A stretch of DNA of 64,000 bases, from the IMG/VR virus record IMGVR_UViG_3300046820_001896; one strand, 5' to 3'. Of this stretch, positions 1 to 64,000 are shown in pieces. Within the stretch, counting starts at the first letter, position 1. The number at the start of each line of letters is the position of its first letter. The position numbers were made by a program, and so were the translations under genes. The notes beneath the pieces were generated by a model that had not been told where the DNA came from, did no database searches, and saw nothing but the letters and a program-made list of their open reading frames with translations. This stretch comes from a virus. Its lineage: Duplodnaviria > Heunggongvirae > Uroviricota > Caudoviricetes.

Positions 1-149
1 GCGAAAAGCAAGTGTGCCAGCACCAGCGAATGTATCGAGTATGATTCTAAATGGTAACGTAGCAAAGAGGCCTTGCACTTTCTTCATACGGAAGCTAACA
101 TTGGTTCGAATCCAATCGTTACCACCAGTTGTTGATATATAATTAGTAC

Positions 150-224
150 GCCGGTTTAGCTCAGTGGTAGAGCAACCGCCTTGTAAGCGGTAGGTCGTCA
201 GTTCAATCCCGACAACCGGCACCA
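150..224 (+). tRNA. tRNA-Thr (anticodon TGT)
   Basis: Cloverleaf built by hand. Acceptor gccggtt/aaccggc, anticodon stem accgc/gcggt with loop cttgtaa, T-loop ttcaatc, 3' CCA encoded. Confidence 0.85.
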
Positions 225-232
225 AAGTTTTT

Positions 233-306
233 GCTCTATTCGTATATTGGTATTATATCGGTTTTGTAGTCCGACGAAGGTGGTTCGATTCCATCATGGA
301 GCACCA
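233..306 (+). tRNA. tRNA-like gene, paralogous scaffold to tRNA-Arg at 1124, probable anticodon TGT (loop tttgtag), degenerate
   Basis: Acceptor gctctat/atggagc pairs with two G-U. T-arm ggtgg-ttcgatt-ccatc is identical to the Arg gene. D-stem has only 3 bp, anticodon stem 4 bp plus one mismatch, variable loop 4 nt. Confidence 0.45.
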
Positions 307-316
307 ATAAATTTAT

Positions 317-393
317 CGGAGTGTAGCGCAGTCTGGTAGCGCACCTGGTTTGGGACCAGGGGGTCCAAGGTTCGAATCCTTGTACTCCGACCA
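317..393 (+). tRNA. tRNA-Pro (anticodon TGG)
   Basis: Acceptor cggagtg/tactccg, anticodon stem cctgg/ccagg with loop tttggga, T-arm caagg-ttcgaat-ccttg, CCA encoded. Confidence 0.85.
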
Positions 394-406
394 TTTAGGA
401 GTTAGT

Positions 407-598
407 ATGAGTGATGGTGGAAAAGGATGTAAACCAAGACCGTTTAGTGTATCACAAGATGAATATGATAAACGATGGGATACAATTTTTCAACGTGATC
501 TTCCAAAAGAAGAAAACGTTGAAGAAGTAAAAGATGAAAAAGAAGTAAAAATTAAAGCAACTATCCCAGATTTAAAAATCAAAGGTAGTGTAGATTAA
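407..598 (+). CDS. hypothetical small acidic protein (64 aa)
   Basis: The listed ORF 350-598 starts inside tRNA-Pro. ATG at 407 follows an RBS taggag. The sequence is Lys/Glu-rich. Confidence 0.45.
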   Translation: MSDGGKGCKPRPFSVSQDEYDKRWDTIFQRDLPKEENVEEVKDEKEVKIKATIPDLKIKGSVD

Positions 599-603
599 TA
601 TAT

Positions 604-679
604 GCGGGATTAGCTCAGTTGGTAGAGCGATACCTTGCCAAGGTATAGGTCGAGAGTTCGAGCCTCTTATCCCGCTCCA
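604..679 (+). tRNA. tRNA-Gly (anticodon GCC)
   Basis: Acceptor gcgggat/atcccgc, anticodon stem atacc/ggtat with loop ttgccaa, T-loop ttcgagc, CCA encoded. Confidence 0.85.
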
Positions 680-685
680 AATAAT

Positions 686-768
686 GCCCCGATGGTGGAA
701 TGGTAGACACGCTGGTCTTAGAAGCCAGTGCCTAGTGCGTGAGAGTTCGAGTCTCTCTTGGGGCACCA
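686..768 (+). tRNA. tRNA-Leu (anticodon TAG), type II with long variable arm
   Basis: Acceptor gccccga/ttggggc, anticodon loop cttagaa, long variable arm tgcctagtgcgtgag, T-arm gagag-ttcgagt-ctctc, CCA encoded. Confidence 0.85.
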
Positions 769-784
769 CATAATATAGGATGAT

Positions 785-1042
785 ATGATAAAGCCATTAC
801 GTAAGAACGTTATAATCGAAGAGATCGCTACTGAAAATGTATCGAGTTCAGGAATTATTCTACAAGGTAAACGCACTGATGTTAAACATTCAAAAGTGTT
901 AGCTATTGGAGATAACGTTACAGAAGTAAAAGTTGATGATGTAGTAGTAGTTGATTGGCAGTATGCATCAAAATCATCATATAAAGATAAAACGTTTTTT
1001 GTAATCGCAGAGGAAAATGTGATTGCAGTTGTAGAAGAATAA
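785..1042 (+). CDS. GroES-like co-chaperonin (functional analogue of T4 gp31)
   Basis: The 85-aa protein follows the GroES pattern (IKPL..V.I.....S.GIIL......H.KV.AIG.....VKV.D.VV). RBS aggatga precedes the start. Confidence 0.7.
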   Translation: MIKPLRKNVIIEEIATENVSSSGIILQGKRTDVKHSKVLAIGDNVTEVKVDDVVVVDWQYASKSSYKDKTFFVIAEENVIAVVEE

Positions 1043-1043
1043 T

Positions 1044-1119
1044 CCCAATTAAGCTAATCTAGTGAAAGCGCTGGTCTGAAAAGCCAGATAGTCTGGAGCG
1101 TAACCAGAAGTTGGGACCA
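1044..1119 (+). tRNA. tRNA-like element (76 nt, anticodon loop ctgaaaa = GAA) with non-canonical T-loop AGCGTAA
   Basis: 7-bp acceptor cccaatt/agttggg plus CCA. Anticodon stem ctggt/gccag. T-stem tctgg/ccaga is perfect but the loop agcgtaa lacks TTC, and the D-arm is atypical. Confidence 0.4.
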
Positions 1120-1123
1120 ATGC

Positions 1124-1198
1124 GCGCGATTAGTATAATGGACAATATTCGAGGCTACGAACTTCGAGATGGTGGTTCGATTCCATCATTGCGCACCA
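1124..1198 (+). tRNA. tRNA-Arg (anticodon ACG)
   Basis: Acceptor gcgcgat/attgcgc, D-stem gtat/atat, anticodon stem cgagg/cttcg with loop ctacgaa, T-arm ggtgg-ttcgatt-ccatc, CCA encoded. Confidence 0.8.
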
Positions 1199-1206
1199 GA
1201 GACAGT

Positions 1207-1301
1207 GCTCCTGTAGTTTAACGGTAAAACTCCAAGCTTATACCTTGGCGATGTCTCTAGATGAGGGAATGATATCGGTTCGAATCCGGTCGGGAGTACC
1301 A
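1207..1301 (+). tRNA. type-II-like tRNA (95 nt) with anticodon TAT and a 25-nt variable region; identity uncertain (Ile-UAU-like or a mutated Leu scaffold)
   Basis: Acceptor gctcctg/cgggagt with two G-U pairs. D-arm gttt-aacggta-aaac. Perfect anticodon stem ccaag/cttgg with loop cttatac. T-arm atcgg-ttcgaat-ccggt. Discriminator is A and CCA is encoded. Confidence 0.55.
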
Positions 1302-1309
1302 AAGTACTA

Positions 1310-1340
1310 CATGTACAAATTGTGTTGAATGTGATATAAT
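1310..1340 (+). promoter_or_regulatory. sigma70-like early promoter, member of reiterated family (cATGTACA -35-like, 17-nt spacer, TGtGaTATAAT extended -10)
   Basis: catgtaca at 1310-1317 and tataat at 1335-1340. The same architecture recurs about 10 times in the window, each time 20-45 nt upstream of a plus-strand ATG. Confidence 0.6.
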
Positions 1341-1365
1341 AGATTATACATTGTAAAGGAATAAT

Positions 1366-1941
1366 ATGCAAATCAATCTTCGTAAAGCAAACGCTATTCA
1401 GTCTGAAATCCGCAAGGCAATCAGCAGCGTAAAGGTAGAAAATAACATCACAGTAAGTGAATTCACTAGTGATGTAGATGCAGCTTTGAGTAAAGGTGCA
1501 TTAGAGTTCAACCAAGCGGTTGAACGTAAAGAAGCGCTTAACGATGCGCTATTCCAAATTCGTGCTGCAGTTGGTCGTGCAAACGCATCTGCAGGTATTA
1601 GCGATCTTTTGGCTGAAGTTGAAAACTTCGATGCGAAGATCAACCTAAAAACAGTTGTTGCAACAAGCACACCACGTAAAGAGATCACAGAGATCAATGC
1701 ACGTATCGTGAAAGCTAAGTCTGCTACTGGCGATAGAATGTCACTGTATGGTGATCGTCTAAGCAACGTAGAAACTGGTGTTGCAACAGAAGAAGCTATT
1801 CGCGTAGCTAAAGAGGAAGTAAAACGCCTTAAGCGCGAAAAGCAAGCATTAAGCGATAAGCTTTTGCAGTTGAATGTCAATACTCTAATTGAGTTGACAG
1901 ATAAAACAAAGGTAACTTTGACTGCAGAAGGCATTATCTAA
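1366..1941 (+). CDS. hypothetical protein (191 aa, predicted alpha-helical)
   Basis: RBS aaagga 8 nt upstream, and the promoter at 1310-1340 precedes it. The overlapping minus ORF 1398-1934 is rejected. Confidence 0.6.
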   Translation: MQINLRKANAIQSEIRKAISSVKVENNITVSEFTSDVDAALSKGALEFNQAVERKEALNDALFQIRAAVGRANASAGISDLLAEVENFDAKINLKTVVATSTPRKEITEINARIVKAKSATGDRMSLYGDRLSNVETGVATEEAIRVAKEEVKRLKREKQALSDKLLQLNVNTLIELTDKTKVTLTAEGII

Positions 1942-1944
1942 AGT

Positions 1945-2205
1945 TTTGAAGATAGTGATGATAGGAGAGCCTTGCATTTTGACAAGCGCACAAAACTATC
2001 CATTACTGGATAGGTTTAAGCCCTGAAAGCTTAATCCGAACAATCGACCAACTTATACATAATTGCTCTCGAATAACATGACTCGAAAAGTCGCTGCTTA
2101 TTGCTCTCGAGAACCAATTGTTTGTGGTCTGCTTATTGCAAATTGCTTAATGCAGATTGCTGAGCGACTTGTCGCAGGTTTGAATTGATTCATTATCTTC
2201 ATCTT
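1945..2205. repeat. non-coding region with short direct repeats (ttgctctcgaRaac x2, cttattgc x3) and hairpin gcgac-ttg-tcgc
   Basis: No ORF with a start and RBS in 260 bp. Repeats seen by eye. It sits between a CDS and tRNA-Trp. Confidence 0.4.
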
Positions 2206-2210
2206 AATAT

Positions 2211-2284
2211 GTCTCGGTGGTGTAATGGCAGCACTGCGGTCTCCAAAACCGTTAGTGGGGGTTCGAGTCCCTCCCGGGATGCCA
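2211..2284 (+). tRNA. tRNA-Trp (anticodon CCA)
   Basis: Acceptor gtctcgg/ccgggat, anticodon stem gcggt/accgt with loop ctccaaa, T-arm ggggg-ttcgagt-ccctc, CCA encoded. Confidence 0.8.
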
Positions 2285-2341
2285 AACAATGGCGTGGGTA
2301 GCAAGGAAAGATAGATTAGATTCTACACCTGCGTCGCCAAT

Positions 2342-2415
2342 GCGGGATTAGTTTAGTGGTAAAACGACATCCTTCCAAGTTGTAGTTGCGAGTTCGATTC
2401 TCGCATCCCGCTCCA
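2342..2415 (+). tRNA. tRNA-Gly (anticodon TCC)
   Basis: Perfect acceptor gcgggat/atcccgc. Anticodon stem acatc/gttgt has one internal mismatch, loop cttccaa. T-arm gcgag-ttcgatt-ctcgc, CCA encoded. Confidence 0.7.
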
Positions 2416-2443
2416 ATAAAGAATTGCTGCTAATTTTTAAAGA

Positions 2444-2677
2444 ATGTTTTATATAATAACTAAAGATGGTTTCACATTGAATGCTAGTCCAACGTTGGAT
2501 GATGCAATGATTTTTGCTAAACATTATGGACGGTTTGTAACCATCAAAGGGAAAGATTTTGAAGCATGTGGTGTATTTGGCGTAGATTCTATTAAAGACG
2601 GAATATGTCCAGATGGCATTGCATATGATTGGAATAAAAAATCACGCATTGGTCGTGTAAAGAAAGAACGTAAATGA
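2444..2677 (+). CDS. hypothetical protein (77 aa)
   Basis: ORF lying between tRNA genes, with a basic C-terminus. Confidence 0.45.
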   Translation: MFYIITKDGFTLNASPTLDDAMIFAKHYGRFVTIKGKDFEACGVFGVDSIKDGICPDGIAYDWNKKSRIGRVKKERK

Positions 2678-2705
2678 AACGAAAACATAAACCTCGAAAA
2701 CCTAT

Positions 2706-2780
2706 GGGGGTATAACTTAACGGCTAAAGTACCTGGCTTTTAACCAGATAATCAGAGTTCGATTCTCTGTGCCCCTACCA
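2706..2780 (+). tRNA. tRNA-Lys (anticodon TTT)
   Basis: Acceptor gggggta/tgcccct, D-stem actt/aagt, anticodon loop cttttaa, T-arm cagag-ttcgatt-ctctg, CCA encoded. Confidence 0.8.
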
Positions 2781-2818
2781 TAAATCAAAGTATATTCACT
2801 GAGTGTATTTCGATCTAT

Positions 2819-2892
2819 GGTGTTAGTAGTGTAGTGGCTGCACGATTGTCTGTGAAACAATAAGAGAGGGTTCGATTCCCCCTTTCACCCCA
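2819..2892 (+). tRNA. tRNA-His (anticodon GTG), with extra 5' G pairing to C73
   Basis: Perfect anticodon stem attgt/acaat with loop ctgtgaa. T-arm gaggg-ttcgatt-ccccc. Acceptor has two internal T-T mismatches and the CCA is only partly encoded. Confidence 0.55.
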
Positions 2893-2900
2893 AAATTTAT

Positions 2901-2974
2901 GCCTCGGTAGTTTAAAAGTAGAACACCCTCCTTACAAGTGGAAGACGGCGGAGCGTTACCGCAACGAGGTACCA
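2901..2974 (+). tRNA. tRNA-like element or pseudo-tRNA with non-canonical T-loop AGCGTTA (same oddity as 1044-1119)
   Basis: Acceptor gcctcgg/acgaggt gives 6 of 7 bp, followed by A-CCA. T-stem ggcgg/ccgca. No good anticodon stem could be formed (candidate loop cttacaa). Confidence 0.3.
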
Positions 2975-3010
2975 AGATAAATAGTTAGAAGAGAAACAAA
3001 TGAGGTAGTT

Positions 3011-3568
3011 ATGAATGTGCTGGCATTAGACGTAGGTGGAATTCCACGTCAATGGTTAAACTTAGAACAAGCTATATTGTATCAAGCTAAAGGCCAAGTT
3101 GCTTGGTCTCTTGGTGATACAATCGCGAAGTTTCGTGGAGGTGTACAGAATGATGGAACAGAATCAATTCTTGAAACACCTTCTATCATCGCCATTAAAG
3201 GTGGTGAAGGTTTTAATCCAGCGAAGTTTGGTACAGTGGTTCTTAGCAATAAGACATTATTTGGTAGAGATCGTCATGTCTGCGCCTACTGCGGTAATCA
3301 TTTTACTTCTAATCATCTTTCCCGTGATCATATCGTTCCTATGTCACGTGGTGGTGAGAATAAGTGGATGAACGTAGTAACATCTTGCAAGAAATGTAAC
3401 TCACAAAAGAGTGACAAATCTTTGAAAGAAGCAGGTTTAGAGTTACTGTACATGCCTTACGAACCAAATCACTACGAACATATTATCCTTCAGAACCGCA
3501 ATATTCTTGCAGATCAAATGGATTATCTTCGGACAGGTGTACCAAAACATTCACGTGTTTTGTCTTAA
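3011..3568 (+). CDS. HNH homing endonuclease
   Basis: HNH motif CAYCG...SRDHIVPMSRGGENKWMNVVTSCKKCNSQK. RBS gaggtag precedes the start. Located in a tRNA cluster, as T4 segB is. Confidence 0.8.
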   Translation: MNVLALDVGGIPRQWLNLEQAILYQAKGQVAWSLGDTIAKFRGGVQNDGTESILETPSIIAIKGGEGFNPAKFGTVVLSNKTLFGRDRHVCAYCGNHFTSNHLSRDHIVPMSRGGENKWMNVVTSCKKCNSQKSDKSLKEAGLELLYMPYEPNHYEHIILQNRNILADQMDYLRTGVPKHSRVLS

Positions 3569-3577
3569 ATCAACGAA

Positions 3578-3602
3578 TGGAGGCTTATGCCTCCATTTTT
3601 TT
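3578..3602 (+). terminator. rho-independent terminator
   Basis: Hairpin tggaggc-ttat-gcctcca followed by TTTTTTT. Confidence 0.75.
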
Positions 3603-3616
3603 GGATATATAATATT

Positions 3617-4162
3617 ATGAAAAGCTATATTTCTGTATTTGATAATGTTCTTGAAGAAGACTTTTGTAAAAATCTTCGAGAGAAATTTGAACGAAGTAAA
3701 GATGTTTGGGTTAGACGTGACGATAAGTTTAAAACATTTAATGAGATCAACTTCGGTCAATATCCAATTTTTGCTGAAGAGCAAAATACTATTCTTTCTA
3801 AAGTTCAGCCATACGTACAAAAGTACTGTGAGCAATGGGATATTAAATTTTTCCCAGAACAAATTGGCTTCGAACAAGTGCGTATGAAAAAATACGAAGT
3901 CGGTGGAAAAGAAGAGTTTCGCCATCACGTTGACGTAGGCGATTATGCATCTGCTCGACGTTTTCTTGTCATGTTTTTTTATCTCAATAATGTTGCTGAA
4001 GGCGGTGAAACTGCTTTCATTGGTATTAATGACGATCAACGGGTTTCACCCAAAACAGGTCGCTTGCTAATGTTTCCACCAATGTGGACACATCCTCATG
4101 CAGGTTTGCCACCTATCACCAATCCAAAATATATCGTAGGTACATACCTGCATTATACCTAA
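3617..4162 (+). CDS. 2OG-Fe(II) oxygenase superfamily protein (prolyl-4-hydroxylase-like)
   Basis: HHVD ... GGETAF ... RLLMFP..H spacing matches the HxD...H iron-binding triad. The listed ORF start 3587 lies inside the terminator, so ATG 3617 is used. Confidence 0.6.
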   Translation: MKSYISVFDNVLEEDFCKNLREKFERSKDVWVRRDDKFKTFNEINFGQYPIFAEEQNTILSKVQPYVQKYCEQWDIKFFPEQIGFEQVRMKKYEVGGKEEFRHHVDVGDYASARRFLVMFFYLNNVAEGGETAFIGINDDQRVSPKTGRLLMFPPMWTHPHAGLPPITNPKYIVGTYLHYT

Positions 4163-4172
4163 AGTACTACAT

Positions 4173-4200
4173 GTACAGCAGGATATTTTTGTGGTATAAT
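4173..4200 (+). promoter_or_regulatory. sigma70-like early promoter of the catgtaca...tgtggtataat family
   Basis: tgtaca at 4173-4178, 16-nt spacer, tgtggtataat with tataat at 4195-4200. The flanking aaagtactacatgtaca is identical to that at 1301-1317. Confidence 0.6.
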
Positions 4201-4224
4201 ATAACCTATACTTAAGGAATAATA

Positions 4225-5157
4225 ATGCGTATTGCAGTAGCCAGTGATGTGCACCTAGAATTTGGTCCACTACTATTAAAAAATGAACAGAATGCAGATG
4301 TGCTTATCTTGAGTGGTGACATCTGCACAGCTAAAGGTCTTGACTATGCTGCAGGAAGCGGCATGTATGGTGATACGTATTCTACTTCTAAAAATCAACG
4401 ATTCATCGACTTCTTCAAAGCAATAACATTTCAATTTCCTCATGTGATCTATGTGTTAGGAAATCACGAGAGCTACAACTTTGATATCAAGTACACAGCT
4501 AAACACATCAAAGAACAGTTGCAACAATTCACAAACTTGTATGTTCTTGATGATGAATGTAAAAAAATTGATGATGTAACTTTCATCGGTGGTACCATGT
4601 GGACTGATATGAATAAAGAAGATCCACTAACATTATTTCATATCAAGAGCAGAATGAATGACTTCCGCGTTATCAAAAATGGTAATCGTGAAGTATTTCG
4701 CACTGTACCAATCTATGAATACAATGAAGATGGTAGCTTAAAGAAAGATGAGAATGGCTACAATATCCCAATTGGTCATAAGAAAAAGGCTGAAGTAGCA
4801 TCATTTAGCCCAGAAGATTCTGTTGAAATGCATAAAAGATTTAAACAGTATGTCGAAGTAGTTACAGATTTTTTAGGTGAGAATCCTAACAAATATGTTG
4901 TATGTACACATCATAGTCCTAGTTTTCAAAGTATGGCTCCATGGTATGCGAACGATCAACTAATGAATGGTGCATATCATAGTAATTTAGAAGAATTGAT
5001 GGAACGTCGTCCATGTATCAAATTGTGGACACATGGACATACACATGAACCATTCGACTATATGGTACACAACACAAGAGTTGTTTGTAATCCACGTGGT
5101 TATATTGGTCATGAACAACGCGCAAGAGATTTTGAATTAAAATACGTGGACGTTTAA
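4225..5157 (+). CDS. calcineurin-like metallophosphoesterase
   Basis: Motifs DVHLE, GDI, GNHE, HH, GHTH. Confidence 0.8.
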   Translation: MRIAVASDVHLEFGPLLLKNEQNADVLILSGDICTAKGLDYAAGSGMYGDTYSTSKNQRFIDFFKAITFQFPHVIYVLGNHESYNFDIKYTAKHIKEQLQQFTNLYVLDDECKKIDDVTFIGGTMWTDMNKEDPLTLFHIKSRMNDFRVIKNGNREVFRTVPIYEYNEDGSLKKDENGYNIPIGHKKKAEVASFSPEDSVEMHKRFKQYVEVVTDFLGENPNKYVVCTHHSPSFQSMAPWYANDQLMNGAYHSNLEELMERRPCIKLWTHGHTHEPFDYMVHNTRVVCNPRGYIGHEQRARDFELKYVDV

Positions 5158-5604
5158 ATGGTAAACAAATCTTGGGTATTAGATGTGCATGAAGGTGAAG
5201 ACGGTGATAAATACATAGTCTTCACCGAAGAAATGCTTGAGGCCTCTGGATTTAAATTAGGTGATGAACTTGATTGGATTAATAATCATGATGGGAGTTG
5301 GACTTTGACTAAGAAACAAGATAAAGTATGGGTAATGGTTGAGTGTGTATCTACATTTCGTATGCGATACATGGTTGAAGCACCAGCAGATCATCCAGAA
5401 TATGCGCTAGATGATGTAACTATGGAAACTGCAAAAGAGTTTTCACAAGAGTTTATCGGTGAACAAATTATGTCTCATCGAGTAGTTACCGAAAAGCAAG
5501 CTTTAGAAATCTGCGATATAGATAACAACTATTGTCAAGATTGGACTAAAGCTCAAAAAATCAAAGCATTCTTTACTAAAGAAGGCGAAAAGAAGGATTA
5601 TTAA
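5158..5604 (+). CDS. hypothetical protein
   Basis: ORF directly adjacent to the stop of the upstream gene. Confidence 0.5.
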   Translation: MVNKSWVLDVHEGEDGDKYIVFTEEMLEASGFKLGDELDWINNHDGSWTLTKKQDKVWVMVECVSTFRMRYMVEAPADHPEYALDDVTMETAKEFSQEFIGEQIMSHRVVTEKQALEICDIDNNYCQDWTKAQKIKAFFTKEGEKKDY

Positions 5605-5825
5605 TGGGTGATATTCTACACGGTGCAATGGGTAACGAAAATGAACGTCGTTATAAACAAGCAGTCGAAAGATTGAGCACAAAAGGATATGAAGAAATTT
5701 ATTTGTTATTAAAAGATATTCAAATGGATGTACAAACTTTGTATTATGATGAACGCCTTTCACTCACAAGAAATCAATGGGCTGCAATTTCTCGAATTCA
5801 TAATATAATGAAAGATTTGACATGA
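5604..5825 (+). CDS. hypothetical protein (73 aa)
   Basis: ORF with a start/stop overlap of the neighbouring gene. Confidence 0.45.
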   Translation: MGDILHGAMGNENERRYKQAVERLSTKGYEEIYLLLKDIQMDVQTLYYDERLSLTRNQWAAISRIHNIMKDLT

Positions 5826-6520
5826 AAGTAAATATTGGTCCATATGTAAATTGGGTTGGACCGTATCAAATCGCTGATAAAATTTTTTTCTGGGTTGAAA
5901 AATATCCAGAGGAAGAACTTGAAAATCGTTGGGATTATAAACTTCATGATAAGTTTGGCACATGGTTAGCTTCTACTTGGGTTGCAGATTTTTGCCAGTG
6001 GGTTCATAATTTCCAAAAACGAAAAGTAAAAGTAAAGATTGATTATTACGATCATTGGTCGTGTGATGCAACACTAGCACCAATCGTTTTACCATTACTT
6101 AAAAGCCTTAAAGAACACAAACATGGATCAGGTTATATTGAATTAGAAGATGTACCTGAAGCTATGCGTTTAACTAGCACAGAAGATTATGATGCTCAAT
6201 CAACATTTGAGTTTTATAATGATCCTGATTTAACGCGTCAAAATATTCAGTGTGATATTCATACTCGTTATGAATGGGTATTAGATGAAATGATTTGGGC
6301 ATTTGAACAGCTCAATGATGATAATTGGGAAGAACAATATTGGATCACACATCCAGAGATTGACTTTACTGAGTATCCAGAAGACGAAGGTAAAACTTCA
6401 AAACCGCTTCGTTGGAAAGTTAAAGGTGAATGTGATTGGGTAGGACGTCAGAAACATCAAGATCGTATCAATAATGGACTGCGTTTATTTGGTAAGTATT
6501 TTCAAACTTTATGGGATTAA
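5822..6520 (+). CDS. hypothetical protein (232 aa, Trp-rich)
   Basis: ORF with ATGA overlap of the upstream gene. Confidence 0.55.
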   Translation: MKVNIGPYVNWVGPYQIADKIFFWVEKYPEEELENRWDYKLHDKFGTWLASTWVADFCQWVHNFQKRKVKVKIDYYDHWSCDATLAPIVLPLLKSLKEHKHGSGYIELEDVPEAMRLTSTEDYDAQSTFEFYNDPDLTRQNIQCDIHTRYEWVLDEMIWAFEQLNDDNWEEQYWITHPEIDFTEYPEDEGKTSKPLRWKVKGECDWVGRQKHQDRINNGLRLFGKYFQTLWD

Positions 6521-6708
6521 TTATGTTAAAACTTTTATTCGTTGTTGCAATTGTTGTTATCATTATTGCATGTGGTCCAATCGCAACTATTCTATCGCTA
6601 AACACACTGTTTAATCTTGCAATTCCTATTACATTTGATACATGGATCTCTGCATTTTGGTTAGCAGCAGTGGTTGGTGGAACAATCAGTTATTCAAAGA
6701 GCAAATAA
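6511..6708 (+). CDS. small membrane protein with 2-3 predicted TM helices, holin candidate
   Basis: 65 aa and hydrophobic. It begins a run of small membrane ORFs upstream of the PAAR and endolysin genes. Confidence 0.35.
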   Translation: MGLIMLKLLFVVAIVVIIIACGPIATILSLNTLFNLAIPITFDTWISAFWLAAVVGGTISYSKSK

Positions 6709-7043
6709 TGGATCTACTAATTGGTATAGTAACAGGAGTTATATTAACTCTTATTGTGTTAAATATTCTTGCTAAAGCTGTTGATGAAATTAGAAATAAA
6801 CAACTCGACAAGAAACTAGAAGAAGGGTTACAAAAGCTTAGAGAAGTTGTAATTCCTAGTCGCATCGAAGTAGTCAATGGCATGTTGTTTTTGTACAACA
6901 AAGAAAATGGCGAATTCATAGCACAAGGTAAAAACTTCATTGAGTTAAACGATAATGCAAAAGCTCGTTATCCTGAGAAACTATTTAATGTACCTCAAAA
7001 CGAGATTGATGCAGTAACTAAAGGAATATCAATAAAGGTATGA
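6708..7043 (+). CDS. N-terminal TM plus coiled-coil protein (i-spanin-like)
   Basis: Internal start MDLLIGIVTG at 6708 overlaps the preceding stop (taATGg). One TM helix followed by a helical periplasmic region. Confidence 0.4.
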   Translation: MDLLIGIVTGVILTLIVLNILAKAVDEIRNKQLDKKLEEGLQKLREVVIPSRIEVVNGMLFLYNKENGEFIAQGKNFIELNDNAKARYPEKLFNVPQNEIDAVTKGISIKV

Positions 7044-7315
7044 TTAACGATAATAAATTTTATACGATAGTTGTAGCTATTACTATTTTACTTGGTGGAT
7101 GCATTGCATGGGGAATTATTTCAAGTAATAATCGTGCAGAAGCTGTTAAGTTGGCTTTAGAAAAAGGTCAAAATCCATTATATGTTAAGTGTTCAATGAA
7201 TACTACAACAACAGAAGAGTGCCAATCTATGATTATGGCTATGTCACTCTCAGGTCAATTTAAGGACGCCTCAGCTCCTATTTCAGTCTCACCAGCAAGT
7301 TACCCTAAAAAGTAA
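7040..7315 (+). CDS. putative lipoprotein (o-spanin candidate)
   Basis: Signal peptide with LLGGC lipobox. Start overlaps the upstream gene (ATGA). Confidence 0.35.
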   Translation: MINDNKFYTIVVAITILLGGCIAWGIISSNNRAEAVKLALEKGQNPLYVKCSMNTTTTEECQSMIMAMSLSGQFKDASAPISVSPASYPKK

Positions 7316-7346
7316 TATAAATACAGATATCTAAAAGGATATCTGT
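7316..7346 (+). promoter_or_regulatory. T4-type late promoter motif TATAAATA (7316-7323) followed by perfect 9-bp inverted repeat acagatatc/gatatctgt that covers the RBS
   Basis: TATAAATA, then hairpin 7323-7346 with a 6-nt loop containing aaagg, then ATG at 7347. Confidence 0.5.
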
Positions 7347-7673
7347 ATGCCAGGAATTGCTAGAGTTGGTGTTGACAAAGCCGGTGGAGTAGTCACCGGT
7401 AATTTAGCTCCCACAGTTTTCGTAAATGGTTCACCTATCGTAGTGATAGGTGCAACTATTGCAGGTCACGGACTTGCTCCTCACGCTTCTCCAACTATGG
7501 TTGAAGGAGCTGTTGACGTGTTTGCGAATGGTATAGGTATATGTAGAACTGGCGATTTGGCATCGTGCGGTCATGCTATTTCAGGTTCAGATAATGTATT
7601 AACAGGATTTTACCCAAATCCGGGACCTACACGATTTGGTATTTCGAAATTTGGTGTGGAGAAACAAGGATAA
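7347..7673 (+). CDS. PAAR-repeat spike-tip protein (gp5.4-like)
   Basis: Repeated ...GSP.V.I.G...A..GD.....C..GH...GS..V. motifs typical of PAAR domains. Confidence 0.75.
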   Translation: MPGIARVGVDKAGGVVTGNLAPTVFVNGSPIVVIGATIAGHGLAPHASPTMVEGAVDVFANGIGICRTGDLASCGHAISGSDNVLTGFYPNPGPTRFGISKFGVEKQG

Positions 7674-7674
7674 T

Positions 7675-8094
7675 ATGGCATTAAAATATGCAGATAACGT
7701 TGGATCACAATTATTTGATCCTATTGGAGAAACAGATACTTTTGTAGTAGTAGAATCTGTTACATCATTTCCAGCAAATATATCACCAACTGATTTTGCT
7801 GTAGCAACTATTGCTAACGATGATAATAGTTTAACAGAATCGATTAAAATTACTTTTATTGATCGTCCTACTAGAACATTGACAATAGAACGAGGATACG
7901 ATGATTCGACACCGCGCAATTGGCCAAAAGGATCTAAATTAGAAATTCGTATTTCATCTGGTTTTTTCAGAGCATTTGAAGAACAGGTAAATACATATAC
8001 CGACGATGCAATTTCTGCATTAGAAACTTCATCGAATACAACAACAGAAGCTAAATCTAAAGCAGCATTTGCAGTTGCTTTTGTATTAAGCTAA
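7675..8094 (+). CDS. hypothetical protein
   Basis: ATG 7675 has RBS aaggataat. The listed ORF start 7636 is an upstream extension. Confidence 0.5.
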   Translation: MALKYADNVGSQLFDPIGETDTFVVVESVTSFPANISPTDFAVATIANDDNSLTESIKITFIDRPTRTLTIERGYDDSTPRNWPKGSKLEIRISSGFFRAFEEQVNTYTDDAISALETSSNTTTEAKSKAAFAVAFVLS

Positions 8095-8103
8095 GGAGAT
8101 TAA

Positions 8104-8733
8104 ATGTCTTTTGATTTTGAATTTACGCAAGAAAAACTTGCACACGTTATTCCTAACGCAAAGTATGGAGTAGAAACATGGCACAAAGAATTGGTAGAAC
8201 TTTTACCAGTTTTTGAAATTACTACAGTTGGTCGTGTTGCTGCATTTGTTGCGCAAACTGCTCATGAATCTGGTGGTTATACAGCACTAAAAGAAAACTT
8301 AAACTATAGTGCTGAAGGTTTGCATAAACTATGGCCAAATCGTTTCCCAACGGTTGAGTCAGCTATGCCTTATAATCGTAATCCGCAAGCTATCGCTAAT
8401 AAAGTTTACTCATCACGTATGGGTAACGGAGATGAACATAGCGGTGAAGGTTGGTTGTATTGCGGTCGTGGTCTACTACAATTGACTGGTAAAGCAAACT
8501 ATTCTGCATTCGCACAATACGCAGGTATGTCAGTAGAAGATGCACCTGAATATATCGAATCTCCACGCGGTGCTGTACACTCAGCATGTTGGTTCTGGTA
8601 TTCAAATGACTTGAATACATACGCAGATGCTGGTGATTTCACTGGTATGACTAAGCGTATCAATGGTGGTACAATCGGTTTAGACGATCGTATCAAACAT
8701 TATAATCACGCTGTAGAGATTTTCTCAGCGTAA
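8104..8733 (+). CDS. glycoside hydrolase family 19 endolysin (resembles Acinetobacter-phage endolysins such as LysAB2)
   Basis: AAFVAQTAHESGG ... NLNYSA ... GRGLLQLTGKANY ... ACWFW ... RINGG motif series, as in GH19 phage lysins. Confidence 0.75.
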   Translation: MSFDFEFTQEKLAHVIPNAKYGVETWHKELVELLPVFEITTVGRVAAFVAQTAHESGGYTALKENLNYSAEGLHKLWPNRFPTVESAMPYNRNPQAIANKVYSSRMGNGDEHSGEGWLYCGRGLLQLTGKANYSAFAQYAGMSVEDAPEYIESPRGAVHSACWFWYSNDLNTYADAGDFTGMTKRINGGTIGLDDRIKHYNHAVEIFSA

Positions 8734-8768
8734 CATAATATACACACTTTAACATAAGGAATGTTACA

Positions 8769-9002
8769 ATGAAAAAATTAATGTTAGCATTAGCGATTAC
8801 GTTTGGTATGACTAGTGTTTATGCTGCTGATCCAAAACCAGCACCGAAATTAGATTGCACAAAACCAGCAAATAAGAGTAAAGGTCCATGTCTTAAAGCA
8901 CCTGAGTCAAAAACAAAGGTAGAGATTAAGAAACCTGAGAAAAAGAAAGCTGCACCTGCTGCAACACAAAAGAAAGCTGCAGAAAATAACGCTAAACAAT
9001 AA
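8769..9002 (+). CDS. small secreted Lys-rich protein (signal peptide, cleavage near VYA-AD)
   Basis: N-terminal signal peptide, followed by a terminator. Confidence 0.5.
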   Translation: MKKLMLALAITFGMTSVYAADPKPAPKLDCTKPANKSKGPCLKAPESKTKVEIKKPEKKKAAPAATQKKAAENNAKQ

Positions 9003-9058
9003 GCGTTGCAGAGAACAAGCTTTTTATAGATATCTCTATAAGGGCCGGGGGAAATAAT

Positions 9059-9085
9059 AAAGGGGACGAAAGTCCCCTTTTTTTA
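9059..9085. terminator. bidirectional rho-independent terminator
   Basis: aggggac-gaaa-gtcccct followed by TTTTTT on the plus strand. It separates convergent plus and minus gene blocks. Confidence 0.75.
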
Positions 9086-9098
9086 TGCTTACTACTAT

Positions 9099-9653
9099 TT
9101 AAATAGTAATCGGTACAACTAACCATATACCTTGTGTTAGTAATAGAAGACCTATTACACCAACACCGAGGCTTGCATAATACATTCGCATATTGACAGC
9201 GATGATAGATGCGGATAATAAAACAATGGCGAGTTGGAATAACATTCCAGAGAATGTCAACCATGGACCATGTTTACGTGCTTCTTCACGTTCAGCTTCG
9301 TATGCTCTTGCTTTAGCTAAAAGTTCTTTCTTACCTTCACCAGATACTGGATCAGATTCGTATCTTTCGATCTTTGCTTTTAGTTTATCGGCTCTCGCAT
9401 GATCGCCTCTGTCTTTAGCTGTTTCGTATTCTGCTTCAGCTAATGATTGTTTCAATGATTTAGCTTGAAAGAATCCATACGTATTAGACGCTTTTAACAA
9501 ATTAGTCATCGCTGATCCGCTAAAGCTATTAGCAAAATATGTGTTTAATGCTAAGAACAATGCCATAATGACAATCACTAAACCAGCTTTGTCTTTAATT
9601 TGTGCTTCACGTTCGCTACGTGTCAATGGTTTCTTTTCTACAACTTCAGTCAT
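9099..9653 (-). CDS. membrane protein, DUF4337-like (N-terminal cytoplasmic, TM, coiled coil, C-terminal TMs)
   Basis: Hydrophobic segments and an architecture recalled for the DUF4337 family. Confidence 0.5.
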   Translation of the reverse strand: MTEVVEKKPLTRSEREAQIKDKAGLVIVIMALFLALNTYFANSFSGSAMTNLLKASNTYGFFQAKSLKQSLAEAEYETAKDRGDHARADKLKAKIERYESDPVSGEGKKELLAKARAYEAEREEARKHGPWLTFSGMLFQLAIVLLSASIIAVNMRMYYASLGVGVIGLLLLTQGIWLVVPITI

Positions 9654-9663
9654 ATAATTTCCT

Positions 9664-10158
9664 TTATTTTCCTGCTAATGGGTTATCCAAAGCTTTCTGA
9701 ATCTTATTATCTATCTCTTTACGTACGTTACGGATTTCACGATCTACTTCTTTTTGAGCTTCTGTTGCTTCACGTGCAGATTGTTTAGCTGAACGTTCTA
9801 CTTGTTCAACAACTCCTTCTAAACGACGGATATCATTCTTAAGATCATTCTTGATATCACGTGTGTAGTCATTTGTCTTTGAGCTGTTTTCTTCGATGAC
9901 AGCTAACTTTTTATGCACTTCAGTCAAATCTGGTGTAACATACTCAGCAATCTTTTTCTTCATGCTTTGATAGTCTTTATATACTTCGAATACGCCGTAT
10001 AAACCACCAAGTGTTGATGATACGATTGTTGCTGCAATCATCAATTTAGCTGGAGTAAATTCATAACCACCAATACTAATTACAGTATTAGCACTCATGT
10101 ATTTTTCTTTAGCATCTGCTAAATCGTCTATCTTTTTGTTTAAGTTTTTATCTGACAT
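9664..10158 (-). CDS. membrane-anchored coiled-coil protein
   Basis: One TM helix (TIVSSTLGGLYGVF) and a charged heptad-rich C-terminus. Confidence 0.55.
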   Translation of the reverse strand: MSDKNLNKKIDDLADAKEKYMSANTVISIGGYEFTPAKLMIAATIVSSTLGGLYGVFEVYKDYQSMKKKIAEYVTPDLTEVHKKLAVIEENSSKTNDYTRDIKNDLKNDIRRLEGVVEQVERSAKQSAREATEAQKEVDREIRNVRKEIDNKIQKALDNPLAGK

Positions 10159-10167
10159 TTTCTTCCC

Positions 10168-10347
10168 TTATTTCCACACTATATGTGTGCTTTTCTTTGT
10201 TGAACTAGATTTAGCAACTGGTTTTACAGGTGCTTTTCGTTTTTGTGGTGATTGAGCCTTAGTACAATTCAATTCGTAAAGCGTATAAAGGGATAGTGCT
10301 AAGGATATCACTGAAATTACATAAGCTACAAATGGCATATAATCCAT
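10168..10347 (-). CDS. small membrane protein (about 60 aa)
   Basis: Internal start MDYMPFVAYVISVISLAL directly follows the stop of the 647-aa gene. Confidence 0.35.
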   Translation of the reverse strand: MDYMPFVAYVISVISLALSLYTLYELNCTKAQSPQKRKAPVKPVAKSSSTKKSTHIVWK

Positions 10348-10348
10348 G

Positions 10349-12292
10349 TCAATCCTTTCTGTTATATTGTGAATCAACCATATCATAGTGCACTTTATCT
10401 GAAGGACCAAATAGTCCCATACTTGCACGACGATTATCAATAGTCTTTTGATTGTTGTATACTGTAAATGGTTTGTAACCTGCCACATCTGGCATTTTTA
10501 CTTGATAAGCATCAAATCCTGGAGTAAAACCCATTGCTTGGATAACTACGTTTTGAATTTGCTTTTGCTGTTCCATATCAGCAGCTTTACCCATGTTTCC
10601 AGCTAAATTTTTACCATCCTCAACTGCTTTAGCTTTTGCTGCTGCTTCACGTCTTGCTTGAAGTTCTTGGCGTGCAGTTGGTTTTGGACTATCTGAAGTT
10701 TTACTATTATTTGTTGATGCAGTTGTTGTAGATCCACCAGAAGATGCTTGTGTATTTGATGGAGCATTTTCTTTAGGTTCTTCTTTTTTGGCTGGTGCAG
10801 GTGCTGTAGCGACTGACGTAACAGAAGTTGGTGAAGATGTGCTCGTAGAACTAACTGAAGGTGTTAAACTAACAGCAGTAGTCGCTGCTGCCGCAGGAGA
10901 CGCAGATGTAGATGTTGATGTAACAACGTTATTAACAACTGGATCTGATATCACCGCTACAGGAGTTGATGATGTATTTGTATTAGATGCTACAACTACA
11001 GTTTCGGCAACAGTAGTTGTTGTCGTAGTAGTAGGTGTGTTTTGTCTTTGTAATGCTTGTTGAGTAGCATACGCTTCACCATAATTTGGGCAACGAGTAG
11101 AATACAAACCGCTTATTGTACATTGTTGACTAAAATATGCTTCTTGATATCCTGGACAATCTGTAGCATATAACGCATTGATAGAACATTGCTGTGCTTT
11201 GTAAGCTTGTTGATAACCACTACACGTTGTAGAATATAATGGATTTAATGAACATTGTAATTCTAAATAAGCTGTCGCATAACCTGGACAGTTCACAGAA
11301 TATAGTGTATTCAATGAACATTGTTGCTCGAAGTATGCTTGTTGATAACCACTACATGTTGTAGAATATAATGGATTAATAGAGCATTGTTGTTGTAAAT
11401 AAGCAGCTTGATAACCTGGACATTGTTGACTATACAATGGATTTGTAGAGCATTGTTGTGTTAAGTGTGCAGCTGCATATCCTGGACAAGATGGATCAAA
11501 TAATGCACTTATTGTACATTGTTGAGCAGTGTAAGCAACTTGATATCCTGGACATGTTGGTGATGATAATGGATTGATGATACACATGTCAACTGGACCT
11601 GTACCATTAGGTGCTTGCCAACTAAAAATACTTGCACTTCCAGGCGTAATGTTTAAACCTCGGCCGTGATAGTATTGATAATACTCACCATTTGCCAAGT
11701 TACCAGACATACCTGAAGTAACTGCATTCCATTGTACCATGGCACCAGCAATTCGTGTATCAACTAAACCAGCAGAGTTGATTTTAATCTCAAAACTATT
11801 ACCGCCTTGTGATGAACAACATTGACTTAAATTATACCAACCATATGTCATACTATTACCTTCACGCAGGTAATATTGGTTTTGGCCATTCCAAGAATAT
11901 AAATCTGTGTGTATACCAAAAATAGAGTAATTGTAACGAGGATCTGTTGTTGTTCTTAAATCAACACCTGTACAACATAATCCATAAGCACCGCTTTGCA
12001 TTGGATCTTGGAACGTTACAACGCCATTAGTCATTGCCCATGAATTATTGAACACTCTACCAAAAAATGGAAAATCAAAACCTAATGGAACATTGCGCCA
12101 ATCGTCATCAGCTGCAGTAATATTAACTGCATTTGGATTTGTGCGAATATTTTGTAAAGGTAAAGCATTAGCGCCTGTTCCAACTGTTATCGACAATCCA
12201 GGAGGAGCACCAGGAATTTGGATCGTAACAAGTTCAGCACGTGCAACAACCGTGCTTACTAATAATAGTAAGGACACAAGTAAGCGCTTCAT
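10349..12292 (-). CDS. secreted modular protein: signal peptide, about 250-aa N-terminal domain, eight tandem repeats of roughly 19-20 aa (QQCSINPLYSxxCPGYQxAY), Thr/Ser-rich linker, C-terminal domain
   Basis: Signal peptide MKRLLVSLLLLVSTVVARA. Tandem two-Cys repeats are visible in both protein and DNA. Poly-Thr/Ser low-complexity region. Confidence 0.7.
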   Translation of the reverse strand: MKRLLVSLLLLVSTVVARAELVTIQIPGAPPGLSITVGTGANALPLQNIRTNPNAVNITAADDDWRNVPLGFDFPFFGRVFNNSWAMTNGVVTFQDPMQSGAYGLCCTGVDLRTTTDPRYNYSIFGIHTDLYSWNGQNQYYLREGNSMTYGWYNLSQCCSSQGGNSFEIKINSAGLVDTRIAGAMVQWNAVTSGMSGNLANGEYYQYYHGRGLNITPGSASIFSWQAPNGTGPVDMCIINPLSSPTCPGYQVAYTAQQCTISALFDPSCPGYAAAHLTQQCSTNPLYSQQCPGYQAAYLQQQCSINPLYSTTCSGYQQAYFEQQCSLNTLYSVNCPGYATAYLELQCSLNPLYSTTCSGYQQAYKAQQCSINALYATDCPGYQEAYFSQQCTISGLYSTRCPNYGEAYATQQALQRQNTPTTTTTTTVAETVVVASNTNTSSTPVAVISDPVVNNVVTSTSTSASPAAAATTAVSLTPSVSSTSTSSPTSVTSVATAPAPAKKEEPKENAPSNTQASSGGSTTTASTNNSKTSDSPKPTARQELQARREAAAKAKAVEDGKNLAGNMGKAADMEQQKQIQNVVIQAMGFTPGFDAYQVKMPDVAGYKPFTVYNNQKTIDNRRASMGLFGPSDKVHYDMVDSQYNRKD

Positions 12293-12294
12293 GC

Positions 12295-12768
12295 TTACTC
12301 TTTACTTTTTACTTTTTGTGGCTTGCGATCTGGATCTGCTTCCCAGATTTGTTTAGCCTGTTCACCGATTTTGCCATCTGCTGGACATGGTGTACCAGCA
12401 TTCATCATAGCTGTGAATACACGTTCATCTTGGCATAAAGTTGATACAGCTGCAACTTTCATACCCATATCGTATAATGAACGAGCTAATTTTAAGCGTT
12501 CGCAGTTCTTATCGGTAACACTACCGCCAAAAGAAATGCCCAACACTTGAGTTTGAGCAGCGCCTGAATATCCTACTGCACAGACGTCACTATTGATAAC
12601 TGTAATTGCTGGTGCAACTGCAGTTGGAGGAGGAGATTTTACTGTTGTTGTGCTATTTGAAGTAGAATCTGTTGTGGATCTACTTGTCGAGTCGGTAACA
12701 ATTGGTTGAGCAATTGTTAATGATGTAGTCATAACAAAAAGCACCGTTGCGGCGATCTTTTTGTACAT
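12295..12768 (-). CDS. secreted Ser/Thr-rich protein with C-terminal Cys-containing domain
   Basis: Start MYKKIAATVLFVMTTSLTIAQP is a signal peptide, with RBS aggaaa 5 nt upstream on the minus strand. Confidence 0.55.
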   Translation of the reverse strand: MYKKIAATVLFVMTTSLTIAQPIVTDSTSRSTTDSTSNSTTTVKSPPPTAVAPAITVINSDVCAVGYSGAAQTQVLGISFGGSVTDKNCERLKLARSLYDMGMKVAAVSTLCQDERVFTAMMNAGTPCPADGKIGEQAKQIWEADPDRKPQKVKSKE

Positions 12769-12853
12769 GGTTTTTCCTGTTTTAGTTATTATAATGAAAC
12801 CAGTGGCATTTTTTGCCACCATGACACTTATTGTTATTTATAAATAAAAGCAT

Positions 12854-13363
12854 ATGAAAACGCACATTTTAGGCAATGGTCCTTCCAATATATTATATGA
12901 ACCAAGCGATGGATACGTAATCGGTTGTAATGTACAAACCCATCCAGTTGATATATCAATTGCTGTTGATATAAAACCATTCCATTTGTACATGGCAAAT
13001 AGGATGATTTTTCAAGGTAAACCTATCATCACTTCTCAATATGCTATGGATGGAATTAAACATAAAGACATTGAGAAAGAACTAGACATCATTTATAAGT
13101 TACCTTTTTTAGAAAAATATATGAGTGCAGGTCATATCGCTGCAAAATGGGCAATTGATAATGGATACACAGAAATTCATCTATGGGGATTTGACTCAAT
13201 TTGGTCAGATAGCCAAGAAACAAAAACTGACATACTAATTCCTAGAGATAGACGGCAACACGACTTACCTATCCATTGGAGAGAAAAATGGCAACAATTT
13301 AAAACATACAACATAATCGTGCATAACACAATAGAAGGCACACAACTGAAAGACTTAATATGA
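12854..13363 (+). CDS. hypothetical protein (169 aa)
   Basis: ORF preceded by the palindromic tatttataaata motif. Confidence 0.5.
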   Translation: MKTHILGNGPSNILYEPSDGYVIGCNVQTHPVDISIAVDIKPFHLYMANRMIFQGKPIITSQYAMDGIKHKDIEKELDIIYKLPFLEKYMSAGHIAAKWAIDNGYTEIHLWGFDSIWSDSQETKTDILIPRDRRQHDLPIHWREKWQQFKTYNIIVHNTIEGTQLKDLI

Positions 13364-13638
13364 ACAAGAACCAAATACAAGAGATTGATTTCGATTTCGG
13401 GTTTACTGCTGTCGATGAGGAAGAACTTGAAGCGGTACAAACAGTCACTGCACAAGTAGAAGCAACAAGCGGGGAAGTAGAGACACTTAAAGAAAAGTTG
13501 AAGACGCTACGTGCATGTATCGAACCACTACTAAAGAATCTGGAAGCAAATCCTGAGAAAGCATACATCCACTGGCCAGATCGTACAAGCAAGGTTAAGG
13601 CATTTAGGAGTAAATTAGACTCGATACAAAAGTTCTAA
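13360..13638 (+). CDS. hypothetical acidic protein
   Basis: ORF with ATGA overlap of the upstream gene. Confidence 0.5.
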   Translation: MNKNQIQEIDFDFGFTAVDEEELEAVQTVTAQVEATSGEVETLKEKLKTLRACIEPLLKNLEANPEKAYIHWPDRTSKVKAFRSKLDSIQKF

Positions 13639-13680
13639 TTTCACCTGGTGAAATGCACCACATCCAAGTCCCTCCGTGCA

Positions 13681-13707
13681 AGCCAATGATTTCATTGGCT
13701 TTTTCTT
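13681..13707 (+). terminator. rho-independent terminator
   Basis: agccaatga-tttc-attggct followed by TTTTCTT. Confidence 0.6.
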
Positions 13708-13742
13708 GCTGAAAAAAAAGTGAAAATATTTCGCCCAGGCTA

Positions 13743-13771
13743 TGTACAAACTGCAGGAAACGCTGTATAAT
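13743..13771 (+). promoter_or_regulatory. sigma70-like promoter of the catgtaca...tgtataat family
   Basis: tgtaca at 13743-13748, 17-nt spacer, tgtataat ending 13771. Confidence 0.55.
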
Positions 13772-13802
13772 GGTTACATAAATTGAAAAAGCGAGGTAAA
13801 TT

Positions 13803-14150
13803 ATGAAATACACATTAGACGAAGGCATCTCAAAAGCTGTACAACTTATGCAAGATAGTTACATTAATTTGTACAAAGCTCGCGCTGATGACAATGCTGC
13901 ACGCAAAGTTTTTGCTGCAGAACAAGTAGAAAAGTTTATCAAAACTACACGTATTGAAAAAGGTCGTAACTATGTAAAAATTGCCGCTGATGGTAGCGTT
14001 AAATTTTTTGTCGTAGCAAAAGCAACAAAAGGTTTTAATGTCGGTGATATTTTGAAAGCTGCATCGTGGCGTGCACCAGCAACAAACTTTGCACGCGGTA
14101 ACGTTATCGATGGAGATTTTAGTCAAATTACATGGACAGGAGCATACTAA
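13803..14150 (+). CDS. hypothetical protein (115 aa)
   Basis: RBS gaggtaaatt precedes the ATG. Confidence 0.55.
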   Translation: MKYTLDEGISKAVQLMQDSYINLYKARADDNAARKVFAAEQVEKFIKTTRIEKGRNYVKIAADGSVKFFVVAKATKGFNVGDILKAASWRAPATNFARGNVIDGDFSQITWTGAY

Positions 14151-14302
14151 TGATTCGAGTAGTAATTGGTTTTCTGATAGTTTTTGGTGCAGTTGGTGGC
14201 ATGGACAGTGGTACTGATGCGCAATTACCTGCACAGATCGCTCTGGCGGTTACAGGATTGGCATTGATGTACTTTGGTACTAAAAAAATAAATGCGAATT
14301 AA
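14150..14302 (+). CDS. small membrane protein (about 50 aa, below the ORF-track cutoff)
   Basis: ATG overlaps the upstream stop (taATGa). Translated by hand as MIRVVIGFLIVFGAVGGMDSG... Confidence 0.35.
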   Translation: MIRVVIGFLIVFGAVGGMDSGTDAQLPAQIALAVTGLALMYFGTKKINAN

Positions 14303-14312
14303 TTCGCAAAAA
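14290..14312. terminator. perfect palindrome tgcgaattaattcgca flanked by A/T runs (bidirectional hairpin)
   Basis: 16-bp palindrome with aaaaa downstream and ttttt on the opposite strand. Confidence 0.4.
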
Positions 14313-14316
14313 GCAT

Positions 14317-14344
14317 GTACAAACAAGAAAAAGTGTGGTATAAT
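14317..14344 (+). promoter_or_regulatory. sigma70-like promoter of the catgtaca...gtgtggtataat family
   Basis: tgtaca at 14317-14322, 16-nt spacer, tataat at 14339-14344, ending 5 nt before ATG 14350. Confidence 0.55.
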
Positions 14345-14349
14345 TAATC

Positions 14350-14508
14350 ATGACAAAACGAAAGGTAACTCGCAAAGCAAATCCGATAGCGAAAGATTTG
14401 CGTACACCGAAGTACCGCATGCGTGTTGTCAAAAGCAAGAAAGCTTACACACGTAAGCAACGTAGTGAAATCATTAACATTGAAATGGAGTTAAATCATG
14501 GGTCGTAA
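14350..14508 (+). CDS. ArfA-like alternative ribosome-rescue factor homolog (52 aa, very basic), possibly translated from a leaderless mRNA
   Basis: Hand-translated MTKRKVTRKANPIAKDLRTPKYRMRVVKSKKAYTRKQRSEIINIEMELNHGS. The core resembles the E. coli ArfA segment [28 protein letters not shown], recalled from memory. The ORF is below the track cutoff. Confidence 0.4.
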   Translation: MTKRKVTRKANPIAKDLRTPKYRMRVVKSKKAYTRKQRSEIINIEMELNHGS

Positions 14509-14983
14509 AGCACGTGTTTATCAAGCAGAATTTGTTCAAAAGTTCGAAGACAAGTTCTATTCAGAATTCCCTCAAGTAAAGAGTGGTGGTACATTCCTTT
14601 GGAAAGATGCAGTTAAAGTCATGCGTCAACTTGGTTTGAATCCACGTAACGGTAACGAATATCCGTTTTACTTCTTTACTAACAAAGTTTCGAAAGGCGT
14701 TTACAAAATGCCAACGAAACCAGCATTGATCGCTGGTACACCTGCAGCAACTGCAGCAAGCATCGTTAAATCGAAGCAACCAAAGGTAGCGAAGACGCCT
14801 AAAGCGACAGTAGCTCGCGTGTCCGCACCGAAAGTCACCACAGCTGTGACACGTATTAAGAAGTCAGATAAGTCCGATTCAGATATCGGCACTGGTGGAT
14901 TCGACAACGATGTATCATTCGATGACGTAGCATCTCTGCGCGGCGAATTTGGTCTCGGCGAATTCCGTAACACACTAGACTAA
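14498..14983 (+). CDS. hypothetical protein (161 aa), Ala/Lys-rich centre
   Basis: RBS ggag precedes the ATG. Confidence 0.55.
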   Translation: MGRKARVYQAEFVQKFEDKFYSEFPQVKSGGTFLWKDAVKVMRQLGLNPRNGNEYPFYFFTNKVSKGVYKMPTKPALIAGTPAATAASIVKSKQPKVAKTPKATVARVSAPKVTTAVTRIKKSDKSDSDIGTGGFDNDVSFDDVASLRGEFGLGEFRNTLD

Positions 14984-15070
14984 GCTCCTTTCCTTTCGCT
15001 TAGACTGACCACCACATTCGGGAGAATCTGGCTATATAGGTCGCCGCATTAGAGTAAGCGGCTCCATTTA

Positions 15071-15259
15071 TTGAAAGGCTATATGATTAGACTTTGGTTG
15101 GCATTTTTCGTAATATTTTTTCTGTTTTATGTTGGTATTCCTACATTCCATAAACTCACTGGTCGTGAGAAGTGGGCTGTAACGAAGATCGCATTGTACA
15201 GTTTTGTGTGCTCTTTGCTTGCAATCGGCGCAATGATTTTGATCGTGATTTTATTTTAA
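15071..15259 (+). CDS. small membrane protein (62 aa)
   Basis: Two hydrophobic helices. Confidence 0.4.
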   Translation: MKGYMIRLWLAFFVIFFLFYVGIPTFHKLTGREKWAVTKIALYSFVCSLLAIGAMILIVILF

Positions 15260-15277
15260 GGATTTATATGAAGACAT

Positions 15278-16065
15278 CTATGAAACTCTTGGCTATCGCA
15301 ATGGCCGTCGCTGCACTCCCAGCATGTACACGTATTGAGACTGGCGAAGTCGGTGTACGAGTTGGTTTCGATAAACAAGTTCAACAAGGCGAACTCTTGC
15401 CTGGTTCGTTCAATCAAGTGTTGATTGGTGATGTGCTTACATTCCCAATCAAAGATGTGAACGTTAAGCTCGAAGATATGACACCTGTTGCAAAAGACAA
15501 TAGCACAATGAAAGACTTCGATGCTGTTGTAATCTATAACATCAATCAAGCACAAGTCGCTGAGCTCTATAGCCAAAAGAGTCAAGCATTCCACGCTCGT
15601 CATAACGGCGACATCTATCTGATGTACAACTATATCGTTCAAACTACTCGTAATGCTATTTACAAAGAAGCACGTAAATACGAAGCATTAGACATGGCTG
15701 ACAATCGTCAAGCAATGGAACAAGCAATCAAAGAACAGATCCAGAAATCACTCGCTGAAGAAAAGCTTGATGGTAGTTTGATGATCGGTCAAGTGTTGAT
15801 TCGTAACATCGTTCCTGCTGATTCAGTCGTTGAGAGTGCAAACGCATTGGTTCGTGCAAAGAACGAACTAAAGCAAAAAGAAGTTGAAGTGCGTACAGCT
15901 AAAATGGAAGCTGAACGTATGCAAGCATTGTCCAATCAAGGTGCAAGTTCTATCGCATACATGAATGCTCAAGCTGCATTGAACATCTCTGAAGGTATTA
16001 AGAACGGTAAAGTGCAAACCATCGTTGTACCTAGCAACATGACTGGCTTGATGATTGGAAAATGA
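15278..16065 (+). CDS. SPFH/band-7 domain lipoprotein
   Basis: Lipobox LPAC after a signal peptide, and an SPFH-like N-terminus ETGEVGVRVGF. The listed ORF start 15172 is an upstream extension. RBS aaggattt. Confidence 0.6.
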
Positions 16066-16310
16066 TGATTATTAATAAAGATACACTCCGCAAAGAACTT
16101 AAAGAAGGTGTGAAAACGATCACCTTCACTAAGACTGATGGCACTCAACGTGTATTGAAGTGCACTCTACAAGAATTTGTGTTGCCACAAGTAGATGCTA
16201 CTAAATTAGTAACTGCCAAAAAGCAGAACGATGAAGCACTTGCAGTGTGGGACATTGAGAACGCAGGGTGGAGATCATTTAGGTATGATTCAATCATCAG
16301 CGTCGTATAA
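16062..16310 (+). CDS. hypothetical protein (82 aa)
   Basis: ORF with ATGA overlap of the upstream gene. Confidence 0.4.
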   Translation: MMIINKDTLRKELKEGVKTITFTKTDGTQRVLKCTLQEFVLPQVDATKLVTAKKQNDEALAVWDIENAGWRSFRYDSIISVV

Positions 16311-17046
16311 AGCTTTTGTCATTCATAAAGAAGATCAAGAGATAAGCAGTAAACTTGCTCAGGCTTGTGTAAACACGGGTAAAAAATTTGGTATACATGT
16401 TGAGAAGGTCAATGGACTATATCAACAAACTGCACAAGAATTTTTAGCTCATCACAACCTAAGACCTTATTTAGAGAATGGCAAAGAGACTCTACTAACA
16501 AAACAATTCCCACGAAAGGGTGTTTTGGCGAGTCATTATATGATGTGGTTGAAGTGTGCAGAGTTGGACGAACCAATCATCATCTTAGAACATGATGCTT
16601 TCTTTGTTCGACCTCTGCCAGAGGTTCATGGAAAGTTTACAGACTTTCTATCGCTTGATCCTCACACGAATGATCCTACTCAAGACACAGCTGAGTCACG
16701 TGCCACTTTCATAATGAATCCTAAATTATATGGAGAAAAAGTTATGAAAGATGGACCACAGACGATCGAACGTTTCTATGGTTATGGTAATTATACAGAT
16801 GAAATTAACTTCGAGCAGTTGAGGAATAGGTTCATTCGTGGTTCTCATGGATATATCATTACACCTGATGCATGTAAAAAACTTTTTAAAGTGATTGAAG
16901 AAATTGGTTATGTTACTAGTGATGTACAACTCAATTCATTATTCATAGAGATGTACATACTACAACCAAACGTAGTGCGAGTTAATGATTTTTTCTGCAA
17001 TACTTTTAATCATCAACGATATTCACATTGTAGTACCACAGTATAA
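16288..17046 (+). CDS. glycosyltransferase family 25-like protein
   Basis: Motif SHYMMWLKCAELDEPIIILEHDAFF resembles the GT25 signature (..SH..W......ILEDD). The start was chosen at the internal ATG carrying RBS ggag. Confidence 0.4.
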   Translation: MQSSASYKAFVIHKEDQEISSKLAQACVNTGKKFGIHVEKVNGLYQQTAQEFLAHHNLRPYLENGKETLLTKQFPRKGVLASHYMMWLKCAELDEPIIILEHDAFFVRPLPEVHGKFTDFLSLDPHTNDPTQDTAESRATFIMNPKLYGEKVMKDGPQTIERFYGYGNYTDEINFEQLRNRFIRGSHGYIITPDACKKLFKVIEEIGYVTSDVQLNSLFIEMYILQPNVVRVNDFFCNTFNHQRYSHCSTTV

Positions 17047-17049
17047 GCA

Positions 17050-17078
17050 TGTACTGCAGGAAATTAATGTGGTATAAT
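17050..17078 (+). promoter_or_regulatory. sigma70-like promoter (catgtact...aatgtggtataat)
   Basis: tgtact at 17050-17055, 17-nt spacer, tataat at 17073-17078. CDS begins at 17098 with RBS gaggag. Confidence 0.55.
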
Positions 17079-17097
17079 AATACAATGAGGAGAAAAT

Positions 17098-18294
17098 ATG
17101 GCAACAGTAAAGATTAATGGTAAGGCTTTCAAGCCACCAAAAAAGCGTATCACAAACCCATTGATGGTTGATGAGAAGTACACTGGAGAGGAACCGATCT
17201 TTGCTGGTGTCGAATTCAAAGACGAGACTCATCGCAAAGTCTCGTTAATGAGAGCTTTTAATTATTACAACTACTTCAATAGCGGTAAACACTTTAAGAA
17301 AGACTTGATTAAATATGCTAAAGACGAACTTAAATTCAGTAAAGACAAGCTTGAATTGTTGGATAGCTCGCCTGATTGGACTGCTGAACTACAATCTGGA
17401 GCTCTTTTGCGTATGCGTAGTCGCGGTCTTGTTCTTCGCGATGCAGAGTTTAAATACATAAACAACGTTCTCGAAAAAATGATGCTTGCGACTACACGCA
17501 AGATCAAAGAAGATGCTGTTGAAGATGCAAAAGATGCAGCAAACGGTCATGTTAAACGTGAAGTCATATCAGTACAAGAACGTCTTCGAATGAAAGTGGA
17601 TGCAACTGTATTAGGCGATCTCGAAGACATGCTCGATCAATGGATTATGGGAGAATCACCATTCATTGATGTATACGAAGCAATGAAAGCAGCCATTTTA
17701 CCTGCAATGGCATCTAAACATATCATTGATTGGTCTCAAAGGCATCTTGTGGAGATTCAAGGTGCTATAAATAAGACAGATCCTCAGTTAGTTGAGGGTT
17801 ATTCTCATCTTACATTAAAACGTAAGAAAGAATTTGCATCATGGTTCGAGGGTATTATTGCAGATGCTCAGCGTTTTGGTACTAACACTAAGACTGTCCG
17901 CAAAGCCCGTACGAAAAAACCTGTATCTCTCGAGAAACAAGTCTCGAAGCTCAAATACTTGAAGGAGTCGCCCGAGCATAAATTAGTTTCGATCAATCCG
18001 TCTCTGATAATCGGTGCCACAGAGTTGTGGACTTACAATGTTAAGTACAAATCTCTAACGCGCTATATCGCTGAGTCAGGTCTTGGGTTTGAAATCAAGG
18101 GCACTTCCCTTATCAAGTTTAATACTTCCGAATCCCAAACACGTACACTACGTAAGCCTGAAGAAACGTTATCAGAGGTGCTGTCGTCTTCAAAAACGAA
18201 AGCAGCCAAACTTTTTGCTTCACTTACTACGAAGCCTAAAGAACCAAATGGACGGATCAACGAAGATACGATCATTTTAAAGGTAACTAAATGA
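17098..18294 (+). CDS. hypothetical protein (398 aa)
   Basis: Strong RBS gaggagaaaat. Confidence 0.6.
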   Translation: MATVKINGKAFKPPKKRITNPLMVDEKYTGEEPIFAGVEFKDETHRKVSLMRAFNYYNYFNSGKHFKKDLIKYAKDELKFSKDKLELLDSSPDWTAELQSGALLRMRSRGLVLRDAEFKYINNVLEKMMLATTRKIKEDAVEDAKDAANGHVKREVISVQERLRMKVDATVLGDLEDMLDQWIMGESPFIDVYEAMKAAILPAMASKHIIDWSQRHLVEIQGAINKTDPQLVEGYSHLTLKRKKEFASWFEGIIADAQRFGTNTKTVRKARTKKPVSLEKQVSKLKYLKESPEHKLVSINPSLIIGATELWTYNVKYKSLTRYIAESGLGFEIKGTSLIKFNTSESQTRTLRKPEETLSEVLSSSKTKAAKLFASLTTKPKEPNGRINEDTIILKVTK

Positions 18295-18821
18295 CAGAAA
18301 TATTAATCGCGATCACTACATGGATATCGGCGTTGGTAAACCCGATTCCATTAAATGAGCAAGATGTATATTGTCTAACACGTAACGCATACTACGAAGC
18401 GAAAGGGGATTCGCAGATGTCACAGATCGCTGTGACACACGTAGTTTTAAATCGCATGAAAGATCCAGGTTTTCCTAAGAGTGCCTGCGATGTAGTCTAT
18501 CAAAAGACTAAACACGAAGCAAAGACTACATGTCAGTTTTCGTGGACATGCGATCGCCGATTAATGGGTCAACTTGCACCGCAAGAATCCGATATTTGGC
18601 AAGATTCTTTAGAATCAGTTCGTCAAGCACTAAAGATGTATTATCATCGCAATGTTGACGTAACACAAGGATCTACATTTTATCATGCGCACTATGTCAA
18701 TCCACAATGGAGAGGCGTAGAACGAGTAACAACAATTGGTAGCCACATATATTATAAGGTAAATGAAAAATGTCAGAACAACCAGAAGGCATGTTCACAA
18801 AAAAGTCGTTCAGCGATTTAG
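18291..18821 (+). CDS. SleB-like cell-wall hydrolase family protein
   Basis: CLTRNAYYEAKGDSQMSQIAVTHVVLNRM ... SACDVVYQ ... QFSW matches the Hydrolase_2 (SleB) pattern. Confidence 0.6.
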   Translation: MTEILIAITTWISALVNPIPLNEQDVYCLTRNAYYEAKGDSQMSQIAVTHVVLNRMKDPGFPKSACDVVYQKTKHEAKTTCQFSWTCDRRLMGQLAPQESDIWQDSLESVRQALKMYYHRNVDVTQGSTFYHAHYVNPQWRGVERVTTIGSHIYYKVNEKCQNNQKACSQKSRSAI

Positions 18822-19006
18822 TTCAAGAACGAGTTAAGAAGGATCGATCAACATACCTCGATGCAATCATGGATATTTGCAAAGAGCGTATGTTAGATCC
18901 AGAAGACGTGGCAAAAATGTTGAGTAATCCTATTAAAGCCAAACTCGAGGCTGAAGGGATGAATCTTGGTTATTTAAAGAAAAAGAATGAGTTACAGTTC
19001 GATTGA
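18770..19006 (+). CDS. hypothetical small protein
   Basis: ORF overlapping the 3' end of the upstream gene. The true start is uncertain. Confidence 0.3.
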   Translation: MSEQPEGMFTKKSFSDLVQERVKKDRSTYLDAIMDICKERMLDPEDVAKMLSNPIKAKLEAEGMNLGYLKKKNELQFD

Positions 19007-19607
19007 TGGCTTCACAGCATACCAAAAGTATATTGCAATTAAGTTGCACTTTGAATCAAAGACGTATGACTATTTCAAATACAATGGTAAATCGAGCGTA
19101 ACTCCTAAATCATTCTTTGCTCGTAGAGATAAGTACTTCTTTGCGAAACTAGTGAGGACGTATGGCATCGACGAGTTACCATACTTTTTTGCTTGTAACT
19201 TTGCACATCATGGTACGAAGTGGGTTGGTGGATTAACTGACGATCAAGCTGATGAGACGTATAAGTCTTATAAAAGTTTGTTAGAAAGTTTCACATATCG
19301 CTTCAAAAATGATATAGATAAAATTATATCGGTGAACGACTTCAAAAGTTTGTTTGTGGTAGAGGATGGACAACATCCTAAACTCGTTAAGATGTTAATT
19401 CAAAACGAGATACCACTCGAGACCTTTGTTGTCCTTAATCGATACATAGACTTCATGCCGAAGTTCGACAAAGAGATAACAGATCCCATCATGTGGCCTG
19501 ATATCTCGCTGAAGATCAGAAAGTATGATAAGTTTATTTCGGTGAATAACAAAAAAGTCGCAGAGGCGTTAAAAGATTGTTTACAATCGAATGCCGTTGT
19601 GGTATAA
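18987..19607 (+). CDS. gp59-like helicase loader
   Basis: RRDKYFFAKL and ETFVVLNRYIDFM correspond to T4 gp59 RRDKYFFQKL and ETFILLDSFLNII. It sits immediately upstream of the gp32-like gene, as in T4. Confidence 0.7.
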   Translation: MSYSSIDGFTAYQKYIAIKLHFESKTYDYFKYNGKSSVTPKSFFARRDKYFFAKLVRTYGIDELPYFFACNFAHHGTKWVGGLTDDQADETYKSYKSLLESFTYRFKNDIDKIISVNDFKSLFVVEDGQHPKLVKMLIQNEIPLETFVVLNRYIDFMPKFDKEITDPIMWPDISLKIRKYDKFISVNNKKVAEALKDCLQSNAVVV

Positions 19608-19608
19608 T
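19581..19608 (+). promoter_or_regulatory. sigma70-like promoter (ttacaa ... ttgtggtataat)
   Basis: ttacaa at 19581-19586, 16-nt spacer, tgtggtataat with tataat at 19603-19608. Confidence 0.5.
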
Positions 19609-19653
19609 AGTTATTCCATACAATGTTAAACACTGCTATATAAGGAACATAAT

Positions 19654-20550
19654 ATGTCATTAGCAAATCTCAAAGCAAATCGCGTTTCAGCGATCAACAA
19701 ACTAGTTGCAGCAGCCGAAAAAGTCGGCGGTGGTCAGCAACAATCTTTCGAAGACAATCGCATGTGGAAACCTGAGGTCGACAAAGCTGGTAACGGTTTT
19801 GCGGTCATTCGTTTCTTGCCAGCACCCGAAGGTGATGATTATCCATGGACTCGTTATTGGGACCACGGTTTTCAAGGTCCTGGTGGTTGGTACATCGAAA
19901 AGTCTTTGACTTCCATCGGTGGTCAAGATCCAGTTTCTGAAATCAACTCTAAACTATGGAATAGTGGTTTAGAATCTGATAAGGATATCGCACGTAAACA
20001 GAAGCGTCGTCTTCACTACGTATCGAACATCCTCGTTGTTTCAGATCCAGCTCATCCCGAAAATGAAGGTAAAGTATTCCTCTTCCAATATGGTAAGAAG
20101 ATCTATGACAAGATGATGGATGTTATGCAACCACAATTCCAAGACGAAACACCGGTTAATCCTTTCGATCTATGGGAAGGTGCAAACTTTAAGTTGAAGA
20201 TTCGCAACGTTGAAGGTTATCGTAACTATGACAAATCAGAGTTCGATAAGCAAAGCGCTGTTGCAAATGGCGATGAAGAAGAACTTGAAGCAATCTATTC
20301 TAAGTGCTACTCACTCAAAGAGTTCACTGATCCTAAGACTTACAAAACTTATGATGAATTGAAAGCAAAGCTCGAGCGTGTATTGGGTGGTTCCGCACCA
20401 CGTACTACTGCTGAGTCCATCACTCTTGATGAATCAGCTACTGCACCATCAGTTGGTAAGACTAAGTTCGCACCAGTTGAAGCATCAGATGACGAAGCAG
20501 GTGACGACGAAACTTTGTCATACTTCTCACGTCTAGCTAAAGAAGCTTAA
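19654..20550 (+). CDS. gp32-like single-stranded DNA-binding protein
   Basis: GNGFAVIRFLP, HGF, WYIE, NILVV.DPA.PENEGKVF....GKKI.DK and PWEGANF all align with T4 gp32 motifs. Acidic C-terminal tail. Confidence 0.85.
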   Translation: MSLANLKANRVSAINKLVAAAEKVGGGQQQSFEDNRMWKPEVDKAGNGFAVIRFLPAPEGDDYPWTRYWDHGFQGPGGWYIEKSLTSIGGQDPVSEINSKLWNSGLESDKDIARKQKRRLHYVSNILVVSDPAHPENEGKVFLFQYGKKIYDKMMDVMQPQFQDETPVNPFDLWEGANFKLKIRNVEGYRNYDKSEFDKQSAVANGDEEELEAIYSKCYSLKEFTDPKTYKTYDELKAKLERVLGGSAPRTTAESITLDESATAPSVGKTKFAPVEASDDEAGDDETLSYFSRLAKEA

Positions 20551-20555
20551 TTGAG

Positions 20556-20586
20556 TTATGGGTGGGGGAAACTCCACCCATTTTAT
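20556..20586 (+). terminator. rho-independent terminator after the gp32-like gene
   Basis: gggtggg-ggaaact-ccaccc followed by attttat. Confidence 0.5.
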
Positions 20587-20589
20587 ACT

Positions 20590-21003
20590 ATGAATGAACA
20601 CGACGAATTTTTCCCCTTCGAAATCAACCACGATATGATTATGCGCGCCGATATGATGACGTGCACACATGACTGTGTCCGTATGATTCAGAAGAACGAA
20701 TACCTAACTGTAGGTGAATACTTACAGAGCATTACAACAAGTCAACTCGACGAGATGCTAGATGTTGCAGAGAATGAAGACAATCCAAAGATGGAGGAAT
20801 TCCTTCTTATTGCAGAGATGCTAGCACGAGCAGAAGGTTTAGAAGGATCAGAGGATTTTGATGTACTTCATAAACGACTAAATATTTTCCTTGCATTGAT
20901 TGCAATTGAGAGTCTCTATCGTAGAGGTATGATTAGAATCTATCGCGAGAATATGTCATTCGGCGATGATATGAATACGAAGAAAATAGCAGAGAAGTTG
21001 TAA
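20590..21003 (+). CDS. hypothetical protein
   Basis: The listed start 20551 lies inside the terminator hairpin. The next in-frame ATG at 20590 is used. Confidence 0.45.
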   Translation: MNEHDEFFPFEINHDMIMRADMMTCTHDCVRMIQKNEYLTVGEYLQSITTSQLDEMLDVAENEDNPKMEEFLLIAEMLARAEGLEGSEDFDVLHKRLNIFLALIAIESLYRRGMIRIYRENMSFGDDMNTKKIAEKL

Positions 21004-21318
21004 ATGGCTGGTGTTTACAAGCAAAAAGAATGTAAGCAGTGCGGAGAGGTTCACAGAAAACGTGGACCTTTTTGCTCTCAAGCTTGTTCTAATTCTTTTC
21101 GTGAAGTAGGCATAAAGACAAAGCTATTGCATTCTCATAATGCTAAAGAATGGAAGAAAACACCCGAAGGTGTAGCGAGTACAAAGAAGTTTGCGCGTGA
21201 TATTGAGACTCATAAGAAGAATGAGGAACGTAGAGCAAACGGTGAATATGTATTACAAGAAGATGATTGGTATGTGCTACCACCATCTGATTATGATGAC
21301 GATGGTATTGAACTATGA
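21004..21318 (+). CDS. zinc-ribbon protein
   Basis: CKQCGEVH...CSQAC provides four Cys. Confidence 0.5.
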   Translation: MAGVYKQKECKQCGEVHRKRGPFCSQACSNSFREVGIKTKLLHSHNAKEWKKTPEGVASTKKFARDIETHKKNEERRANGEYVLQEDDWYVLPPSDYDDDGIEL

Positions 21319-21509
21319 CAAACAGAGATAAACAAAAAGCAAGATGTGAGTTGATGGTTGAAGCATTAGTTGGTAAAGAAATGGCACCAAAATGGTGGGC
21401 ATCTCCAAATAAAGCATTTAAAGATCAAACACCATTCGTTGCTTTTGAATTAAATTCAGATGAAGTGCATGATTATTTGGCATGGCATTGTTACGGAGGA
21501 TTCGCATAA
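21315..21509 (+). CDS. hypothetical small protein
   Basis: ORF with ATGA overlap of the upstream gene. Confidence 0.4.
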   Translation: MTNRDKQKARCELMVEALVGKEMAPKWWASPNKAFKDQTPFVAFELNSDEVHDYLAWHCYGGFA

Positions 21510-21669
21510 TGGTACCATGGATTGATGTGATTAATTTTTTAGGATTTAACATCTCATACGTAAAAAGTGATCGTATGTGGAATTGGGGTTTCCACATAGG
21601 ATGGGCATATAAACGATTTAATATTTCGTTAAATATAAATCCCACAATTAAAGATGATTATGGGTTGTC

Positions 21670-21921
21670 ATGATGTATGTAATAGCAGGAACTTATGAAG
21701 AATATAATAATTTCATAAAAGGTAGAAATTACAACACTAGTGAATATAAGTATGTTACCAACGCAAATAGTTTGCGAGGTGTGACAGATCCCCATGGTTT
21801 TTTTGTGGGAACTTGGGAGAAAAGACTCGATCGTGATGATATTCTCTCTCAATTGTGGATGTGTACACGTACACGAAATCCTTTACTCGACGATATCATC
21901 GAAGAAGTCGATAAAGGTTAA
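21670..21921 (+). CDS. hypothetical small protein
   Basis: ORF only. Confidence 0.35.
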   Translation: MMYVIAGTYEEYNNFIKGRNYNTSEYKYVTNANSLRGVTDPHGFFVGTWEKRLDRDDILSQLWMCTRTRNPLLDDIIEEVDKG

Positions 21922-21936
21922 TTAAAGGAAATAAAA

Positions 21937-22518
21937 ATGAATGTATATATTTTGTTAGATCGTAGTGGCTCAATGCAAACCATGTGGGGAGAAGCATTAG
22001 GTTCAATCAATGGTTATGTTAAGAAGTTAAACAAAAAAGATAAAGTGCACTTAGCCGTATTTGATAGCGTATCGCATGATGTAGTACGTGATTGCACAGT
22101 TGAGAAGTGGAAAGATATCAACACTGAAGAAGTATCTCCAAGAGGTGGTACACCATTATATGACTCATGCGGCAAAGTCATGTCATTGGCTGAAGAAGCA
22201 GACGCACGTAAAACATTAATGGTTGTAATGACTGATGGATTTGAGAACGCATCACATGAGTATACACAAGCAGCGATCAAAGCTAAAGTAGAATCATGGA
22301 CTGATAAGAAATGGGAAGTAGTATTCCTTGGTGCAAACTTTGATGCAGTTGAATCCGTATCGAACTCTATCGGTGTAGTTGGTTCTAAGACATTGAACTA
22401 TGGTGTCGGTAATTTTGCTCGCGGTATGGATACATTGATGGCATCTACTATGGCATACGCTAGTGGTGCATCAATCAACTTTAGCGACGCAGATAAGCAA
22501 GCAGCAGCAGGAAAATAA
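21937..22518 (+). CDS. von Willebrand factor A (vWA) domain protein
   Basis: MIDAS motif LLDRSGSM ... GGTPL ... MTDG. RBS aaaggaaat. Confidence 0.7.
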   Translation: MNVYILLDRSGSMQTMWGEALGSINGYVKKLNKKDKVHLAVFDSVSHDVVRDCTVEKWKDINTEEVSPRGGTPLYDSCGKVMSLAEEADARKTLMVVMTDGFENASHEYTQAAIKAKVESWTDKKWEVVFLGANFDAVESVSNSIGVVGSKTLNYGVGNFARGMDTLMASTMAYASGASINFSDADKQAAAGK

Positions 22519-22538
22519 CTCGCAACGCAATTACATGC

Positions 22539-22563
22539 AGCCACCTTCGGGTGGCTTTTTTAT
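22539..22563 (+). terminator. rho-independent terminator
   Basis: agccacc-ttcg-ggtggct followed by TTTTTTT. Confidence 0.8.
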
Positions 22564-22566
22564 TGG

Positions 22567-22595
22567 TGTACAGCAGAGAATAAATGTGGTATAAT
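22567..22595 (+). promoter_or_regulatory. sigma70-like promoter (tgtaca ... aatgtggtataat)
   Basis: tgtaca at 22567-22572, 17-nt spacer, tataat at 22590-22595. Confidence 0.55.
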
Positions 22596-22626
22596 ATACC
22601 CATAACTGCAATTTTTAAGGATTACA

Positions 22627-22938
22627 ATGAGTGAATATACACCCGATCGATGGGTTTTGGTTGAATTGACTGTCACAGAGACAGGTGAGACACACACGAA
22701 AGTGTTTGCTGGTTGGTACGGCGGATACGGTGGTGCAGACTCATGGAAATTATCTTCGGGTGTTGTGAACACTGAAGATCGTGATGACTATTATGAATTC
22801 ACCAATCATAGTGGATCTGTCTATCGATGCTATAAGAATGCACAAGGAATGGGTGCATATATGAGTAGCGTTTACAGCGGTTTCCAACGTGATGCTGAGA
22901 AGACCGGTAAGTTTACCATGAATGTATTGAACATGTAA
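22627..22938 (+). CDS. hypothetical protein
   Basis: RBS taagga precedes the ATG. Confidence 0.5.
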   Translation: MSEYTPDRWVLVELTVTETGETHTKVFAGWYGGYGGADSWKLSSGVVNTEDRDDYYEFTNHSGSVYRCYKNAQGMGAYMSSVYSGFQRDAEKTGKFTMNVLNM

Positions 22939-22939
22939 T

Positions 22940-23221
22940 ATGTTGACACTATTTAAAACTGTTACAGAAGATGAAGCACGACCAGTGCCTCAAGAATCTC
23001 TTGATGAGATACTCATAGAACTATTAAATTATGGACAACCACGAATTGGTGTCTATGGTAGTGATATGAAATGGCATTGTAACGTTGAAATGAATACTAA
23101 CACAATCGGATCAGATTTTAAAGTACGTTCAGAATGGAATCATGCAACTCCGATTGAAGCAGCAAAAATATGCAGAGATCGTGTAGTGAAAGCAGTAGCA
23201 ATCTATAAGGAAATCAAATGA
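22940..23221 (+). CDS. hypothetical protein
   Basis: Tightly packed ORF. Confidence 0.45.
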   Translation: MLTLFKTVTEDEARPVPQESLDEILIELLNYGQPRIGVYGSDMKWHCNVEMNTNTIGSDFKVRSEWNHATPIEAAKICRDRVVKAVAIYKEIK

Positions 23222-23469
23222 TTTTAGATTATGAGAATCGTATCTATCTGAGCAAGCGCAACTTGCTGACCCTTCTATCCAAACTCGAGCGATTCGAGAA
23301 AGGTGAGGAGACTAAGTGTACGATCATTAAGAATGCCAATCCATTAGATCCATATTGTCAAACCATTGACGAGATCGCAGTCATTGCCATTCCCGATGAA
23401 CACTACTATACAAAGAGAAGTGCTGGACCTATGCACCCATCAGATGAAGCAAACATTAAAGGTAAGTGA
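23218..23469 (+). CDS. hypothetical protein
   Basis: ATGA overlap. Confidence 0.45.
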   Translation: MILDYENRIYLSKRNLLTLLSKLERFEKGEETKCTIIKNANPLDPYCQTIDEIAVIAIPDEHYYTKRSAGPMHPSDEANIKGK

Positions 23470-23813
23470 TGTTACAATACTCTGAAGAATACGATGCGTA
23501 TTATGACGACCAAACCAATGAATGGGTTGATAGTCGGTGTTGTGATCCCGCATGTGAATATTGTAGCAATAGACCAAAGAAACCTATGCATGAGACAAAC
23601 ACTGACAATCCTATTGATTTCCCACCTGTAAAGAATGATCTCGTATATCGGCTAAACAAACGAGCTGAGATTCGCCGTCAAATCACCACACGAAAATCAG
23701 TACAGGAAGGTGCACCTGATAGGATTGCAGACCTATTAGAGGAAGCAGCACAGAGGATCGCCATCCTCGAGAAGAACATTGCTATGATGAAGGAAGAAAA
23801 CAATGGAAAATGA
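23466..23813 (+). CDS. hypothetical protein with CDPACEYC motif
   Basis: ATGA overlap. Confidence 0.45.
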   Translation: MMLQYSEEYDAYYDDQTNEWVDSRCCDPACEYCSNRPKKPMHETNTDNPIDFPPVKNDLVYRLNKRAEIRRQITTRKSVQEGAPDRIADLLEEAAQRIAILEKNIAMMKEENNGK

Positions 23814-24138
23814 ATGTAAGCGCGAATTGAATTGGTGGGAACACTACCCACTACATCAACTATGGTGCAATGATCTGTGCCCACTAGTCCCACGATTCTC
23901 ATATCGACCTAAGGATGAATGGAATGCCGCAGATGTGAGTGTGCATTGGCTTATTTTCCACGTATGGACACTCAGTCATGTAAGCATTCAATTTGACCTT
24001 GAAATCTCCCCATCCTGTATCGGGTTCGGTGCCATCCTTCCGTATCTTCGTGTGTTTGTTGGTCCTCGTCATATGCATGGACCAATCGGCCAGTTTTTCT
24101 ATAAGTACCTCACACGTAAAGGAACCTCAAGATGGTAA
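23803..24138 (+). CDS. hypothetical protein (Trp/His-rich)
   Basis: ORF only. Confidence 0.4.
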   Translation: MENECKRELNWWEHYPLHQLWCNDLCPLVPRFSYRPKDEWNAADVSVHWLIFHVWTLSHVSIQFDLEISPSCIGFGAILPYLRVFVGPRHMHGPIGQFFYKYLTRKGTSRW

Positions 24139-24332
24139 AATCATTCCTTCATACAGAAGACATAGATCGCATCAAGGCACTGATGGAAGCCATTGATTAT
24201 GATGGTAACTTTGAGATCGAGATCGATGAATCCTCAGGCATAGGAAGGACAGTCATTGTACATGTACCATATTCAGTCAATTCATTGCGTGGTACATTTT
24301 CTTATATTATTTCAAATGTGGAGAACTGGTAA
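24132..24332 (+). CDS. hypothetical small protein
   Basis: ORF only. Confidence 0.4.
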   Translation: MVKSFLHTEDIDRIKALMEAIDYDGNFEIEIDESSGIGRTVIVHVPYSVNSLRGTFSYIISNVENW

Positions 24333-24841
24333 TGAGTAACTATGAAAAACATGCATTGATGGAATTCCGTGCTGCAGGATGGATAGATGAGAATGGTAAT
24401 TATATCGATGAGATGCAAGAGATGATTTGTCGTCATGTACTTGCATTACTTGATGTATTCGATGGTGAGGGACATAGTGGATCCTCTGCACCGTATGCTA
24501 TCAATTTATTCTCCAAACTTGCTAAGTTTGATCCTGTTGTGCCATTGACTGGTGAAGATTGGGAATGGACTGAGGTAAGCGAACGAATGGGTAGCAAGTG
24601 TTGGCAAAACAAACGATGCGGTAAGGTGTTCAAGGATGAGGATGGACGAGCATACGATATCGATGGGAAAGTTTTTTGGGAATGGAGTGGTACGAAGGAA
24701 GATCCATATAAGTCGCACTACACATGCCGAGAATCTCGTGTGTATGTCACCTTCCCATATACTCCATCGACTGAGTATGTGTATCGATACTCTGATGCCA
24801 CTCCACCTGCCCCACCACAAACAGAGCAAGGGTTACTATGA
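24332..24841 (+). CDS. hypothetical protein
   Basis: ORF; GC content visibly higher than the window average. Confidence 0.45.
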   Translation: MSNYEKHALMEFRAAGWIDENGNYIDEMQEMICRHVLALLDVFDGEGHSGSSAPYAINLFSKLAKFDPVVPLTGEDWEWTEVSERMGSKCWQNKRCGKVFKDEDGRAYDIDGKVFWEWSGTKEDPYKSHYTCRESRVYVTFPYTPSTEYVYRYSDATPPAPPQTEQGLL

Positions 24842-25294
24842 GCATAAGTTATGTAACCATTATGGTTGTAATATGGATGAACTCCGCGGGCCCTCAGATC
24901 ACAGTCACAGAGGTCAGTTCAGCATCTAATTGTTATGAGGCAAAAATGCAGATCGAGGCCTATGGCAAAAAGTTTAGGAAAGACTGGGATGTCAACGTAT
25001 TATGCATCAAGAAGTAAAGAAGTGGTGTAATCGGTGTCAGAGGTACCACGATGCCAAACCGGTCGATCCACAAAAAATCATAGAACAACATGCCATGGAT
25101 CTTGCCAAACACATAGATCGTATGGTCATAGAGGAACTAAAGAATGAAAAATGACGCAATATTCTATGGATCAATTGTAGCTATGTTTGCATTCATGACA
25201 GGTAGTCCATTCATTGCACTAACGATCTTCCTCCTCTCCCTCTTGGCATCATAATAATAGTCTATCGTTTTGCATGTAATACTATCTTCCTACA

Positions 25295-25322
25295 TGTACA
25301 AACTCACCCATTGTGATAGAAT
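25295..25322 (+). promoter_or_regulatory. sigma70-like promoter (catgtaca ... ttgtgatagaat)
   Basis: tgtaca at 25295-25300, 16-nt spacer, tagaat at 25317-25322. CDS begins at 25356. Confidence 0.45.
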
Positions 25323-25355
25323 AGGTTCTAACAGATTAAGAAAAGGACTAAGAAA

Positions 25356-25541
25356 ATGTACGGATACCTGCAAAGCTCATATGAACAAGACTTGGAAGTA
25401 GTCAAAGCCAAACTCGCCGAGGAAGGCATTCTCCACTACACAACATATAAGGCTAATCACTGTGTTGGTGTAAATTATGGTCGAGTCAGTGCATATTATA
25501 TTGTTCGTAATGGTAAGGTTGTAGATGTCCAAATCGATTGA
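25356..25541 (+). CDS. hypothetical small protein
   Basis: RBS aaaagga. Confidence 0.4.
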   Translation: MYGYLQSSYEQDLEVVKAKLAEEGILHYTTYKANHCVGVNYGRVSAYYIVRNGKVVDVQID

Positions 25542-25607
25542 AAATTTCCTCGCTAAACTCGCCTCTGATAAAGAGATCATGAACGTATTGAAAAGAATGG
25601 CTAATAA

Positions 25608-25850
25608 ATGAATACTAAGACTCGCACCCTCTACTCCCTCGAACTCGACATTTGCTCAGAATACCCAACCTCTGAACTCGATCAGGACATGTCAAACTAT
25701 GGATTAGTAGCTGAACTCATCGATCCAAATGGACCAGGAGGAGGCAATCCAGTCTACAAATTCTCATCATATAATAAGGACGACCTTCTCGCCTTCGCCG
25801 AGGTATGTGGATATGATGATGCAGAGGAATACCTCGAGGAAACAGTATGA
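25608..25850 (+). CDS. hypothetical acidic protein
   Basis: ORF only. Confidence 0.4.
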   Translation: MNTKTRTLYSLELDICSEYPTSELDQDMSNYGLVAELIDPNGPGGGNPVYKFSSYNKDDLLAFAEVCGYDDAEEYLEETV

Positions 25851-26010
25851 ACAAAATAGAATACGATAACACCACCTCTCTTACCCATTTCATGGACCTA
25901 TTCACTATCAATAGATTAGAGAGAACGATCTACTTTGAGGAGAACTGCACTCCCCAAAACACCGAACTCATTAATTCATGTAAAGTAGTAGTAGAACATC
26001 TAAAAGCTGT

Positions 26011-26238
26011 ATGGGGGATCAAGTAATGGATGCAGCACTAAAAGTAGTCTTCGCAGCATTGATCATCACGTTCATTGGCTTCTTCGTGTATGTCATCCCA
26101 TTAGACATGGATAGGACAAAAAGAGCAGAACAATTAGCCACAGAGATGGGATGTACGTATATCGGTAATGCAAGGGATTTAAACTCGGTCAAGTTCTTCC
26201 AGTGCGGTGAGAATATAGTACTAAGGAGAGTGAAATGA
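26011..26238 (+). CDS. small membrane protein
   Basis: One TM helix. Confidence 0.35.
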   Translation: MGDQVMDAALKVVFAALIITFIGFFVYVIPLDMDRTKRAEQLATEMGCTYIGNARDLNSVKFFQCGENIVLRRVK

Positions 26239-26352
26239 CAGACTTCGAACAAGATTGCCTCCATCATTATGGGAAGATCCTCATAGGCAAGTACAAACAT
26301 TATTGCTGTGAATGGGATTTCTTACCCATAGACGAAACATGTCAAGAATTCT

Positions 26353-26556
26353 TTGCATGCACATGCTTTGATGATAAGGAATCTAATGTCAGATAGAAAG
26401 AACAGAGACATAGGCAACAAAAGAGAACATCAAAAGAATAAGCCACAATGTGATTGTTGGTTATGTCGAGAAGGTAAGACAAAAAAGCGTGTCATAAGGG
26501 ATAAGGACATAAGAAAGGAACTCGGTTATGCAAGAATCGGACTCAATAACATATAA
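26353..26556 (+). CDS. small basic protein with CDCWLC motif
   Basis: ORF only. Confidence 0.3.
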   Translation: MHAHALMIRNLMSDRKNRDIGNKREHQKNKPQCDCWLCREGKTKKRVIRDKDIRKELGYARIGLNNI

Positions 26557-26719
26557 GTGTATAGAATGTGGTAATGATGCCACATGGATTAGATCAACAC
26601 AATTTGCAGGGGATCATCCATTTTGTGAGGAACATGCAAAGCAAGAGGAAGGATTTGGTATAAACGACTCATATGAGTATTGGTACCAGATAGAAACAAA
26701 GGTTCTAGGTAGCAACTGA
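26528..26719 (+). CDS. small zinc-ribbon protein (CIECG ... CEEH)
   Basis: ORF with Cys pairs. Confidence 0.35.
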   Translation: MQESDSITYKCIECGNDATWIRSTQFAGDHPFCEEHAKQEEGFGINDSYEYWYQIETKVLGSN

Positions 26720-26854
26720 AGCTCGCTCCCATGCCATCCTGTGAAATAAAGGGATTAAATGAGTAGTCCCCAGAGCCAAGAAGACCCGTGTAAGCCAATG
26801 ATCTGTATAGACAAATAATACTGTACTGAAACGGTAGACTACTCAAATAAACAT

Positions 26855-26882
26855 GTACAAGGGGCTGTGGGTGTGGTATTAT
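26855..26882 (+). promoter_or_regulatory. sigma70-like promoter (catgtaca ... gtgtggtattat)
   Basis: tgtaca at 26855-26860, 16-nt spacer, tattat at 26877-26882. CDS begins at 26916. Confidence 0.5.
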
Positions 26883-26915
26883 CTATCCATAGATTGAATA
26901 ACATAAGGATAGTAA

Positions 26916-27839
26916 ATGACTCAAGTTTCTGTAATGATCGCCTTTGACAAGGCTGCTGGCAAGTTCAAGTGTTCTATTAATGGTCAGAAGTTTACCACGA
27001 CCAAACAGTCTTACATCGAATACATGTTCAAGCAAATCACTGGTCAAAAGCGTACATTCAAAGACATCGAGGCAATGCAAAAAGCCACTGTTGAGAAGTT
27101 TGGCATCAACGAACGATTTGGTTTCGTGGAGAAGATCGTAGGCATGGTCGCCACTGGCATCCAGCCATCTACAGTGATCACCGGTCAAGGTGGTTTGGGC
27201 AAGACATACACTGTCATGAAGACTCTCAAGGCTTCTGGTCTCCAAGACTACAATGAATTAATCCAACGTTTGCCTTCTGGCTCTACGATCCAAATGTCTA
27301 AGGTGTATGTCACTGTCAAAGGTTACTCTACTCCTAAGGGTTTGTACCGTACTCTGTTCGAGAATCAGAATGCAACCATTGTGTTCGATGACTGTGATTC
27401 TATCCTCAAAGACCCTGTTGCCCTTAACTTGCTCAAAGGTGCTTTGGACTCCTATGGCAAGCGCATCATCTCTTGGAATGCAGAGTCCTTTGGCAAGGAC
27501 GACGAGTTGCCACGTAGCTTCGAGTTCAAAGGTCGTGTAGTGTTCATCTCTAACATGGACCAAGACAAGATTGACCAGGCAATCCGTAGTCGTTCTATGA
27601 TGATTGACTTGTCCATGACAGACGATCAGAAAATCGACCGTATGGCTCACATTGCAGACAGCGAAGAATTCATGCCAGAATACGACGCTAAAGTCAAGTC
27701 CGATTCACTTGCTCTGATCCGCGAAGTTAAAGACGATGCTAAAGAAATCAGTCTCCGTACTTTGATCAGTGTTTGTAAGATCCGCGCAGCTAACCCTGTG
27801 GACTACAAAGACCTCGCAACTTACATCTTGACTAACTAA
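26916..27839 (+). CDS. AAA+ / P-loop ATPase (RFC clamp-loader-like core with about 90-aa N-terminal extension)
   Basis: Walker A GQGGLGKT, Walker B IVFDDCD, sensor-1 VVFISN, and SRS at the RFC-box SRC position. Confidence 0.65.
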   Translation: MTQVSVMIAFDKAAGKFKCSINGQKFTTTKQSYIEYMFKQITGQKRTFKDIEAMQKATVEKFGINERFGFVEKIVGMVATGIQPSTVITGQGGLGKTYTVMKTLKASGLQDYNELIQRLPSGSTIQMSKVYVTVKGYSTPKGLYRTLFENQNATIVFDDCDSILKDPVALNLLKGALDSYGKRIISWNAESFGKDDELPRSFEFKGRVVFISNMDQDKIDQAIRSRSMMIDLSMTDDQKIDRMAHIADSEEFMPEYDAKVKSDSLALIREVKDDAKEISLRTLISVCKIRAANPVDYKDLATYILTN

Positions 27840-28000
27840 TTGGGAGTTTTTATGTTGACAGACAAAGAGATATGCGACCTCAGGGATGAGATCCAGATCA
27901 TGATTATTCAGAAGGTCCAGGAGAGACTCGATCCGAACTTGTCTATTGATGAATGTGTCGAGCAGACAGACGAGATCATGGACTTTATTAAGGAGATGAT

Positions 28001-28195
28001 GTGAAGCTGTTCAGGGAGACGACTAAGGATTGGCAGCAGCCTACCCCCAATCATGCCTATGTACTGTCAGATGACAAACAGTGGATGTATGGGTATGTCA
28101 AGGCTGGTACACGGGACCTGATCACCCTCTCCAAGAGGATTAGGTTTGATGCCAGGTACAGGACATTTGTAGCATTAAAGAAAGGACAAATATGA
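28001..28195 (+). CDS. hypothetical small protein
   Basis: ORF that belongs to a chain of 45-65-aa ORFs (27852-28520) coupled through ATGA overlaps. Confidence 0.35.
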   Translation: MKLFRETTKDWQQPTPNHAYVLSDDKQWMYGYVKAGTRDLITLSKRIRFDARYRTFVALKKGQI

Positions 28196-28325
28196 AACTA
28201 TTCAATGCAGTGACAGACATGATCCAGGCACGGATGTACATGTGTCTATTAGGAGTAATCATTGTTGTGGTAGGGATGCTCTCCCCACAATTAGCGCTTA
28301 AGTGTGTACAGACAGGAGTCAACAG

Positions 28326-28520
28326 ATGAAGAAATACACAGCATCCACCAGATGGACACAACCGTATCATTACATCACCGGATGGAGAAAACGTCAGACC
28401 ATCAATAGAGTATTAGATGATCTACATACACAGCAACTAGACTTCATTGATGCAGCAGTAGATCAGTCAGATTTGTCAGATGCAAAGACAATCATTGCTC
28501 ATATCATGCAGAAACAATAG
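28326..28520 (+). CDS. hypothetical small protein
   Basis: Internal ATG 28326 overlaps the preceding stop. Last gene before the terminator. Confidence 0.35.
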   Translation: MKKYTASTRWTQPYHYITGWRKRQTINRVLDDLHTQQLDFIDAAVDQSDLSDAKTIIAHIMQKQ

Positions 28521-28531
28521 TATACAGGCAG

Positions 28532-28565
28532 GGGTACCTATAGGAAACTAAGGTACCCTTTTATT
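28532..28565 (+). terminator. rho-independent terminator
   Basis: gggtacc-(13 nt)-ggtaccc followed by TTTTATT. Confidence 0.55.
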
Positions 28566-28569
28566 AAGG

Positions 28570-28980
28570 TTCCATATTAATAGGAGACCATCTATAAGTT
28601 ACATACTCGGTTAAACCGTTGTCGTCCGTCACAAAGACAAAAAATAAAAAATTCCCCCCATGGGCAGAATATCCCCAGGATGTCAGTCCCTTCCAAGGAT
28701 GAACAGTAACCAATTATCTTTTTCCAGATAATTACAGATAATTCGCCATAGAAAAATTCCCCCCAGGGTTTATCCCTTCTCCTGGGGGTAATACTGTATC
28801 CAAGAGATTAATACTATACAACCTTCACATTGTTCCCCCCTTAGGTTGTTTGTTTCTCATGATACAGAATGTATCCCATTGTATACAGAATACTGCAGTT
28901 TGTATACTATAAGAAACAATATTGTATCATTAATGAGTCCCTAAGCTACTTAATGACTACTATATGATCCATTACAATAC
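28570..28980. repeat. long non-coding region with three ttcccccc motifs, duplicated agataatt and atacagaat units
   Basis: No credible ORF. Repeats seen by eye at 28652, 28757 and 28833. Confidence 0.5.
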
Positions 28981-28982
28981 CA

Positions 28983-29011
28983 TGTACAACAATATATTTC
29001 TATGGTATAAT
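28983..29011 (+). promoter_or_regulatory. sigma70-like promoter (catgtaca ... tatggtataat)
   Basis: tgtaca at 28983-28988, 17-nt spacer, tataat at 29006-29011. Confidence 0.5.
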
Positions 29012-29055
29012 ATAACCATCAGTAAAAAACCGGCGGGAACCCCTTAGCAGGATAT

Positions 29056-29103
29056 ATGTCTGATTTATTAGAGCGTCGTGGGGGTCCTCTGCCTAATTAT
29101 TAA
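29056..29103 (+). CDS. possible 15-codon upstream ORF (MSDLLERRGGPLPNY) duplicating a segment of the downstream gene
   Basis: Hand translation. About 35 nt are near-identical to 29188-29225 inside the next CDS. Confidence 0.25.
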   Translation: MSDLLERRGGPLPNY

Positions 29104-29112
29104 GGAGTGCGC

Positions 29113-29343
29113 GTGGGATATATTACAGTAAACGTAGATGTGGATGTAGATCTATATGACATCGATACAGAAGACTTAAGGGAAGAGTTAGAGCGTCGTG
29201 GGGGCTCTCTGTCTGATAATGATTGGGAGGACGGCGATAATAAGAACTTGCTCAATATCATCTATGAATCTCGAAGATTAGGGAAAGACTATCAAAAAGA
29301 ACTAGATACCTTAATCTTTAGGGTATTAGGGAGAATCATATAA
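29113..29343 (+). CDS. hypothetical acidic protein
   Basis: GTG 29113 lies 6 nt after RBS aaggag. The listed GTG 29107 abuts the RBS. Confidence 0.45.
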   Translation: MGYITVNVDVDVDLYDIDTEDLREELERRGGSLSDNDWEDGDNKNLLNIIYESRRLGKDYQKELDTLIFRVLGRII

Positions 29344-29372
29344 TAAAAAAGGGACCTTTCGGTCCCTTTCTA
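29344..29372. terminator. bidirectional terminator, strong for the minus-strand block (T7 run on minus)
   Basis: gggacc-tttc-ggtccc. On the minus strand it is followed by TTTTTTT. Confidence 0.75.
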
Positions 29373-29433
29373 ATATCCAGGAATATTTTTCCCGTCTGTC
29401 TTTGGTAAGTTATCTAAAAACTTCCTAATCTTC

Positions 29434-31176
29434 TTAACGTGCGCCACGAGCCATTGCATCTTCTGGATCCCATTTAGTTGTACGTGCTGTGAGTGGAACA
29501 ATCTGAGGTTGGCTATACTTACCTCCCTCTGGACGTGCTCTATCAAAGCTTGGGCGGCGACCTTCTGCCATGGCTTGAACGTTTGCCTCAGCTCTTGATA
29601 CCTCAGCAACAGTAGTACCTTGAACGTTCTTACTTTGAACATTACTTAGTTCGGCGGCCGCAGGTGGTTGAGGAGCAGCTATCGGTGCTTTACCTACTGT
29701 AGCACCATTCACCGTCATTTGTCCACCCGCTTGTGCAAAGGCAGTCATTCTAACCCATGGGAATTCATTGATTGCCTTCATACTATCAGGACTAATCGCA
29801 GCAAACTTAGCCATCGCATCAGCAATTCTACTTAGACCTTCAGCAGTTTTTAATAAACCATCACCAGCTCTTGATAACTTTAAAATCTGATCAACAGGAG
29901 AATCTTGACCAATAGTTAATAGGTTAGAGATTAATGTGCCTAAACCTGCTGCTGCTTGACCTACGGCGAATGCAGCCATAGCAGCACCTAATGCACCAAG
30001 TGCACCAGCTGTAGTTAATAATCCTGTTCCATCTACCTTAGCAAGTCTTTCTAGACCAGCTGTAAATGTGTCCATTGTTCCTGCGACTACTTCAAATGCC
30101 TTCGCAGCAATATACAATGCACCAGCAACAGCGATCATGGCCGCAGCACCAAGTAATGCAACAGGTGCAGTTGCGCCTAATAATAACACTGCTGCTACTA
30201 ATCCGCCTAATACTACAACACCTTTAGCTATACCTTCCCAATCAAGAGCAGCAAACTTACCCATTGATTCGCTTAAGATAAACATCGCACCTGCAACAGC
30301 TAAGATTGTTAATGCGCCTGTGGCTCCGTTCATTAGTTTAGTAGCGATAGCCAATGCACCTAATACTACAATACCTTTAGCTACTTCTGACCAATCTAAT
30401 TTACTAAACTGTCTAAATGATTCTGCTAAGATAAGCATAGCACCACCGATTGCTAAGAGTGGTTTCCAACTATCTTTACCGTTTCCTTTACCAATTACAG
30501 CACCAGCAACAGTTAATGCACCAAGGGTTAATAATCCCTTAGACATATCTGACCATGAAAGTTTACTAAAATCACCAAATGCTTTTGCTAAGACCCAAAT
30601 TGCAGCAGCCATAGCAAGTAAACCTTTACCTGCATTGAACATGCCTTCGCCAAGATCTTTCATCATGGAGCCGAAGTTACCCTTCTTAGCATCCTTCTCT
30701 TTATCACCCTTCATAGCTTTTGCTTGAGGAGATTCTTTAGGATTTTGAAGCGCAGCAAGGATAGCTTCGTTATGCTTTGTCTGTTCAGCAGTTAATTCTT
30801 TTTGTTTTAGTCTATCTGCTTCAGCCGCTTCATGCATGGCTTTCATACTTTCTGCAGAGTCAACCATTTCATTGTTGATTTTCTGCAAAGCATAGTTAGA
30901 ACTAGTCGCTAAGTCTAATATTGCGTCTTGATGTTCGCGAATAAATCCAGCTAAAACAACAAGATTATCGTTAAAAGCTTTAGTATTATAAGCAGTAGCC
31001 CAAGTTTCAGATGCTATGGAAGCTATATTTGTTTTTATATCTTCAGCAATACTTTTTAAAGAAGCATTACGCTCATCATCTTTTGGCTGTGCCTCGATCA
31101 TGAGCGCATTGGTTTTTTGCACCTCTTGAATAAGAGCTGCAATATTTTCTTTAGACGTTACGTACTTGGTTGCCAT
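29434..31176 (-). CDS. tail tape-measure / tail-length determinator (T4 gp29-like) with four internal hydrophobic repeats
   Basis: 580 aa, with a helical Ala/Gln-rich N-terminus. Four repeats of roughly 40 aa follow the pattern F..L.W....KG...LGAL..A. Its position next to tube-initiator-like genes resembles the T4 gene 29 context. Confidence 0.55.
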   Translation of the reverse strand: MATKYVTSKENIAALIQEVQKTNALMIEAQPKDDERNASLKSIAEDIKTNIASIASETWATAYNTKAFNDNLVVLAGFIREHQDAILDLATSSNYALQKINNEMVDSAESMKAMHEAAEADRLKQKELTAEQTKHNEAILAALQNPKESPQAKAMKGDKEKDAKKGNFGSMMKDLGEGMFNAGKGLLAMAAAIWVLAKAFGDFSKLSWSDMSKGLLTLGALTVAGAVIGKGNGKDSWKPLLAIGGAMLILAESFRQFSKLDWSEVAKGIVVLGALAIATKLMNGATGALTILAVAGAMFILSESMGKFAALDWEGIAKGVVVLGGLVAAVLLLGATAPVALLGAAAMIAVAGALYIAAKAFEVVAGTMDTFTAGLERLAKVDGTGLLTTAGALGALGAAMAAFAVGQAAAGLGTLISNLLTIGQDSPVDQILKLSRAGDGLLKTAEGLSRIADAMAKFAAISPDSMKAINEFPWVRMTAFAQAGGQMTVNGATVGKAPIAAPQPPAAAELSNVQSKNVQGTTVAEVSRAEANVQAMAEGRRPSFDRARPEGGKYSQPQIVPLTARTTKWDPEDAMARGAR

Positions 31177-31177
31177 A

Positions 31178-31627
31178 TTAACTTACCTTTGGTGGTACTG
31201 CAATAACTGGTGGTGGTTTTGCCACCGCTGGTGCAGCCACTGATGGTACAGCTACAGATGGTACAGACACTGATGGTGCTGGAACTGCAGGTGTTACTGA
31301 TGGAGTTACTGGAGTTGGAACTGCTGCACCACCATTATTAGCACCACCTAATTTTTCTTGTGTACGACCATAAGCTGCGATACCAAGGATTGCACCCATA
31401 GCCATATGGAAAAGTCCTGCGCCTTGTAAAGTAATAGGCGACCATTGTGTTTCAACTTTTCCACCACCAATAACTTGAACTAAAGACCAAAGAATAGGGA
31501 ATAAAACAAAGTCGGCTGTACAAACAACCATGTACATCCATCCCATCATTGGACGCCATTTGCTGTTCATCCAATCTTCTTTTTTCTTTTCGCTTTCGCT
31601 CATTTGTGGTTTGACTTCTTCTGTCAT
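31178..31627 (-). CDS. membrane protein with Pro/Val/Ala-rich C-terminal tail
   Basis: Three hydrophobic helices followed by a PSVSVPSVAVPSVAAPAV low-complexity tail. Confidence 0.5.
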   Translation of the reverse strand: MTEEVKPQMSESEKKKEDWMNSKWRPMMGWMYMVVCTADFVLFPILWSLVQVIGGGKVETQWSPITLQGAGLFHMAMGAILGIAAYGRTQEKLGGANNGGAAVPTPVTPSVTPAVPAPSVSVPSVAVPSVAAPAVAKPPPVIAVPPKVS

Positions 31628-31830
31628 ATTAGTTTCCTACATCTTTCCGTATTTGGAATTTACTTGTTTTATTCTATCATTTTCTTCTTTAACATATTCA
31701 ACTAACATAGCAACGTAAACTTCTCTCTCCCATGGCAACATCTCGTTCAATTCAGTCAAACTATACTTGTGATGTTGCATCATAATGAAATTACCTCGAT
31801 AATGGTTAGCGAGGTCGTCATGTGAGAGAG

Positions 31831-32541
31831 CTATGCGAAAAAATGCTGCAAACCTTCGACAGTGATGTCGTTGTCTGAGCCACATTTCTCACATTTAAAA
31901 CTAACCTGATGGGATAGTTTTGGAATCGATACGAAGAATTCTTGGATCTTAGCAAACTGCTGAGAGTTTAATGAATCAATAAATTCTTCAATATCTTTTT
32001 TCTGCATATCTTTTGCTTGATAAACGTTCTCTGTATCAAAGATTGATTCTACACAAGCAGTAATAATATTAAATGTTGTCTTAATATCACTTGAATCAGA
32101 GGACATAGTCTTAGACACATCTTCTGAGTTTGGATATTTAAGTGTAATACCAACTGTATCTGTCAACATAATCTTTGGATCAACTTTCTCACCAAATTTA
32201 ATCTCAACATCATTCAAGTTGATAGTAACATTATTAGTAGTTTTACATTCTCCGCACTCATAACCAACCGTAGATGTTTCACCTACAGATTTAGCACGAA
32301 GCTTTAAGAATAATAATTCTAATTCAGATGTTGGTAATGCTTTGATGTTTAGTTCACCAAATGTACATGTACCAATAACTTCTTGAATTGTCTTAAGGAT
32401 ATGTTTTTGATCCTTAGACTCTAACGCCATCATTAATAGTTTTTCTTCCTTAACTAAGTAAGGACGATATGAAACCGTTTTCTTTGAAATCGGCAATTCA
32501 ACTTCATATTTCGGTGTGTTTAAAATAATAGGTAAAGACAT
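31831..32541 (-). CDS. putative baseplate hub component with two CxxC pairs (CGECK ... CEKCG)
   Basis: Start MSLPIIL carries RBS ggag on the minus strand. Assignment rests on position within the hub block. Confidence 0.45.
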   Translation of the reverse strand: MSLPIILNTPKYEVELPISKKTVSYRPYLVKEEKLLMMALESKDQKHILKTIQEVIGTCTFGELNIKALPTSELELLFLKLRAKSVGETSTVGYECGECKTTNNVTINLNDVEIKFGEKVDPKIMLTDTVGITLKYPNSEDVSKTMSSDSSDIKTTFNIITACVESIFDTENVYQAKDMQKKDIEEFIDSLNSQQFAKIQEFFVSIPKLSHQVSFKCEKCGSDNDITVEGLQHFFA

Positions 32542-32559
32542 AATATACTCCAATAAAAA

Positions 32560-33210
32560 TTAAAAACCAAATGTTTTTCCAACTGATCCAAGAAGCACTT
32601 TGCCTTTGGATAGAATAGATTCTACAAAACCCTCTTCATACCAATCATCGTACGCTAGGGTAATTTGCATACGTTGTGTTTGATTCTCACCGCTATTAGT
32701 TACTTCATAACCTGCAATAGTAGTAGGAAATGCATTGCGTAATGTACATGTGTAAACAGGAACATCGCGTTGATCCAATTGCTGGATAATAACATCCGTA
32801 GCATATTGAGACTTATATTTAATTGTCATCGAACGACGGTCAACGATCTGATTAAACCACTTTTCGAAATACTTTTTCATAAAGTGGTCATTTGTAATAT
32901 GGAATGAGAATGTAACATCATCATTCATATATGTGTATGGCATCTTTACAGCCAATAAGTTATTCTGTAAATCATTAGTTGCAATTTGGCGACCTGGCAT
33001 TGTCACTGAATCACACAAAATTGATACATCTCGTGGATCATTGATACCCAATAAACCACCACCAGTGTTTGCGCCTTGGTCAAATACTTTTGCAATTAGA
33101 TCTTGTGGATCAAAACTAATTAATGGCAATGCCATGTAGACTGCAAAACGGTTTTGCGGAGCTAGTCCACCGCGTTTGCTAATTACTGATTTAAACTTGT
33201 CGATTTGCAT
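32560..33210 (-). CDS. tail-tube-fold protein (baseplate tube initiator/cap, gp48/gp54-like)
   Basis: C-terminus QITLAYDDWYEE resembles the tube-protein ending TLALDYWE of T4 gp19. Confidence 0.5.
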   Translation of the reverse strand: MQIDKFKSVISKRGGLAPQNRFAVYMALPLISFDPQDLIAKVFDQGANTGGGLLGINDPRDVSILCDSVTMPGRQIATNDLQNNLLAVKMPYTYMNDDVTFSFHITNDHFMKKYFEKWFNQIVDRRSMTIKYKSQYATDVIIQQLDQRDVPVYTCTLRNAFPTTIAGYEVTNSGENQTQRMQITLAYDDWYEEGFVESILSKGKVLLGSVGKTFGF

Positions 33211-33812
33211 TATGCTCTGTATCCTGTAACCATTTGTTTAGATTCTCTCCAAACTTTGGTCTTATTTGCACCAACGAACTTTTCAGTTGGTAAAAAGATG
33301 GCAATTTCCCATTCAGATGAAGGAATTAACATAATCCTAGAATCGACTTGGGAGAACAAGTATTTTTTAAAGCACGGTCTAAACCATCTAAACTTTGCTG
33401 CAGAATTTAAGATATTATAATTAATTTTAAACTTTGTAGTCTCGTCATAATTGTCATTATTATTGGTTAACATTAAATTATCCAATAAACGAGCTCGTGG
33501 TGCTGGAGCAATATAATGTAAATTCATGCCATAGAATCCGCCTTCTGCAGGCGCTACGGCAACGATCAAAGGAAAACGGTCAAAATATGGTAATGTATCT
33601 TTATTCAATGCATCATAAATGAAATGATACATGAAACCTGGTCTGAATTTTGTTTTTCTGATGAAGTGTGGATCTTTTAGGAATTGCAACGAATTGATGT
33701 TGCCCTTAAGACTTTTTACCTTCTCGCCAAACCATTTTTTAGATGCATTAGAACGTTCAGGCACTGTCATGCCTTTGCGCATCTTGTCGAATAAACTTGT
33801 TGTTGTAGCCAT
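33210..33812 (-). CDS. putative baseplate/tube-associated protein
   Basis: ORF positioned inside the hub block. Confidence 0.4.
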   Translation of the reverse strand: MATTTSLFDKMRKGMTVPERSNASKKWFGEKVKSLKGNINSLQFLKDPHFIRKTKFRPGFMYHFIYDALNKDTLPYFDRFPLIVAVAPAEGGFYGMNLHYIAPAPRARLLDNLMLTNNNDNYDETTKFKINYNILNSAAKFRWFRPCFKKYLFSQVDSRIMLIPSSEWEIAIFLPTEKFVGANKTKVWRESKQMVTGYRA

Positions 33813-33820
33813 ACTTCTAT

Positions 33821-34264
33821 TTATGTAAGTAATCTGATGCCCATGGATTTAATTGTGTCTTCAGTCCAAATAACAAATTGCCAATTACGGTCATTTGCGT
33901 AGTCTGTAGCAGCTTTCCATTTGCATTGATTTTTAACGAATGTTCTAGCTTCCTCTAAATACTTTTTGGTTTGTCTAGAAGGTTTCTTTGGAGGTAGTGT
34001 TTGAGACTTTGGTTTAATCTCTACTAGGAATGTGCCTTGGGCAGTAGTGTACTTGACATCAACAAAGTATCGATGCCATTTTTTATCTAGTGGGAGATAA
34101 TAAGGCACAACTATCTCCTCAGAACTCCATTTAAGGACCTGATCATTTGAGTCGCACCATCGAAATACTTGCATCTCCCAATGGGATCTGTAGACGACAT
34201 TCTTAAAATCGCCATCATATTTCGCAGGGTTCTTCACCCTATAAAAACCTTTGTAAGTTGCCAT
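33821..34264 (-). CDS. gp4-like head completion protein with PD-(D/E)xK-like motif
   Basis: FVDV ... EIKPK motif. It is divergent from the baseplate wedge operon, as T4 gene 4 is from gene 53. Confidence 0.45.
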   Translation of the reverse strand: MATYKGFYRVKNPAKYDGDFKNVVYRSHWEMQVFRWCDSNDQVLKWSSEEIVVPYYLPLDKKWHRYFVDVKYTTAQGTFLVEIKPKSQTLPPKKPSRQTKKYLEEARTFVKNQCKWKAATDYANDRNWQFVIWTEDTIKSMGIRLLT

Positions 34265-34271
34265 ATAAATA
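34264..34271 (+). promoter_or_regulatory. T4-type late promoter motif TATAAATA
   Basis: Exact TATAAATA lying 34 nt upstream of ATG 34305 in a divergent intergenic region. Confidence 0.5.
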
Positions 34272-34304
34272 CTAGAAAGAGAAATTTCACCTTATAGGGT
34301 ATCT

Positions 34305-35204
34305 ATGGCAATTCTTACAGATCTAGTTGGCAGTGTAAAGTCAACAATTACTAAAATTTTAGGTGTCGACCTATTCACAAATCCATTTGGAGCTCAGGTA
34401 AGTTACCGATATCCTCTTGGAGACGTGGCAAAATATGAGAACGTTATTAAGTTTTCAGCTTTAGCTCGTGTGAAGAAAAGCAGTGTAGTAGATGTGCGAG
34501 TTCCTAAGCTAGCTGAAAAGCCATTAGGAAGTGTTACACTATACATGCCAGCTGGTGTTTCAGTTAATGATAACTTATCATACGATAATGCTGATACAGG
34601 TCTTGGCGGTATGGCACTTAATGCAGCAGGTTCATCAGCAAACCCTGGTGAATTTATTGATAAAGTAAAAGAAAACGCTAAACCACTTGCTCAAACAGCA
34701 GTTATTGCTGGTCTAAGCAGATTATCCCAAGAAAAAGGTTTAGGCGGTGCAGCTCAACAAGCACAAATTAATGCTGGTGTTGTTGCTAACCCTCACACTC
34801 AAATGTTGTTTAAGACTCCTGCGCTTAGACAGTTTACATATAGTTTTAAGATGATCCCTCGTTCACAAGCAGAAGCTCGTGAAATTATTAAGATTGTACA
34901 ATTTTTCCGTATTGCTGCATATCCAGAACTTGGTGGCGGTGGTGGTGATACTAGTGGAGAAGGTACTCTTGAAATGGCAACGTTCAAGTTCCCAGATATT
35001 TTCGAAATCACTTATTTAAATAGAGGTGTTGAAAACGAAAATATGATTGCTGTTATGAATTCATATCTTACTTCTGTTACTGTAACATATAACACAAATA
35101 GTCCAACATTCCATAAAGATGGTATGCCAGCTGAAGTTGATTTACAGCTTACATTCCAAGAATCTAAAGCACTCAACAGAGCGCTTATCAAAAAAGGTTA
35201 CTAA
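34305..35204 (+). CDS. baseplate structural protein (first gene of late baseplate operon)
   Basis: RBS tagggtatct precedes the ATG. Assignment rests on position at the head of the baseplate operon. Confidence 0.5.
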   Translation: MAILTDLVGSVKSTITKILGVDLFTNPFGAQVSYRYPLGDVAKYENVIKFSALARVKKSSVVDVRVPKLAEKPLGSVTLYMPAGVSVNDNLSYDNADTGLGGMALNAAGSSANPGEFIDKVKENAKPLAQTAVIAGLSRLSQEKGLGGAAQQAQINAGVVANPHTQMLFKTPALRQFTYSFKMIPRSQAEAREIIKIVQFFRIAAYPELGGGGGDTSGEGTLEMATFKFPDIFEITYLNRGVENENMIAVMNSYLTSVTVTYNTNSPTFHKDGMPAEVDLQLTFQESKALNRALIKKGY

Positions 35205-35205
35205 A

Positions 35206-35922
35206 ATGTCAGTGTATTTCCAAGGTTTTCCTACAATTCAATATGACGTCGATGATGATAGACACTTCATCGAAGTCACTGATATTTTTAGAACTGTTAG
35301 ACCAAAGCAATCATTAAAAGATGATCTGTTATTGTATAGCAAATATACAATTAAAGACGGAGAACGTCCAGATCATGTTTCGCAAAAGCTTTATGGTTCT
35401 ATTGATTATTATTGGACATTCTTTATGGTTAACGAGAAGTTAGTTAACTACCACACAGATTGGCCATTATCACGTCAAGAATTAGAAGATCATATTGCAT
35501 TGAAATATGATGGATATGCACTAACAGTTGATAGCGACATATCTACTTTATTCACTAAAAATGAAACAATCCAAGGTTTAGTATCTGGTGCAACTGCAAC
35601 AATAACTCAAAAAGATTGCAATACAGATACTATTCGAATACTTAATGTAGTTGGTCAATTTAGAGCTAATGAATTAATTAGAGGATTGACAAGCAACGAT
35701 ACAGTTCAAATTACGGGTCAAATTCCATTCTATGATGCAACTCATCATTATGAAGGACCGAATTCTACAATTACAGATAAAGCTCATGGAATTCCAATAA
35801 CAAATTCAGAATACGAATTCAACTTGAATGAAGAAAAAACTGAAATTAAAGTTATTCGACCACAATACATAATGCGTGTATCTGAGCAATTCTTCCAACA
35901 AATTAATCCGACAGCAGAATAA
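35206..35922 (+). CDS. hypothetical structural protein
   Basis: ATG follows 1 nt after the upstream stop. The listed ORF 35119 is an upstream extension. Confidence 0.45.
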   Translation: MSVYFQGFPTIQYDVDDDRHFIEVTDIFRTVRPKQSLKDDLLLYSKYTIKDGERPDHVSQKLYGSIDYYWTFFMVNEKLVNYHTDWPLSRQELEDHIALKYDGYALTVDSDISTLFTKNETIQGLVSGATATITQKDCNTDTIRILNVVGQFRANELIRGLTSNDTVQITGQIPFYDATHHYEGPNSTITDKAHGIPITNSEYEFNLNEEKTEIKVIRPQYIMRVSEQFFQQINPTAE

Positions 35923-37181
35923 TGGCAGCATTAGGTAAATTAGACTATTCGATAGATGAAGCAACACTGACTTCGTCTACTGGTGAAGTATTCAAATTTA
36001 AAGATTTGATTAGTGGTATAGACATATATGAATCATTATTATCTCCATATATTAAAGTGGATTTAACAATTGGTGATGCCGCAAACTTATTTGAAACTGC
36101 TCCAATTATTGGACAAGAAAAAGTTGAATTGACTATCACTGAAGGTCCACATAAAATTACTAGAACATTTTATGTTGCTGGTATGTCAAACTTTATCAAA
36201 GGCAATAATCAAGCCACAATGTATGTGTTGAAATTGATTACGCCTGAACAAATGATGAATAGTTTGTTATTGGTTTCGCAATCATTTAGCGGTACTATCG
36301 ATCAATCTATCGAACAAATTGTAAAAGATTATTTAAAAAGTAAAATTGCCAATAAAGAACAATCTGCTGGTAATTACAGCGTTGTCATTCCAAATTGGAA
36401 TCCATTTCAAGCTATCGATTGGTTAGCTCGTAGAGCAATGACTGCAAAGAAAATGCCATTTGCTTTTTATGAAACATGGAAAGATGGTTTTCAGTTTGAA
36501 TCATATGAATCTATGTTCAAAAAGAAAGTGTACAATAAATTTGTTCATAAAGGTGGTACAACTGCAGAGAGTGATGCTGAAAACCAAGCTGCATCATATA
36601 ACGTTGCATTTGAATATGATTTAGCAGACTATGCTAATACGCATAAAAATACATTACGTGGAACGTTTGGTTCTGGTATGTGGGTAATTGATATTGCAAC
36701 TAAGACATATAAGTTTGTTCAATATAATTATGAAAAAGATTTTGATAAAAAAGATCATTTAGATAAAAAAGCTTTCGTTAACCCAGATTTTAAAGTAAAT
36801 GGTAAAAAAATATCTGAATACGATTCTATTCATCATGTAGTTAATAAAAATACAAAAGCATTTGGTGAAAAAGCTACTAATAATTATAACAATGAAGCAG
36901 AATACACAAAACTTGAAGGCGATCCATTCATTTATCAACTAACATTAAACAAAATGAACTTAGCTGTTCGTGGAAGATGTGATTTAAGCCCAGGTAAGAT
37001 TATTGATTTTGCTGTAGATAGAGCTAAACCTTCTGTATATGGTAATACTAAAGATGAGAACGAATATATTTCTGGCAAGTATCTTGTATTAAATACTCAC
37101 CACAAATTAGCATCTGGTAAATTTGTAACTATTTTTGATGCTGTTCGTGATTCTCTTGGTAAGAAAGTGAAAAAAGCATAA
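35922..37181 (+). CDS. baseplate hub protein (gp27-like)
   Basis: Immediately upstream of, and translationally coupled to, the gp5-like spike gene. Confidence 0.45.
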   Translation: MAALGKLDYSIDEATLTSSTGEVFKFKDLISGIDIYESLLSPYIKVDLTIGDAANLFETAPIIGQEKVELTITEGPHKITRTFYVAGMSNFIKGNNQATMYVLKLITPEQMMNSLLLVSQSFSGTIDQSIEQIVKDYLKSKIANKEQSAGNYSVVIPNWNPFQAIDWLARRAMTAKKMPFAFYETWKDGFQFESYESMFKKKVYNKFVHKGGTTAESDAENQAASYNVAFEYDLADYANTHKNTLRGTFGSGMWVIDIATKTYKFVQYNYEKDFDKKDHLDKKAFVNPDFKVNGKKISEYDSIHHVVNKNTKAFGEKATNNYNNEAEYTKLEGDPFIYQLTLNKMNLAVRGRCDLSPGKIIDFAVDRAKPSVYGNTKDENEYISGKYLVLNTHHKLASGKFVTIFDAVRDSLGKKVKKA

Positions 37182-38422
37182 TGAAAAACTATATGAATTG
37201 GTGGACTGGTGTTGTAGAAGATCGCGCAGATCCACAAGAATTGGGTCGTGTGCGTGTTCGTATTTTTGGACATCATACCGATGATATTGATAAAATTAAA
37301 TTAGGTGATTTGCCATGGGCTCATGTGATGATGCCTACTACATCTGCATCTATTTCAGGTTTAGGTTGGTCACCGACAGGTTTAGTTGAAGGTTCATGGG
37401 TTGTTGGTTTCTTCGCTGACGGAGAAAATTGCCAAGATCCTATTGTGTTAGGTTCTATTCATGGATATCCAACTCAACCAGGTGAAGAGAAAAAAGCTTT
37501 TAAGGATTACACAGGTGCATATCCTCGTTGGTTAAATGACACCGATGTATCATATACTGCGCGTGGAAAATGGAAAGAACACCAATCGTATTTTGCAAGA
37601 TATGGTGAAATGGTTAAAGGCATTGAGCAATCAACAAAGCCCACATTAAAAACTGTTGATGCTGATGCAACTGATGAAGCACGTCAAACTTGGGATGAAC
37701 CAGAACCAAGACGTGGAGTTCCAGGAGCATATCCGTTTATTCATACTTACGAATCTGAATCTGGAATTGTCAGAGAAATAGATGATACTAATGCTGCTTC
37801 GCGTATTACTGAATATCATCCAGCTGGCACATTTTATGAAATTTTACCAGATGGCGATAAAGTAACTAAAGTTTCAGGTGATAATTATGAAATTATTATT
37901 GCATCTGATAATATTTTAGTTCGTGGCACTAGAACAACTACTATTGAAGGTGATTGTCGTCATCTTGTAAAAGGTGATTACATCGTCGAAGTAATGGGCG
38001 ATTATAATTTAAAAGTGCATGGTAATAGAAATACTAAAGTTACTTTAAATGATAATATGGAAGTAGTAGGTAATTATAACTTAAACGTTGCTGAAGATTT
38101 TTTAACACGTGTTGGTAAAAACCAAACATTATTAATTGACGTTGATAAAACTGAAAGTATTGGTGGAAAATCTACATTAACTGTAACTGGTACAGTTGAT
38201 TTGGTGCTTTTAGATACGTATAGTATGTTCTCTAATGGAGCACAACAAATATCAACAAATTCTACACAACAATTTTTATCAAAAGATGGATTAAATATTG
38301 GATCTGAAGCTGCAACAGTTGTTAAGTGTAATTCAAATATGACTTATGAAGTTTCTGGAACATTCAATATTAATGCTGGTCCAACATTCCAAGTTTTAGC
38401 AGATAAGATAGAGTTGAACTAA
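37181..38422 (+). CDS. baseplate central spike (T4 gp5-like OB-fold N-terminus plus beta-helix, no lysozyme domain)
   Basis: WWTGVVEDRADPQELGRVRVRIFG ... DLPWAHVMMPTTSASISGLG ... GLVEGSWVVGFF matches T4 gp5 NWFVGVVED...GRVRVRVHG...DLPWMSV..P.TSAAMSGIG. The C-terminus carries VxGxxxxxV repeats. Confidence 0.85.
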   Translation: MKNYMNWWTGVVEDRADPQELGRVRVRIFGHHTDDIDKIKLGDLPWAHVMMPTTSASISGLGWSPTGLVEGSWVVGFFADGENCQDPIVLGSIHGYPTQPGEEKKAFKDYTGAYPRWLNDTDVSYTARGKWKEHQSYFARYGEMVKGIEQSTKPTLKTVDADATDEARQTWDEPEPRRGVPGAYPFIHTYESESGIVREIDDTNAASRITEYHPAGTFYEILPDGDKVTKVSGDNYEIIIASDNILVRGTRTTTIEGDCRHLVKGDYIVEVMGDYNLKVHGNRNTKVTLNDNMEVVGNYNLNVAEDFLTRVGKNQTLLIDVDKTESIGGKSTLTVTGTVDLVLLDTYSMFSNGAQQISTNSTQQFLSKDGLNIGSEAATVVKCNSNMTYEVSGTFNINAGPTFQVLADKIELN

Positions 38423-38423
38423 T

Positions 38424-39713
38424 ATGACAAATAAAGTTTGTGGTGTAAATGCCGCTTTAGATGAAGCAAAAGCAGGAATTAATTCTTTAAAAGATAAAAT
38501 TTCTGGTGGATTAGACTCGATTGGAGATTTAGGTGGTTTAGCAACTACTATTAAAAATAAACTTGCTGAGGTAAATGTACCTCAACTTCCAACAATAAAT
38601 CTTCAAGCAGAATTAGCTAATTTACCTAAATTAACTCCTGAAGAATATGCAGCCAAAGTAGCTGAATTAAAAAAAGCTTTTGGAGATGCAGTTCCAAATT
38701 TAGATAATATTATTTCTAAAATTCCTAAACCAGCAGGCGTGGATGGAGTTGGCCAAAAAGATATTTTTGCAGATTTAAAAGCTTTAGCTGGTGATGTTGG
38801 TGCTGCTGTTAGAAAGGCACAAGAAGAACTCGCAAACTTAAGCATTGATTCTGTTGTTGCTGATGTATGTAAAGAAGTACCAAACGTAGAAGTAGTTACT
38901 ACTACTGAAACTGTTAAAATTGCTGATCCAAAAACTGGTAAAGAAACTAAAGTTGAAGTTCCTGTAACATCTCCACCAGTTGAAAAAGCAAAACCACCTA
39001 CAACACCAAAAGAAAATCCTAAAAAAGAAATACCACCTTCAGAACCTCCTGCAAAAGGTTTTACTTTTAATTTTACAAGAGAAAAATTAATTGCTGCAGG
39101 TGGAAAAGAAGCAGGACCATGGTATGATGCTATGGTAGAAATGTTGCCAAAATATAACATCACAACTCCTGAAAGAGTTGCCGCATTTATTGGTAACGTA
39201 AGAGCTGAATCTACATGGACTAAGTTGTCTGAAAATTTAAATTATGGAGCTAAGTACTTATTTGAAAGATTAAATCCTGGACGTATTCGTTTTCCAACTT
39301 ATGAGGATGCTGTTAAAGTAGAAAGAAAACCAGAACCTATTGCTAACATAATTTATATGGTTGGTCGTAAATTGCTAGATCCACAACCAGGTGATGGTTG
39401 GAAATTTAGAGGGCGTGGATTGATTGGTTTAACCTTTAAAGATGAATATTTAAGAGCTTCTAAAGCAATCTATAATGATGATAGATTGGTACAAAATCCA
39501 GATTTAGTTGCAACTGATAGAACTACAGCAATCTTAACTGCATGTTATTTCTTTAAACGCAATAATATGAATCCATGGGCAGATAAACAAGATTGGGGAA
39601 ATTGTAGAAGTATCGTTAATGCTGGTTCTCCTGGTAAAGATCCTAAAATTATTCACGGATATGAGTCTGGAGTAAAATTTCAACAAGATGCATATAACGT
39701 TCTGAAAGGTTAA
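38424..39713 (+). CDS. baseplate-associated peptidoglycan hydrolase: helical N-terminus, Pro/Lys linker, C-terminal GH19-like lysozyme domain
   Basis: AAFIGNVRAESTW ... NLNYGA ... GRGLIGLT ... ACYFF pattern parallels the endolysin at 8104. Confidence 0.65.
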   Translation: MTNKVCGVNAALDEAKAGINSLKDKISGGLDSIGDLGGLATTIKNKLAEVNVPQLPTINLQAELANLPKLTPEEYAAKVAELKKAFGDAVPNLDNIISKIPKPAGVDGVGQKDIFADLKALAGDVGAAVRKAQEELANLSIDSVVADVCKEVPNVEVVTTTETVKIADPKTGKETKVEVPVTSPPVEKAKPPTTPKENPKKEIPPSEPPAKGFTFNFTREKLIAAGGKEAGPWYDAMVEMLPKYNITTPERVAAFIGNVRAESTWTKLSENLNYGAKYLFERLNPGRIRFPTYEDAVKVERKPEPIANIIYMVGRKLLDPQPGDGWKFRGRGLIGLTFKDEYLRASKAIYNDDRLVQNPDLVATDRTTAILTACYFFKRNNMNPWADKQDWGNCRSIVNAGSPGKDPKIIHGYESGVKFQQDAYNVLKG

Positions 39714-39724
39714 TAAATAGGATC

Positions 39725-40162
39725 ATGCGTACACAACATCCATCAGATTTATTAACACCAAAAGCTTCTATCGTAGCAAAAAGTTATGTTCACACTGATT
39801 TAGATTTGACTTTTACACCAAATCCAGTCACTGGCGATATTAATGCTATTAAAGATATTGAAGCTATTAAGCGTTCTGTTAAAAACTTAATCTTAACTAA
39901 CTTCCAAGAGCGTCCATTTCAACCTGAAATAGGTTCTGGAGTGCGTGGATTGCTATTTGAATTAGCAGATCCAATTACGATGCATGATATTAAGCAAGCA
40001 ATTGCTCGTACTATTAAAAACTTTGAACCAAGAGTTAACTTGATTGATGTATCGGTAAACGATGATTTTGATAATAATTCATATAATGTCGACATAACAT
40101 TTCAAATTATTGCTAATGAATTAATTGGCAATGCAACAATCATACTAGAGAGATTACGATAA
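39725..40162 (+). CDS. gp25-like baseplate wedge protein (GPW/gp25 family)
   Basis: ERPFQPEIGSGVRGLLFE motif. Confidence 0.75.
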   Translation: MRTQHPSDLLTPKASIVAKSYVHTDLDLTFTPNPVTGDINAIKDIEAIKRSVKNLILTNFQERPFQPEIGSGVRGLLFELADPITMHDIKQAIARTIKNFEPRVNLIDVSVNDDFDNNSYNVDITFQIIANELIGNATIILERLR

Positions 40163-42090
40163 TGGCATCTAACCTAAGAGTTACTGAGTTAGATTTTTTC
40201 CAAATTAGAGAAAACTTCAAAACTTATCTAAAAGCTCAACAAGATAAAGGTAAATTCACCGACTATGACTTCGACGGGTCAGGTATGTCTGTGCTTTTAG
40301 ATATTTTAGCATATAATACTCACTACAATGCGGTGAATGCTAATATGGCACTTAATGAAGTGTTCTTAGATACTGCAGAACGTCGCAATAACGTTGTTTC
40401 TCTAGCTAAAATGATTAGTTATGTACCTCGTTCTGTTACAGCACCATTTTCATCAGTTGATATTGTAGTAAATTCTCCAACTGGTGCACCGGTATCATTA
40501 ACGTTAGATCGTGGTACAGTTTTTAATACTACTATTGATGATCAACAATATACGTTTGTTAATTTAGAAGGCATCACAATTACACCACAAGACGAAGTTA
40601 TTACCACAATTAGTGGTCAACAAACTTTGACTACTACGAACTATAACGTTTATCGTTTCCCAGAAGTAAAATTATACGAAGGCACTTTAACTAATATTGA
40701 ATATACTGTTGATTCATTTGATGAAGGATTCTATTTCCAAATTCCAGATGAAAAAGCTGATATCACAACTTTAGTAGTTAAAGTAAAAGCAAATTCTGCT
40801 TCAACAAGACAAGAAGTGTTTACACTGGCAACAGATTTTACTACTATTCGTGAAGACACAGCAGCATATTTCTTACAAGAAGGTCTTGATGGAAAATTTG
40901 AAGTATATTTTGGCGATGGTGTTACTGGTAAAGCATTAGAAGGCGGTAACGTAGTAACTTTAGAATGGTTAAGCACTAATGGTATTGCTGCAAATGGTGC
41001 TTCGGTATTCGTTTTAGCTGATACGATTTCAGGCAATTCAGATGTTGATGTTGCAACAATTAATAAAGCAACTGGCGGTGCTGAAAGAGAAGATCTAGCA
41101 TCTATCAAATTTAATGCTCCTTTATCATATTTGGCACAAAATAGAGTTGTTACAGCTGAAGACTATAAGTCAATGGTTGCTAATAACTATGGTGATGTTG
41201 AAACAGTAACTGTTTGGGGTGGTGAAGAGAATGATCCACCACAATATGGTAAAGCATATATCTGTATCAAACCTAAAACAGCGGCTGCGTTAAATGATGT
41301 TGAGAAAAAATTCATTATTGATAATATTTTAAGAACAAAAAATGTGGTTTCTATCACTCCAGTATTAGTAGATCCGCAATATACGTATTTGTTTTTCAAT
41401 GTTAATTTTAAATATAATCCAAACTTAACAGATTCGACTTCTGGACAATTAAAAACGATCGTAAATGACGTAATTGTCAATTATAATAACACAGATTTGA
41501 AAAAATTCGATGGAGTTTTCCGTCATTCTAAGATGACTCGTTTAATTGACTCGTCCGACGCTGGTATTTTAAGTTCTTCTGTGCGAGTATTCATGCAAAA
41601 GCGCTTACAACCTACTTTGGACGTGAAAAAACGCTATGAAATGCAATTTTCAGCTCCAATTGTGGGCGCAAGAAGCAATCCAAATGAACCTATCTTAAAA
41701 TCTAGCGGTTTTACACACAATGGAGTAACACAATACATCGAAGATCGTGTTTTATTAGCGGGAGAAGTAAATTCTCATGCTGATGAGAATGCAACGCATG
41801 TTTTACAAATGTATCGTATAGTAAACAACCAAAAAGTCATTTCAAACTCAGATGTTGGTTATATTAACGCTGATACAGGTTTAGTTGTATTAACTGGATT
41901 ACAGATTTCAGCTGTGCCAAACACATTTGTTAATTTTACAGCTATCCCAGCTTCTGATGATATTGCTCCTAAGCGTGAACAATTATTAGAAATTGATATT
42001 GCTCTTTGTACTGTAACTCCTACAATTGATACTATCGCAGTTGGTAGTTCAAATGCTGGTATCGGTTATACAACTACTAAGCGTAACTAA
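40162..42090 (+). CDS. gp6-like baseplate wedge protein (Baseplate_J family)
   Basis: 642 aa. N-terminal LRVTELDFFQIRENFKTYL ... SVLLDILAYNTHY resembles the J-like fold. Confidence 0.7.
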   Translation: MASNLRVTELDFFQIRENFKTYLKAQQDKGKFTDYDFDGSGMSVLLDILAYNTHYNAVNANMALNEVFLDTAERRNNVVSLAKMISYVPRSVTAPFSSVDIVVNSPTGAPVSLTLDRGTVFNTTIDDQQYTFVNLEGITITPQDEVITTISGQQTLTTTNYNVYRFPEVKLYEGTLTNIEYTVDSFDEGFYFQIPDEKADITTLVVKVKANSASTRQEVFTLATDFTTIREDTAAYFLQEGLDGKFEVYFGDGVTGKALEGGNVVTLEWLSTNGIAANGASVFVLADTISGNSDVDVATINKATGGAEREDLASIKFNAPLSYLAQNRVVTAEDYKSMVANNYGDVETVTVWGGEENDPPQYGKAYICIKPKTAAALNDVEKKFIIDNILRTKNVVSITPVLVDPQYTYLFFNVNFKYNPNLTDSTSGQLKTIVNDVIVNYNNTDLKKFDGVFRHSKMTRLIDSSDAGILSSSVRVFMQKRLQPTLDVKKRYEMQFSAPIVGARSNPNEPILKSSGFTHNGVTQYIEDRVLLAGEVNSHADENATHVLQMYRIVNNQKVISNSDVGYINADTGLVVLTGLQISAVPNTFVNFTAIPASDDIAPKREQLLEIDIALCTVTPTIDTIAVGSSNAGIGYTTTKRN

Positions 42091-42104
42091 TAAAGGTAAG
42101 AAGT

Positions 42105-43028
42105 ATGGCTGACGTCACTAAAAGAATAAGTCCATCGAATCCAAAGTTTTATTCTTTGGATTCAATTTTACCTGAGCACTTAAAAGAAAATACAAAATTT
42201 ACACAATTTTTACAAGAGTATTTTAATTGGATGCAACTTGATGAGACTTCACCGGTCTCAGTCATCAATACACTTGATAAATTTCGTGATGCAGATTTAA
42301 TTAATGAAAATTTTCTAAAGTATTTAGAGCGTGAACTTGCAATTTCTATTCCTGGTAATTTACCAAATACTGACAAGCGAAAACTTTATAAACAAGTAAA
42401 CGACATCTATCGAGCTAAAGGTTCAATTCCTTCGTTCGAAGCATTGTTCAATTTGTTATACGGCGATGATATTGAACTATATTATCCTCGTATTGACCTG
42501 ATGAAGTTATCTGATGGTAATTGGAGCGAAGATGAAAATCGTTATTTGAATAAAGGTAGCTTTTTATCTGATTATAACTACATTCAAGACAGTTATTACT
42601 ATCAAGATTATTCATATGTTATTAAAACAAGAAAACCATATGAACAATGGCAAGCTGCAGTTAGAAAAATGCTACATCCTTCTGGATTTGCATTATTTGG
42701 TAGAGTAACTATTGTAAGTCAAGCCACTGTTAAAAGATTGAAGTCACCAAAACTTCAACCTGGAAGTAGATTTACAAGTTATGACAGAGTAATTCCAATC
42801 AGATTAGCTGTTGTAAAAGCAACTACTACTGTTGTTGAGATAGATTCATTCTTAGAAACGACATACTTTTCAGTTGGTGCAAAATTTGGGCCATCTTTCA
42901 GTTTATTAGACAAAATTAAGTTTATCATCGATCAACCAATCAATGCTTATATGCAATTTACATTGAAGGATGCTAGAGATGGTAATGGATTCAACGTATT
43001 ACCAGGTTCTGTAATAACGGTATCCTGA
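42105..43028 (+). CDS. baseplate wedge protein (P2 gpI-like)
   Basis: It follows the J-like gene, and KGSIPSFEALFNLLYG resembles the tail protein I motif. Confidence 0.4.
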   Translation: MADVTKRISPSNPKFYSLDSILPEHLKENTKFTQFLQEYFNWMQLDETSPVSVINTLDKFRDADLINENFLKYLERELAISIPGNLPNTDKRKLYKQVNDIYRAKGSIPSFEALFNLLYGDDIELYYPRIDLMKLSDGNWSEDENRYLNKGSFLSDYNYIQDSYYYQDYSYVIKTRKPYEQWQAAVRKMLHPSGFALFGRVTIVSQATVKRLKSPKLQPGSRFTSYDRVIPIRLAVVKATTTVVEIDSFLETTYFSVGAKFGPSFSLLDKIKFIIDQPINAYMQFTLKDARDGNGFNVLPGSVITVS

Positions 43029-43031
43029 GCA

Positions 43032-43039
43032 TATAAATA
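43032..43039 (+). promoter_or_regulatory. T4-type late promoter motif TATAAATA
   Basis: Exact motif lying 27 nt upstream of ATG 43066. Confidence 0.45.
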
Positions 43040-43065
43040 GTTAAAGTACATAATAAGGACATAAA

Positions 43066-44394
43066 ATGTCAGCAATCATCACTACAAAATTTCGTTATCA
43101 AACTGCCGTAAATCTCATCAACGCGATGGGTGGCAATGGTTCTCAAGCCGACGACAAATATTACTTATTCATTGGTCGCACAGAAGAATGGCAAGATGAC
43201 GATAATCCTCCATTACCTGAAGACAGCGTAAGTCAAGAAAATGACGCACGCTTTAATATGCTTTCGCTAAAGCTTATTACTGCACCTAAGATTAGTCACG
43301 TTATTCCACGTTACAACTGGACTTCTGGTCAAACATACACAGAATTTGATGATCAAGATGAAGCTTTAACTACTAAACGTTTCTATGTTTACACTGAAGA
43401 TGATTTAAGCGTTTATAAGTGTATTAAAGCTGGTGCTGGTGCATCAGTTGTCAAACCTAGTGGAACAGATTTAACTATTGGTAATGTATTGTCTGATGGA
43501 TATCAATGGAAATATATGTTCACGTTGACTGGTTCAGCGATTGGAACATTTACTACTTCTCAGTTTATCCCTGTTAAAACTCTTGCTACAGACGATCTAA
43601 CTTATCAATGGGATGTACAACAAGCAGCTATTCCTGGTGCTATTTGGAGAATCAAAGTTACTAATGGCGGTACAGGTTATCAATCAAAGCCAACTGTAAC
43701 AATTGAAGGTAACGGTACAGGTTGTGTTGTACAAGCTGATGACATCACGCTAACTGGTGGTGTTATTACACAAATTTTAGTAAAAGCTGCGAATGTTGGT
43801 CAAGATTATTCACAAGCAAAAGTTGTATTCACAGGCGGTGGTCCAACTTCAACAGCTTCAGCACGTGCAATCATTACACCTAATGGTGGTCATGGTTCAG
43901 ATCCTATCCAAGAACTTGGCGGATATTATGCTATGATTACATCTACTTTAGCTGGTGATGAAGGTACAGGAGACTTTATTATTGATAATGGTTTCCGTCA
44001 AATTGGCATCTTGCGCAATCCTATAGATACTGCTACAGATGAAATTGGCGAAGCTACTACTTACTTAGCATGTACAAAGTTAGAATACTCTAATTTAGTT
44101 GGTGGTACATTTGCAGTAGGTGATACTGTGATTGGTGCAACATCTGGAGCAGAAGCAATTATTGATTCAGTTGGTACTGGATTTATTTTAGTACACCAGA
44201 ATATTGGTACAGGATTTACTGCATTTACTGCAACAGAATCTATTGAAGTTGGTTCAGTAAGCGCAACGTTAGACACAATTACAGAACCAGAAATCGATTT
44301 AAATAGCGGTGAAGTATTGTATATTGAAAACATTTCTCCTGTTACTCGTAACGAAAACCAAACAGAAGATATTAAATTAGTTTTAGAGCTATAA
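43066..44394 (+). CDS. tail/baseplate structural protein
   Basis: RBS taaggacataaa. The central portion is beta-rich and Gly/Thr-rich. Confidence 0.5.
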   Translation: MSAIITTKFRYQTAVNLINAMGGNGSQADDKYYLFIGRTEEWQDDDNPPLPEDSVSQENDARFNMLSLKLITAPKISHVIPRYNWTSGQTYTEFDDQDEALTTKRFYVYTEDDLSVYKCIKAGAGASVVKPSGTDLTIGNVLSDGYQWKYMFTLTGSAIGTFTTSQFIPVKTLATDDLTYQWDVQQAAIPGAIWRIKVTNGGTGYQSKPTVTIEGNGTGCVVQADDITLTGGVITQILVKAANVGQDYSQAKVVFTGGGPTSTASARAIITPNGGHGSDPIQELGGYYAMITSTLAGDEGTGDFIIDNGFRQIGILRNPIDTATDEIGEATTYLACTKLEYSNLVGGTFAVGDTVIGATSGAEAIIDSVGTGFILVHQNIGTGFTAFTATESIEVGSVSATLDTITEPEIDLNSGEVLYIENISPVTRNENQTEDIKLVLEL

Positions 44395-44409
44395 CACAAA
44401 GGCAAAAAC

Positions 44410-47400
44410 ATGTCACTGAAGATTTTTTCACAAGCTCCTTACAACGATGACTACGATGAAACGAAGAAATATCTTCGTATGTTGTTTCGTCCAGGAGTTT
44501 CATTACAGGTACGAGAGTTAAATCAGCTACAAACTTATCTGCAAACTCAAATTCAGCGTTTAGGTTTACATTTATTTAAAGAAGGCTCAATGGTCATTCC
44601 AGGTCAAACTGCGATTGACACAAAAATTGTATATTTAAAAATTCAACCTGAAACAAACGGCGTTGAAATTAGTACTATTCTTGCAGATTTGGTTGGTAAG
44701 ACTATTACCGGTGCTAGCGGTGTACAAGCTCAGGTTCTTACATACGCTGCAGAAGAAGATACAGATCCTATTACATTATTCGTGCGTTATGTTGCATCTT
44801 CTGATGATGAAGAAACAAAAACATTTTCTGCCGAAGAATTATTAACTACTACTATCGATAGTGAAGAATACACATTACAAATTCTTCCATCGACTGATAC
44901 TCCAGTTGGTTTTGGTTCTATTGCATCTATCGAAGCTGGTGTTTATTTTATTAAGAGTCAATTTGTACAAGTTGATTCTGCTACAATCATTCTTTCTAAA
45001 TATAGCAATACACCGACATATCGAGTTGGTTTATTGGCAACAGAAAACATTGTAACATCTAATTCTGATGCTTCACTAAATGACAACGCCAATGGTTCTC
45101 CAAATGAGAATGCTCCTGGTGCTCATCGTTACCAATTATTATTAACATTTGCAAAATTAGCAGTTGATTCAGAATTAGACGAAAACTTTATTGAATTACT
45201 TCGTATTGAAAATGGTGAACTAAAGAGTAAAGTAGAAACATCTACATATTCTGAACTTGCTAAAACATTAGCACGTCGTACATTTGACGAATCTGGTAAC
45301 TATACAGTTCGTCCATTCAAATTAGCAATTCGCGAACATCGTAATAACGATCGCGGGCAATGGCAAGCATTTACTGAATATCGTTTAGGTGACATTGTAA
45401 AGAGCGGTGATAATTATTTCACAGCTATGGAAACTGCTACGTCTGGTAGTATCGAACCAGCTACTACTTTCTCTGAAACAAATCCATATCAAATCTATTC
45501 AGATAATAACATGGATTGGAACTATACTCCACGACCATCGTTTAATCGTGGTTACAAAACACCAGAAAACGGTGGTTCAGAATCTTCATTTGCAGTTGCT
45601 ATTGAACCTGGTAAAGGTTATGTACAAGGTTATGAAATCGAGAAGATTGCTACTGAATTCTTAGAAGTTCCTAAGTCAAGAGAATTTGCACGCATTGATA
45701 GTGATTCAATCGATATCAAGTACGGAAACTATGTTTATGTTTCTAACGTACGTGGTGTACCTGATTGCACAACATATCCAACAATCACTTTATACGATCA
45801 ATTAACTCCATCAACAAATTCTCAAGCTTCTGGTGCAGGTAATGCGATTGGTACCGCTCGTCTTCGTGCATTCGAATATGATTCAGGTACTCCTGGTGCA
45901 TCTGCAGTTTATAAAGCATATTTGTTCGACCTTCAAATGGAAGCTGGTTATACATTTGAACGTGATGTTAAACAATTCTTTTATGATTCAGGAACAACAT
46001 TAAGCAACTTCGTTGCAGATGTTTCACAAATTTATACTACATTAAGCGGTACAGTTAGCGGATCATCTACAACTGTTACAGGCGTTGGTACAAAGTTTAC
46101 AACTGAATTAAAAGTTGGAGATTATATTCGTGTTGAAGATTCTGCTGGAGCATTAGAAGTTCGCAGAGTTACTTCAATCACAAATAACACAACACTTGCT
46201 ATTGCTTCTGCTTTTAGCGGTACAGTTACTGGTAAAACATTTCAACGTGTGATGACACAAGTGCAAGATCCAAGTTTCACTGGATTGATTTTCCCTCTTG
46301 CACAATCATTTATTCGCAAAGTTCGTGGTGGTGAAAATGATGCTACATTTGCAACATCATACACAACTACACAAAAATTCACAGGTTCTACTTCATCAGG
46401 TCAATCAACACTGACAATTTCAGTTGGTGCTGCATCTGGTGCAACAACTCTTGGTACAGAATTTAATCCTTCAGCAAATAAAAATGAATTCGTTGTAATT
46501 AATAGATCAACTGGACGTCCAGTTAATCCAACTGCAATTAATTTATTAAATAATGGCGCGGATGCACAAATTACTGGTTTAAGTCAATCTTCTTCATATA
46601 CTGTATTTGCTCCAGTTCGTAAAGCTGGCACAATTGCACAAGAAAAGAAGAAAACACTTGTAAGCAATGCAGTAAAAGACTTCACTTCTATTGGTGCAGT
46701 TCAACCATTAACATTGTCTCTTGGTAAAGCTGACGGCTATCGCATTGTTGCTATTCGCATGAAGAATAGCGGATTCACTGCATCATCTAATCCAACTGAA
46801 ACTACTGATATTACTGATTGGTACACATTTGATAATGGTCAACGTGAAACACACTATGATGTAGCTACAATCACACGTAAACCTGGATATCCAGTTCCAA
46901 AGGGTGCTGTTCGTGTAATTTTTGATTATTTCGATCACACAGCTGGTACTGCCGGTGACTACTTTACAGTAGACTCATATTCAGATATTCCATTTGAAAA
47001 TATTCCATACTTCACGCCTGCTGGTGGCATGATTGCTCTTGCTGATGTTATGGATTTCCGTCCACGTATTAATGATGTTGGTACAGGTTATAGTAGCACA
47101 GGTGCTTCTCCATCAGAGTTGCCAAAACTTGGATTTGAAACAATTGCAAGTTACTCACACTATCTTGCACGTCGCGATAAATTAGCATTAGATATCGAAG
47201 GCAGATTCTTTACAATTTCTGGTGTAGCAAGTACTGCTCCGCAAGAACCAAAAGATCCAGCTCTTGGAATGATGTTAGCTAAGTTAAATGTTTCTCCATA
47301 CACAGCTTTCCCAAGCGATGGTTCTGTTACAATTGAAACTATCGATACTAAACGTTACACAATGCGTGATATCGGTAAGTTAGATAAGCGTATCGAAAAC

Positions 47401-50400
47401 TTAGAATACTACACAGCGCTTTCATTGTTAGAAAACGAAACAAAATCTCTTGCAATTAAAGACGATGTTGGCTTAGAACGTTTCAAAAATGGTTTCATTG
47501 TCGATAATTTCAAAGGTCAAGACTTAGGTGACGTAGCTTCTATTGACTATCGTTGCTCTATCGATATGACTGCACAAGAATTACGTCCATTTTACACAAT
47601 GGATAACGTAAACCTTGTTGAAGAAAACCAGATTAATGCTGATAGAACTTCTGACGGTTACCAATTGACAGGCGATATCATCACATTGCCATATACACAC
47701 TTTAAGTTTATCACTCAACCATTTGCGTCACGCACTGAGAACGTTAACCCATTTGCGGTGTTTACATTCTTAGGTCAAATGTCATTGAATCCACCATCTG
47801 ATGATTGGTTTGAAACAGATCGTCGTCCAGATATTATTACAAACGTAGAAGGTAACTTCTCTGCTGTACAAACACAACTTGAAAAACAAGGTGTTCTTGG
47901 CACAGTGTGGAATGCATGGCAAACAACATGGACAGGTCAAACACGTAATATTGATCGCTTAGTTGTTTCACGTGGCTTCGATAGTACAAACTATGGTCTT
48001 GGCGCTGGTCGTTGGATGGATCGTCGTACATTTACTGCTGCTGAACTTCGTGCTATTGGTGGTGATGCTCCATCATTTGGTAATGGTGCTGCTGGTGCTC
48101 GTGTATTGACATTCCAAACACAAGCTACAACAATTGGACAATCACGTTCAGGTATCACAACATCTGTTGTTCCTAAGGTAGACTATGAAGTTGTTGGAGA
48201 TAAAGTTCTTCAAACTTCTGTTATTCCTTACATTCGTGCACGTGAATTATTATTTGTTTGCCGTGGTTTAAAACCTAACACTAAATTAAATCCATTCTTT
48301 GATGATGCATCTATTCAAGCATATGTAACTCCTGCTACTCGTCTTCCAATTACTCAAAATGGTTCATTAGAATTCGATACAGAAACTAATGCTGGTGCGG
48401 CAGCAAATGACATTGGTCGTCAAGTTGGTGGTAAACCAGAAGTATCATTCAACAAGGGTGATGTTGTGTATGTTAAAACGCGTGGTGGTACAACATACAA
48501 CTCACAAGTAACATCGCCAGCTCGTGGTGTTGCAGTGTTGAAAGAAAAAACTACTGACACTGGTGCAGAAGCTGTTTATGTTCTAAACGTAACTGGTACT
48601 TTCCAAGGTGGAGACGTTATCAAAGGTTCTCTATCAGGTGCTGAATATATTATTCAAGGATCTGGTTCAATTGCTACTGCAACTCAAGGTTCAAACTTAG
48701 TAACTAACTTTAACGGTAACTTAGCTGGTGTATTCTCAATTCCAAATACAGATAGCATGCGCTTCCGTACAGGTGTTCGTGAATTTAAGTTAAGCGATAG
48801 CGTAACTGGTGGTAACGATTTTACAACACAAGGTCGTGGCACATATCGTGCTCAAGGTACATTAGAAACTAAACAGCGTTCTGTTAATGCTGTGCGTAAC
48901 TCTGAAATTGTTACACGTCCTGCATCAGAAACACGTACACAAGAGATCTTCTCTCCTGAACGTATCGTACGTGATACTGGTTGGTATGACCCTCTTGCCC
49001 AAACTATTATGATTGGTTCTAAGGGCGGTGCATTCTTAACTAAAGTTGATATCTTCTTCTCTACTAAAGATGCAAACATTCCAGTTAACTTACAAATTCG
49101 TGAATCTGTAAACGGTTACCCAGGTCCAGGTATTCTACCTTTCTCTAAGGTTACATTAAACCCAGATCAAATCATAACATCTAATGATGCATCTTTAGCA
49201 ACTACATTTACATTTGAATCTCCAGTTTATGTTCAAGACGAGACTGAATACTGTATCGTTCTTCTATCTGATTCAAACAACTATCGTGTTTGGATTTCAC
49301 AACTTGGTGAAAAAAATATTGGTACAGATCGTTTCATCTCTGAACAACCATACGCAGGTGTATTGTTTAAATCACAAAACGCTTCTACATGGACTGCTAA
49401 CCAAGAACAAGATTTGAAGTTCACAGTATATCGTGCTGAGTTTAATACAAACACAGAAGGCGTGGCTACATTCACTAATGATATCCTTCCTCCTGCTGTA
49501 TTAGATGGAAATCCATTTAAGACAACACTAGATTCGTCTAAGGTTCGTGTATCACATCGTAATCACGGCATGCCAGCAGGTTCAACAGTAATCATTTCTA
49601 ACGTTGCAGATGGAGACTATAACGGTATCGTTACAACATCTACTTCTGGTCTAAACGGTGAATTCATTATTAGCAACCCAGAACCAGATTCATATGTTAT
49701 CGATACTGGTACTGATGCTGATGCAACTGGTTTTGTTGGTGGTACAGATGTGGTTGTTTCTGAGAACGTTCCAATGGATGCTGCTCAGTTAATTACTCAA
49801 TCACAAACATTCTCTGACACAACATTATCATATGAAATGTTGACAACAGATTTATCATATAATCTTGCGACTGAAGCAACTAGCGTAATTCCAAATGAAA
49901 CAGTATACTTTGGCACATCTCAACAAGTTGCTTCTGCTATTAACGAAGAAACTGCTACTCCATTAAATGGTTCAAAGTCATTGAAAGTTATTGCAAGATT
50001 GAATACAGATAATTCTGCATTATCTCCAATCATTGATACTTCACGCTTATCAGTTGCAACAATCAAAAACCGTGTTGATAATTTCACATACGCTACTAAG
50101 AACGTTGCAGGTTTAGATGATATCATCGTAGCAGATGCAATTTCTGGTTTCACTTTCGATTCTGGAAGCCCTGGTACAATCTTTGTTCCAAGTACAGCAA
50201 GATCTGCGGTGCGTTCTATCACAGTTGGAAAATATGTTTCTGTAAGTGGTACAACAAGCAATAACACAACAATTCCTGTGTTAGTCACAGCAGTTGCAGC
50301 AAATGGTTCATCAATCACGACTAATTATGCTGGATTTACAACAGAATCTCCAGCAAATACTACTATCACATTGAAAGATAATTTCATCGATGAAAGTGTA

Positions 50401-50766
50401 CCAATTGGTGGTTCTGCGACATCTAAGTACTTAACTCGTTTAATTAACTTAGAACAACCTTCAACGTTCTTGAAAGTTATGTTCGCAGCAAACATTCCTG
50501 CGGTCACTGATTCAGACATTGAAGTTTGGTACAAGTTAATCCCAACTGGTACAAACGGTGATATCTCTCAACATTCATTTGTGCGTGCTACAACTCCTCT
50601 TAAGAACGTTAAGAGAACATCTAACCCAGACGAGTTCGTAGATGTACAATACGATTTGACAGATCTTCCAGCATTTGATGGTGTTGTTGTTAAGTTAGTA
50701 TTTAAGTCTGGCAATAGTGCTCAACCTCCACGCGTTAAAGAGTTGAGAGTAATTGCTTGTGCATAA
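44410..50766 (+). CDS. giant structural protein (2118 aa), probable baseplate/tail-fibre component
   Basis: Uninterrupted 6.36-kb ORF. Its N-terminus YLRMLFRPGVSLQVRELNQLQ resembles a conserved domain of phage structural proteins (recalled from memory). Ser/Thr/Gly-rich beta composition. Confidence 0.7.
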   Translation: MSLKIFSQAPYNDDYDETKKYLRMLFRPGVSLQVRELNQLQTYLQTQIQRLGLHLFKEGSMVIPGQTAIDTKIVYLKIQPETNGVEISTILADLVGKTITGASGVQAQVLTYAAEEDTDPITLFVRYVASSDDEETKTFSAEELLTTTIDSEEYTLQILPSTDTPVGFGSIASIEAGVYFIKSQFVQVDSATIILSKYSNTPTYRVGLLATENIVTSNSDASLNDNANGSPNENAPGAHRYQLLLTFAKLAVDSELDENFIELLRIENGELKSKVETSTYSELAKTLARRTFDESGNYTVRPFKLAIREHRNNDRGQWQAFTEYRLGDIVKSGDNYFTAMETATSGSIEPATTFSETNPYQIYSDNNMDWNYTPRPSFNRGYKTPENGGSESSFAVAIEPGKGYVQGYEIEKIATEFLEVPKSREFARIDSDSIDIKYGNYVYVSNVRGVPDCTTYPTITLYDQLTPSTNSQASGAGNAIGTARLRAFEYDSGTPGASAVYKAYLFDLQMEAGYTFERDVKQFFYDSGTTLSNFVADVSQIYTTLSGTVSGSSTTVTGVGTKFTTELKVGDYIRVEDSAGALEVRRVTSITNNTTLAIASAFSGTVTGKTFQRVMTQVQDPSFTGLIFPLAQSFIRKVRGGENDATFATSYTTTQKFTGSTSSGQSTLTISVGAASGATTLGTEFNPSANKNEFVVINRSTGRPVNPTAINLLNNGADAQITGLSQSSSYTVFAPVRKAGTIAQEKKKTLVSNAVKDFTSIGAVQPLTLSLGKADGYRIVAIRMKNSGFTASSNPTETTDITDWYTFDNGQRETHYDVATITRKPGYPVPKGAVRVIFDYFDHTAGTAGDYFTVDSYSDIPFENIPYFTPAGGMIALADVMDFRPRINDVGTGYSSTGASPSELPKLGFETIASYSHYLARRDKLALDIEGRFFTISGVASTAPQEPKDPALGMMLAKLNVSPYTAFPSDGSVTIETIDTKRYTMRDIGKLDKRIENLEYYTALSLLENETKSLAIKDDVGLERFKNGFIVDNFKGQDLGDVASIDYRCSIDMTAQELRPFYTMDNVNLVEENQINADRTSDGYQLTGDIITLPYTHFKFITQPFASRTENVNPFAVFTFLGQMSLNPPSDDWFETDRRPDIITNVEGNFSAVQTQLEKQGVLGTVWNAWQTTWTGQTRNIDRLVVSRGFDSTNYGLGAGRWMDRRTFTAAELRAIGGDAPSFGNGAAGARVLTFQTQATTIGQSRSGITTSVVPKVDYEVVGDKVLQTSVIPYIRARELLFVCRGLKPNTKLNPFFDDASIQAYVTPATRLPITQNGSLEFDTETNAGAAANDIGRQVGGKPEVSFNKGDVVYVKTRGGTTYNSQVTSPARGVAVLKEKTTDTGAEAVYVLNVTGTFQGGDVIKGSLSGAEYIIQGSGSIATATQGSNLVTNFNGNLAGVFSIPNTDSMRFRTGVREFKLSDSVTGGNDFTTQGRGTYRAQGTLETKQRSVNAVRNSEIVTRPASETRTQEIFSPERIVRDTGWYDPLAQTIMIGSKGGAFLTKVDIFFSTKDANIPVNLQIRESVNGYPGPGILPFSKVTLNPDQIITSNDASLATTFTFESPVYVQDETEYCIVLLSDSNNYRVWISQLGEKNIGTDRFISEQPYAGVLFKSQNASTWTANQEQDLKFTVYRAEFNTNTEGVATFTNDILPPAVLDGNPFKTTLDSSKVRVSHRNHGMPAGSTVIISNVADGDYNGIVTTSTSGLNGEFIISNPEPDSYVIDTGTDADATGFVGGTDVVVSENVPMDAAQLITQSQTFSDTTLSYEMLTTDLSYNLATEATSVIPNETVYFGTSQQVASAINEETATPLNGSKSLKVIARLNTDNSALSPIIDTSRLSVATIKNRVDNFTYATKNVAGLDDIIVADAISGFTFDSGSPGTIFVPSTARSAVRSITVGKYVSVSGTTSNNTTIPVLVTAVAANGSSITTNYAGFTTESPANTTITLKDNFIDESVPIGGSATSKYLTRLINLEQPSTFLKVMFAANIPAVTDSDIEVWYKLIPTGTNGDISQHSFVRATTPLKNVKRTSNPDEFVDVQYDLTDLPAFDGVVVKLVFKSGNSAQPPRVKELRVIACA

Positions 50767-50992
50767 AGCTGTTAAAGTTGAAAATGAAGTAGGTCTCTAC
50801 CGAGACCTATCTTCTGGTGCTATTGTAAATACAGACGATAGCGGTAGAAATGCATATTTAAAACAGCGCAAAGCATTGCTTAAAGCTAGAGAAGAAACTG
50901 AACAAAACACTAGGGACATTCAAGAGCTTAAAGGGGAAGTTCAAGACATTAAGCAGATGCTAAGTCAGATTTTAGCACATGTCCAAAAATAA
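50753..50992 (+). CDS. small coiled-coil protein
   Basis: Overlaps the end of the giant gene by 14 nt. Confidence 0.35.
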   Translation: MLVHKAVKVENEVGLYRDLSSGAIVNTDDSGRNAYLKQRKALLKAREETEQNTRDIQELKGEVQDIKQMLSQILAHVQK

Positions 50993-51003
50993 GAGAGAAG
51001 TAA

Positions 51004-52095
51004 ATGTCTGTCATAAACGTAAGTTTAGAAGATACATTCGAACAATGGAGAATTAAGACTAATCAGCTTGGTTCTACCATTGGTGATGCAGCTTCTCTTC
51101 AAACAACTTCAACAAATTTAGTTGCAGCAATCAATGAAGTTCGCAGTAATGCGGTCGTTGATGGTATCGTCACGACTTATGGCAATATATTTCAAATTAA
51201 TATTGATGAAGGCGATTCAGCTGAATTAATATTAGATTTGGACGGTAACTTAACATTAGCTGGTGATTTAATTGCTGACGTTACAGGTAACCTAAATGGT
51301 AATGCTAATACAGCAACGAAACTTCGTAATGGTCGTATTATCTCTATTACTGGTGATGCGACATGGGATGTAGTATTTGATGGATCTGCTAATGCAACCG
51401 GTCAATTGCAAATCAATCCAACAGGTGTTGTACCAGGAACATTTACTAAAGTTACTGTTGATGGAGATGGTAGAATATATGAAGGTTTTGATTTAGAAGA
51501 TACTGATGTTATTGCTGCTCTTGGATATACACCAGTAAGTGAAGATGCAGGTTATGATAATCCAAGTTGGCTGACTTCTATTAATGGTAATAAAATTAAT
51601 AGTGCAAGCAATATTACAATTGCTAACTTAACTGTTGGAAGTAGAGTATATCTTGGAAACGGTTCTGCAACTGCTCCAAGTATCGGGTTTTCTTCTGATG
51701 CTGCTCAAGATACTGGAATTTATTGGGGTGGAGATGGTTACACTTTCTTCACCAACAATGGTGTAAAAAGCGGTGAGATTCAACCTGGCGGAAACTTAGT
51801 GATGGTTGGTAACGTTGGTGGTTATTCAGATATTCGTCTTAAAAGGGATATTGAAACTATCAAAGGCGCTCTTGATATTGTTAATCAGTTAAGAGGCATC
51901 TATTATACGTCTATAGATACTAATGAACGTAGCGTTGGTGTTGTAGCTCAAGAAGTACAAAACAAAATTCCAGAATTAATTAGAGTTGGTGAAAATGGAA
52001 TGCTTTCAGTTTCATATGGAAACATGGGAGGTCTTCTTTTACAAGCTATCAATGAATTGACAGAGAGAGTAAAAGCTATCGAAGCTAAATTATGA
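51004..52095 (+). CDS. tail fibre protein with C-terminal intramolecular chaperone (peptidase S74-like) domain
   Basis: C-terminus YSDIRLKRDIETIKGALDIVNQLRGIYY ... GVVAQEV ... LLLQAINELTERVKAIEAKL matches the auto-cleaving chaperone domain of tail fibres. Confidence 0.7.
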   Translation: MSVINVSLEDTFEQWRIKTNQLGSTIGDAASLQTTSTNLVAAINEVRSNAVVDGIVTTYGNIFQINIDEGDSAELILDLDGNLTLAGDLIADVTGNLNGNANTATKLRNGRIISITGDATWDVVFDGSANATGQLQINPTGVVPGTFTKVTVDGDGRIYEGFDLEDTDVIAALGYTPVSEDAGYDNPSWLTSINGNKINSASNITIANLTVGSRVYLGNGSATAPSIGFSSDAAQDTGIYWGGDGYTFFTNNGVKSGEIQPGGNLVMVGNVGGYSDIRLKRDIETIKGALDIVNQLRGIYYTSIDTNERSVGVVAQEVQNKIPELIRVGENGMLSVSYGNMGGLLLQAINELTERVKAIEAKL

Positions 52096-52502
52096 CTTTA
52101 CAAACAACAGGATTAATCACTCTTAGAGATATAGCAAATGAGGCTGGGCAACCAACCTCATTTTCGCCTTCCCTATCGTGGGTTAAATCAATCGTAAAAC
52201 CCGCAAATAGACTTCCAACTAATGAGATTGACGATGTCTATGGATTTGCATATTTCCAAAAAAATTCTGAAGGCAACTGTGCTAACGGAAATTGTACAGC
52301 AAATTGTAATTGTGGAAATATTCAATGTACTAACTGCGCTATTACTGGAACAGTAAATTGTACAAACTGCGATACACAAGCTTGGTTACAACCAAATTGT
52401 AATTGTGCTTGCACATATAATTGTAACCAAACACAAATTAGCTATAACTGTGCGTGTGCTTGTGCATGCGCTTGTGCTTGTGCTGATGGTGGCGGTGGAT
52501 AA
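52092..52502 (+). CDS. Cys/Asn-rich precursor-like protein (about 75-aa leader plus about 60-aa core with 22 Cys, ending CACACACACACADGGGG)
   Basis: ATGA overlap with the tail-fibre stop. The core is built from NC.NC / C.NC repeats. It lies directly upstream of the radical-SAM/SPASM gene. Confidence 0.6.
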   Translation: MTLQTTGLITLRDIANEAGQPTSFSPSLSWVKSIVKPANRLPTNEIDDVYGFAYFQKNSEGNCANGNCTANCNCGNIQCTNCAITGTVNCTNCDTQAWLQPNCNCACTYNCNQTQISYNCACACACACACADGGGG

Positions 52503-52523
52503 ATAGTTATTTGAGGCGATATT

Positions 52524-53957
52524 ATGATATTTGAAATTTTAGCAGAACGCAGTGAAAAAGATAGAAAAACATTTTTTTACGATAATATAAAAAATGTCTT
52601 ATCTTCAGAGGATGGTTTCATATTTAGTGTGGAAAATAAAAAAACACACAATCATATTGCTATACCATTTTCTAAAAAATCCCCATTGAAAAAATCAAAG
52701 AATATTACAAAACTAAAGATCCAAATGGGTCTTTCGTGTAACTATTCTTGCGACTATTGTTCTCAAAAGTTTGTTGGTCGTCCACCAGAAACCAATAAAA
52801 AAGACATTGATGACTTTATGAAAAAGTTAGAGGTGTTAGAATTCACAGAAGAACAAGGTTTATCAGTAGAATTTTGGGGAGGAGAGCCATTCGTTTATTG
52901 GAAAACTATGAAGCCTCTCGCAGAAGCTATTATGGAAAAGTTTTCTCATTGGAAAAATAGACCTAAGTTTTCAGTGATCACAAACGGTTCTATCTTAACA
53001 AGAGACATTTGTGCTTGGTTATATTACATGGGGTTTTATGTTTCAATTAGTCATGACGGTCCAGGGCAAAGTGTCAGAGGTCCTGATCCATTCGAAGACG
53101 AAGAAGCAAAAAAGATCGTATTAGAATTTTACAAAATAATGAAGCCACAAGGTAGAATTAGTTTTAATTCTATGCTTAATTCTAAAAATAAAAATCGGAA
53201 AGCAATTCACGAATGGTTTATCAATTTTACTGGAGATCCCGAAGTTCCTTTAGGAGAAGGTGCTTTAGTTGATGCATATGATTTAGATGGTATGAATAAT
53301 TCACTATCTACTAAAGAAGAACATTTTGAATTTAGAAGAAATTCTTTTAATGATATTAGATCGAATAATGGTTATATTGGATTTGGAACTATATTACAAA
53401 AAATAGATGGTTTTACTAATTCAGTGATGAATCAACTACCAGCTTCTGGATTAGGACAAAAGTGTGGAATGGATGATCAACATGTTTTAGCGATTGATAT
53501 GAAAGGCAATGTATTAACTTGTCAAAATGTATCTGCTGTTGAAACTGCAATGAATGGTGAATCTCATTTAGGCGGAAACTTAGATGACTACGATAATGTA
53601 GAGTTAAAATCTTCTACTCATTGGGCAAATAGAGAAGAGTGTTCAAAGTGCCCAGTTTTGCATCTATGCAAAGGTTCTTGTATGTTTTTAGATGGTCAGT
53701 TTTGGAAAACAACATGCGATAATGCTTATTCTGATAACATTTCACTTTTTGCTTTAGCATTCGAAAAGATGACATCAGGGTATATTCCATTGTACATAAA
53801 TAGTAATGAATTATCCCCAGAAAGAAAAGATATTTGGGGAACAATATTAAGCCATAAAGAAGAACCTACTAAAAAAATTATTCCTATTATTGCTGTAAGC
53901 GAAAAAACAGTATTAAATGATGTAGAAGTCTATACACAAGCAAAGGTAACACAATGA
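52524..53957 (+). CDS. radical SAM enzyme with C-terminal SPASM domain
   Basis: CNYSCDYC (Cx3Cx2C), GGEP and ITNGS motifs. SPASM Cys series CGMDD ... LTC ... CSKCPVLHLCKGSC ... C. Confidence 0.85.
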   Translation: MIFEILAERSEKDRKTFFYDNIKNVLSSEDGFIFSVENKKTHNHIAIPFSKKSPLKKSKNITKLKIQMGLSCNYSCDYCSQKFVGRPPETNKKDIDDFMKKLEVLEFTEEQGLSVEFWGGEPFVYWKTMKPLAEAIMEKFSHWKNRPKFSVITNGSILTRDICAWLYYMGFYVSISHDGPGQSVRGPDPFEDEEAKKIVLEFYKIMKPQGRISFNSMLNSKNKNRKAIHEWFINFTGDPEVPLGEGALVDAYDLDGMNNSLSTKEEHFEFRRNSFNDIRSNNGYIGFGTILQKIDGFTNSVMNQLPASGLGQKCGMDDQHVLAIDMKGNVLTCQNVSAVETAMNGESHLGGNLDDYDNVELKSSTHWANREECSKCPVLHLCKGSCMFLDGQFWKTTCDNAYSDNISLFALAFEKMTSGYIPLYINSNELSPERKDIWGTILSHKEEPTKKIIPIIAVSEKTVLNDVEVYTQAKVTQ

Positions 53958-54274
53958 TATTAATTGATGTAGAAAGTCAAAATTTGCCTGAATTAATTCG
54001 TTTATATAAGACTATTCCTTATGTTGTCCAAATAAGATGCAATAAAATATTAAGACAGCATTATAAAGATTTTGTAGGAGAAGATGGTTTGTATGTTGCA
54101 TGTTTAGTGCAGGTGAAGTCAGGCGAAGACAAATATTTAAAGTTTGAAGATATCTTATCTAAAGAGGTGTGGGATGATCCCATGCAATATCAATATTGTC
54201 TGCAGAATATGAAATTAAAAATAGATGATTACATAGAAAATGATGTTCTTCCAAAAACACCATATAGCGAGTAA
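53954..54274 (+). CDS. small protein, paralog A of tandem pair
   Basis: About 30% identity to the next ORF, including a shared C-terminal IDDYI.ND motif. ATGA overlap. Confidence 0.5.
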   Translation: MILIDVESQNLPELIRLYKTIPYVVQIRCNKILRQHYKDFVGEDGLYVACLVQVKSGEDKYLKFEDILSKEVWDDPMQYQYCLQNMKLKIDDYIENDVLPKTPYSE

Positions 54275-54276
54275 TT

Positions 54277-54573
54277 ATGGAAACACCTAATTTATTAACT
54301 TTAGTAAATCGTCTTAGACAAACTGAACATGTTACGCAAGTTAGATATCACCAAGTTTTAAAACAACGTTTTAGAGATTTAGTTGGAGTAGATGGTATTT
54401 CAATTGTATGTTTACTTACTAATAAAGCTAATCCTGAAAATTTTGTGAAAATTGTAACTATTTTAGAAGCTTCAGTAATTGAGAATTTAGAACGACATGA
54501 TGCTATCATAGAAGATATTAAAACAAGAATCGATGATTATATCATCAGAGATATAAGGCCACCAAAATTCTAA
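54277..54573 (+). CDS. small protein, paralog B of tandem pair
   Basis: Paralogous to the ORF at 53954-54274. Confidence 0.5.
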   Translation: METPNLLTLVNRLRQTEHVTQVRYHQVLKQRFRDLVGVDGISIVCLLTNKANPENFVKIVTILEASVIENLERHDAIIEDIKTRIDDYIIRDIRPPKF

Positions 54574-55307
54574 TGTTAACAGATCAAGAAATTAATGACT
54601 ATTACGATAGTCTTGTGCCAGTTATGCCAAGACCAGAAGATCGTGTCGTAGATATGTCATTTAAAAATACTAATACCAACATTCTAATATCTGCCGGTAG
54701 ATTATTAGCTGTTGCCAATTATTCTGCAAGCGTAAAAGCATTAGCAGAATTTAATAAATCTAATATTTTTACATTTCAATTAGTAGGAATGGAAGAACGT
54801 CCAAATTTATATTTTCAAAAAAATAAATGTTGGAGAATTCGTGTTACTGAAGATGGTAAAGCTTGGCAAGATTCGCCTAATATTGAATCAATCGAACAAT
54901 TATATGATTTTATTTTAATCTCTCAAAAAGCTGCAGTCTTAGATGTTATTCATCGTCGTTTAGATATGAATAGACGTAGAGAAATTAAAGCTGCACAAGG
55001 TCAAAATCACATCTATTTTGCAAAATATTTAGAAGCAAAAGAAATCCTTGAAAAAGGAATTACTGAAGATCCTATTTGTAAATATCCATTTGTTACTGGA
55101 TATGCTGATTTAGTCGGAATGGATATTGTAGAAGCATCTAAGCGCATTAAATTTAAGTATGAAACTCGTGCATCATTTTTAGCAGAAAATGAAACGCTTA
55201 GATTAAAATATACTGCATTCGTTAAACAGCAAACTACTCTGGAAGATTTAGGTGCTGTGTTAGAACAATTTAAAGCTGAAAGCACAAAGTACGGCGATTC
55301 ACTATGA
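54573..55307 (+). CDS. hypothetical protein (244 aa)
   Basis: taATG overlap. Confidence 0.5.
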   Translation: MLTDQEINDYYDSLVPVMPRPEDRVVDMSFKNTNTNILISAGRLLAVANYSASVKALAEFNKSNIFTFQLVGMEERPNLYFQKNKCWRIRVTEDGKAWQDSPNIESIEQLYDFILISQKAAVLDVIHRRLDMNRRREIKAAQGQNHIYFAKYLEAKEILEKGITEDPICKYPFVTGYADLVGMDIVEASKRIKFKYETRASFLAENETLRLKYTAFVKQQTTLEDLGAVLEQFKAESTKYGDSL

Positions 55308-56425
55308 GCACTATATTTTATAATAGTTATGATATCTTCGTAAATGAAGCATATCATGAAAAACGCAATCAAATTCCAGGTGGTCATGCATTTGGTGGTT
55401 ATTTTCAATTATTTTCTAGCAATATTACATCTATTGACAGAACGAATACATTTAGTATACCACTAAAGACTACTGTATTACCTCATCTTCAAATGCCAAA
55501 AATGAGAACATTCACTAAATCATTTAGTGATATTTGTGATGATAGAGCCATTGAATTGATGAATAAAGCTAAGACAGATAATCGTAAGATTGCGGTTATG
55601 TACAGCGGAGGAATTGATTCTACTGTTATTCTGTGTGCTTTATTAAAGAACTGCACAGAACAAGATTTAAAAAACCATGTAATTGTGCTTTTGACAGATC
55701 ATAGTATTTTAGAAAATCCTAATTTTTATAATGACTATATTATCAAAAAGTTTGAATGTGTTTCAAGTTATAGATTTCCATATTTCCTAGGGAATGATGA
55801 TTACATCGTAATTTCTGGTGAAAATGCAGATCAATTGTTTGGTTCACAAGTAGTTGCTAAATTTATTGCATATCGTTCGTTTGATTATTTGTTTACTCCA
55901 TTAGATCAAGCTGCTGGGGATATCATTGATTGGATGACTATGAAATTGCAAGATGAATATAAAAAATATGCGCCTTATTATTGGCAAATGTTTAGACATC
56001 TTTGCAATGCTGCTCCGATTCCTATTGATAACGTATATAAATTTTTCTGGTGGATTAACTTTACAAACAAATGGCAATCAGTATATGTTCGTATTTTACC
56101 ATACGCTAAAAATAGAAGTAATATTAAATTAGAAGATAATTACACTACGTTTTTCTGCCCGCAAGATTTCCAATTGTGGTCATTAAATAATCCAGATAAT
56201 CTAGTAAAAGAATCTTTAGATAATGTAAAATATATCGCAAAAGATTATATTTTAGATTTTAATGGAGATCAATCTTACTATAAAAAACCTAAGATTGGTA
56301 GCTTAACTAATATTGTGAAGCAAAAAGAAATTGTTATGTTATTAAATGATGATATGACATTTACAAATGACTACCCAGATAGTCAACACTGGAATGAAAC
56401 AAACACTTTTTCGGAGATGATGTAA
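55304..56425 (+). CDS. PP-loop ATP pyrophosphatase superfamily protein (QueC / Asn-synthetase-like adenylating enzyme)
   Basis: SGGIDS PP-loop inside IAVMYSGGIDSTVILCALL, near residue 100. Confidence 0.6.
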   Translation: MSTIFYNSYDIFVNEAYHEKRNQIPGGHAFGGYFQLFSSNITSIDRTNTFSIPLKTTVLPHLQMPKMRTFTKSFSDICDDRAIELMNKAKTDNRKIAVMYSGGIDSTVILCALLKNCTEQDLKNHVIVLLTDHSILENPNFYNDYIIKKFECVSSYRFPYFLGNDDYIVISGENADQLFGSQVVAKFIAYRSFDYLFTPLDQAAGDIIDWMTMKLQDEYKKYAPYYWQMFRHLCNAAPIPIDNVYKFFWWINFTNKWQSVYVRILPYAKNRSNIKLEDNYTTFFCPQDFQLWSLNNPDNLVKESLDNVKYIAKDYILDFNGDQSYYKKPKIGSLTNIVKQKEIVMLLNDDMTFTNDYPDSQHWNETNTFSEMM

Positions 56426-57069
56426 TGATTATTGAAAACAAGATTGATGTGCTAGATACGATGTATCCTTGTTATGCTGAAAAAGTAGTAAATGCATTAT
56501 ATCACTCTAAAGCATATTGTACATTATATGGATATATTATGTCAGGAGAAGTTACATTTCCTAATGGAAGTGTAGCTGTAGAAGGGCAATATTTTTGTTA
56601 TTGGACTGGTGAAGGTGATTCTATTAGAACTACTGGTGAAGTTTACATATTCACACGCTTTGGATTCAAAGGACAAAACACCATTGGTGGTCCAATTGAA
56701 GAAAGCGGTCGTTTAGTTTATATAGATTCTTGTTCTGATAGTTTATTGGTGTATCCTCCTAGAATGGGAGATCCATCTTTAAACTTATTACAATTTCCTT
56801 CTGCTGTCAAACAATCGTATCATATCCATCCGAGCATTAGACTTGGAGTAGTTGTAAAAGGTAAAGGATATGCTTGTATCAAAAAAGCATATGAAGAAGA
56901 ACAAATTGAATTAAAGCCAGGTGTTATGTTCTGTATAGAAGAAAGAGAACAACATCGTTTTATGACAACATACGATGAAATGACAGTTATAGCATTCCAT
57001 CCAGACGGTGATTGGGGTCCAACTGATCATAATCACACAATGTTAAACAGAACATATATTACGAAATAA
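56425..57069 (+). CDS. cupin-like protein
   Basis: Loose HIHPS ... G ... EEREQHRF pattern. Weak evidence. Confidence 0.35.
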   Translation: MIIENKIDVLDTMYPCYAEKVVNALYHSKAYCTLYGYIMSGEVTFPNGSVAVEGQYFCYWTGEGDSIRTTGEVYIFTRFGFKGQNTIGGPIEESGRLVYIDSCSDSLLVYPPRMGDPSLNLLQFPSAVKQSYHIHPSIRLGVVVKGKGYACIKKAYEEEQIELKPGVMFCIEEREQHRFMTTYDEMTVIAFHPDGDWGPTDHNHTMLNRTYITK

Positions 57070-57081
57070 TCGGAGAAAAAT

Positions 57082-57441
57082 ATGGCAGCGCCAAATATCG
57101 TTAACGTTTCAAACATTACTGGAAAAACAGCTGTAATGTTTGTTACTACATCTGCGCAAGATCTTATCACAAATCCTGCATCTAGCAATAAAGTTTTAAA
57201 ACTAAATAGTTTGACTATTGCTAACGTTAACGGAACTGCAGCTGCATCTGTGACTGTTAGTATTTTTAGAAGTTCATCAGAGTATAAACTTGCACATACT
57301 GTTTTCGTTCCAGCAAATGCTACTTTAGTTGTAGTATCAAAGGATAGTGGAATTTATTTAGAAGAAGGCGATAGTTTACGCATTGTCGGATCAGCAAATA
57401 ATTATTTGCATGCAGTATGTGGATATGAGAGCATTAGTTAA
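57082..57441 (+). CDS. beta-rich structural protein
   Basis: Strong RBS cggagaaaaat. Confidence 0.45.
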   Translation: MAAPNIVNVSNITGKTAVMFVTTSAQDLITNPASSNKVLKLNSLTIANVNGTAAASVTVSIFRSSSEYKLAHTVFVPANATLVVVSKDSGIYLEEGDSLRIVGSANNYLHAVCGYESIS

Positions 57442-58073
57442 TGTCTTTACGCAACAAAGGTAAAGCTGGTTATATTGGATACGACCGTGTTAGTAGTCCT
57501 GATGTTGGAAGCGGTATATGGAACTTAAACCAACATCACACAGCTGTATCTGATTATAGTTGGGCTGGTCAGTCTGTATACACAAACTATGATGGAAATT
57601 TAAATGGTTTTACTGTTAGCGGAGCTACTACTAGCAGTAATGCCATATATGTTCCAGGAAATAGTTATGCATATAGAGATATGATATCTCCGTTCACTAG
57701 TTTATTATTTAAAACAATGACTTTTGAAGTTTATATTAGCGGCGGAGTATGTGGTGTATTAATTGGAAGTTCTACTGCCGGTAGAGGACCTTTATTAAAA
57801 CTAGATGCACGTGGCGGCAGTAATTATAGCGGTATGATGTTCCAAACTTCTTGGACTGTTAGAGGTGATCCTCCAGTTACCGGTGTGCAATTACCAGCGA
57901 ATTCATGGGTACCTGTGCGACTAGAAGTTAATAATGCGATGCGTATTGACTGGTCTGCAAATAATAGGTATGATCGTCAACCTATTCTTTTATCTGGTCC
58001 ATTTATTACATTCCTTGGATTAGGCGGCGGCGGTTATTTTAGAAATATTAGAGTTTATAATGGTGTATCATAA
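57441..58073 (+). CDS. tail fibre-like protein with N-terminal GIWNLNQ motif
   Basis: It shares the GIW(N/H)L(N/K)Q N-terminal motif with the next gene. Confidence 0.45.
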   Translation: MSLRNKGKAGYIGYDRVSSPDVGSGIWNLNQHHTAVSDYSWAGQSVYTNYDGNLNGFTVSGATTSSNAIYVPGNSYAYRDMISPFTSLLFKTMTFEVYISGGVCGVLIGSSTAGRGPLLKLDARGGSNYSGMMFQTSWTVRGDPPVTGVQLPANSWVPVRLEVNNAMRIDWSANNRYDRQPILLSGPFITFLGLGGGGYFRNIRVYNGVS

Positions 58074-59266
58074 TGTATAACGGCGGAATATTTGGTAAAA
58101 AAAATTATCCAAACGTTTTTAATGCTAATGGTATATGGCATTTAAAACAAGTTGGGGATTTTATACATCGTGGTGAATGGTATTTTGCAAGAAGCGCAAC
58201 TGTTAATGCTACTTCATTTTTAGAAGGTGATACTATCACTGTTACAATTAATGCTCCAAGCTTACCAGACGGTACAAAACTATATTGGACTATTAATACT
58301 GTTTCAGGAACTATTCGTACAGATGATTTCGATAATCGTATTTTGAATGGTCCGCTTTCTATTATTAATGGAAAAGATACGACTAGTAGAAAATTAGAAA
58401 CAAGTAAACAAGGAGATGGTAATAGATCATTTACTATTGCTATTAGAACTGAATCTGTAGAAGGTCCAATTATTGCAACTACTCCTGTTTTAACACTAGA
58501 CGACGTAGCTCGTGGCGGTAATGCCATTTTTGATAGAGGTGGATATCGATATCATAAATTTACTTCTTCTGGTAATTTCCTTTGTAATCGTTCTCTCGGT
58601 TTAACTGTATTTGCAGTTGGCGGAGGCGGTGGCGGTGGCGGTAATGGTGGAGGTGGCGGCGGTGGCGGAGGTATCGTATATACAAATATCTCTGTTGGAG
58701 CTGGAACTTATTTTATTGGAATAGGTGGAGGAGGAAGCGCAGCTCCTAATGGTAGTGTACACGGAGGAAACGGTGGAGCTACCACATTTCAAGGATTTAT
58801 AACTGCTAATGGCGGTGGCGGTGGTGGCTCTCGAGACACAGATCGTAACGGTTATTATGGTGGTTCAGGTGGTGGTGGATCTAGTAATGGTGGAGGAGGT
58901 GGCGGTACTCCTGGCCAAGGTAATAATGGTGGTAATGGTATTATTGCTGGTTCTGGTGAAGTCCAATCTACTGGCGGTGGTGGCGGTGGATATGGCGGTG
59001 GTGGACAAAACGGTGCTGCTAAAGATGCTGGTAATGGTGGACCAGGAGGTGCATTTGATCCAACTGCCGACGGTACTGCAGAATATTATTCTGGCGGCGG
59101 AGGTGGAGGTAGAACTGTTTTCGGTACTACTGGTTCAAATGGTCAAGGGCAAGGTGTCAATAGAGGTGGAGGAGGTAAAGGCGGTTCTGGAGGATCGACT
59201 TCATTTGCTGCTCAAGCTGGAGACACAGGCTATTGTGTAATTCGTTATTTGATTCCGAGTAATTAA
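58073..59266 (+). CDS. glycine-rich tail fibre-like protein (long GGxGG tracts), N-terminal GIWHLKQ motif
   Basis: 397 aa. More than 40% Gly in the C-terminal half, encoded by ggtggcggtgg repeats. Confidence 0.55.
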   Translation: MYNGGIFGKKNYPNVFNANGIWHLKQVGDFIHRGEWYFARSATVNATSFLEGDTITVTINAPSLPDGTKLYWTINTVSGTIRTDDFDNRILNGPLSIINGKDTTSRKLETSKQGDGNRSFTIAIRTESVEGPIIATTPVLTLDDVARGGNAIFDRGGYRYHKFTSSGNFLCNRSLGLTVFAVGGGGGGGGNGGGGGGGGGIVYTNISVGAGTYFIGIGGGGSAAPNGSVHGGNGGATTFQGFITANGGGGGGSRDTDRNGYYGGSGGGGSSNGGGGGGTPGQGNNGGNGIIAGSGEVQSTGGGGGGYGGGGQNGAAKDAGNGGPGGAFDPTADGTAEYYSGGGGGGRTVFGTTGSNGQGQGVNRGGGGKGGSGGSTSFAAQAGDTGYCVIRYLIPSN

Positions 59267-59267
59267 T

Positions 59268-59636
59268 ATGGCAACATACGCTCAAATAGATGAAAATGAT
59301 TTTGTAGTAAATGTTATAGTTGCTGAAGAAGAATTTATTGCTTCTTTACCTAATACTGCTGAATTTATACAAACATCCAGAAATACGTATGGAGGAGTAC
59401 ATGTATTAGGCAAAACTCCGCTTAGAAAAAATTATGCAGCTATTGGTTATTTTTACGATAGAAATAGAGATGCATTTATTCCGCCAAAGCTTTTTGATTC
59501 ATTCGTATTTAATGAAGATACATGTCAATGGGATCCTCCTATTCCATGTCCAAATAAAGATGGATACATGTATAAATGGAATGAAAATACAATCTCATGG
59601 ATAGAGCAATTAATTCCTCCAGATGATTCGGCGTAA
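59268..59636 (+). CDS. hypothetical protein (possible fibre assembly factor)
   Basis: ORF 1 nt after the upstream stop. Confidence 0.4.
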   Translation: MATYAQIDENDFVVNVIVAEEEFIASLPNTAEFIQTSRNTYGGVHVLGKTPLRKNYAAIGYFYDRNRDAFIPPKLFDSFVFNEDTCQWDPPIPCPNKDGYMYKWNENTISWIEQLIPPDDSA

Positions 59637-59647
59637 GCAGTAAATCA

Positions 59648-59655
59648 TATAAATA
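59648..59655 (+). promoter_or_regulatory. T4-type late promoter motif TATAAATA
   Basis: Exact motif lying 34 nt upstream of ATG 59689. Confidence 0.45.
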
Positions 59656-59688
59656 AAGCCAGAATAACAATATTTTGGATTTGCATTA

Positions 59689-60027
59689 ATGTCTCAGTTA
59701 GTTAACCTAGTTATCGACCAAGGATCAGACTTCGTAGCCACGTTGGATATCGAAGATTCCATTGGTACTGCATTGGATTTAGCTCCATACACAGTGCGTG
59801 GTCAAATTAGAAAGACATACACTTCGCTTACAGCAACAGTAATTGGTTGCACAAAAACAGATAACAGAGGCGAAGTAAAATTAACGCTGACAAATGAACA
59901 AACGTCAGCTATGCGTGACGGTCGTTATGTGTATGATATTGAGATTGTCCATTCAATTTTAGGCACAGTAATTCGTGTTGTTGAAGGACAAGTAACAGTA
60001 ACTCCTAGAGCAACTCGACCAGCGTAA
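59689..60027 (+). CDS. hypothetical protein
   Basis: ORF only. Confidence 0.45.
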   Translation: MSQLVNLVIDQGSDFVATLDIEDSIGTALDLAPYTVRGQIRKTYTSLTATVIGCTKTDNRGEVKLTLTNEQTSAMRDGRYVYDIEIVHSILGTVIRVVEGQVTVTPRATRPA

Positions 60028-60036
60028 GAGGCATAA

Positions 60037-60261
60037 ATGACAACATTAAGATCAAGAATTAAACTTGACACACCAGTCACAGTACGTACTTTTGCTCTTG
60101 GTATCACATCGTTAAATTTACTAGATTTAAATGACGTAGATTCCACTGAATTAGAAGATGGTGCGATGATGATATATGATGCTGATACTGCAAAATTCAA
60201 ACTAACAGCTACGATCGATCATCCTCGATCAAAAGTAAAAATCATCGGAGGAAAGTACTAA
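60037..60261 (+). CDS. hypothetical small protein
   Basis: RBS agaggcataa. Confidence 0.4.
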   Translation: MTTLRSRIKLDTPVTVRTFALGITSLNLLDLNDVDSTELEDGAMMIYDADTAKFKLTATIDHPRSKVKIIGGKY

Positions 60262-60264
60262 ACC

Positions 60265-61656
60265 ATGGCAACGATTATTAAAATCAAAAACTCGGGCACA
60301 AGCGGCTCACCAAGTACGCTTGCAACAGGAGAGTTAGCCTATTCATATCTATCACAAGATTCTATTGAAGGTCTTGTTGTTGCCAATGGCGGTGATCGCT
60401 TATATATTGGTACTGGTGACGAAGTTGCTGGTGAAGCAACAAACATCGTACATATTGGCGGTAAGTATTATATGGATATGTTGGATCACCAAAACGGTGT
60501 TCTAACAGTTAATTCTGCAGTAATTACAGATTCTAACAATAAAGTAAATCAATTTAACGTTGATAACTTACGTTTAGATGCTAATACACTTTCTATCACA
60601 GAAACAAACGGTGATTTACGTTTAGCAGCTAATGGTACTGGTAAAATCCGTTTTGACTCTGACTTAGTATTAGACACATCTGCTGTTGATACTATCAGTT
60701 CTTCACGTGAAGATGGTAATATTTTTATTGCCCCAGGTTCTACTGGTTATGTTCAGTTCTCTTCACAAAACGCTATTCGTTTACCAGTAGGTAATACATC
60801 AACACGCGACTCATCACCTTTACAAGGTATGGTACGTTATAACACTACGGATGGTTGGTTTGAAGGTTATGACGGTACAGACTGGATTTCGTTAAATCGT
60901 TTAATTGATTCAGCATCTTCTGGTAATGATACAAAGATTACTGTTGAAAATGCAACAGGTGTAAACAATGATCAAATCCGTATGTGGACTGACGGTGTTG
61001 AACGTCAACGTGTTGAAGCAACTGGTGAAACAAAGTTCTCTGATGATTTAACAGCAGTATCTCCAGTTGGTACACAAATCAAGAACAATAGAATTTCTAC
61101 ATTCGGTTCTGACATTCTTTACCTTGATCCATCAACAGGTGTATCAAATACTGGTTCTGTTGTTATTGAAGGTAACTTAACTATCAAGGGTGTTACAACA
61201 ACAGTTTCAGCTGCATCAGCACAGTCAAATAATCCTACAATGATTTTAGGTTATCAATCTGATGCTGAAGGTGCAGAAACTGCAATGACTGCGCCTGATG
61301 GTCTTGATAAAGGTATTGAATTTAGATGGCACAATGGTACTGCAGCTAAATCAGGTTTCTTTGGTTATGATTCATCTGCAAAGCGCTTCACATTCATTGA
61401 AGATGCTACTAACTCAGACGATGCATTCTCTGGTACACCATCAGATGTACGTTTCGGTAATGCATTACTAACAGAACTATCATTCTCTGTATTCACAGCT
61501 AACTCAGTACCTTGGGTTGATGTGAACGGTGACACATCATTTATTACTGGCGATGATGCTAGCGTATATAATGGTGGTGACACAACTGGTCAAGTTTTAC
61601 AAATGAATTCATCTGGTCTTCCAGTATTCAGCCATATTGATTGTGGCACATATTAA
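60265..61656 (+). CDS. tail fibre protein
   Basis: 463 aa. Beta-rich and Thr/Ser/Gly/Asn-rich, with an N-terminal IKNSGTSG...GELAY. Confidence 0.5.
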   Translation: MATIIKIKNSGTSGSPSTLATGELAYSYLSQDSIEGLVVANGGDRLYIGTGDEVAGEATNIVHIGGKYYMDMLDHQNGVLTVNSAVITDSNNKVNQFNVDNLRLDANTLSITETNGDLRLAANGTGKIRFDSDLVLDTSAVDTISSSREDGNIFIAPGSTGYVQFSSQNAIRLPVGNTSTRDSSPLQGMVRYNTTDGWFEGYDGTDWISLNRLIDSASSGNDTKITVENATGVNNDQIRMWTDGVERQRVEATGETKFSDDLTAVSPVGTQIKNNRISTFGSDILYLDPSTGVSNTGSVVIEGNLTIKGVTTTVSAASAQSNNPTMILGYQSDAEGAETAMTAPDGLDKGIEFRWHNGTAAKSGFFGYDSSAKRFTFIEDATNSDDAFSGTPSDVRFGNALLTELSFSVFTANSVPWVDVNGDTSFITGDDASVYNGGDTTGQVLQMNSSGLPVFSHIDCGTY

Positions 61657-61675
61657 TTAATTATAAGGATATATT

Positions 61676-61879
61676 ATGTCAGCTATTGAAGCGAGTCAAG
61701 ATTTTGTTAATAAGTTTGTAGAGAGACAACAACGAGCTATTGCGGATCTAATGAATAAAGTAATTTTATTAGAAACGCAATTAGCAGTTGCACAAGATAG
61801 AGTTAAAGCTTTAGAAGCTGTAGCTCAAAAAGAAGATAAAAAAGAAGACTTTAAGTCGTCAGAAATTAAAGAAGACTAA
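61676..61879 (+). CDS. small coiled-coil protein
   Basis: RBS aaggatatatt. Confidence 0.4.
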   Translation: MSAIEASQDFVNKFVERQQRAIADLMNKVILLETQLAVAQDRVKALEAVAQKEDKKEDFKSSEIKED

Positions 61880-62349
61880 TGGCAACTAATGGTACAACAG
61901 TAACGCTAAAGAAGAATACTACACATGATGTAGAACCTACTTCTTTATATCAAGCTGAATTAGCAATTAATACAGCTGATGCAAAAATCTTCGCGCAACG
62001 TGATGATGGTGTTATTTTGTCCCAATCTATTGGTACAGTTCAAGCTAATTATTATGTAGCTAGTACTACTACATCAAATCAAGTTATTGATTCATTTGAT
62101 GCAACGATTTATCGTTCTGCAAAATATGTAGTACAGTGTACACATGCAACGCTAGGTTATCAAACAATTGAAATTTTAGTAATGCACGATGGTACAAATG
62201 TTTATATTACTCGTTATGGTTTAATGTTTACTGCTAATGAATTAGCAGAATTTAGTGTAGCTAAAGATGATGATCAAATACAACTCTTAGCAACACCAAC
62301 AAATACCAATACAACGTTTAAATTCACAAGAACCGTTGTTCAGGCATAA
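61879..62349 (+). CDS. hypothetical structural protein
   Basis: taATG overlap. Confidence 0.45.
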   Translation: MATNGTTVTLKKNTTHDVEPTSLYQAELAINTADAKIFAQRDDGVILSQSIGTVQANYYVASTTTSNQVIDSFDATIYRSAKYVVQCTHATLGYQTIEILVMHDGTNVYITRYGLMFTANELAEFSVAKDDDQIQLLATPTNTNTTFKFTRTVVQA

Positions 62350-62364
62350 GTATAAATACAAGAT

Positions 62365-62646
62365 ATGGCAACAATTAATAAAGCATTCATCGTAAAAGAT
62401 AACTTAGTTATTGATCAAGCACCTGGTCGACAATTTGTCATTCCAGTTGGGCTTGACGCCGATAGACCAGGTGTTAATGGTTTACCTGAACCAATTCCTG
62501 GAACTATTCGTCTTAATGAAAATAGAGGCGTTGTAGAAATTTTTAATAGTTCTGAAGAATGGCAATCTGTTGCTTCTGCTGGTGATGCTGTCAACGCTCA
62601 AGGTGCTGAAGAAATTGCTTTAGTACAATCAATTATTTTTGGATAA
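62365..62646 (+). CDS. hypothetical protein
   Basis: TATAAATA sits only 6 nt upstream, so that promoter assignment is doubtful. Confidence 0.4.
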   Translation: MATINKAFIVKDNLVIDQAPGRQFVIPVGLDADRPGVNGLPEPIPGTIRLNENRGVVEIFNSSEEWQSVASAGDAVNAQGAEEIALVQSIIFG

Positions 62647-62649
62647 GAT

Positions 62650-62991
62650 ATGGCATCAGTAAGTAATATCACAAATAAAGTACTTAAGAATTTAGGTAAA
62701 GATGAACAAACATTGATTTCAACATCATCTGTTCAAAAAGGCGCATGCGTTGGTTTAAGTCTTGCTAATTTAACACAACAAGTTGTTAAAGCATCGGTAT
62801 TTGTTACCGATGCGACTGATGTTAAAGGTTACTATATTAAAGATTTAGAGATTGCTCCTAATAGTAGTGCACGAATTATTAACGGTGGTGAAAAGTTATT
62901 GCTAGCACCATCTAATTCTGTAAGCGTTGTATGTGATACGTGGGATGCATTAGATGTTGTATTCTCTCTTGTTGTTATTACATACTCATAA
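62650..62991 (+). CDS. hypothetical protein
   Basis: ORF only. Confidence 0.4.
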   Translation: MASVSNITNKVLKNLGKDEQTLISTSSVQKGACVGLSLANLTQQVVKASVFVTDATDVKGYYIKDLEIAPNSSARIINGGEKLLLAPSNSVSVVCDTWDALDVVFSLVVITYS

Positions 62992-63000
62992 GGTTAATAT

Positions 63001-63798
63001 ATGACAACACCATACGTTTTAGGTCAATCAGTAGGAGATTTTGAAAATTCTCCTGGCGTATATCTTTTTGCTTTGCGCCGCACAGAAGAAGGTGATTTAT
63101 ATCTTCTTAAAGTAAATTTAAATGATCCAAATGATTCAGCACAATTATTTGGTGACGATATGCCTGCAGAATTTGCAGACTATACATTTCCTGGCGACGA
63201 CTATTTCGATGGTCGTGACGAAGCCAGATTATTAGAATATAGTACAGATGATGTAAAATATGAGCAATGGAAATGGGAAGATTCAATTAGATCTTACTAC
63301 ATTGACACGGAAGGTAATTTTGTATTAGTTACTGGTGAAAATATTGAATTGCCAGCAATCGAAGATATACAAATTCCAACTGGTCATGAACAAACGTTTG
63401 ATATTGTTGGAGAAAACTTCAATATTAATTTATACGATAAACTAATTTCAATGGGTTGGAATGGTTTATCTGAAGTAACTGTGAATATTACTGGTAATAT
63501 CGGTTCTACGAATCCAGTAAAACCTGCATTATTGATCACTAAACAATTTAAGAATGGTTTGACGATCATAAATACAGGTAATATCATAGGATGTAACGGC
63601 AATTTACAACACGATCCTGTAGATAATAGATATAATGGCGTTGCTATTGTAGTTGAAACTACAGTTGATTCATTTACAAACAGCGGACTTGTCAAGGCTG
63701 GCTCATTTAATAGAGCTTACGCTAATGTTTTCAGAGGATTTAATAATATTGATTCTTGGCAAAACAACGGTGGATCTTGGATAGGTTACGACGATTAA
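63001..63798 (+). CDS. hypothetical structural protein
   Basis: ORF only. Confidence 0.45.
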   Translation: MTTPYVLGQSVGDFENSPGVYLFALRRTEEGDLYLLKVNLNDPNDSAQLFGDDMPAEFADYTFPGDDYFDGRDEARLLEYSTDDVKYEQWKWEDSIRSYYIDTEGNFVLVTGENIELPAIEDIQIPTGHEQTFDIVGENFNINLYDKLISMGWNGLSEVTVNITGNIGSTNPVKPALLITKQFKNGLTIINTGNIIGCNGNLQHDPVDNRYNGVAIVVETTVDSFTNSGLVKAGSFNRAYANVFRGFNNIDSWQNNGGSWIGYDD

Positions 63799-63839
63799 TT
63801 TTAGAGCACTCAAACTGCAATATCAAAGGGAATAACAAA

Positions 63840-64000
63840 TGGCAGAGTTTAAACTAGGTAGACTTAAATTCGTATGGAAAGGTCAGTGGACTGCTTCTGC
63901 TACGTATGTAAAAGATGACATCGTTCGTCACGGTGGTAAATCTTATGTGTGCGTACAAGGACACGTTGCTGGTGGTACTCTATACTCAGATTCTGCCAAA
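63840..64000 (+). CDS. hypothetical protein, 5' part (runs off window)
   Basis: ATG has RBS agggaataacaa. The ORF is open to the window end. Confidence 0.4.

Follow-up and report, generated by a model that had tools for sequence, protein, structure and literature searches.

Organization of the tRNA cluster

The window, i.e., the whole stretch of 64,000 nucleotides that was analyzed, contains the visible part of a phage tRNA cluster, with the gene order Met, Thr, Thr, Pro, Gly, Leu, Phe (element 1), Arg, Ile, Trp, Gly, Lys, His, Val (element 2), where elements 1 and 2 are the two tRNAs with an alternative elbow. The coordinates are listed in Table 1. Twelve canonical tRNAs neighbor the two variant ones, array and strand being common to all, and the variant tRNAs are separated from their neighbors by gaps of 4–10 nt, as are the canonical tRNAs of the cluster. 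A search of the whole 64-kb window at E ≤ 0.5 returned no tRNA-like match beyond these 14, and ARAGORN found no second Phe or Val tRNA in the window. Element 1 begins 2 nt 3′ of the stop codon of the ORF at 785–1042.

A promoter-like site, with the extended −10 sequence TGTGATATAAT and the motif AAGTACTACATGTACA upstream of it, likely marks where the transcription unit of element 2 begins, and this unit likely ends at the hairpin located 3′ of the HNH endonuclease gene. A second promoter-like copy lies at 4162–4200, and the motif is found exactly twice in the window versus 0.09 expected occurrences. Megablast of positions 1–3000 of the window against GenBank phages produced only short matches to single canonical tRNAs and no relative, and tblastn with a 647-aa ORF found no match. 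By its gp6-like baseplate protein, the phage lies in the neighborhood of Methylophilales phage Melnitz and Pelagibacter phage HTVC008M, with identity of just ~42%.

Table 1. Positions of the tRNA cluster, its three unusual elements and the flanking features in the window
Feature	Position	Strand	Detail or basis
Phage tRNA cluster, visible part	53..2974	+	14 tRNA genes, small ORFs interspersed (ARAGORN and Rfam)
Element 3, tRNA-Thr(UGU), second copy, canonical TTCGATT T-loop, D-loop GG	233..306	+	ARAGORN tRNA-Thr(tgt)
Element 3 anticodon	265–267		
Element 1, predicted tRNA-Phe(GAA) gene, alternative elbow, encoded A73-CCA end	1044..1119	+	Rfam, family alignment
Element 1 acceptor stem	1044–1050 with 1109–1115		7 bp, one U.G
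Element 1 A8 A9	1051–1052		
Element 1 D-arm	1053–1069		D-stem GCT/AGC
Element 1 extra 2-bp helix inside D-loop	1058–1059 with 1064–1065		
Element 1 UAGU tetraloop, closed by the intra-D-loop helix	1060–1063		A18 = 1061, G19 = 1062
Element 1 anticodon arm	1071–1087		anticodon GAA 1078–1080
Element 1 T-stem	1092–1096 with 1104–1108		
Element 1 T-loop AGCGTAA	1097–1103		
Promoter-like site, extended −10	1302..1340	+	consensus scan
Element 2, predicted tRNA-Val(UAC) gene, alternative elbow, encoded A73-CCA end	2901..2974	+	Rfam, family alignment
Element 2 D-loop AAAAGTA	2914–2920		A18-equivalent 2917, G19 2918
Element 2 anticodon TAC	2933–2935		
Element 2 T-stem	2947–2951 with 2959–2963		
Element 2 T-loop AGCGTTA	2952–2958		
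HNH endonuclease gene	3011–3568		downstream of element 2
Intrinsic-terminator-like hairpin and T-run	3575..3598	+	3′ of HNH endonuclease gene

The initial annotation described elements 1 and 2 as having cloverleaf potential, acceptor stems of 6–7 bp, an encoded CCA and the T-loops AGCGTAA and AGCGTTA; these coordinates and sequences were confirmed, and both elements are full cloverleaves with an encoded ACCA. Element 1 has the layout CCCAATT AA GCTAATCTAGTGAAAGC G CTGGT CTGAAAA GCCAG ATAG TCTGG AGCGTAA CCAGA AGTTGGG A CCA, with pairing in all four stems. Element 2 has the layout GCCTCGG TA GTTT AAAAGTA GAAC A CCCTC CTTACAA GTGGA AGAC GGCGG AGCGTTA CCGCA ACGAGGT A CCA; its acceptor stem consists of 6 standard pairs (G1.U72 counted) and a G7.A66 mismatch, further mismatches are C27.A43, U30.U40 and G49.A65, and three of the five pairs in the anticodon stem are standard. 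The anticodon loops, CUGAAAA in element 1 and CUUACAA in element 2, are both 7 nt long with U33 and A37. In standard tRNA, U8 pairs with A14. This U8 is present in element 2, while element 1 has A8, which is at least 90% conserved within the Phe-type family. The lack of U8 and the unorthodox D-arm of element 1, whose core fold is putative, count against reading it as a tRNA. The anticodons GAA and UAC, the D-loops with AG and no GG, and the A8 and intra-D-loop helix of element 1 had been missed in the initial annotation.

Scoring with tRNA detectors, which that annotation had proposed, gave a divided outcome. Rfam RF00005 placed all three elements above the gathering threshold of 29 bits (41.0 bits for element 1, 1044–1116; 29.9 bits, barely above it, for element 2, 2901–2971; 49.5 bits for element 3, 233–303), and ARAGORN made no call for elements 1 and 2, finding element 3 only. 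Single-sequence folding energies were not discriminating for element 1 (z −2.2, compared with −1.5 for the canonical Arg tRNA) and uninformative for element 2 (z −0.7).

Family conservation and elbow covariation

Viral contigs were scanned with a Phe-type pattern (CTGAAAA-N12-13-GGAGCGTWACC) and a Val-type pattern. The former was found at 101 loci, 93 of them full cloverleaves, and the latter at 43 loci, 41 of which are cloverleaves whose 3′ end is ACCA except for a single ACCG. Since cloverleaf complementarity lies outside the search patterns and is nevertheless present in these proportions of independent viral hits, the observation is beyond chance. A canonical copy was present in the fetched stretch of six Phe loci only and of no Val locus. 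Of the ~40 Val loci fetched, just 5 gave a Val(UAC) tRNA call with ARAGORN, which also overlooked roughly half of the Phe genes.

The alignments demonstrated both the cloverleaf and its conservation within each family. In the Phe alignment (A1, 53 distinct sequences) 99.1% of the cells were paired versus 67.5% in shuffled controls, with compensatory changes at 20 of 22 pairs, the intra-D-loop helix among them; in the Val alignment (A3, 15 distinct sequences) the values were 93.3% and 70.1%, with compensatory changes at 17 of 21 pairs. For the acceptor, anticodon and T-stems these values are partly inflated by the selection filter, which did not act on the D-stem and intra-D-loop pairs. T-stem pairs, which underlie the weak EF-Tu binding of non-ribosomal tRNAs of the Staphylococcus tRNA-Gly type, show free variation at 49:65 to 51:63 in both families, in which the T-loop, the anticodon loop (part of it fixed by the search pattern) and A73-CCA are invariant. 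One homologue of element 1 (locus L014) is identical at 73 of 73 positions within flanking DNA that is 76.6% identical over 580 bp, and another (L081) carries the compensatory change A4-U69 to G4-C69. The acceptor and T-stem mismatches of element 2 recur in five loci (L244, L245, L254, L255 and L263), and C27.A43 in four of these (L244, L245, L255 and L263), with compensatory differences in their anticodon stems. The U30.U40 mismatch is found in 10 of the 15 sequences of the Val alignment. A distant blastn search with element 2 against GenBank phages found no match.

The contacts G18:pseudouridine-55 and T54:A58 are textbook, near-universal features of tRNA. The canonical elbow consists of G18 G19 and T54 pseudouridine-55 C56 R57 A58 (PMC7912444). 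Elements 1 and 2 have A18, A54, G55 and U58 instead, and only G19, C56 and G57 are kept. To examine these positions jointly, 1286 tRNAs called by ARAGORN in phage loci were tabulated; only ARAGORN calls were used because a relaxed finder anchored on the T-loop A[GT]CGTNN yielded false positives, e.g., at 39807(+) and 20341(−), located inside coding sequence and without an Rfam match. Loops with U54-U55/A58 were accompanied by D-loop GG in 1056 cases and AG in 17, and those with A54-U55/U58 by GG in 36 and AG in none. Conversely, A54-G55/U58 loops had AG in 51 cases and GG in one, and U54-G55/A58 loops had AG in 16 and GG in two. Over 1581 distinct sequences the odds ratio was ~1100, a statistic that ignores phylogeny. 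Positions 54/58 of these sequences were U/A in 1290, A/U in 180, A/A in 21, C/A in 11 and U/U in 2, with G/G or G/A in 6 more, frequencies that are biased as the loci were picked by T-loop motif. Position 60 changes from Y to A together with 54/58. Neither G19 nor C56 varies in either family, the inner 18:55 pair alone being replaced, and G53:C61 is retained alongside G19:C56.

On these comparisons, the odd T-loop is best read as one side of a covariation between D-loop and T-loop rather than as decay. The covariation of the replacements at 18, 54, 55 and 58 indicates that the elbow is probably formed differently rather than lost. A54/U58, with A60, would replace T54/A58 with Y60, and this pair would close a 3-nt mini-loop, G55-C56-G57; A18 with G55 would replace G18 with pseudouridine 55, both pairings being predicted from covariation only. 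G19:C56, the outer pair, is kept together with G53:C61, and these two would maintain the surface that RNase P, the ribosome and other partners recognize.

Distribution and comparison with known tRNAs

In phage tRNA clusters the AGCGTWA T-loop also accompanies ~15 further anticodons, on tRNAs for Ile, Val, Met, Thr, Gln, His, Tyr, Ser, Gly, Pro, Asp and Glu; the His tRNAs with this loop retain G-1 and C73. In the closest relative, the contig with locus L081, the order Lys-His-...-Val-HNH is retained, and the variant elbow is on His and the canonical one on Val, the reverse of the window. The distribution of these tRNAs extends beyond phages. Chromosomal tRNA-Phe(GAA) genes of CPR bacteria (Saccharibacteria, Gribaldobacteria, Nealsonbacteria and other Patescibacteria; loci L108, L123, L137, L141, L160, L171, L182 and L214) have the T-loop AGCGTTA and a D-loop AGAAGTA or AGTAGTA, and lie in a conserved Leu-Val-Phe-Gly array adjoining the FtsH and S1 genes. 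In the scan of bacterial genomes, 97 of 120 among the matches listed were chance matches lacking a cloverleaf, so no enrichment is claimed for bacteria as a whole. The CPR genes share with the phage genes the T-loop, the D-loop AG in place of GG and the anticodon GAA. They are cellular genes, not close in sequence to those of phages, and unlike them have a standard U8, a standard D-stem of 4 bp whose loop is 7 nt long, and a variable loop of 5 nt.

Both elements share with canonical tRNAs (RF00005) the cloverleaf with stems of 7/3–4/5/5 bp, the 7-nt anticodon loop with U33 and A37, G53:C61, C56, G57, G19, A73 and the encoded CCA. They differ in having A54 G55 U58 A60 for T54 pseudouridine-55 A58 Y60 and A18 for G18, and element 1 alone in having A8 for U8 and the 2-bp helix in the D-loop. 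The tRNA-Phe of Pseudomonas phages (Pakpunavirus, e.g., PaoP5_t10; Boevelstad) has the scaffold of element 1 with anticodon GAA, including A8 A9, the D-arm GCTAAYY-NNNN-RRAAGC and the A54...U58 A60 T-loop. In contrast, the tRNA-Pseudo-GAA of Klebsiella phage KB57 shares only this T-loop and GAA, its D-arm being different. These genes of cultured phages represent the G18/U55 state, with a D-loop xGGU and a T-loop ATCGTWA, whereas the tRNA-Phe gene of the window is in the A18/G55 state (UAGU and AGCGTAA). The presence of UGGU or AGGU with AUCGUWA in Boevelstad and PaoP5 means that one Phe scaffold exists in both elbow states. The class is poorly annotated, in phages as well as in CPR bacteria, and GenBank labels the homologues as tRNA-Phe, pseudogene or hypothetical protein, or not at all.

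Two known departures from the canonical elbow invite comparison. Eukaryotic initiator tRNA-Met and tRNA-Ala(AGC) have a conserved A54.A58 in place of T54.A58 and a purine at 60, and pairs of the A54.A58 type were reported to be absent from bacterial and archaeal tRNAs (PMC7566577). Both elements resemble these in having A54 and a purine, A60, at position 60; they fall outside the A54.A58/R60 class, as position 58 is A in the eukaryotic tRNAs, where G18/U55 is unchanged, and U in the elements, where 18:55 can switch. The non-proteinogenic tRNA-Gly of Staphylococcus aureus, which lack G18/G19 and U55/C56, serve cell-wall synthesis (PMC4574755). These are bacterial tRNAs that depart from G18 G19/U55 C56. 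However, they have lost the G19:C56 contact (e.g., U19), carry Gly only and are used outside the ribosome, whereas in the alternative-elbow class G19:C56 is invariant, as seen in both families, and anticodons are many. Literature searches for the heptamers AGCGUAA and AGCGUUA returned irrelevant matches only, and searches on A18/G55, A54/U58, phage tRNA elbows and CPR T-loops found no description of this elbow; their coverage was incomplete and novelty is unproven.

Interpretation of the three elements

We consider it probable (roughly 80%) from sequence evidence that elements 1 and 2 are functional tRNA-Phe(GAA) and tRNA-Val(UAC) genes belonging to a widespread alternative-elbow class. Both RNAs would be co-transcribed with the rest of the cluster and excised by the host RNase P and 3′ exonucleases; CCA addition would be unnecessary because CCA is encoded. 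Charging by the host PheRS and ValRS could rely on the anticodon and A73, together with U20, kept in the Phe element, and U4-A69, kept in the Val element, after which the two tRNAs would read UUY and GUN codons, respectively, in the infected cell. As U54 and U55 are absent, m5U54 and pseudouridine 55 should be impossible. Their use on the ribosome is indirectly suggested by the non-redundant anticodon slots, the isoacceptor swaps and the chromosomal tRNA-Phe of CPR bacteria.

It is unlikely that these are instead tRNA-shaped RNAs diverted from translation, with an elbow that avoids the ribosome or EF-Tu, and that they supply aminoacyl groups to a transferase, lure away host factors that bind tRNA, or have a regulatory role. 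Two papers (PMC4810234, PMC3664808) describe the elbow as being read by the ribosomal L1 stalk, the A-site finger, RNase P and T-boxes, the Staphylococcus tRNA-Gly provides a precedent (PMC4574755), element 1 is also altered at U8 and in the D-arm, and decoding by either element is a prediction. Yet the surface actually contacted, G19:C56 and G53:C61, is invariant, the class covers ~15 anticodons, and the CPR tRNA-Phe stands beside housekeeping genes. The suggestion of tRNA-mimic regulatory RNAs in the initial annotation is further disfavored because the variants fill otherwise empty slots (Phe GAA and Val UAC in the window) and, in the closest relative, swap with canonical-elbow isoacceptors.

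The possibility that the elements are pseudo-tRNAs, i.e., decaying, functionless duplicates of tRNA genes, is already contradicted by the conservation data, and we regard it as very improbable. The lack of ARAGORN calls, the low Rfam scores, the four non-standard pairs of element 2 and the labeling of the GAA homologue in KB57 (GenBank KT934943) as a pseudogene, matching the tRNAscan-SE call tRNA-Pseudo-GAA, would agree with decay. Against it stand the large families with pervasive compensatory substitutions and invariant anticodon loops and A73-CCA, the identical copy of element 1 in L014, the D-loop change that matches the T-loop change, and the "defects" of element 2, which are conserved in its lineage while the rest of the anticodon stem co-varies. 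Cleavage at tRNAs is the usual maturation of such clusters, and the elements adjoin a small ORF (element 1) and the HNH gene (element 2), but a role as processing punctuation, kept only for RNase P or RNase Z cuts beside small ORFs, is just as hard to sustain, since such a signal has no need of identity elements, A73-CCA, a conserved anticodon loop or a single anticodon for each family, all of which are conserved here, flanking tRNAs already supply cleavage sites, and the same elbow is found in CPR chromosomal tRNA-Phe.

If the two genes are functional tRNAs, phage tRNA repertoires are undercounted and a second elbow architecture is tolerated, which constitutes a natural experiment for recognition by RNase P, EF-Tu, the ribosome and modification enzymes, and may provide orthogonal tRNA scaffolds. 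Near-universal contacts are replaced by a coherent co-varying set in hundreds of phage tRNA genes and in the CPR tRNA-Phe. A functional role also raises the question of whether the elbow shields phage tRNAs from host factors that target canonical T-loops. We advance only tentatively, and with considerable doubt, the idea that the A54.U58/A18.G55 elbow was selected as an "orthogonal" one, which keeps the G19:C56 face and removes the T-pseudouridine-C signature to escape host factors. These could be toxin or defence tRNases that cleave the T-loop, dependence on TrmA/TruB, or tRNA-sensing immunity. Such selection would explain the recurrence across unrelated clusters, the many anticodons and the slot swapping. 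Anticodon-loop escape mutations are known in phage tRNAs, and this elbow would be their counterpart at the level of the elbow.

Element 3 had been described as a weakened paralog of the tRNA-Arg(ACG) at 1124 with a TGT-like anticodon. It is an ordinary, conserved tRNA-Thr(UGU) with U8, and its mismatches U13.U22 and U31.U39 are conserved; four homologues in viral contigs (L266–L269) show compensatory changes at 6:67, 7:66 and 27:43. The shared T-arm was correctly noted: the T-arm and the two next bases (GGTGGTTCGATTCCATCAT) are identical in both genes, and their D-arms are similar. The same T-arm is also present on a tRNA-Gln of another phage (locus L003), which leaves the paralogy unsettled; it may simply be a T-arm that is frequent in this phage group.

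Elements 1, 2 and 3 in the tRNA cluster

The window originates from an uncultured T4-like myovirus whose gp6-like baseplate wedge protein shares ~42% identity with the homologs of Methylophilales phage Melnitz and Pelagibacter phage HTVC008M, and no close DNA relative was found among GenBank phages. ARAGORN called 12 tRNAs in the window and Rfam RF00005 (gathering score, 29) produced 14 matches; a permissive search across the entire window found no further ones. Element 1, tRNA-Phe(GAA), and element 2, tRNA-Val(UAC), were previously described as elements with cloverleaf potential, an encoded CCA and odd T-loops. No tRNA was called by ARAGORN at either location, and both reach the RF00005 gathering score with 41.0 and 29.9 bits, respectively. 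Element 1 forms a perfect cloverleaf in the alignment, with the anticodon GAA and A8 instead of U8. In element 2 the anticodon is UAC, and the pairs 7:66, 27:43, 30:40 and 49:65 are non-standard. Both end in A73-CCA, have the T-loop A54 G55 C56 G57 U58 W59 A60, and carry AG in the D-loop in place of the usual G18 G19. These checks on the features and Rfam scores therefore confirmed the description and coordinates in the initial annotation.

Element 3 is a real tRNA-Thr(UGU). ARAGORN calls it as tRNA-Thr(tgt), its RF00005 score is 49.5 bits, and its elbow (the corner formed by the D- and T-loops) is canonical. Its homologs on four viral contigs show compensatory changes at 6:67, 7:66 and 27:43, and all four keep the U31.U39 mismatch. 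It had been proposed to be a paralog of tRNA-Arg(ACG), and the T-arms of the two genes are indeed identical; since the same T-arm is found on a tRNA-Gln in another fetched locus (L003), the paralogy is no more than a possibility.

Positions of the features in the window, and loci of the Patescibacteria tRNA-Phe(GAA) genes
Feature	Position	Strand	Remarks
tRNA cluster	53-2974	single strand	small ORFs between tRNAs
Element 3, tRNA-Thr(UGU)	233-306		RF00005 match 233-303
Element 1, tRNA-Phe(GAA)	1044-1119		RF00005 match 1044-1116
tRNA-Arg(ACG)	1124
tRNA-Ile(UAU)	1207-1301		95 nt
Exact repeat AAGTACTACATGTACA	1302-1317; 4162-4177		16 nt
Promoter-like site	1312-1340		extended -10
ORF	1366-1941
Region between ORF and tRNA-Trp	1942-2210		~270 nt
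ORF, TTG start	2063-2188	+	41 aa
tRNA-His(GUG)	2819-2892
Element 2, tRNA-Val(UAC)	2901-2974		RF00005 match 2901-2971
HNH endonuclease gene	3011-3568		immediately 3' of the tRNA array
Terminator-like hairpin	3575-3598
2OG-Fe(II) oxygenase	3587-4162		PHROG match
gp6-like baseplate wedge protein	40162-42090
Radical-SAM protein	52524-53957		PHROG match
Patescibacteria tRNA-Phe(GAA)	L108, L123, L137, L141, L160, L171, L182, L214		genome contigs of several CPR phyla

Conservation and tertiary covariation of the Phe and Val families

The IMG/VR contigs were scanned for homologs of element 1 with the pattern CTGAAAA-N12-13-GGAGCGTWACC, which represents the Phe anticodon loop and the odd T-arm core and leaves the acceptor, D and T stems outside. 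A complete cloverleaf surrounded the match in 93 of the 101 loci found. An equivalent pattern for element 2 (CTTACAA...) identified 43 loci, 41 of them cloverleaves, all with a terminal ACCA except for one with ACCG. Both elements are conserved in relatives. In an alignment of 53 distinct Phe sequences, restricted to the subtype containing element 1, 99.1% of the pair cells were standard, compared to 67.5% in the shuffled control and no more than 47.5% with slid partners, and both sides had changed at 20 of the 22 pairs. A 2-bp helix inside the D-loop (1058-1059 with 1064-1065), which was used in no filter, closes a UAGU tetraloop and alternates between C-G/U-A and U-A/C-G in this alignment. 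The 15 distinct Val sequences were 93.3% paired versus 70.1% when shuffled, with compensatory changes at 17 of 21 pairs.

The mismatches of element 2 recur in its family. U30.U40 is present in 10 of the 15 Val sequences, G7.A66 and G49.A65 reappear in five loci (L244, L245, L254, L255 and L263), and C27.A43 in the same loci minus L254; the other anticodon-stem pairs of these five loci show compensatory differences with respect to the window. The apparent defects of element 2 are, on this comparison, features of its lineage. Element 1 is identical in the locus L014, where the 580-bp flanks are 76.6% identical, and the locus of the closest relative, L081, carries a compensatory change of A4-U69 to G4-C69. 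The pairing and compensatory changes in the families, the mismatches kept within a lineage and the identity in L014 exclude decay of elements 1 and 2, and make the suggestion that they are pseudo-tRNAs very unlikely.

The canonical elbow architecture that the variant positions replace has been summarized elsewhere (PMC7912444). The sequences indicate that the odd T-loop is one half of a tertiary covariation. Among 1286 ARAGORN-called tRNAs in phage loci chosen by T-loop motif, the D-loop was GG in 1056 and AG in 17 of those with U55 loops. A54-G55...U58 loops were accompanied by AG in 51 cases and GG in one, U54-G55...A58 loops by AG in 16 and GG in two, and A54-U55...U58 loops by GG in 36 of 36. 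The 18:55 association had an odds ratio of ~1100 over 1581 distinct sequences, a statistic that ignores phylogeny. In the same 1581 sequences positions 54/58 were U/A (1290), A/U (180), A/A (21), C/A (11), U/U (2) and G/G or G/A (6); the relaxed T-loop finder does produce false positives. Position 60 holds a pyrimidine when 54/58 is U/A and an A when 54/58 is A/U, and G19, C56, G53 and C61 are invariant in the Phe and Val alignments. The Phe scaffold exists in both 18:55 states, as UGGU with AUCGUAA in Pseudomonas phage Boevelstad, AGGU with AUCGUUA in Pseudomonas phage PaoP5, and UAGU with AGCGUAA in the window.

Distribution of the alternative elbow and comparison with known tRNAs

The AGCGTWA loop is not specific for Phe or Val. 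These phage loci also carry it on tRNAs with anticodons for Ile, Val(GAC), Met, Thr, Gln, His, Tyr, Ser, Gly, Pro, Asp and Glu, and the His tRNAs among them retain G-1 and C73. Cultured phages, among them the Pakpunaviruses PaoP5 and PAK_P1 and phage Boevelstad, have the A54/U58 scaffold in its U55 state; in 80 records of Pseudomonas phages (Pakpunavirus and relatives) it is annotated as tRNA-Phe, not annotated, or overlaid by a hypothetical protein. The GAA homolog of Klebsiella phage KB57, labelled "tRNA-Pseudo-GAA", has the A54...U58 A60 T-loop in common and a different D-arm.

A scan of bacteria, one genome per species, produced at least 120 matches; among those listed, 97 were due to chance and 23 passed the cloverleaf filter. 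Eight of the listed cloverleaves are tRNA-Phe(GAA) of Saccharibacteria, Gribaldobacteria, Nealsonbacteria and other Patescibacteria, with the D-loop AGAAGTA or AGTAGTA and the T-loop AGCGTTA. In most of these eight loci the gene is part of a Leu-Val-Phe-Gly array in which the remaining tRNAs are for the most part canonical, and genes for FtsH and an S1-domain protein flank one of them, which indicates a chromosomal context. A neighbouring tRNA-Gly in L160 and the tRNA-Leu and tRNA-Cys of L182 and L214 combine a T-loop of the TGCRA type (G55) with AG in the D-loop, and thus show the same 18:55 switch. The remaining listed matches are mostly tRNA clusters on Bacteroidota or unclassified MAG contigs. 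Recurrent clusters in five of these loci (L131, L143, L178, L190 and L221) include type-a tRNA-Phe with AGCGTTA alongside tRNA-Lys(UUU) with ATCGTTA (ATCAATA in L190) and, where present, tRNA-Asn(GUU) with ATCGTGC (ATCATGC in L221). These clusters may represent tRNA arrays of prophages or mobile elements.

Three known departures from the canonical elbow come nearest to this one. An A54.A58 pair with a purine at position 60 is found in eukaryotic initiator tRNA and tRNA-Ala(AGC) and was reported absent from bacteria and archaea (PMC7566577), the non-proteinogenic tRNA-Gly of Staphylococcus has lost G18 G19 and U55 C56 (PMC4574755), and tRNA-Pyl and mitochondrial tRNAs form the third case (PMC7609411). 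Unlike elements 1 and 2, none of these combines A54/U58 and A18/G55 with a kept G19:C56. No description of this combination was found in the literature searched, the coverage of which was incomplete, so that an earlier description may exist. Elements 1 and 2 are new members of an alternative-elbow tRNA class that appears undescribed and is inconsistently annotated.

Function of elements 1 and 2 and surroundings of the cluster

The best-supported interpretation is that elements 1 and 2 are working elongator tRNAs. They are the sole Phe and Val tRNAs of the window, and within the stretches fetched a canonical isoacceptor was also present at only 6 Phe loci and no Val locus. The L081 locus has the gene order Lys-His-...-Val-HNH of the window with the elbows reversed: in L081 the AGCGTTA elbow is that of the His gene, and the Val gene is canonical (~1905-1981 and 2556-2631). 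The two elbow types can therefore replace each other within a slot. The swapped His and Val genes are dissimilar in sequence to those of the window, which suggests replacement by exchange rather than point mutation. Element 1 keeps G34 A35 A36, A73 and U20, and element 2 keeps A35 C36, A73 and U4-A69, which are the major Phe and Val identity elements, respectively, in the E. coli sets. The functional proposals of the initial annotation, which included a regulatory mimic and a processing signal, were mostly unsupported. As elongator tRNAs, both elements would be transcribed together with the rest of the cluster, excised from the transcript by host enzymes, charged and used in decoding. The alternative elbow may represent a neutral alternative fold, or it may let the tRNAs evade host factors that recognize the T-pseudouridine-C loop. 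CDI toxin tRNases are reported to cleave in the T-loop.

Other features of the region were also observed. The repeat AAGTACTACATGTACA, with 2 copies in 64 kb versus 0.09 expected, lies directly upstream of two promoter-like sites with an extended -10 (TGnTATAAT) and is probably a phage-specific promoter element. tRNA-Ile(UAU), at 55.8 bits in Rfam, has an insertion of ~22 nt at the variable region. Comparable long-variable-arm tRNA-Ile(tat) genes are found in L087 (4672-4766, with the insert 'ctctagatgaggg' in common) and L003 (1328-1414); a class-II-like arm is unusual on an Ile tRNA. In tRNA-His(GUG) the acceptor stem contains two U.U mismatches and the T-stem is irregular; its 41.6 bits in Rfam are the minimum among the canonical-elbow tRNAs of the window. 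The region preceding tRNA-Trp has no convincing gene, its sole ORF being the 41-aa one, and no Rfam match; it contains the short repeated motifs TTGCTCTCGA and GCTTATTGC, each present twice.

Follow-up and report, generated by a model that had tools for sequence, protein, structure and literature searches.

Putative AUA-decoding isoleucine tRNAs of phages display a GAU loop on an extra arm, possibly to the host isoleucyl-tRNA synthetase

Reading AUA as isoleucine, and leaving AUG unread, is the task of tRNA-Ile2, whose anticodon becomes LAU through TilS, the lysidine switching both codon reading and identity. Ordinary bacterial isoleucyl-tRNA synthetases (IleRS) read G34 or lysidine-34 and accept U34 poorly; the E. 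coli enzyme charges the UAU form 360-fold worse than the lysidine form, LAU (PMC3575796), and the transfer of Ile requires recognition of the anticodon (bioRxiv 10.64898/2026.02.03.703510). The identity determinants of bacterial tRNA-Ile include A73, C4-G69 and U12-A23, together with G34 or lysidine-34, A35, U36, A37, A38, C29-G41, G16, U20 and U21; of these, t6A37 and A38 act as determinants for the E. coli enzyme (PMC9976931). Short tRNA-Ile(UAU), represented by tRNA-Ile2(UAU) of Mycoplasma mobile and tRNA-Ile(TAT) of cyanophage S-PM2, presumably read AUA as Ile without lysidine, and in M. mobile the recognition of U34 is solved on the enzyme side, by residue R865 of IleRS.

Likenesses also exist among tRNAs with long variable arms. 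The nematode nev-tRNA-Ile(UAU) looks like a class II tRNA, carries UAU and A73 and occurs beside a normal Ile decoding system; it derives from tRNA-Leu(UAA), has kept the LeuRS determinants, is leucylated and has a Leu-like variable arm of 15-16 nt (Hamashima et al. 2012, PMC3333845). Allo-tRNAs, found in metagenomes, combine a long arm with anticodons other than those of Ser, Leu or Tyr, UAU being predominant in the 8/4 type; they are defined by their SerRS identity and by an acceptor/T branch of 12 bp, split 8/4 or 9/3 (Mukai et al. 2017, PMC5389517). Synthetases also bind mimics of the anticodon arm in mRNAs: in the E. coli thrS operator and the yeast AspRS mRNA, a non-decoding hairpin with the cognate anticodon triplet is bound by the anticodon-binding domain of the synthetase and regulates translation (PMC9976931).

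The gene described here occupies positions 1207-1301 of the plus strand, on which all features below lie, in a 64,000-nt stretch of viral DNA (the window). ARAGORN calls it as tRNA-Ile(tat), 95 nt long with an encoded CCA (1299-1301), and places the anticodon at gene position 33 (window 1239-1241), returning the UAU of the initial annotation with an Ile isotype. The Rfam model RF00005 matches 1207-1298 over its full positions 1-71 with 55.8 bits (E=2.5e-9; gathering score 29 bits), 22 nt of the variable region being inserted relative to the model. Together with a direct reading of the sequence, these calls bear out the clean cloverleaf, the 25-nt variable region and the A73 described initially. 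The acceptor stem pairs GCUCCUG (1207-1213) with CGGGAGU (1291-1297), as read from the sequence and from covariation in the family; it opens with G1.U72, includes C4-G69 and U6.G67, and is followed by the discriminator A73 at 1298. U8 and A9 form the junction to the D arm (1216-1230), which has a 4-bp stem GUUU/AAAC with U12-A23 and a 7-nt loop AACGGUA (A14, A15, G18, G19). The decoding anticodon arm, CCAAG-CUUAUAC-CUUGG (1232-1248), has a perfect stem and presents U33, UAU, A37 and C38, and the T arm, AUCGG-UUCGAAU-CCGGU (1274-1290), has a 5-bp stem and a canonical T loop. Between them, the variable region (1249-1273) begins with a 5' connector CGAUG (1249-1253; positions 44-45 plus linker), continues with an extra, pseudo-anticodon arm (1254-1268), whose stem UCUC/GGGA covaries in the family and closes a 7-nt loop UAGAUGA with GAU at 1260-1262, and ends in a 3' connector AUGAU (1269-1273) of the pattern R-N-G-N-Y, in which U48 at 1273 is the Levitt partner of A15. 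The extra arm could alternatively form 5 bp and a 5-nt loop, if U1258 and A1264 pair.

This gene belongs to an intergenic phage tRNA array (53-2974) of 14 tRNAs, 12 of them called by ARAGORN and two by Rfam only, in the order Met, two Thr, Pro, Gly, Leu(UAG), Phe (Rfam only), Arg(ACG), Ile(UAU), Trp, Gly, Lys, His and Val (Rfam only). CCA is encoded in nearly all of them, and the tRNA under study starts 8 nt downstream of tRNA-Arg(ACG).

Similar genes form a family. The anticodon arm of the window tRNA is shared by 43 viral loci, of which 10 carry the long form, and a scan in which the variable region was left unspecified added about 97 further long members, bringing the family to at least 95 distinct long tRNA(UAU) sequences on at least 106 viral contigs. 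Its members can be defined by an anticodon loop CUUAUAC, a variable region of 21-26 nt containing a 4-5-bp hairpin with a GAU-centred 7-nt loop and a 3' connector of about 5 nt that ends in the 15-48 partner, and A73; with its loop UAGAUGA, connector AUGAU and A15-U48, the window gene fits this definition and scores 113.2 bits on the family covariance model R1. Scanned with the anticodon-arm sequence of the window tRNA, which is common to about 10% of the family, cellular loci showed the long form in 2 of 120 cases, against the 10 of 43 viral loci (Fisher p=3e-5), and both cellular matches sit inside phage-like tRNA arrays. Judged by these loci, the family is virus-borne. No close DNA relatives of the window were found among deposited phages by megablast of 3.2 kb or blastn of the tRNA, and cultured carriers were recovered only by a concatenated query of five diverse family members. 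They include vB_AbaS_qsb1 (A. baumannii), LpeD (L. plantarum) and SynMITS9220M01 (Synechococcus); the Acinetobacter, Lactobacillus and Synechococcus phages among the carriers are unrelated to one another. When the ORFs of 134 viral loci, taken from a few kb around each tRNA, were clustered all against all, no dedicated partner gene emerged: no cluster occurs at more than 14 of the 106 long-form loci, the top neighbours being RNase H-like, HNH, GIY-YIG (SegE), phosphoesterase and dCMP deaminase families. The architecture was not found in a literature search that included reviews of non-canonical tRNAs; the family is apparently undescribed so far, although prior publication is still possible.

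The fold is supported by comparison within the family, since the folding energy of the window tRNA equals that of shuffled sequence (RNAfold z=0.10, uninformative), even if the minimum free energy structure is a cloverleaf with the extra hairpin. Across family alignments, 96-99% of the cells are paired, against only about 35-57% in slid registers, and none of 500 shuffles attains the observed values. When 88 distinct members are aligned by the covariance model, 96.2% of the cells are paired (36-52% in slid registers), double changes occur at 25 of the 26 pairs, and covariation reaches 0.81 against 0.21 in shuffles (0/500 reach it). Every helix covaries, including the extra arm, in which pairing at the four inner positions amounts to 94-100%, in up to five or six pair types, and the 7/5 acceptor/T architecture shows covariation at all 12 pairs, including all seven of the acceptor. 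Such conservation with covariation over at least 88 distinct relatives excludes the partly degenerate paralog that was suggested initially.

The extra arm is built like an anticodon arm and presents the triplet with which the major tRNA-Ile decodes, GAU. In 92 of the 95 distinct members, GAU sits at the centre of a hairpin loop, typically 7 nt long on a 4-bp stem and of the sequence (C/U)AGAU(U/G/A)A, and G, A and U are invariant across these 92, while the stem beneath occurs in 22 different 4-bp versions. The loop has an entropy of 2.5 bits, compared with 3.9-4.1 bits in other long-armed tRNAs and in Leu, Ser and Tyr tRNAs, whose loops are variable or of the GNRA/UUCG type. The flanking residues depart from those of a true anticodon loop: 87/92 have A instead of U at 33', 81/92 have U or G instead of A at 37' (U alone in 62/92), and 38' is usually A. 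The 5' connector varies between 2 and 6 nt, the 3' connector is exactly 5 nt long in 80/92, and its last base covaries with nucleotide 15 (A-U in 66/78, G-C in 11/78). At the base of the extra stem, a purine-purine juxtaposition like that of positions 26/44 is found in 72/92. By eye, no conserved complement of the GAU loop was found in the anticodon, D or T loops. The GAU is the key feature of these tRNAs and was absent from the initial annotation.

A small, parallel lineage of tRNA-Arg(UCU) was also observed, in which the extra loop, UACGAA, equals the anticodon loop of tRNA-Arg(ACG). The scan for this design gave seven matches, three of them true members and the rest due to chance or to an unrelated insertion. 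The lineage suggests that viruses may more generally place the anticodon of the major isoacceptor on an extra arm.

Regarding identity, the body of the tRNA is, by sequence comparison, of the ordinary tRNA-Ile type. The acceptor stem, U8-A9, the 4-bp D stem and the 7-nt D loop match those of tRNA-Ile(UAU) and tRNA-Ile(GAU), and the sister contigs L003 and L010 have exactly the same 3' acceptor strand in their tRNA-Ile(GAU). Outside the family, the nearest tRNAs are short tRNA-Ile(UAU), with 93% identity in the acceptor and 0.71-0.76 over the body, compared with 0.45-0.60 for Leu classes, 0.40-0.45 for Ser and 0.39 for Tyr (close to the lowest). An identical anticodon arm is found in ordinary 74-77-nt tRNA-Ile(UAU) of phages, Patescibacteria and other bacteria, and these short tRNAs share with the window tRNA the loop CUUAUAC, an acceptor of the (G/A)1-U72 type and the determinants A73, C4-G69 and U12-A23. 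These three are present in 78/78, 62/78 and 71/78 long members and in 103/103, 69/103 and 103/103 short ones, respectively. The window tRNA differs from the short form in its 25-nt variable region, covarying hairpin and GAU loop, in its 7-nt D loop and encoded CCA, and in its A15-U48, the counterpart being G15-C48 in most short viral tRNA-Ile(UAU). Its true anticodon arm carries A35, U36 and A37 of the Ile set, while U34, C38 and A29-U41 are off it; the D loop has C16, U20 and A21, so that G16 and U21, minor determinants defined in E. coli, are missing.

The initial annotation had taken A73 as untypical of Ile and, with the variable region, as a sign of Leu or Tyr tRNAs. The first point is mistaken, A73 being an Ile determinant (PMC9976931) found in all short and long tRNAs counted above, and common to Leu, Ile, Met and Val tRNAs. 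The likeness to Leu or Tyr holds for the variable region only: the acceptor, U8-A9 and the D arm differ from those of the Leu, Ser and Tyr tRNAs of related contigs. The Leu tRNAs of the same contigs have G1-C72, U8-G9, a 3-bp D stem and a D loop of 10-11 nt, so the window tRNA shares with class II tRNA-Leu the long arm and A73, and neither the Leu-type core nor kinship; as for tRNA-Tyr, the required anticodon GUA (G34, U35) is replaced by UAU. The body comparison also rules out an origin by duplication of tRNA-Leu(UAA), which the long tRNA adjoins in L005, L009 and L029. In related contigs, variable arms come and go: some Leu tRNAs are short, and long arms occur on tRNAs for Asn, Gly, Glu, Cys and Met.

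The second line of evidence comes from the codons. A first set, from three cultured relatives, gave few aligned observations (38, with 3.2 nats), and it was therefore enlarged by 79 related loci. In aligned relatives, AUA is exchanged with AUU/AUC 37 times and with UUA/CUA five times, and the log-likelihood of the Ile profile exceeds that of the Leu profile both for relatives of 48-80% identity (-54.9 vs -78.3) and for those of at least 80% identity (-30.6 vs -117.1), while among the most distant relatives the test is weak (1.6 nats over 30 sites). On these alignments, AUA sites are isoleucine sites, and the reassignment of AUA to Leu is ruled out by amino acid profiles and codon swaps. The codon evidence thus contradicts the insertion of Leu at AUA that had been considered initially, and the reading of AUA for an AT-rich phage, also raised there, becomes the best-supported role, in agreement with the Ile-type body. 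The use of AUA in late structural genes, to which attention had been drawn, is not enriched, amounting to 7% of the Ile codons compared with 15.6% elsewhere.

Taken as a whole, our reading is that the gene encodes a functional Ile tRNA that decodes AUA, a rare codon, and shows its GAU arm to a universal host factor, most likely IleRS, and we give this statement a probability of roughly 55%. Its parts differ in strength. That the tRNA accepts Ile, decodes AUA and has an extra arm under sequence-specific selection is highly probable. The UAU arm, with U33 and A37, would decode AUA on the ribosome; its anticodon, genomically UAU, is not modifiable by TilS. The GAU loop would be a sequence-specific element for a universal host component, the universality following from the carriers being unrelated phages and from no neighbouring family exceeding the 14/106 loci given above. 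IleRS is, to our knowledge, alone among universal proteins in reading G-A-U specifically within a 7-nt loop. We infer from sequence that the host IleRS charges the window tRNA with Ile, and a handle would be needed because the E. coli enzyme charges UAU so much worse than LAU.

That the GAU loop is this handle, possibly with the extra arm transiently taking the position of the anticodon arm, is proposed tentatively. Such a swap would make use of the flexible connectors of 2-6 and 5 nt. The extra arm would then part the anticodon read by the ribosome from the one read by the synthetase, and the phage would supply an AUA decoder requiring neither the TilS of the host nor an adapted IleRS; this full scheme, a decoding tRNA with its identity split off onto the GAU arm so as to bypass TilS and the poor acceptance of U34, we advance with low confidence. 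In tRNA-Ile2 a single modified residue serves both functions, whereas here UAU is genomic and identity would pass through a second loop; the AUA-specific task and the problem of recognition by IleRS are the same. Likewise, the phage solution would sit on the tRNA and not, as in M. mobile, on the enzyme, and, unlike the mRNA mimics of the thrS and AspRS systems, the arm would putatively aid the aminoacylation of its own tRNA. Further considerations weigh against the handle besides the imperfect mimicry of the GAU loop at 33' and 37'. In the known complexes of class Ia synthetases, the variable region points away from the anticodon-binding domains, and therefore a rearrangement or a second site on IleRS would be needed. 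Moreover, some phages with short tRNA-Ile(UAU), such as S-PM2, presumably infect hosts that use the TilS pathway, so that an extra handle is not obligatory. The absence of C29-G41, G16, U21 and A38 of the E. coli Ile set from the window tRNA counts against the overall reading as well.

In the most probable alternative, the tRNA is still an Ile-accepting AUA decoder through ordinary identity elements and the extra arm is read by a factor other than IleRS: a modification or processing enzyme, a factor associated with the ribosome or an elongation factor, or a defence protein or anticodon nuclease of the host, towards which the arm serves as decoy or shield. We regard it as somewhat unlikely. The invariance of GAU demands a specific reader and leaves its identity free, A33' and U37' are unlike a true tRNA-Ile anticodon loop, and some phages evidently manage with short UAU tRNAs. 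The Arg lineage points in the same direction. ArgRS reads C35 and U/G36 (PMC9976931) and so needs no help with UCU, for which reason a synthetase deficit leaves the extra loop of tRNA-Arg(UCU), with its Arg(ACG) sequence, unexplained; the lineage fits a reader of major-isoacceptor anticodon loops, such as TadA-like enzymes or nucleases, and hints at some other common reader of extra loops. Against this stands the distribution of the GAU family: its hosts span three phyla, its carriers are phages of unrelated types, and no phage gene accompanies it in the loci clustered, so that its reader must be universal. We know of no GAU-specific factor of such a kind.

A structural or neutral insertion, whose loop has no specific role and which either stabilises an AU-rich core or survives from an insertion that homing endonucleases had spread, is improbable. 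The D stem is indeed AU-rich, variable arms are freely gained and lost in the phage tRNAs of related contigs, and the arrays are often bordered by genes for HNH or GIY-YIG endonucleases; however, the fixation of GAU and of A33' while the stem beneath varies, the low entropy of the loop and the conserved length of the 3' connector are not what such an insertion would leave behind.

Less probable still is a two-headed tRNA, in which the UAU arm reads AUA, the GAU arm reads AUC/AUU and either one stacks on the D stem. Both arms point to Ile, the 3' connector of exactly 5 nt resembles a class I variable loop, the base of the extra arm shows the 26/44-like purine-purine juxtaposition, and the Arg analogue, with its loop AUACGAA, is of decoding grade, having U33 and A37. 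The GAU arm, in contrast, lacks both U33 and a purine at 37 in most members, its stem usually has just 4 bp, and many of the carrier phages also encode a normal tRNA-Ile(GAU).

A Leu-accepting chimera comparable to nev-tRNA-Ile(UAU), that is, a mutated tRNA-Leu(UAA) inserting Leu at AUA, is strongly disfavoured: the nematode precedent (PMC3333845), the long arm with A73 and the adjoining tRNA-Leu(UAA) genes would agree with it, but no Leu tRNA of the same contigs resembles the body, which is closest to short tRNA-Ile(UAU), the format of the variable arm (5-nt connectors and a 7-nt GAU loop) is different, and AUA sites are Ile sites. Finally, a Ser-accepting missense suppressor with a UAU anticodon, allo-tRNA-like or tRNA-Sec-like, can practically be dismissed despite the long arms and frequent UAU of 8/4 allo-tRNAs, since covariation supports 7/5 and neither 8/4 nor 9/3, the discriminator is A73 and not G73, the body is among the least similar to Ser tRNAs, and the codon evidence again indicates Ile.

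If the GAU loop is indeed an identity handle, these phages would possess a natural tRNA with its recognition and decoding triplets on separate arms. This would represent a new answer to the problem of distinguishing AUA from AUG while keeping Ile identity, for which the other solutions are lysidine, agmatidine or an adapted IleRS, and it would show a route by which phages become independent of the tRNA-modification capacity of their hosts. It would also provide a ready-made design for orthogonal tRNAs or for tRNAs that reassign sense codons in synthetic biology. Even without the mechanism, this is a large and recognisable family of viral tRNAs with members in cultured phages that are open to experiment. 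Its definition corrects annotation, because some copies are unannotated, and it warns that a long variable arm need not mean Leu, Ser or Tyr.

The first 3 kb of the window contain 12 tRNA genes called by ARAGORN, one of which, at 1207-1301 (+), is reported as tRNA-Ile(tat), is 95 nt long and encodes CCA. The Rfam tRNA model matches 1207-1298 with 55.8 bits (gathering score 29) and treats 22 nt of the variable region as an insertion. Read from the sequence, the gene consists of an acceptor stem GCUCCUG/CGGGAGU, U8, A9 and U26, a D arm GUUU-AACGGUA-AAAC, an anticodon arm CCAAG-CUUAUAC-CUUGG, a 25-nt variable region CGAUG-UCUC-UAGAUGA-GGGA-AUGAU and a T arm AUCGG-UUCGAAU-CCGGU, followed by A73 and CCA. 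The initial annotation's description of a cloverleaf with a long variable region and A73 is accurate. RNAfold also returns a cloverleaf, with no energetic advantage over shuffled sequences (z=0.10), and the fold is therefore argued from comparison with relatives.

A search of IMG/VR with the exact anticodon arm yielded 43 loci, nine of which have tRNA(UAU) genes of 94-96 nt, the rest being ordinary tRNA-Ile(UAU) of 74-77 nt. In a second viral scan, with the anticodon loop and T arm specified and the variable region free, the long form is present in about 97 of 116 new loci among the matches listed; the family comprises at least 95 distinct sequences, and at least 106 viral loci carry it. Cellular genomes, scanned with one anticodon-arm sequence (CCAAG-CUUAUAC-CUUGG) as the sole query, gave 109 short and two long forms (viral versus cellular, p=3e-5), and both of these long forms sit in phage-style arrays of 12-19 CCA-encoding tRNAs. 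The family is also represented in cultured phages spanning three host phyla: Acinetobacter phage vB_AbaS_qsb1 and Synechococcus phage SynMITS9220M01 (annotated as tRNA-Ile), Synechococcus phage DSL-LC02 (no annotated feature at the match) and Lactobacillus phage LpeD (unannotated); a plain "tRNA-Ile" label or no annotation was counted for three of these four copies. The exact anticodon arm used for the cellular scan is common in short tRNA-Ile(UAU) across Patescibacteria (Saccharibacteria, Paceibacteria and others) and is found in MAGs labelled Pseudomonadales or Actinomycetota (genome loci L160-L279); in these lineages AUA may be read by a UAU tRNA instead of through lysidine.

The family fold is supported by covariation. 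When 88 distinct members are aligned with a covariance model, an alignment fitted to the model's own structure, paired cells make up 96.2% and compensatory changes are seen in 25 of 26 pairs; 10 members aligned independently with MAFFT led to the same outcome. Covariation scores 0.81 versus 0.21 in shuffles, none of 500 reaching 0.81, and slid registers lower pairing to 36-52%. The acceptor/T branch is 7/5, and D-loop position 15 covaries with the last variable-region base (A-U 66, G-C 11, one exception), which indicates a canonical tertiary core. Within the extra arm, the four inner pairs are 94-100% paired, with at most 5-6 pair types each, and 61 of 88 members lack a pair at the fifth position, so that the arm typically comprises 4 bp and a 7-nt loop.

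This loop is centred on GAU in 92 of the 95 distinct sequences, the central G, A and U being fixed by definition in those counted. CAGAUUA (48 sequences) and UAGAUGA (14, including the window tRNA) are represented, and the variant CUGAUAA is the exact anticodon loop of tRNA-Ile(GAU). Numbering the loop like an anticodon loop, position 33' is A in 87/92, 38' is A in 71/92 and 37' is U in 62, G in 19 and A in 10. The stem underneath takes 22 different 4-bp forms, its flanking bases are purine-purine in 72/92, the 5' connector measures 2-6 nt, and in 80/92 the 3' connector has exactly the 5 nt of a class I variable loop. Other long-armed tRNAs of the same contigs, namely Leu, Ser and Tyr tRNAs and sporadic Asn, Gly, Glu, Cys and Met ones, have V-arm loops that vary or are GNRA/UUCG tetraloops. 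The hairpin displaying GAU is under selection.

A small parallel lineage of 93-nt tRNA-Arg(UCU) (L130 3310-3402 (+), L363 791-883 (-) and L366 188-280 (+), all retrieved contig loci) has an extra-arm loop, AUACGAA, equal to the anticodon loop of tRNA-Arg(ACG), the major isoacceptor. Its hairpin, GGC-AUACGAA-GCC, is found on two different acceptor stems, and L130 also has a 100-nt UAU-family member (2399-2498) with no ARAGORN call. A 91-nt tRNA-Arg(CCU) in L126 (9361-9451 (+)), which precedes the long tRNA(UAU) of the same contig by about 170 nt, bears a 7-nt extra loop, CUAAUAA, resembling an anticodon loop with AAU, and a tRNA-Arg(UCU)-like gene in L364 (2263-2370 (+)), without an ARAGORN call, has a ~21-nt insertion directly 3' of the anticodon loop, an intron-like position. 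Sporadic long arms also occur in Asn(GUU) (eight cases, G73, Ser/Tyr-like D arm), Lys(UUU), Gly(UCC), Glu(UUC), Cys(GCA), Met(CAU), His and Ile(GAU) tRNAs (L013 7023-7105; L029 3686-3772; L084 325-410; L081 899-986; L007 10913-10997; L105, L158, L020 and others); the arms of these non-Leu/Ser/Tyr tRNAs are capped by GNRA-type tetraloops. Many phage tRNA-Leu genes are class I-like, of 77-78 nt with a 5-6-nt variable loop, and keep the Leu-type D arm and A73 (L003 8609-8686, 9065-9141 and 12035-12111; also L007, L009, L013, L028, L029 and other viral loci). Short versus long counts in viral loci are 16 vs 50 for UAA, 24 vs 29 for UAG and 23 vs 10 for CAA; in the window Leu(UAG), 686-768, the variable region measures 12 nt.

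The window (GC 32-42%) encodes T4-type baseplate wedge proteins, and its gp6 homologue is 40-42% identical to gp6 of two Kyanoviridae, Melnitz (a Methylophilales phage) and HTVC008M (a Pelagibacter phage); no close DNA-level relatives were found among deposited phages. A 477-aa radical SAM protein (52524-53957 (+); phrog_1802, E=1e-63) is encoded amid structural genes. The long tRNA(UAU) gene lies in an intergenic tRNA array (53-2974), a promoter-like site follows it at 1312-1340, and the downstream genes (HNH endonuclease, 2OG-Fe(II) oxygenase, phosphoesterase) are not translation-related. Arrays with the long form repeatedly adjoin HNH or SegE-like GIY-YIG homing-endonuclease genes, as in the window (3011-3568 (+)), vB_AbaS_qsb1 and LpeD (in retrieved loci, L368 2027-2308 and L370 1752-2372), and three ORF clusters of 11-13 loci each; homing endonucleases are a possible vehicle for moving it between unrelated phages. 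Two window tRNAs without ARAGORN calls, Phe(GAA) and Val(UAC), were found by Rfam alone (1044-1119 and 2901-2974 (+); 41.0 and 29.9 bits). Both encode CCA, and they have non-canonical T loops without U54-U55-C56 (GCGUAAC and AGCGUUA) and D loops without the usual GG. Because relatives have comparable T loops (AGCGUUA in L028 Ile(GAU), AUCGUUA in L009 Met(CAU)), the sequences suggest that this phage group has an alternative elbow in which D loop and T loop co-vary.

Regarding the amino acid, the initial annotation took A73 and the long arm as typical of Leu or Tyr, an inference not borne out, since A73 is a bacterial Ile determinant along with C4-G69 and U12-A23 (PMC9976931). These are present in 78/78, 62/78 and 71/78 long members and in 103/103, 69/103 and 103/103 bona fide short tRNA-Ile(UAU), respectively. 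In sister contigs L003 and L010, tRNA-Ile(GAU) has exactly the 3' acceptor strand of the window tRNA, CGGGAGU-A. When neither the anticodon arm nor the variable region is compared, the nearest non-family tRNAs are short Ile(UAU) (body identity 0.71-0.76, acceptor identity 0.93); body identity is 0.45-0.60 for Leu, 0.40-0.45 for Ser and 0.39 for Tyr, and every Leu tRNA in related contigs has G1-C72, U8-G9, a 3-bp D stem and a 10-11-nt D loop. AUA accounts for 142 of 18,072 codons (12% of Ile-box codons), and its share of Ile codons is lower in the structural block (7%) than elsewhere in the window (15.6%). Opposite window AUA codons, relatives have AUU/AUC 37 times and UUA/CUA five times, and amino-acid profiles favour Ile over Leu by 86 nats (relatives >=80% identical), 23 nats (48-80%) and, weakly, 1.6 nats (the most distant). 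AUA sites are Ile sites, and the suggestion that Leu might be inserted there does not stand against the Ile-type body, codon swaps and profiles. Readings as a nev-tRNA-like Leu (PMC3333845) or allo-tRNA-like Ser tRNA (PMC5389517) are rejected on A73, C4-G69 and U12-A23, on the body of the tRNA and on the codon evidence.

The window tRNA is of Ile type and its UAU loop is decoding-grade; we infer that it is charged by host IleRS. The probability is about 0.9 that it accepts Ile and decodes AUA, with an extra arm that is sequence-specific and under selection. In the mechanism proposed, the GAU loop would be the handle by which IleRS takes the tRNA. The proposal draws on the 360-fold worse charging of UAU than LAU anticodons by E. 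coli IleRS and the IleRS change needed for UAU use in M. mobile (PMC3575796), on the need for anticodon recognition in the transfer step (bioRxiv 10.64898/2026.02.03.703510) and on known anticodon-arm mimics bound by synthetases (PMC9976931). It also draws on the reader having to be universal, as the family is carried by unrelated phages with hosts in three phyla and a comparison of genes around viral loci found no shared neighbour. Against it, the loop has A33', mostly U37' and no equivalent of t6A37. In known class Ia synthetase complexes the variable region points away from the anticodon-binding domains, which also counts against a handle, as do the short UAU tRNAs of phages, S-PM2 among them, whose hosts presumably rely on TilS. 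The tRNA-Arg(UCU) analogue, not explicable by a synthetase deficit, is a further point against it. IleRS as the reader is only a tentative candidate; a reader other than IleRS is almost as probable, and the residual probability is shared by mischarging, a two-headed decoder and an arm with a structural role alone.

Full-text searching and reviews of non-canonical tRNAs revealed no description of a class II-like tRNA-Ile(UAU) or of a GAU-bearing variable arm. The GAU-bearing long tRNA-Ile(UAU) appears to be undescribed, and the mechanism proposed for it is unusual and testable.

Follow-up and report, generated by a model that had tools for sequence, protein, structure and literature searches.

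Ten plus-strand sites located between 1.3 and 29.0 kb of the window (the whole 64-kb stretch of DNA that was analyzed) share the composite cATGTACAa-N12-TGTGGTATAAT. These modules are very probably early-type promoters of the −35/TGn/−10 kind, which the host RNA polymerase would recognize through its primary sigma factor and without a phage activator. The window originates from an uncultured T4-like myovirus, and its T4-like marks are the gp33-gp59-gp32 synteny, 14 tRNAs, and TATAAATA late promoters. Judged by its sequence, the module appears to be the ordinary T4-like way to capture host RNA polymerase, save for a TGTACA/TTTACA −35 box that is never the textbook TTGACA, and it may be described as a version of the T4 early promoter specific to this lineage, which behaves as a portable cassette.

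Sequence and position of the modules

An earlier note on this DNA had proposed ten plus-strand composites with a TGTACA-like −35 element, a 16–17-nt spacer, and a common extended −10. All ten sites are present (Table 1), with the coordinates of the earlier note off by 0–2 nt. The −35 box is TGTACA-like throughout, including TTTACA at 19580 and TGTACT at 17050, and the −35 hexamer and the −10 are separated by 17 nt at nine sites and by 16 nt at 25295. The extended −10 is shared only in part: exact TGTGGTATAAT occurs at five of the ten sites and differs by one base at three more, 25295 carries TGTGATAGAAT, and 13743 carries CGCTGTATAAT, which lacks TGn. TG at −15/−14 is found in nine of the ten. 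The flank described as identical at the first two sites is AAAGTACTACATGTACA, whose only two exact occurrences are at 1301 and 4161 (0.03 expected); modules 1 and 2 have in common 17 nt of upstream flank as well as the Shine-Dalgarno region AAGGAATAAT.

Seven matches to TGTAC-N18-TATAAT without mismatches were directly observed in the window, all on the plus strand, compared with 0.11 ± 0.35 (maximum 2) in 100 dinucleotide shuffles. A motif search set the ten sites apart from the background of the 64-kb window: with a two-block weight matrix they scored 22–34, while the next best match reached 18.2 and the peak in 20 Markov simulations was 18.9 or below, a separation that is partly circular because the matrix was trained on the ten sites themselves. 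The scan revealed no further copies in the window, neither on the minus strand nor in the structural half (29–64 kb).

Each module is located between two genes or at the 3′ end of the preceding one. A location 20–45 nt upstream of an ATG, as previously claimed, applies to eight of the ten sites, where the −10 is followed by a Shine-Dalgarno sequence and an ATG at 19–45 nt. At 14317, the ATG follows TATAAT after just 5 nt in a leaderless-type arrangement, and at 28983, the ATG (29056) opens a 15-codon ORF, which is in frame with ORF 29107–29343 and separated from it by a stop codon.

Table 1. Modules and associated terminators in the window.
Feature	Position	Strand	−35 box	−10 element	Context
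Module 1	1310–1340	+	1312–1317 (cATGTACAa), 17-nt spacer	TGTGA TATAAT, hexamer 1335–1340	Directly after tRNA-Ile (1207–1301); ATG of ORF 1366–1941 25 nt downstream
Module 2	4170–4200	+	4172–4177	TGTGG TATAAT 4190–4200, hexamer from 4195	62-nt gap between 2OG-Fe oxygenase gene (end 4162) and metallophosphoesterase gene (4225)
Module 3	13741–13771	+	13743–13748	Hexamer 13766–13771, no TGn	Terminator-like hairpin 13680–13701, 41 nt upstream; DUF7717 gene 13803–14150 downstream, predicted target
Module 4	14314–14344	+	14316–14321	TGTGG TATAAT 14334–14344, hexamer from 14339	Palindromic hairpin 14293–14308 just upstream; 52-aa basic ORF 14350–14508
Module 5	17048–17078	+	TGTACT 17050–17055	TGTGG TATAAT 17068–17078, hexamer from 17073	51-nt gap; downstream block: phrog_11903 protein, cell-wall hydrolase, gp33, gp59
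Module 6	19578–19608	+	TTTACA 19580–19585	TGTGG TATAAT 19598–19608, hexamer from 19603	Inside 3′ end of gp59 gene, whose stop codon is within the −10; gp32 gene 19654–20550 45 nt downstream
Intrinsic terminator	20558–20581	+			Ends gp32 transcription unit; operon boundary for module 6
Module 7 with upstream intrinsic terminator	22539–22595	+	22567–22572	TGTGG TATAAT 22585–22595, hexamer from 22590	Hairpin 22539–22556 plus T-run; composite terminator-promoter unit of PeSL type; ORF 22627–22938 follows
Module 8	25293–25322	+	25295–25300, 16-nt spacer	TGTGA TAGAAT, hexamer 25317–25322	ORF 25356–25541 33 nt downstream; 5′ UTR of type CTAACA...AAAAGGA, recurrent in relatives
Module 9	26852–26882	+	26854–26859	TGTGG TATTAT, hexamer 26877–26882	307-aa gene 26916–27839 begins 33 nt downstream
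Module 10	28981–29011	+	28983–28988	TATGG TATAAT, hexamer 29006–29011	End of 450-nt non-coding stretch; mini-ORF 29056–29103 and ORF 29107–29343 downstream, predicted targets
Bidirectional terminator	29346–29371				Closes unit of mini-ORF 29056–29103 and ORF 29107–29343

Units headed by modules include the genes for gp33, gp59, and gp32, and structural genes carry TATAAATA in place of the TGTACA-type module. The protein gp33 is needed before late transcription. Each module would serve as a pre-replicative promoter and head its own short transcription unit on the plus strand, in the non-structural half of the genome. As a search for a second reiterated promoter class in the early half of the window found none, the promoters that act first must belong to the module class; early and middle timing are not separable by sequence alone. 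The proposal that the modules are the phage's own reiterated early/middle promoter consensus and a guide to its operons is well supported by position, strand, geometry, and comparative conservation.

Conservation and cassette behavior

Relatives were picked by protein alone; none turned up when 185,579 species genomes were scanned by protein. In the protein-chosen relatives, the module occupies orthologous positions between diverged flanks, and it lies upstream of the orthologue of a 398-aa protein in 29 of 31 relatives (65–93% identity in the protein). T[GT]TAC[AT]-N17-TA[TG]A[AT]T yielded 114 distinct copies in the window and 33 relatives, with a ratio of 114 to 0 between the coding and the other strand. 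A looser scan, which includes chance matches, gave spacers of 17 nt at 128 sites, 16 nt at 40, and 18 nt at 13 in the relatives. Information content across 25 distinct sequences was 1.88 bits for the −35 hexamer and 1.37 for the TGn region, compared with 0.88 for the spacer, 0.72 upstream, and 0.61 downstream. Among other environmental T4-like loci, the module was found immediately in front of genes for a gp43-like polymerase and a gp41-like helicase.

Early promoters with promoter-early stem-loop (PeSL) cassettes are known from T4/PST (Arbiol 2010; Comeau 2014, PMC4122927; Hinton 2010, PMC2988021). Breakpoints of homology with the relatives were directly observed at or inside modules (13790, 17068, 22537, ~25255, and ~26904–26925). 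Gene order is shuffled relative to them across 22.5–27 kb, and some of the relatives have the gene located between modules 3 and 4, whereas others lack it. Of 60 modules, 14 have a terminator-like hairpin in the 80 nt upstream, versus 3.5% of random positions. As an upstream hairpin is found at only two to four of the ten modules in the window, the PeSL label suits only some of them. We propose that the module is a portable cassette, a minority of whose copies sit right behind a terminator hairpin, and that genes have been gained, lost, or swapped among related phages with breakpoints at or inside modules, in a PeSL-like manner.

The coincidence of synteny breakpoints with the modules, together with TGTACA being a 6-bp palindrome, could also be explained by DNA-level signals that resemble promoters, serving recombination/homing, replication/packaging, or methylation at this BsrGI-type palindrome. 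This explanation is highly implausible, given that conservation falls on two sigma-contact blocks with an exact 17-nt spacing and a variable spacer, that the sites show an absolute strand bias and are linked to start codons downstream, and that TGTACA is not avoided in the window (52 copies versus 27 expected).

Probable recognition by the host polymerase

The geometry of a −35 box, a 17-nt spacer, and TGn −10 is compatible with an RNA polymerase of the host that carries the primary sigma factor, and it is from such sequence features that we infer promoter activity, timing, and polymerase identity. Sigma region 4 would contact T(G/T)TACA, region 3 the TG at −15/−14, and region 2 TATAAT. Transcription would start ~6–7 nt past the −10, resulting in 5′ UTRs of ~12–38 nt with an AAGGA/GGAG ribosome site; at 14317, the mRNA would begin at the AUG.

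A counterpoint is the −35 box itself, which, at two of its three most conserved positions, does not match TTGACA. TGTACA was counted at 50 sites and TTTACA at 25 in the window and relatives, while TTGACA was found at none of 106 sites anchored on TGnTATAAT in this clade, which is unexpected if selection were for canonical sigma-70 fit only. In cultured relatives and in environmental ones that are more distant, the box is TTGAC[AT], and there has therefore been a clade-wide box switch. This switch to a sharply conserved, partly palindromic, non-canonical box would suit activator-dependent middle-type promoters, in which a phage or virion protein reads TGTACA and replaces or remodels sigma region 4, so that the module combines a transcription-factor site with a −10, as with MotA/AsiA in T4; gp32 and gp59 are, moreover, middle-class genes in T4. 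We consider this unlikely. The box is located at the canonical −35 with a 17-nt spacer, whereas the MotA box lies at −30, 11–13 nt from the −10 (PMC2988021), and TGTACA interchanges at orthologous sites with TTTACA, a known sigma-70 −35. Neither AsiA, MotA, nor a helix-turn-helix or other regulator was detected among the ~60 ORFs scanned in the 64-kb window of a genome of perhaps 170 kb, the window holds no second promoter class to express an activator first, and middle promoters are reportedly missing from marine T4-likes (PMC9004378). The site for a phage transcription factor suggested in the earlier note is also not supported, as conservation is confined to sigma-contact positions.

TGTACA is furthermore accepted as a −35 elsewhere: ATGTACA-N12-TGTGGTATAAT occurs in promoter-like contexts at no fewer than (at least) 120 bacterial loci, mostly of unrelated Clostridia. 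These are scattered single promoters of unrelated genes rather than a reiterated cassette, and the loci have almost no similarity to the window proteins (three weak, isolated matches among 120 loci). The shared TGTGGTATAAT block likens the modules to extended −10 promoters of Firmicutes and other bacteria (TRTGnTATAAT).

The box could also be dictated by the host, if region 4.2 of its primary sigma factor preferred T at the third position, and would then mirror host housekeeping promoters and not phage history. The box is coherent in all promoters of the clade and also among many environmental T4-like loci, with 359 T[GT]TACA versus 46 TTGAC[AT] modules in 119 such loci picked for holding one exact module copy, and relatives whose hosts are known and different carry TTGAC[AT]. 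We nevertheless regard a host-dictated box as quite improbable. Homogenization of cassettes by recombination could yield the same coherence, and loci with the T[GT]TACA box span 31–48% G+C, which suggests several hosts. T4 uses TTTACW even though E. coli sigma-70 prefers TTGACA (PMC4122927); a phage dialect therefore need not mirror its host.

Comparison with known phage promoters

T4 early promoters consist of UP/−35/TGn/−10 elements and serve the unmodified host polymerase (PMC2988021), and the T4/PST PeSL early-promoter consensus is TTTACW-N17-TAYWAT (PMC4122927). The modules resemble the latter as reiterated, stereotyped −35/TGn/−10 elements with a 17-nt spacer, which precede small early genes in plastic regions, have a Shine-Dalgarno sequence and ATG close behind, follow a stem-loop in some copies, and coincide with indel or replacement breakpoints. 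In both, the third −35 base is T and not G; the modules have T(G/T)TACA, and site 19581 has exactly TTTACA. However, the modules mostly have G as the second base, their extended −10 forms a longer TGTGG block, an upstream hairpin accompanies only about a quarter of them, and a subset has the ATG 5–6 nt past the −10. Unlike T4 early promoters, the modules have no A/T-rich UP element (AT fraction 0.61 versus 0.60 in the background).

T4 middle promoters likewise combine a sigma-70 −10, often with TGn, with a conserved non-TTGACA upstream box, and drive replication genes such as gene 32. Their MotA box, TGCTTtA centred at −30, differs from the box described here in sequence, position, and spacing, and MotA/AsiA were not detected among the scanned window ORFs.

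The closest cultured relatives are Methylophilales phage Melnitz, Pelagibacter phage HTVC008M, and Prochlorococcus phage P-SSM4, marine T4-like myoviruses with the same gp33, gp59, gp32 neighborhood. They, too, have strand-specific modules of a stereotyped form, which recur before early genes and contain a 17-nt spacer. These three phages have essentially no T(G/T)TACA modules and carry a canonical −35 instead: gccTTGACAtttgtt in Melnitz, agcTTGACTtt in HTVC008M, and cTTGACAa in P-SSM4.

Ten Plus-Strand Modules Share One Composite Sequence

All ten plus-strand sites claimed in the earlier note are present, and the common composite was seen at every one of them (modules 1–10, also named here by the approximate start of their −35 box; see table). 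It consists of a cATGTACAa box, 12 variable bases, and TGTGGTATAAT. Nine sites have a 17-nt spacer between TGTACA and TATAAT, and 25295 (module 8) has one of 16 nt, as the proposed range of 16–17 nt had it. TGTGGTATAAT is exact in five sites and one base off in three more; TATAAT itself is exact in eight, the remaining two reading TAGAAT (25295) and TATTAT. Nine sites carry the TG of an extended −10 element at −15/−14, which is missing at 13743 (module 3), and site 19581 (module 6) has TTTACA instead of TGTACA.

As a test independent of the sites themselves, we counted TGTAC-N18-TATAAT with zero mismatches. The window contains seven matches, all on the plus strand, against an expectation of 0.11 (sd 0.35, maximum 2; 100 dinucleotide shuffles). 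With a two-block weight matrix and a variable spacer, the ten sites scored 22–34 and the next match in the window 18.2, while the best score in each of 20 simulated sequences was ≤ 18.9. Since the matrix was trained on the ten sites, it is mainly evidence for the absence of further copies, and none were found in the window, be it on the minus strand or in the 29–64 kb part. The flank that the first two sites were said to share, AAAGTACTACATGTACA, occurs exactly twice, and modules 1 and 2 are alike in both the upstream flank and the Shine–Dalgarno region. Minus-strand CATGTACAA at 12761 and 12986, considered as promoters, fell within coding sequence (Met-Tyr-Lys at the gene start) and were rejected. 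A restriction or methylation site was likewise discarded as a reading of the box, since TGTACA is enriched in the window (52 versus 27 expected) and not avoided.

Genomic Context of the Modules

Among 50,697 phage records, we found no close DNA relatives of the window; tRNA and gp32 fragments were the only matches. Judged by its proteins, the window belongs to a marine T4-like myovirus: its gp32 is ~55% identical to gp32 of cyanophages, Pelagibacter phage HTVC008M, and Methylophilales phage Melnitz, and its gp6 baseplate wedge is 40–42% identical to those of HTVC008M and Melnitz, both phages of heterotrophs. Module 1 lies within the tRNA cluster with which the window opens, immediately after tRNA-Ile. 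The cluster is followed by ~29 kb of mostly small plus-strand genes, encoding a metallophosphoesterase, an SPFH protein, a glycosyltransferase, a cell-wall hydrolase, the late-transcription coactivator gp33, the helicase loader gp59, and gp32. Structural genes, among them those for tail and baseplate, occupy the region from 29.4 kb on, and this block also holds a 2118-aa ORF and a gene for a radical-SAM protein.

The T4 late-promoter octamer TATAAATA shows no overall enrichment; six of its seven locations are just upstream of structural or late genes, and one copy lies 24 nt before the PAAR spike gene (gene at 7347). A T4-type late system is therefore present in the genome. The ten modules are limited to the pre-replicative half, and none of them has the arrangement of a T4 late promoter, i.e., TATAAATA at −10 without a −35 element. 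In this phage group, of which no member has been cultured, modules and TATAAATA together set pre-replicative genes apart from late ones. In the divergent gap at 12.84 kb, the palindromic TATTTATAAATA could serve both strands. Within the 647-aa ORF, a large late-strand gene without a family match, offset and overlapping blastn alignments against relatives at 11020–11600 suggest internal tandem repeats of ~100–150 nt; tblastn with this ORF gave no match.

Coordinates of the modules and of annotated features in the window
Feature	Position	Details
−35 boxes of modules 1–10 (+)	1312, 4172, 13743, 14316, 17050, 19580, 22567, 25295, 26854, 28983	
tRNA cluster	53–2971	14 genes: 12 by ARAGORN, plus 1044–1116 and 2901–2971 by Rfam
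GroES-like Cpn10 gene	785–1042	Inside tRNA cluster
ORF	1366–1941	Inside tRNA cluster
HNH endonuclease gene	3011–3568	After tRNA cluster
647-aa ORF (−)	10349–12292	
TATAAATA octamers	7316, 12835(−)/12839(+), 34264, 43032, 59648, 62351	
gp33 homologue	18770–19006	
2118-aa ORF	44410–50766	Structural block
Radical-SAM protein gene	52524–53957	Structural block

Module Position and Downstream Start Codons

Every module is intergenic or extends over the final codons of the gene before it; at module 6, the gp59 stop codon lies inside the −10 element. The proposal that each module stands 20–45 nt upstream of an ATG holds for eight sites (19–45 nt, with AAGGA, GGAG, or GAGG before the ATG) and fails for 14317 (module 4) and 28983 (module 10). 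The distance from −10 to ATG in relatives is mainly 17–33 nt, with AAGGA/GGAG. At 14317, only 5 nt separate TATAAT from the ATG of a basic 52-aa ORF, and at 28983 the first ATG opens just 15 codons, in frame with the next ORF.

The very basic 52-aa ORF (MTKRKVTRKANPIAKDLRTPKYRMRVVKSKK..., 14339–14508 region) lacks a ribosome site and has the geometry of a leaderless mRNA. Both the TATAAT-N5/6-ATG spacing and the 52-aa protein are kept in nine environmental viral loci (L120, L121, L122, L124, L125, L127, L128, L130, and L048). Across 60 non-redundant modules, an ORF-opening ATG 5–6 nt past the −10 element was found in eight, compared to 3% of random positions (window of 4–7 nt). The geometry kept at the 14350 gene lends indirect support to a putative transcription start 5–9 nt downstream of the −10 element. 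Among protein families, the 52-aa ORF matched phrog_20887 (unknown function) and, below threshold, Pfam DUF7230, and no others; a likeness to ArfA found no support in Pfam or PDB sequence searches.

Two peculiarities surround module 10. Downstream (29056–29343), the 15-codon mini-ORF and a 78-aa ORF share one reading frame with a TAA between them, and LERRGG(P/S)L occurs in both; the pair could have arisen by partial duplication, or it could represent a pseudogene or a read-through arrangement. Directly upstream, a 450-nt non-coding stretch (28520–28980) without an Rfam match holds three AAAAATTCCCCCC(A/T)GG copies, 105 and 76 nt apart, as well as several TGTATAC/GTATACA motifs in inverted orientation; it is possibly a replication origin or a protein-binding array.

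Searching the module 5′ UTRs for known RNA motifs with Rfam gave tRNAs only. The early half contains no reiterated canonical TTGACA promoter class: generic sigma-70/TTGACA-type matches did not exceed expectation (59 versus 66 and 60 versus 71 in shuffled sequence), and the remaining early-half gaps that we inspected held nothing comparable to the modules. The modules do provide the guide to operons that had been anticipated, dividing the window's non-structural half into some ten transcription units.

Conservation in Environmental Relatives

When 2.9 million viral contigs were scanned for exact TGTACA-N12-TGTGGTATAAT, at least 119 loci matched, and about 40 of the 119 listed encode homologues of window proteins; the 31-bp pattern also retrieves related environmental T4-like contigs. 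Avoiding selection on the motif, we also fetched relatives via the 398-aa protein encoded after module 5. T[GT]TACA-N17-TATAAT lies just upstream of the orthologous gene in 29 of 31 loci (65–93% identity), where the upstream gene, spacer, and 5′ UTR vary. For 25 distinct sequences, the −35 hexamer has an information content of 1.88 bits per position, and the five bases preceding the −10 element have 1.37; the corresponding values are 0.88 for the spacer, 0.72 for upstream positions, and 0.61 for downstream positions.

Strict matches in the window and its relatives all fall on the coding strand (114 of 114 distinct matches). The hexamer 17 nt upstream of TGnTATAAT-anchored sites was TGTACA in 50 and TTTACA in 25 of 106 cases, with 11 one-base-shifted versions (16-nt spacer) and not a single TTGACA. 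A looser scan, which admits some chance matches, gave spacers of 17 nt (128), 16 nt (40), and 18 nt (13) in relatives. TGTACA and TTTACA are exchanged for one another at orthologous promoters, e.g., at the promoter of the 52-aa gene.

The Modules Resemble T4 Early Promoters

Strand, position, geometry, and conservation in relatives argue for the view that the modules represent an early/middle promoter consensus. The conserved positions match the contact points of a primary sigma factor, i.e., the −35 hexamer, the 17-nt spacer, TG at −15/−14, and TATAAT. Conservation does not extend beyond them: downstream, only the ribosome site is conserved, and upstream of −37 no column is. A motif for a phage-encoded transcription factor, which had been suggested, is not supported, since all conserved positions are sigma-contact positions and no regulator was found among the ~60 window ORFs scanned. 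MotA and AsiA had no Pfam or PHROG match in the ~60 ORFs of the 64-kb window, which is part of the genome, and a sub-threshold match of ORF 23466–23813 to NepR (E = 0.004) was taken as chance.

The non-structural half has no reiterated promoter class other than the modules, which lie upstream of gp33, gp59, and gp32. gp33 is needed before late transcription begins. Because gp33 would be driven by the modules and no other class is at hand to express an activator first, the simplest reading is that they are early-type promoters, which the host holoenzyme would read. They would be active immediately after infection, without phage protein synthesis. A literature search brought up no useful start-site data for cyanophage Syn9.

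T4 early promoters are of the UP/−35/TGn/−10 type and are used by unmodified host polymerase (PMC2988021). Known early consensus sequences are TTTACW-N17-TAYWAT for T4/PST, TTGACA for RB49/phi1, and TTGYVH for KVP40/nt-1 (PMC4122927). The consensus found here, T(G/T)TACA-N17-TATAAT, is one base from the T4 form. Unlike T4 early promoters, the modules lack an A/T-rich UP element, the AT fraction between −60 and −38 being 0.61 against a background of 0.60; in some other environmental loci, AAAATAAsT precedes the box. T4 middle promoters have a MotA box, TGCTTtA, centred at −30 and 11–13 nt from the −10 element (PMC2988021), whereas the modules have T(G/T)TACA at −35 and a 17-nt spacer, which does not fit the MotA geometry. 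The evidence supports the assignment of the modules to a known class, the T4-type early promoter cassette, with a distinctive −35 box.

Two −35 Boxes among Marine T4-Like Phages

Two −35 boxes occur in related marine T4-like phages, each of which uses either TTGAC[AT] or T(G/T)TACA. Among the cultured relatives, reiterated modules take the form gccTTGACAtttgtt-N-TATA(A/C)T in Melnitz and agcTTGACTtt...TGTGATATAAT in HTVC008M, and those of cyanophage P-SSM4 have cTTGACAa (seven on the coding strand, none on the other). More distant environmental relatives, with 28–40% identity in the 398-aa protein, use TTGAC[AT] (e.g., 11 versus 0 in contig L153) and do not use T[GT]TACA. At least three T[GT]TACA modules lie on one strand in 57 of the 119 motif-selected loci listed, and the total of 359 T[GT]TACA versus 46 TTGAC[AT] modules is biased upward for the former, as each locus was picked for one exact copy. 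Genes for gp43-like polymerases and gp41-like helicases occur at these loci, directly preceded by modules. A sizeable group of uncultured T4-like phages thus has this box in common.

Compared with TTGACA, the sigma-70 consensus, TGTACA matches at four and TTTACA at five of six positions, and the third-position G is absent. The complete lack of TTGACA is not accounted for by fit to canonical sigma-70. A candidate explanation is homogenisation of the cassettes by recombination. Another is a changed recognition partner, either a host primary sigma factor with an altered region 4.2 or a phage factor acting at −35; the latter would be a virion-delivered or immediate-early protein that re-targets region 4 while the canonical −35 position is kept, a sigma appropriation distinct from MotA/AsiA. 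The clade-wide swap from TTGAC[AT] to T(G/T)TACA, with TTGACA never used, could mark such a partner and might not be drift within sigma-70 tolerance. Even so, we regard the two versions, taken jointly, as unlikely, and early-type promoters used by the host holoenzyme remain the simplest reading.

TGTACA is listed for a few predicted E. coli RpoD promoters (PMC3946193), and ATGTACA-N12-TGTGGTATAAT occurs in promoter-like contexts at no fewer than 120 unrelated bacterial loci, mostly from Clostridia, although the taxonomic spread among the matches listed is not a fair sample. Such cases suggest that TGTACA can serve as a −35 box when coupled to an extended −10 element. The bacterial matches listed include Clostridia MAGs (Oscillospiraceae, Lachnospiraceae, and Ruminococcus) with A/T-rich upstream flanks. 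As clues to the host, the clostridial matches were dismissed as phage-unrelated promoters. The contigs of a "Rhodobacteraceae" bin with three pattern matches proved to be no relatives either, and scanning the collection of species genomes by protein turned up none. T(G/T)TACA resembles the TTTACW of T4, and the reason for the exclusion of the third-position G would bear on the old question of why T4 early promoters deviate from the host consensus.

Cassette Behavior at Module Boundaries

In T4/PST-type phages, promoter-early stem-loop (PeSL) cassettes are early promoters with a stem-loop immediately before them and a Shine–Dalgarno sequence and ATG after them, situated at indel boundaries within plastic regions (PMC4122927). 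Module 7 is preceded by a strong terminator (hairpin 22539–22556), and weaker hairpins precede module 3 (13680–13701), module 4 (14293–14308), and module 2 (4136–4151); none was seen upstream of the six remaining window modules. Over the 60 non-redundant modules, a terminator-like hairpin within 80 nt upstream was found in 14, compared to 3.5% of random positions. The stem-loop of PeSL cassettes is thus shared by a minority of modules only, while a Shine–Dalgarno sequence and start codon at the 3′ end are found in eight of the ten window modules.

Indel or replacement boundaries between close relatives are likewise found at the modules. Between modules 3 and 4, the window and the environmental contigs L121 and L122 have a 115-aa gene that is missing from L120, L124, L125, L127, and L128, where a membrane ORF of ~50 aa is the only gene between the two modules. 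Alignments suggest that the window keeps a counterpart of this stretch downstream of the 115-aa gene, so that the difference would be a gain or loss at the module boundary. Homology by blastn between the window and L120–L127 breaks at 13790, 17068 (inside module 5), 22537, ~25255, and ~26904–26925, and the gene order in 22.5–27 kb is permuted relative to relatives. With a hairpin in only a minority and boundaries at the modules, the modules are thus PeSL-like in part, and they mark recombination-prone boundaries for the exchange of accessory genes.

A subset of modules has in common a stereotyped 5′ UTR, tCCAaCAAACAAACAAAAGGA, between the −10 element and ATG (L127, L128, L121, L122, L126, and L135; 25323–25355 in the window), and upstream flanks recur as the families AATTCGCAAAAAGCA, GGGGGGCCTA, and (A)GTACTACA. 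Within genomes, several subfamilies of the cassette thus appear to be spreading. The shuffled early region also contains ORF 24332–24841, whose product is homologous to Tad3, which inhibits type I Thoeris defence (Pfam PF25185, E = 2.7e-36).
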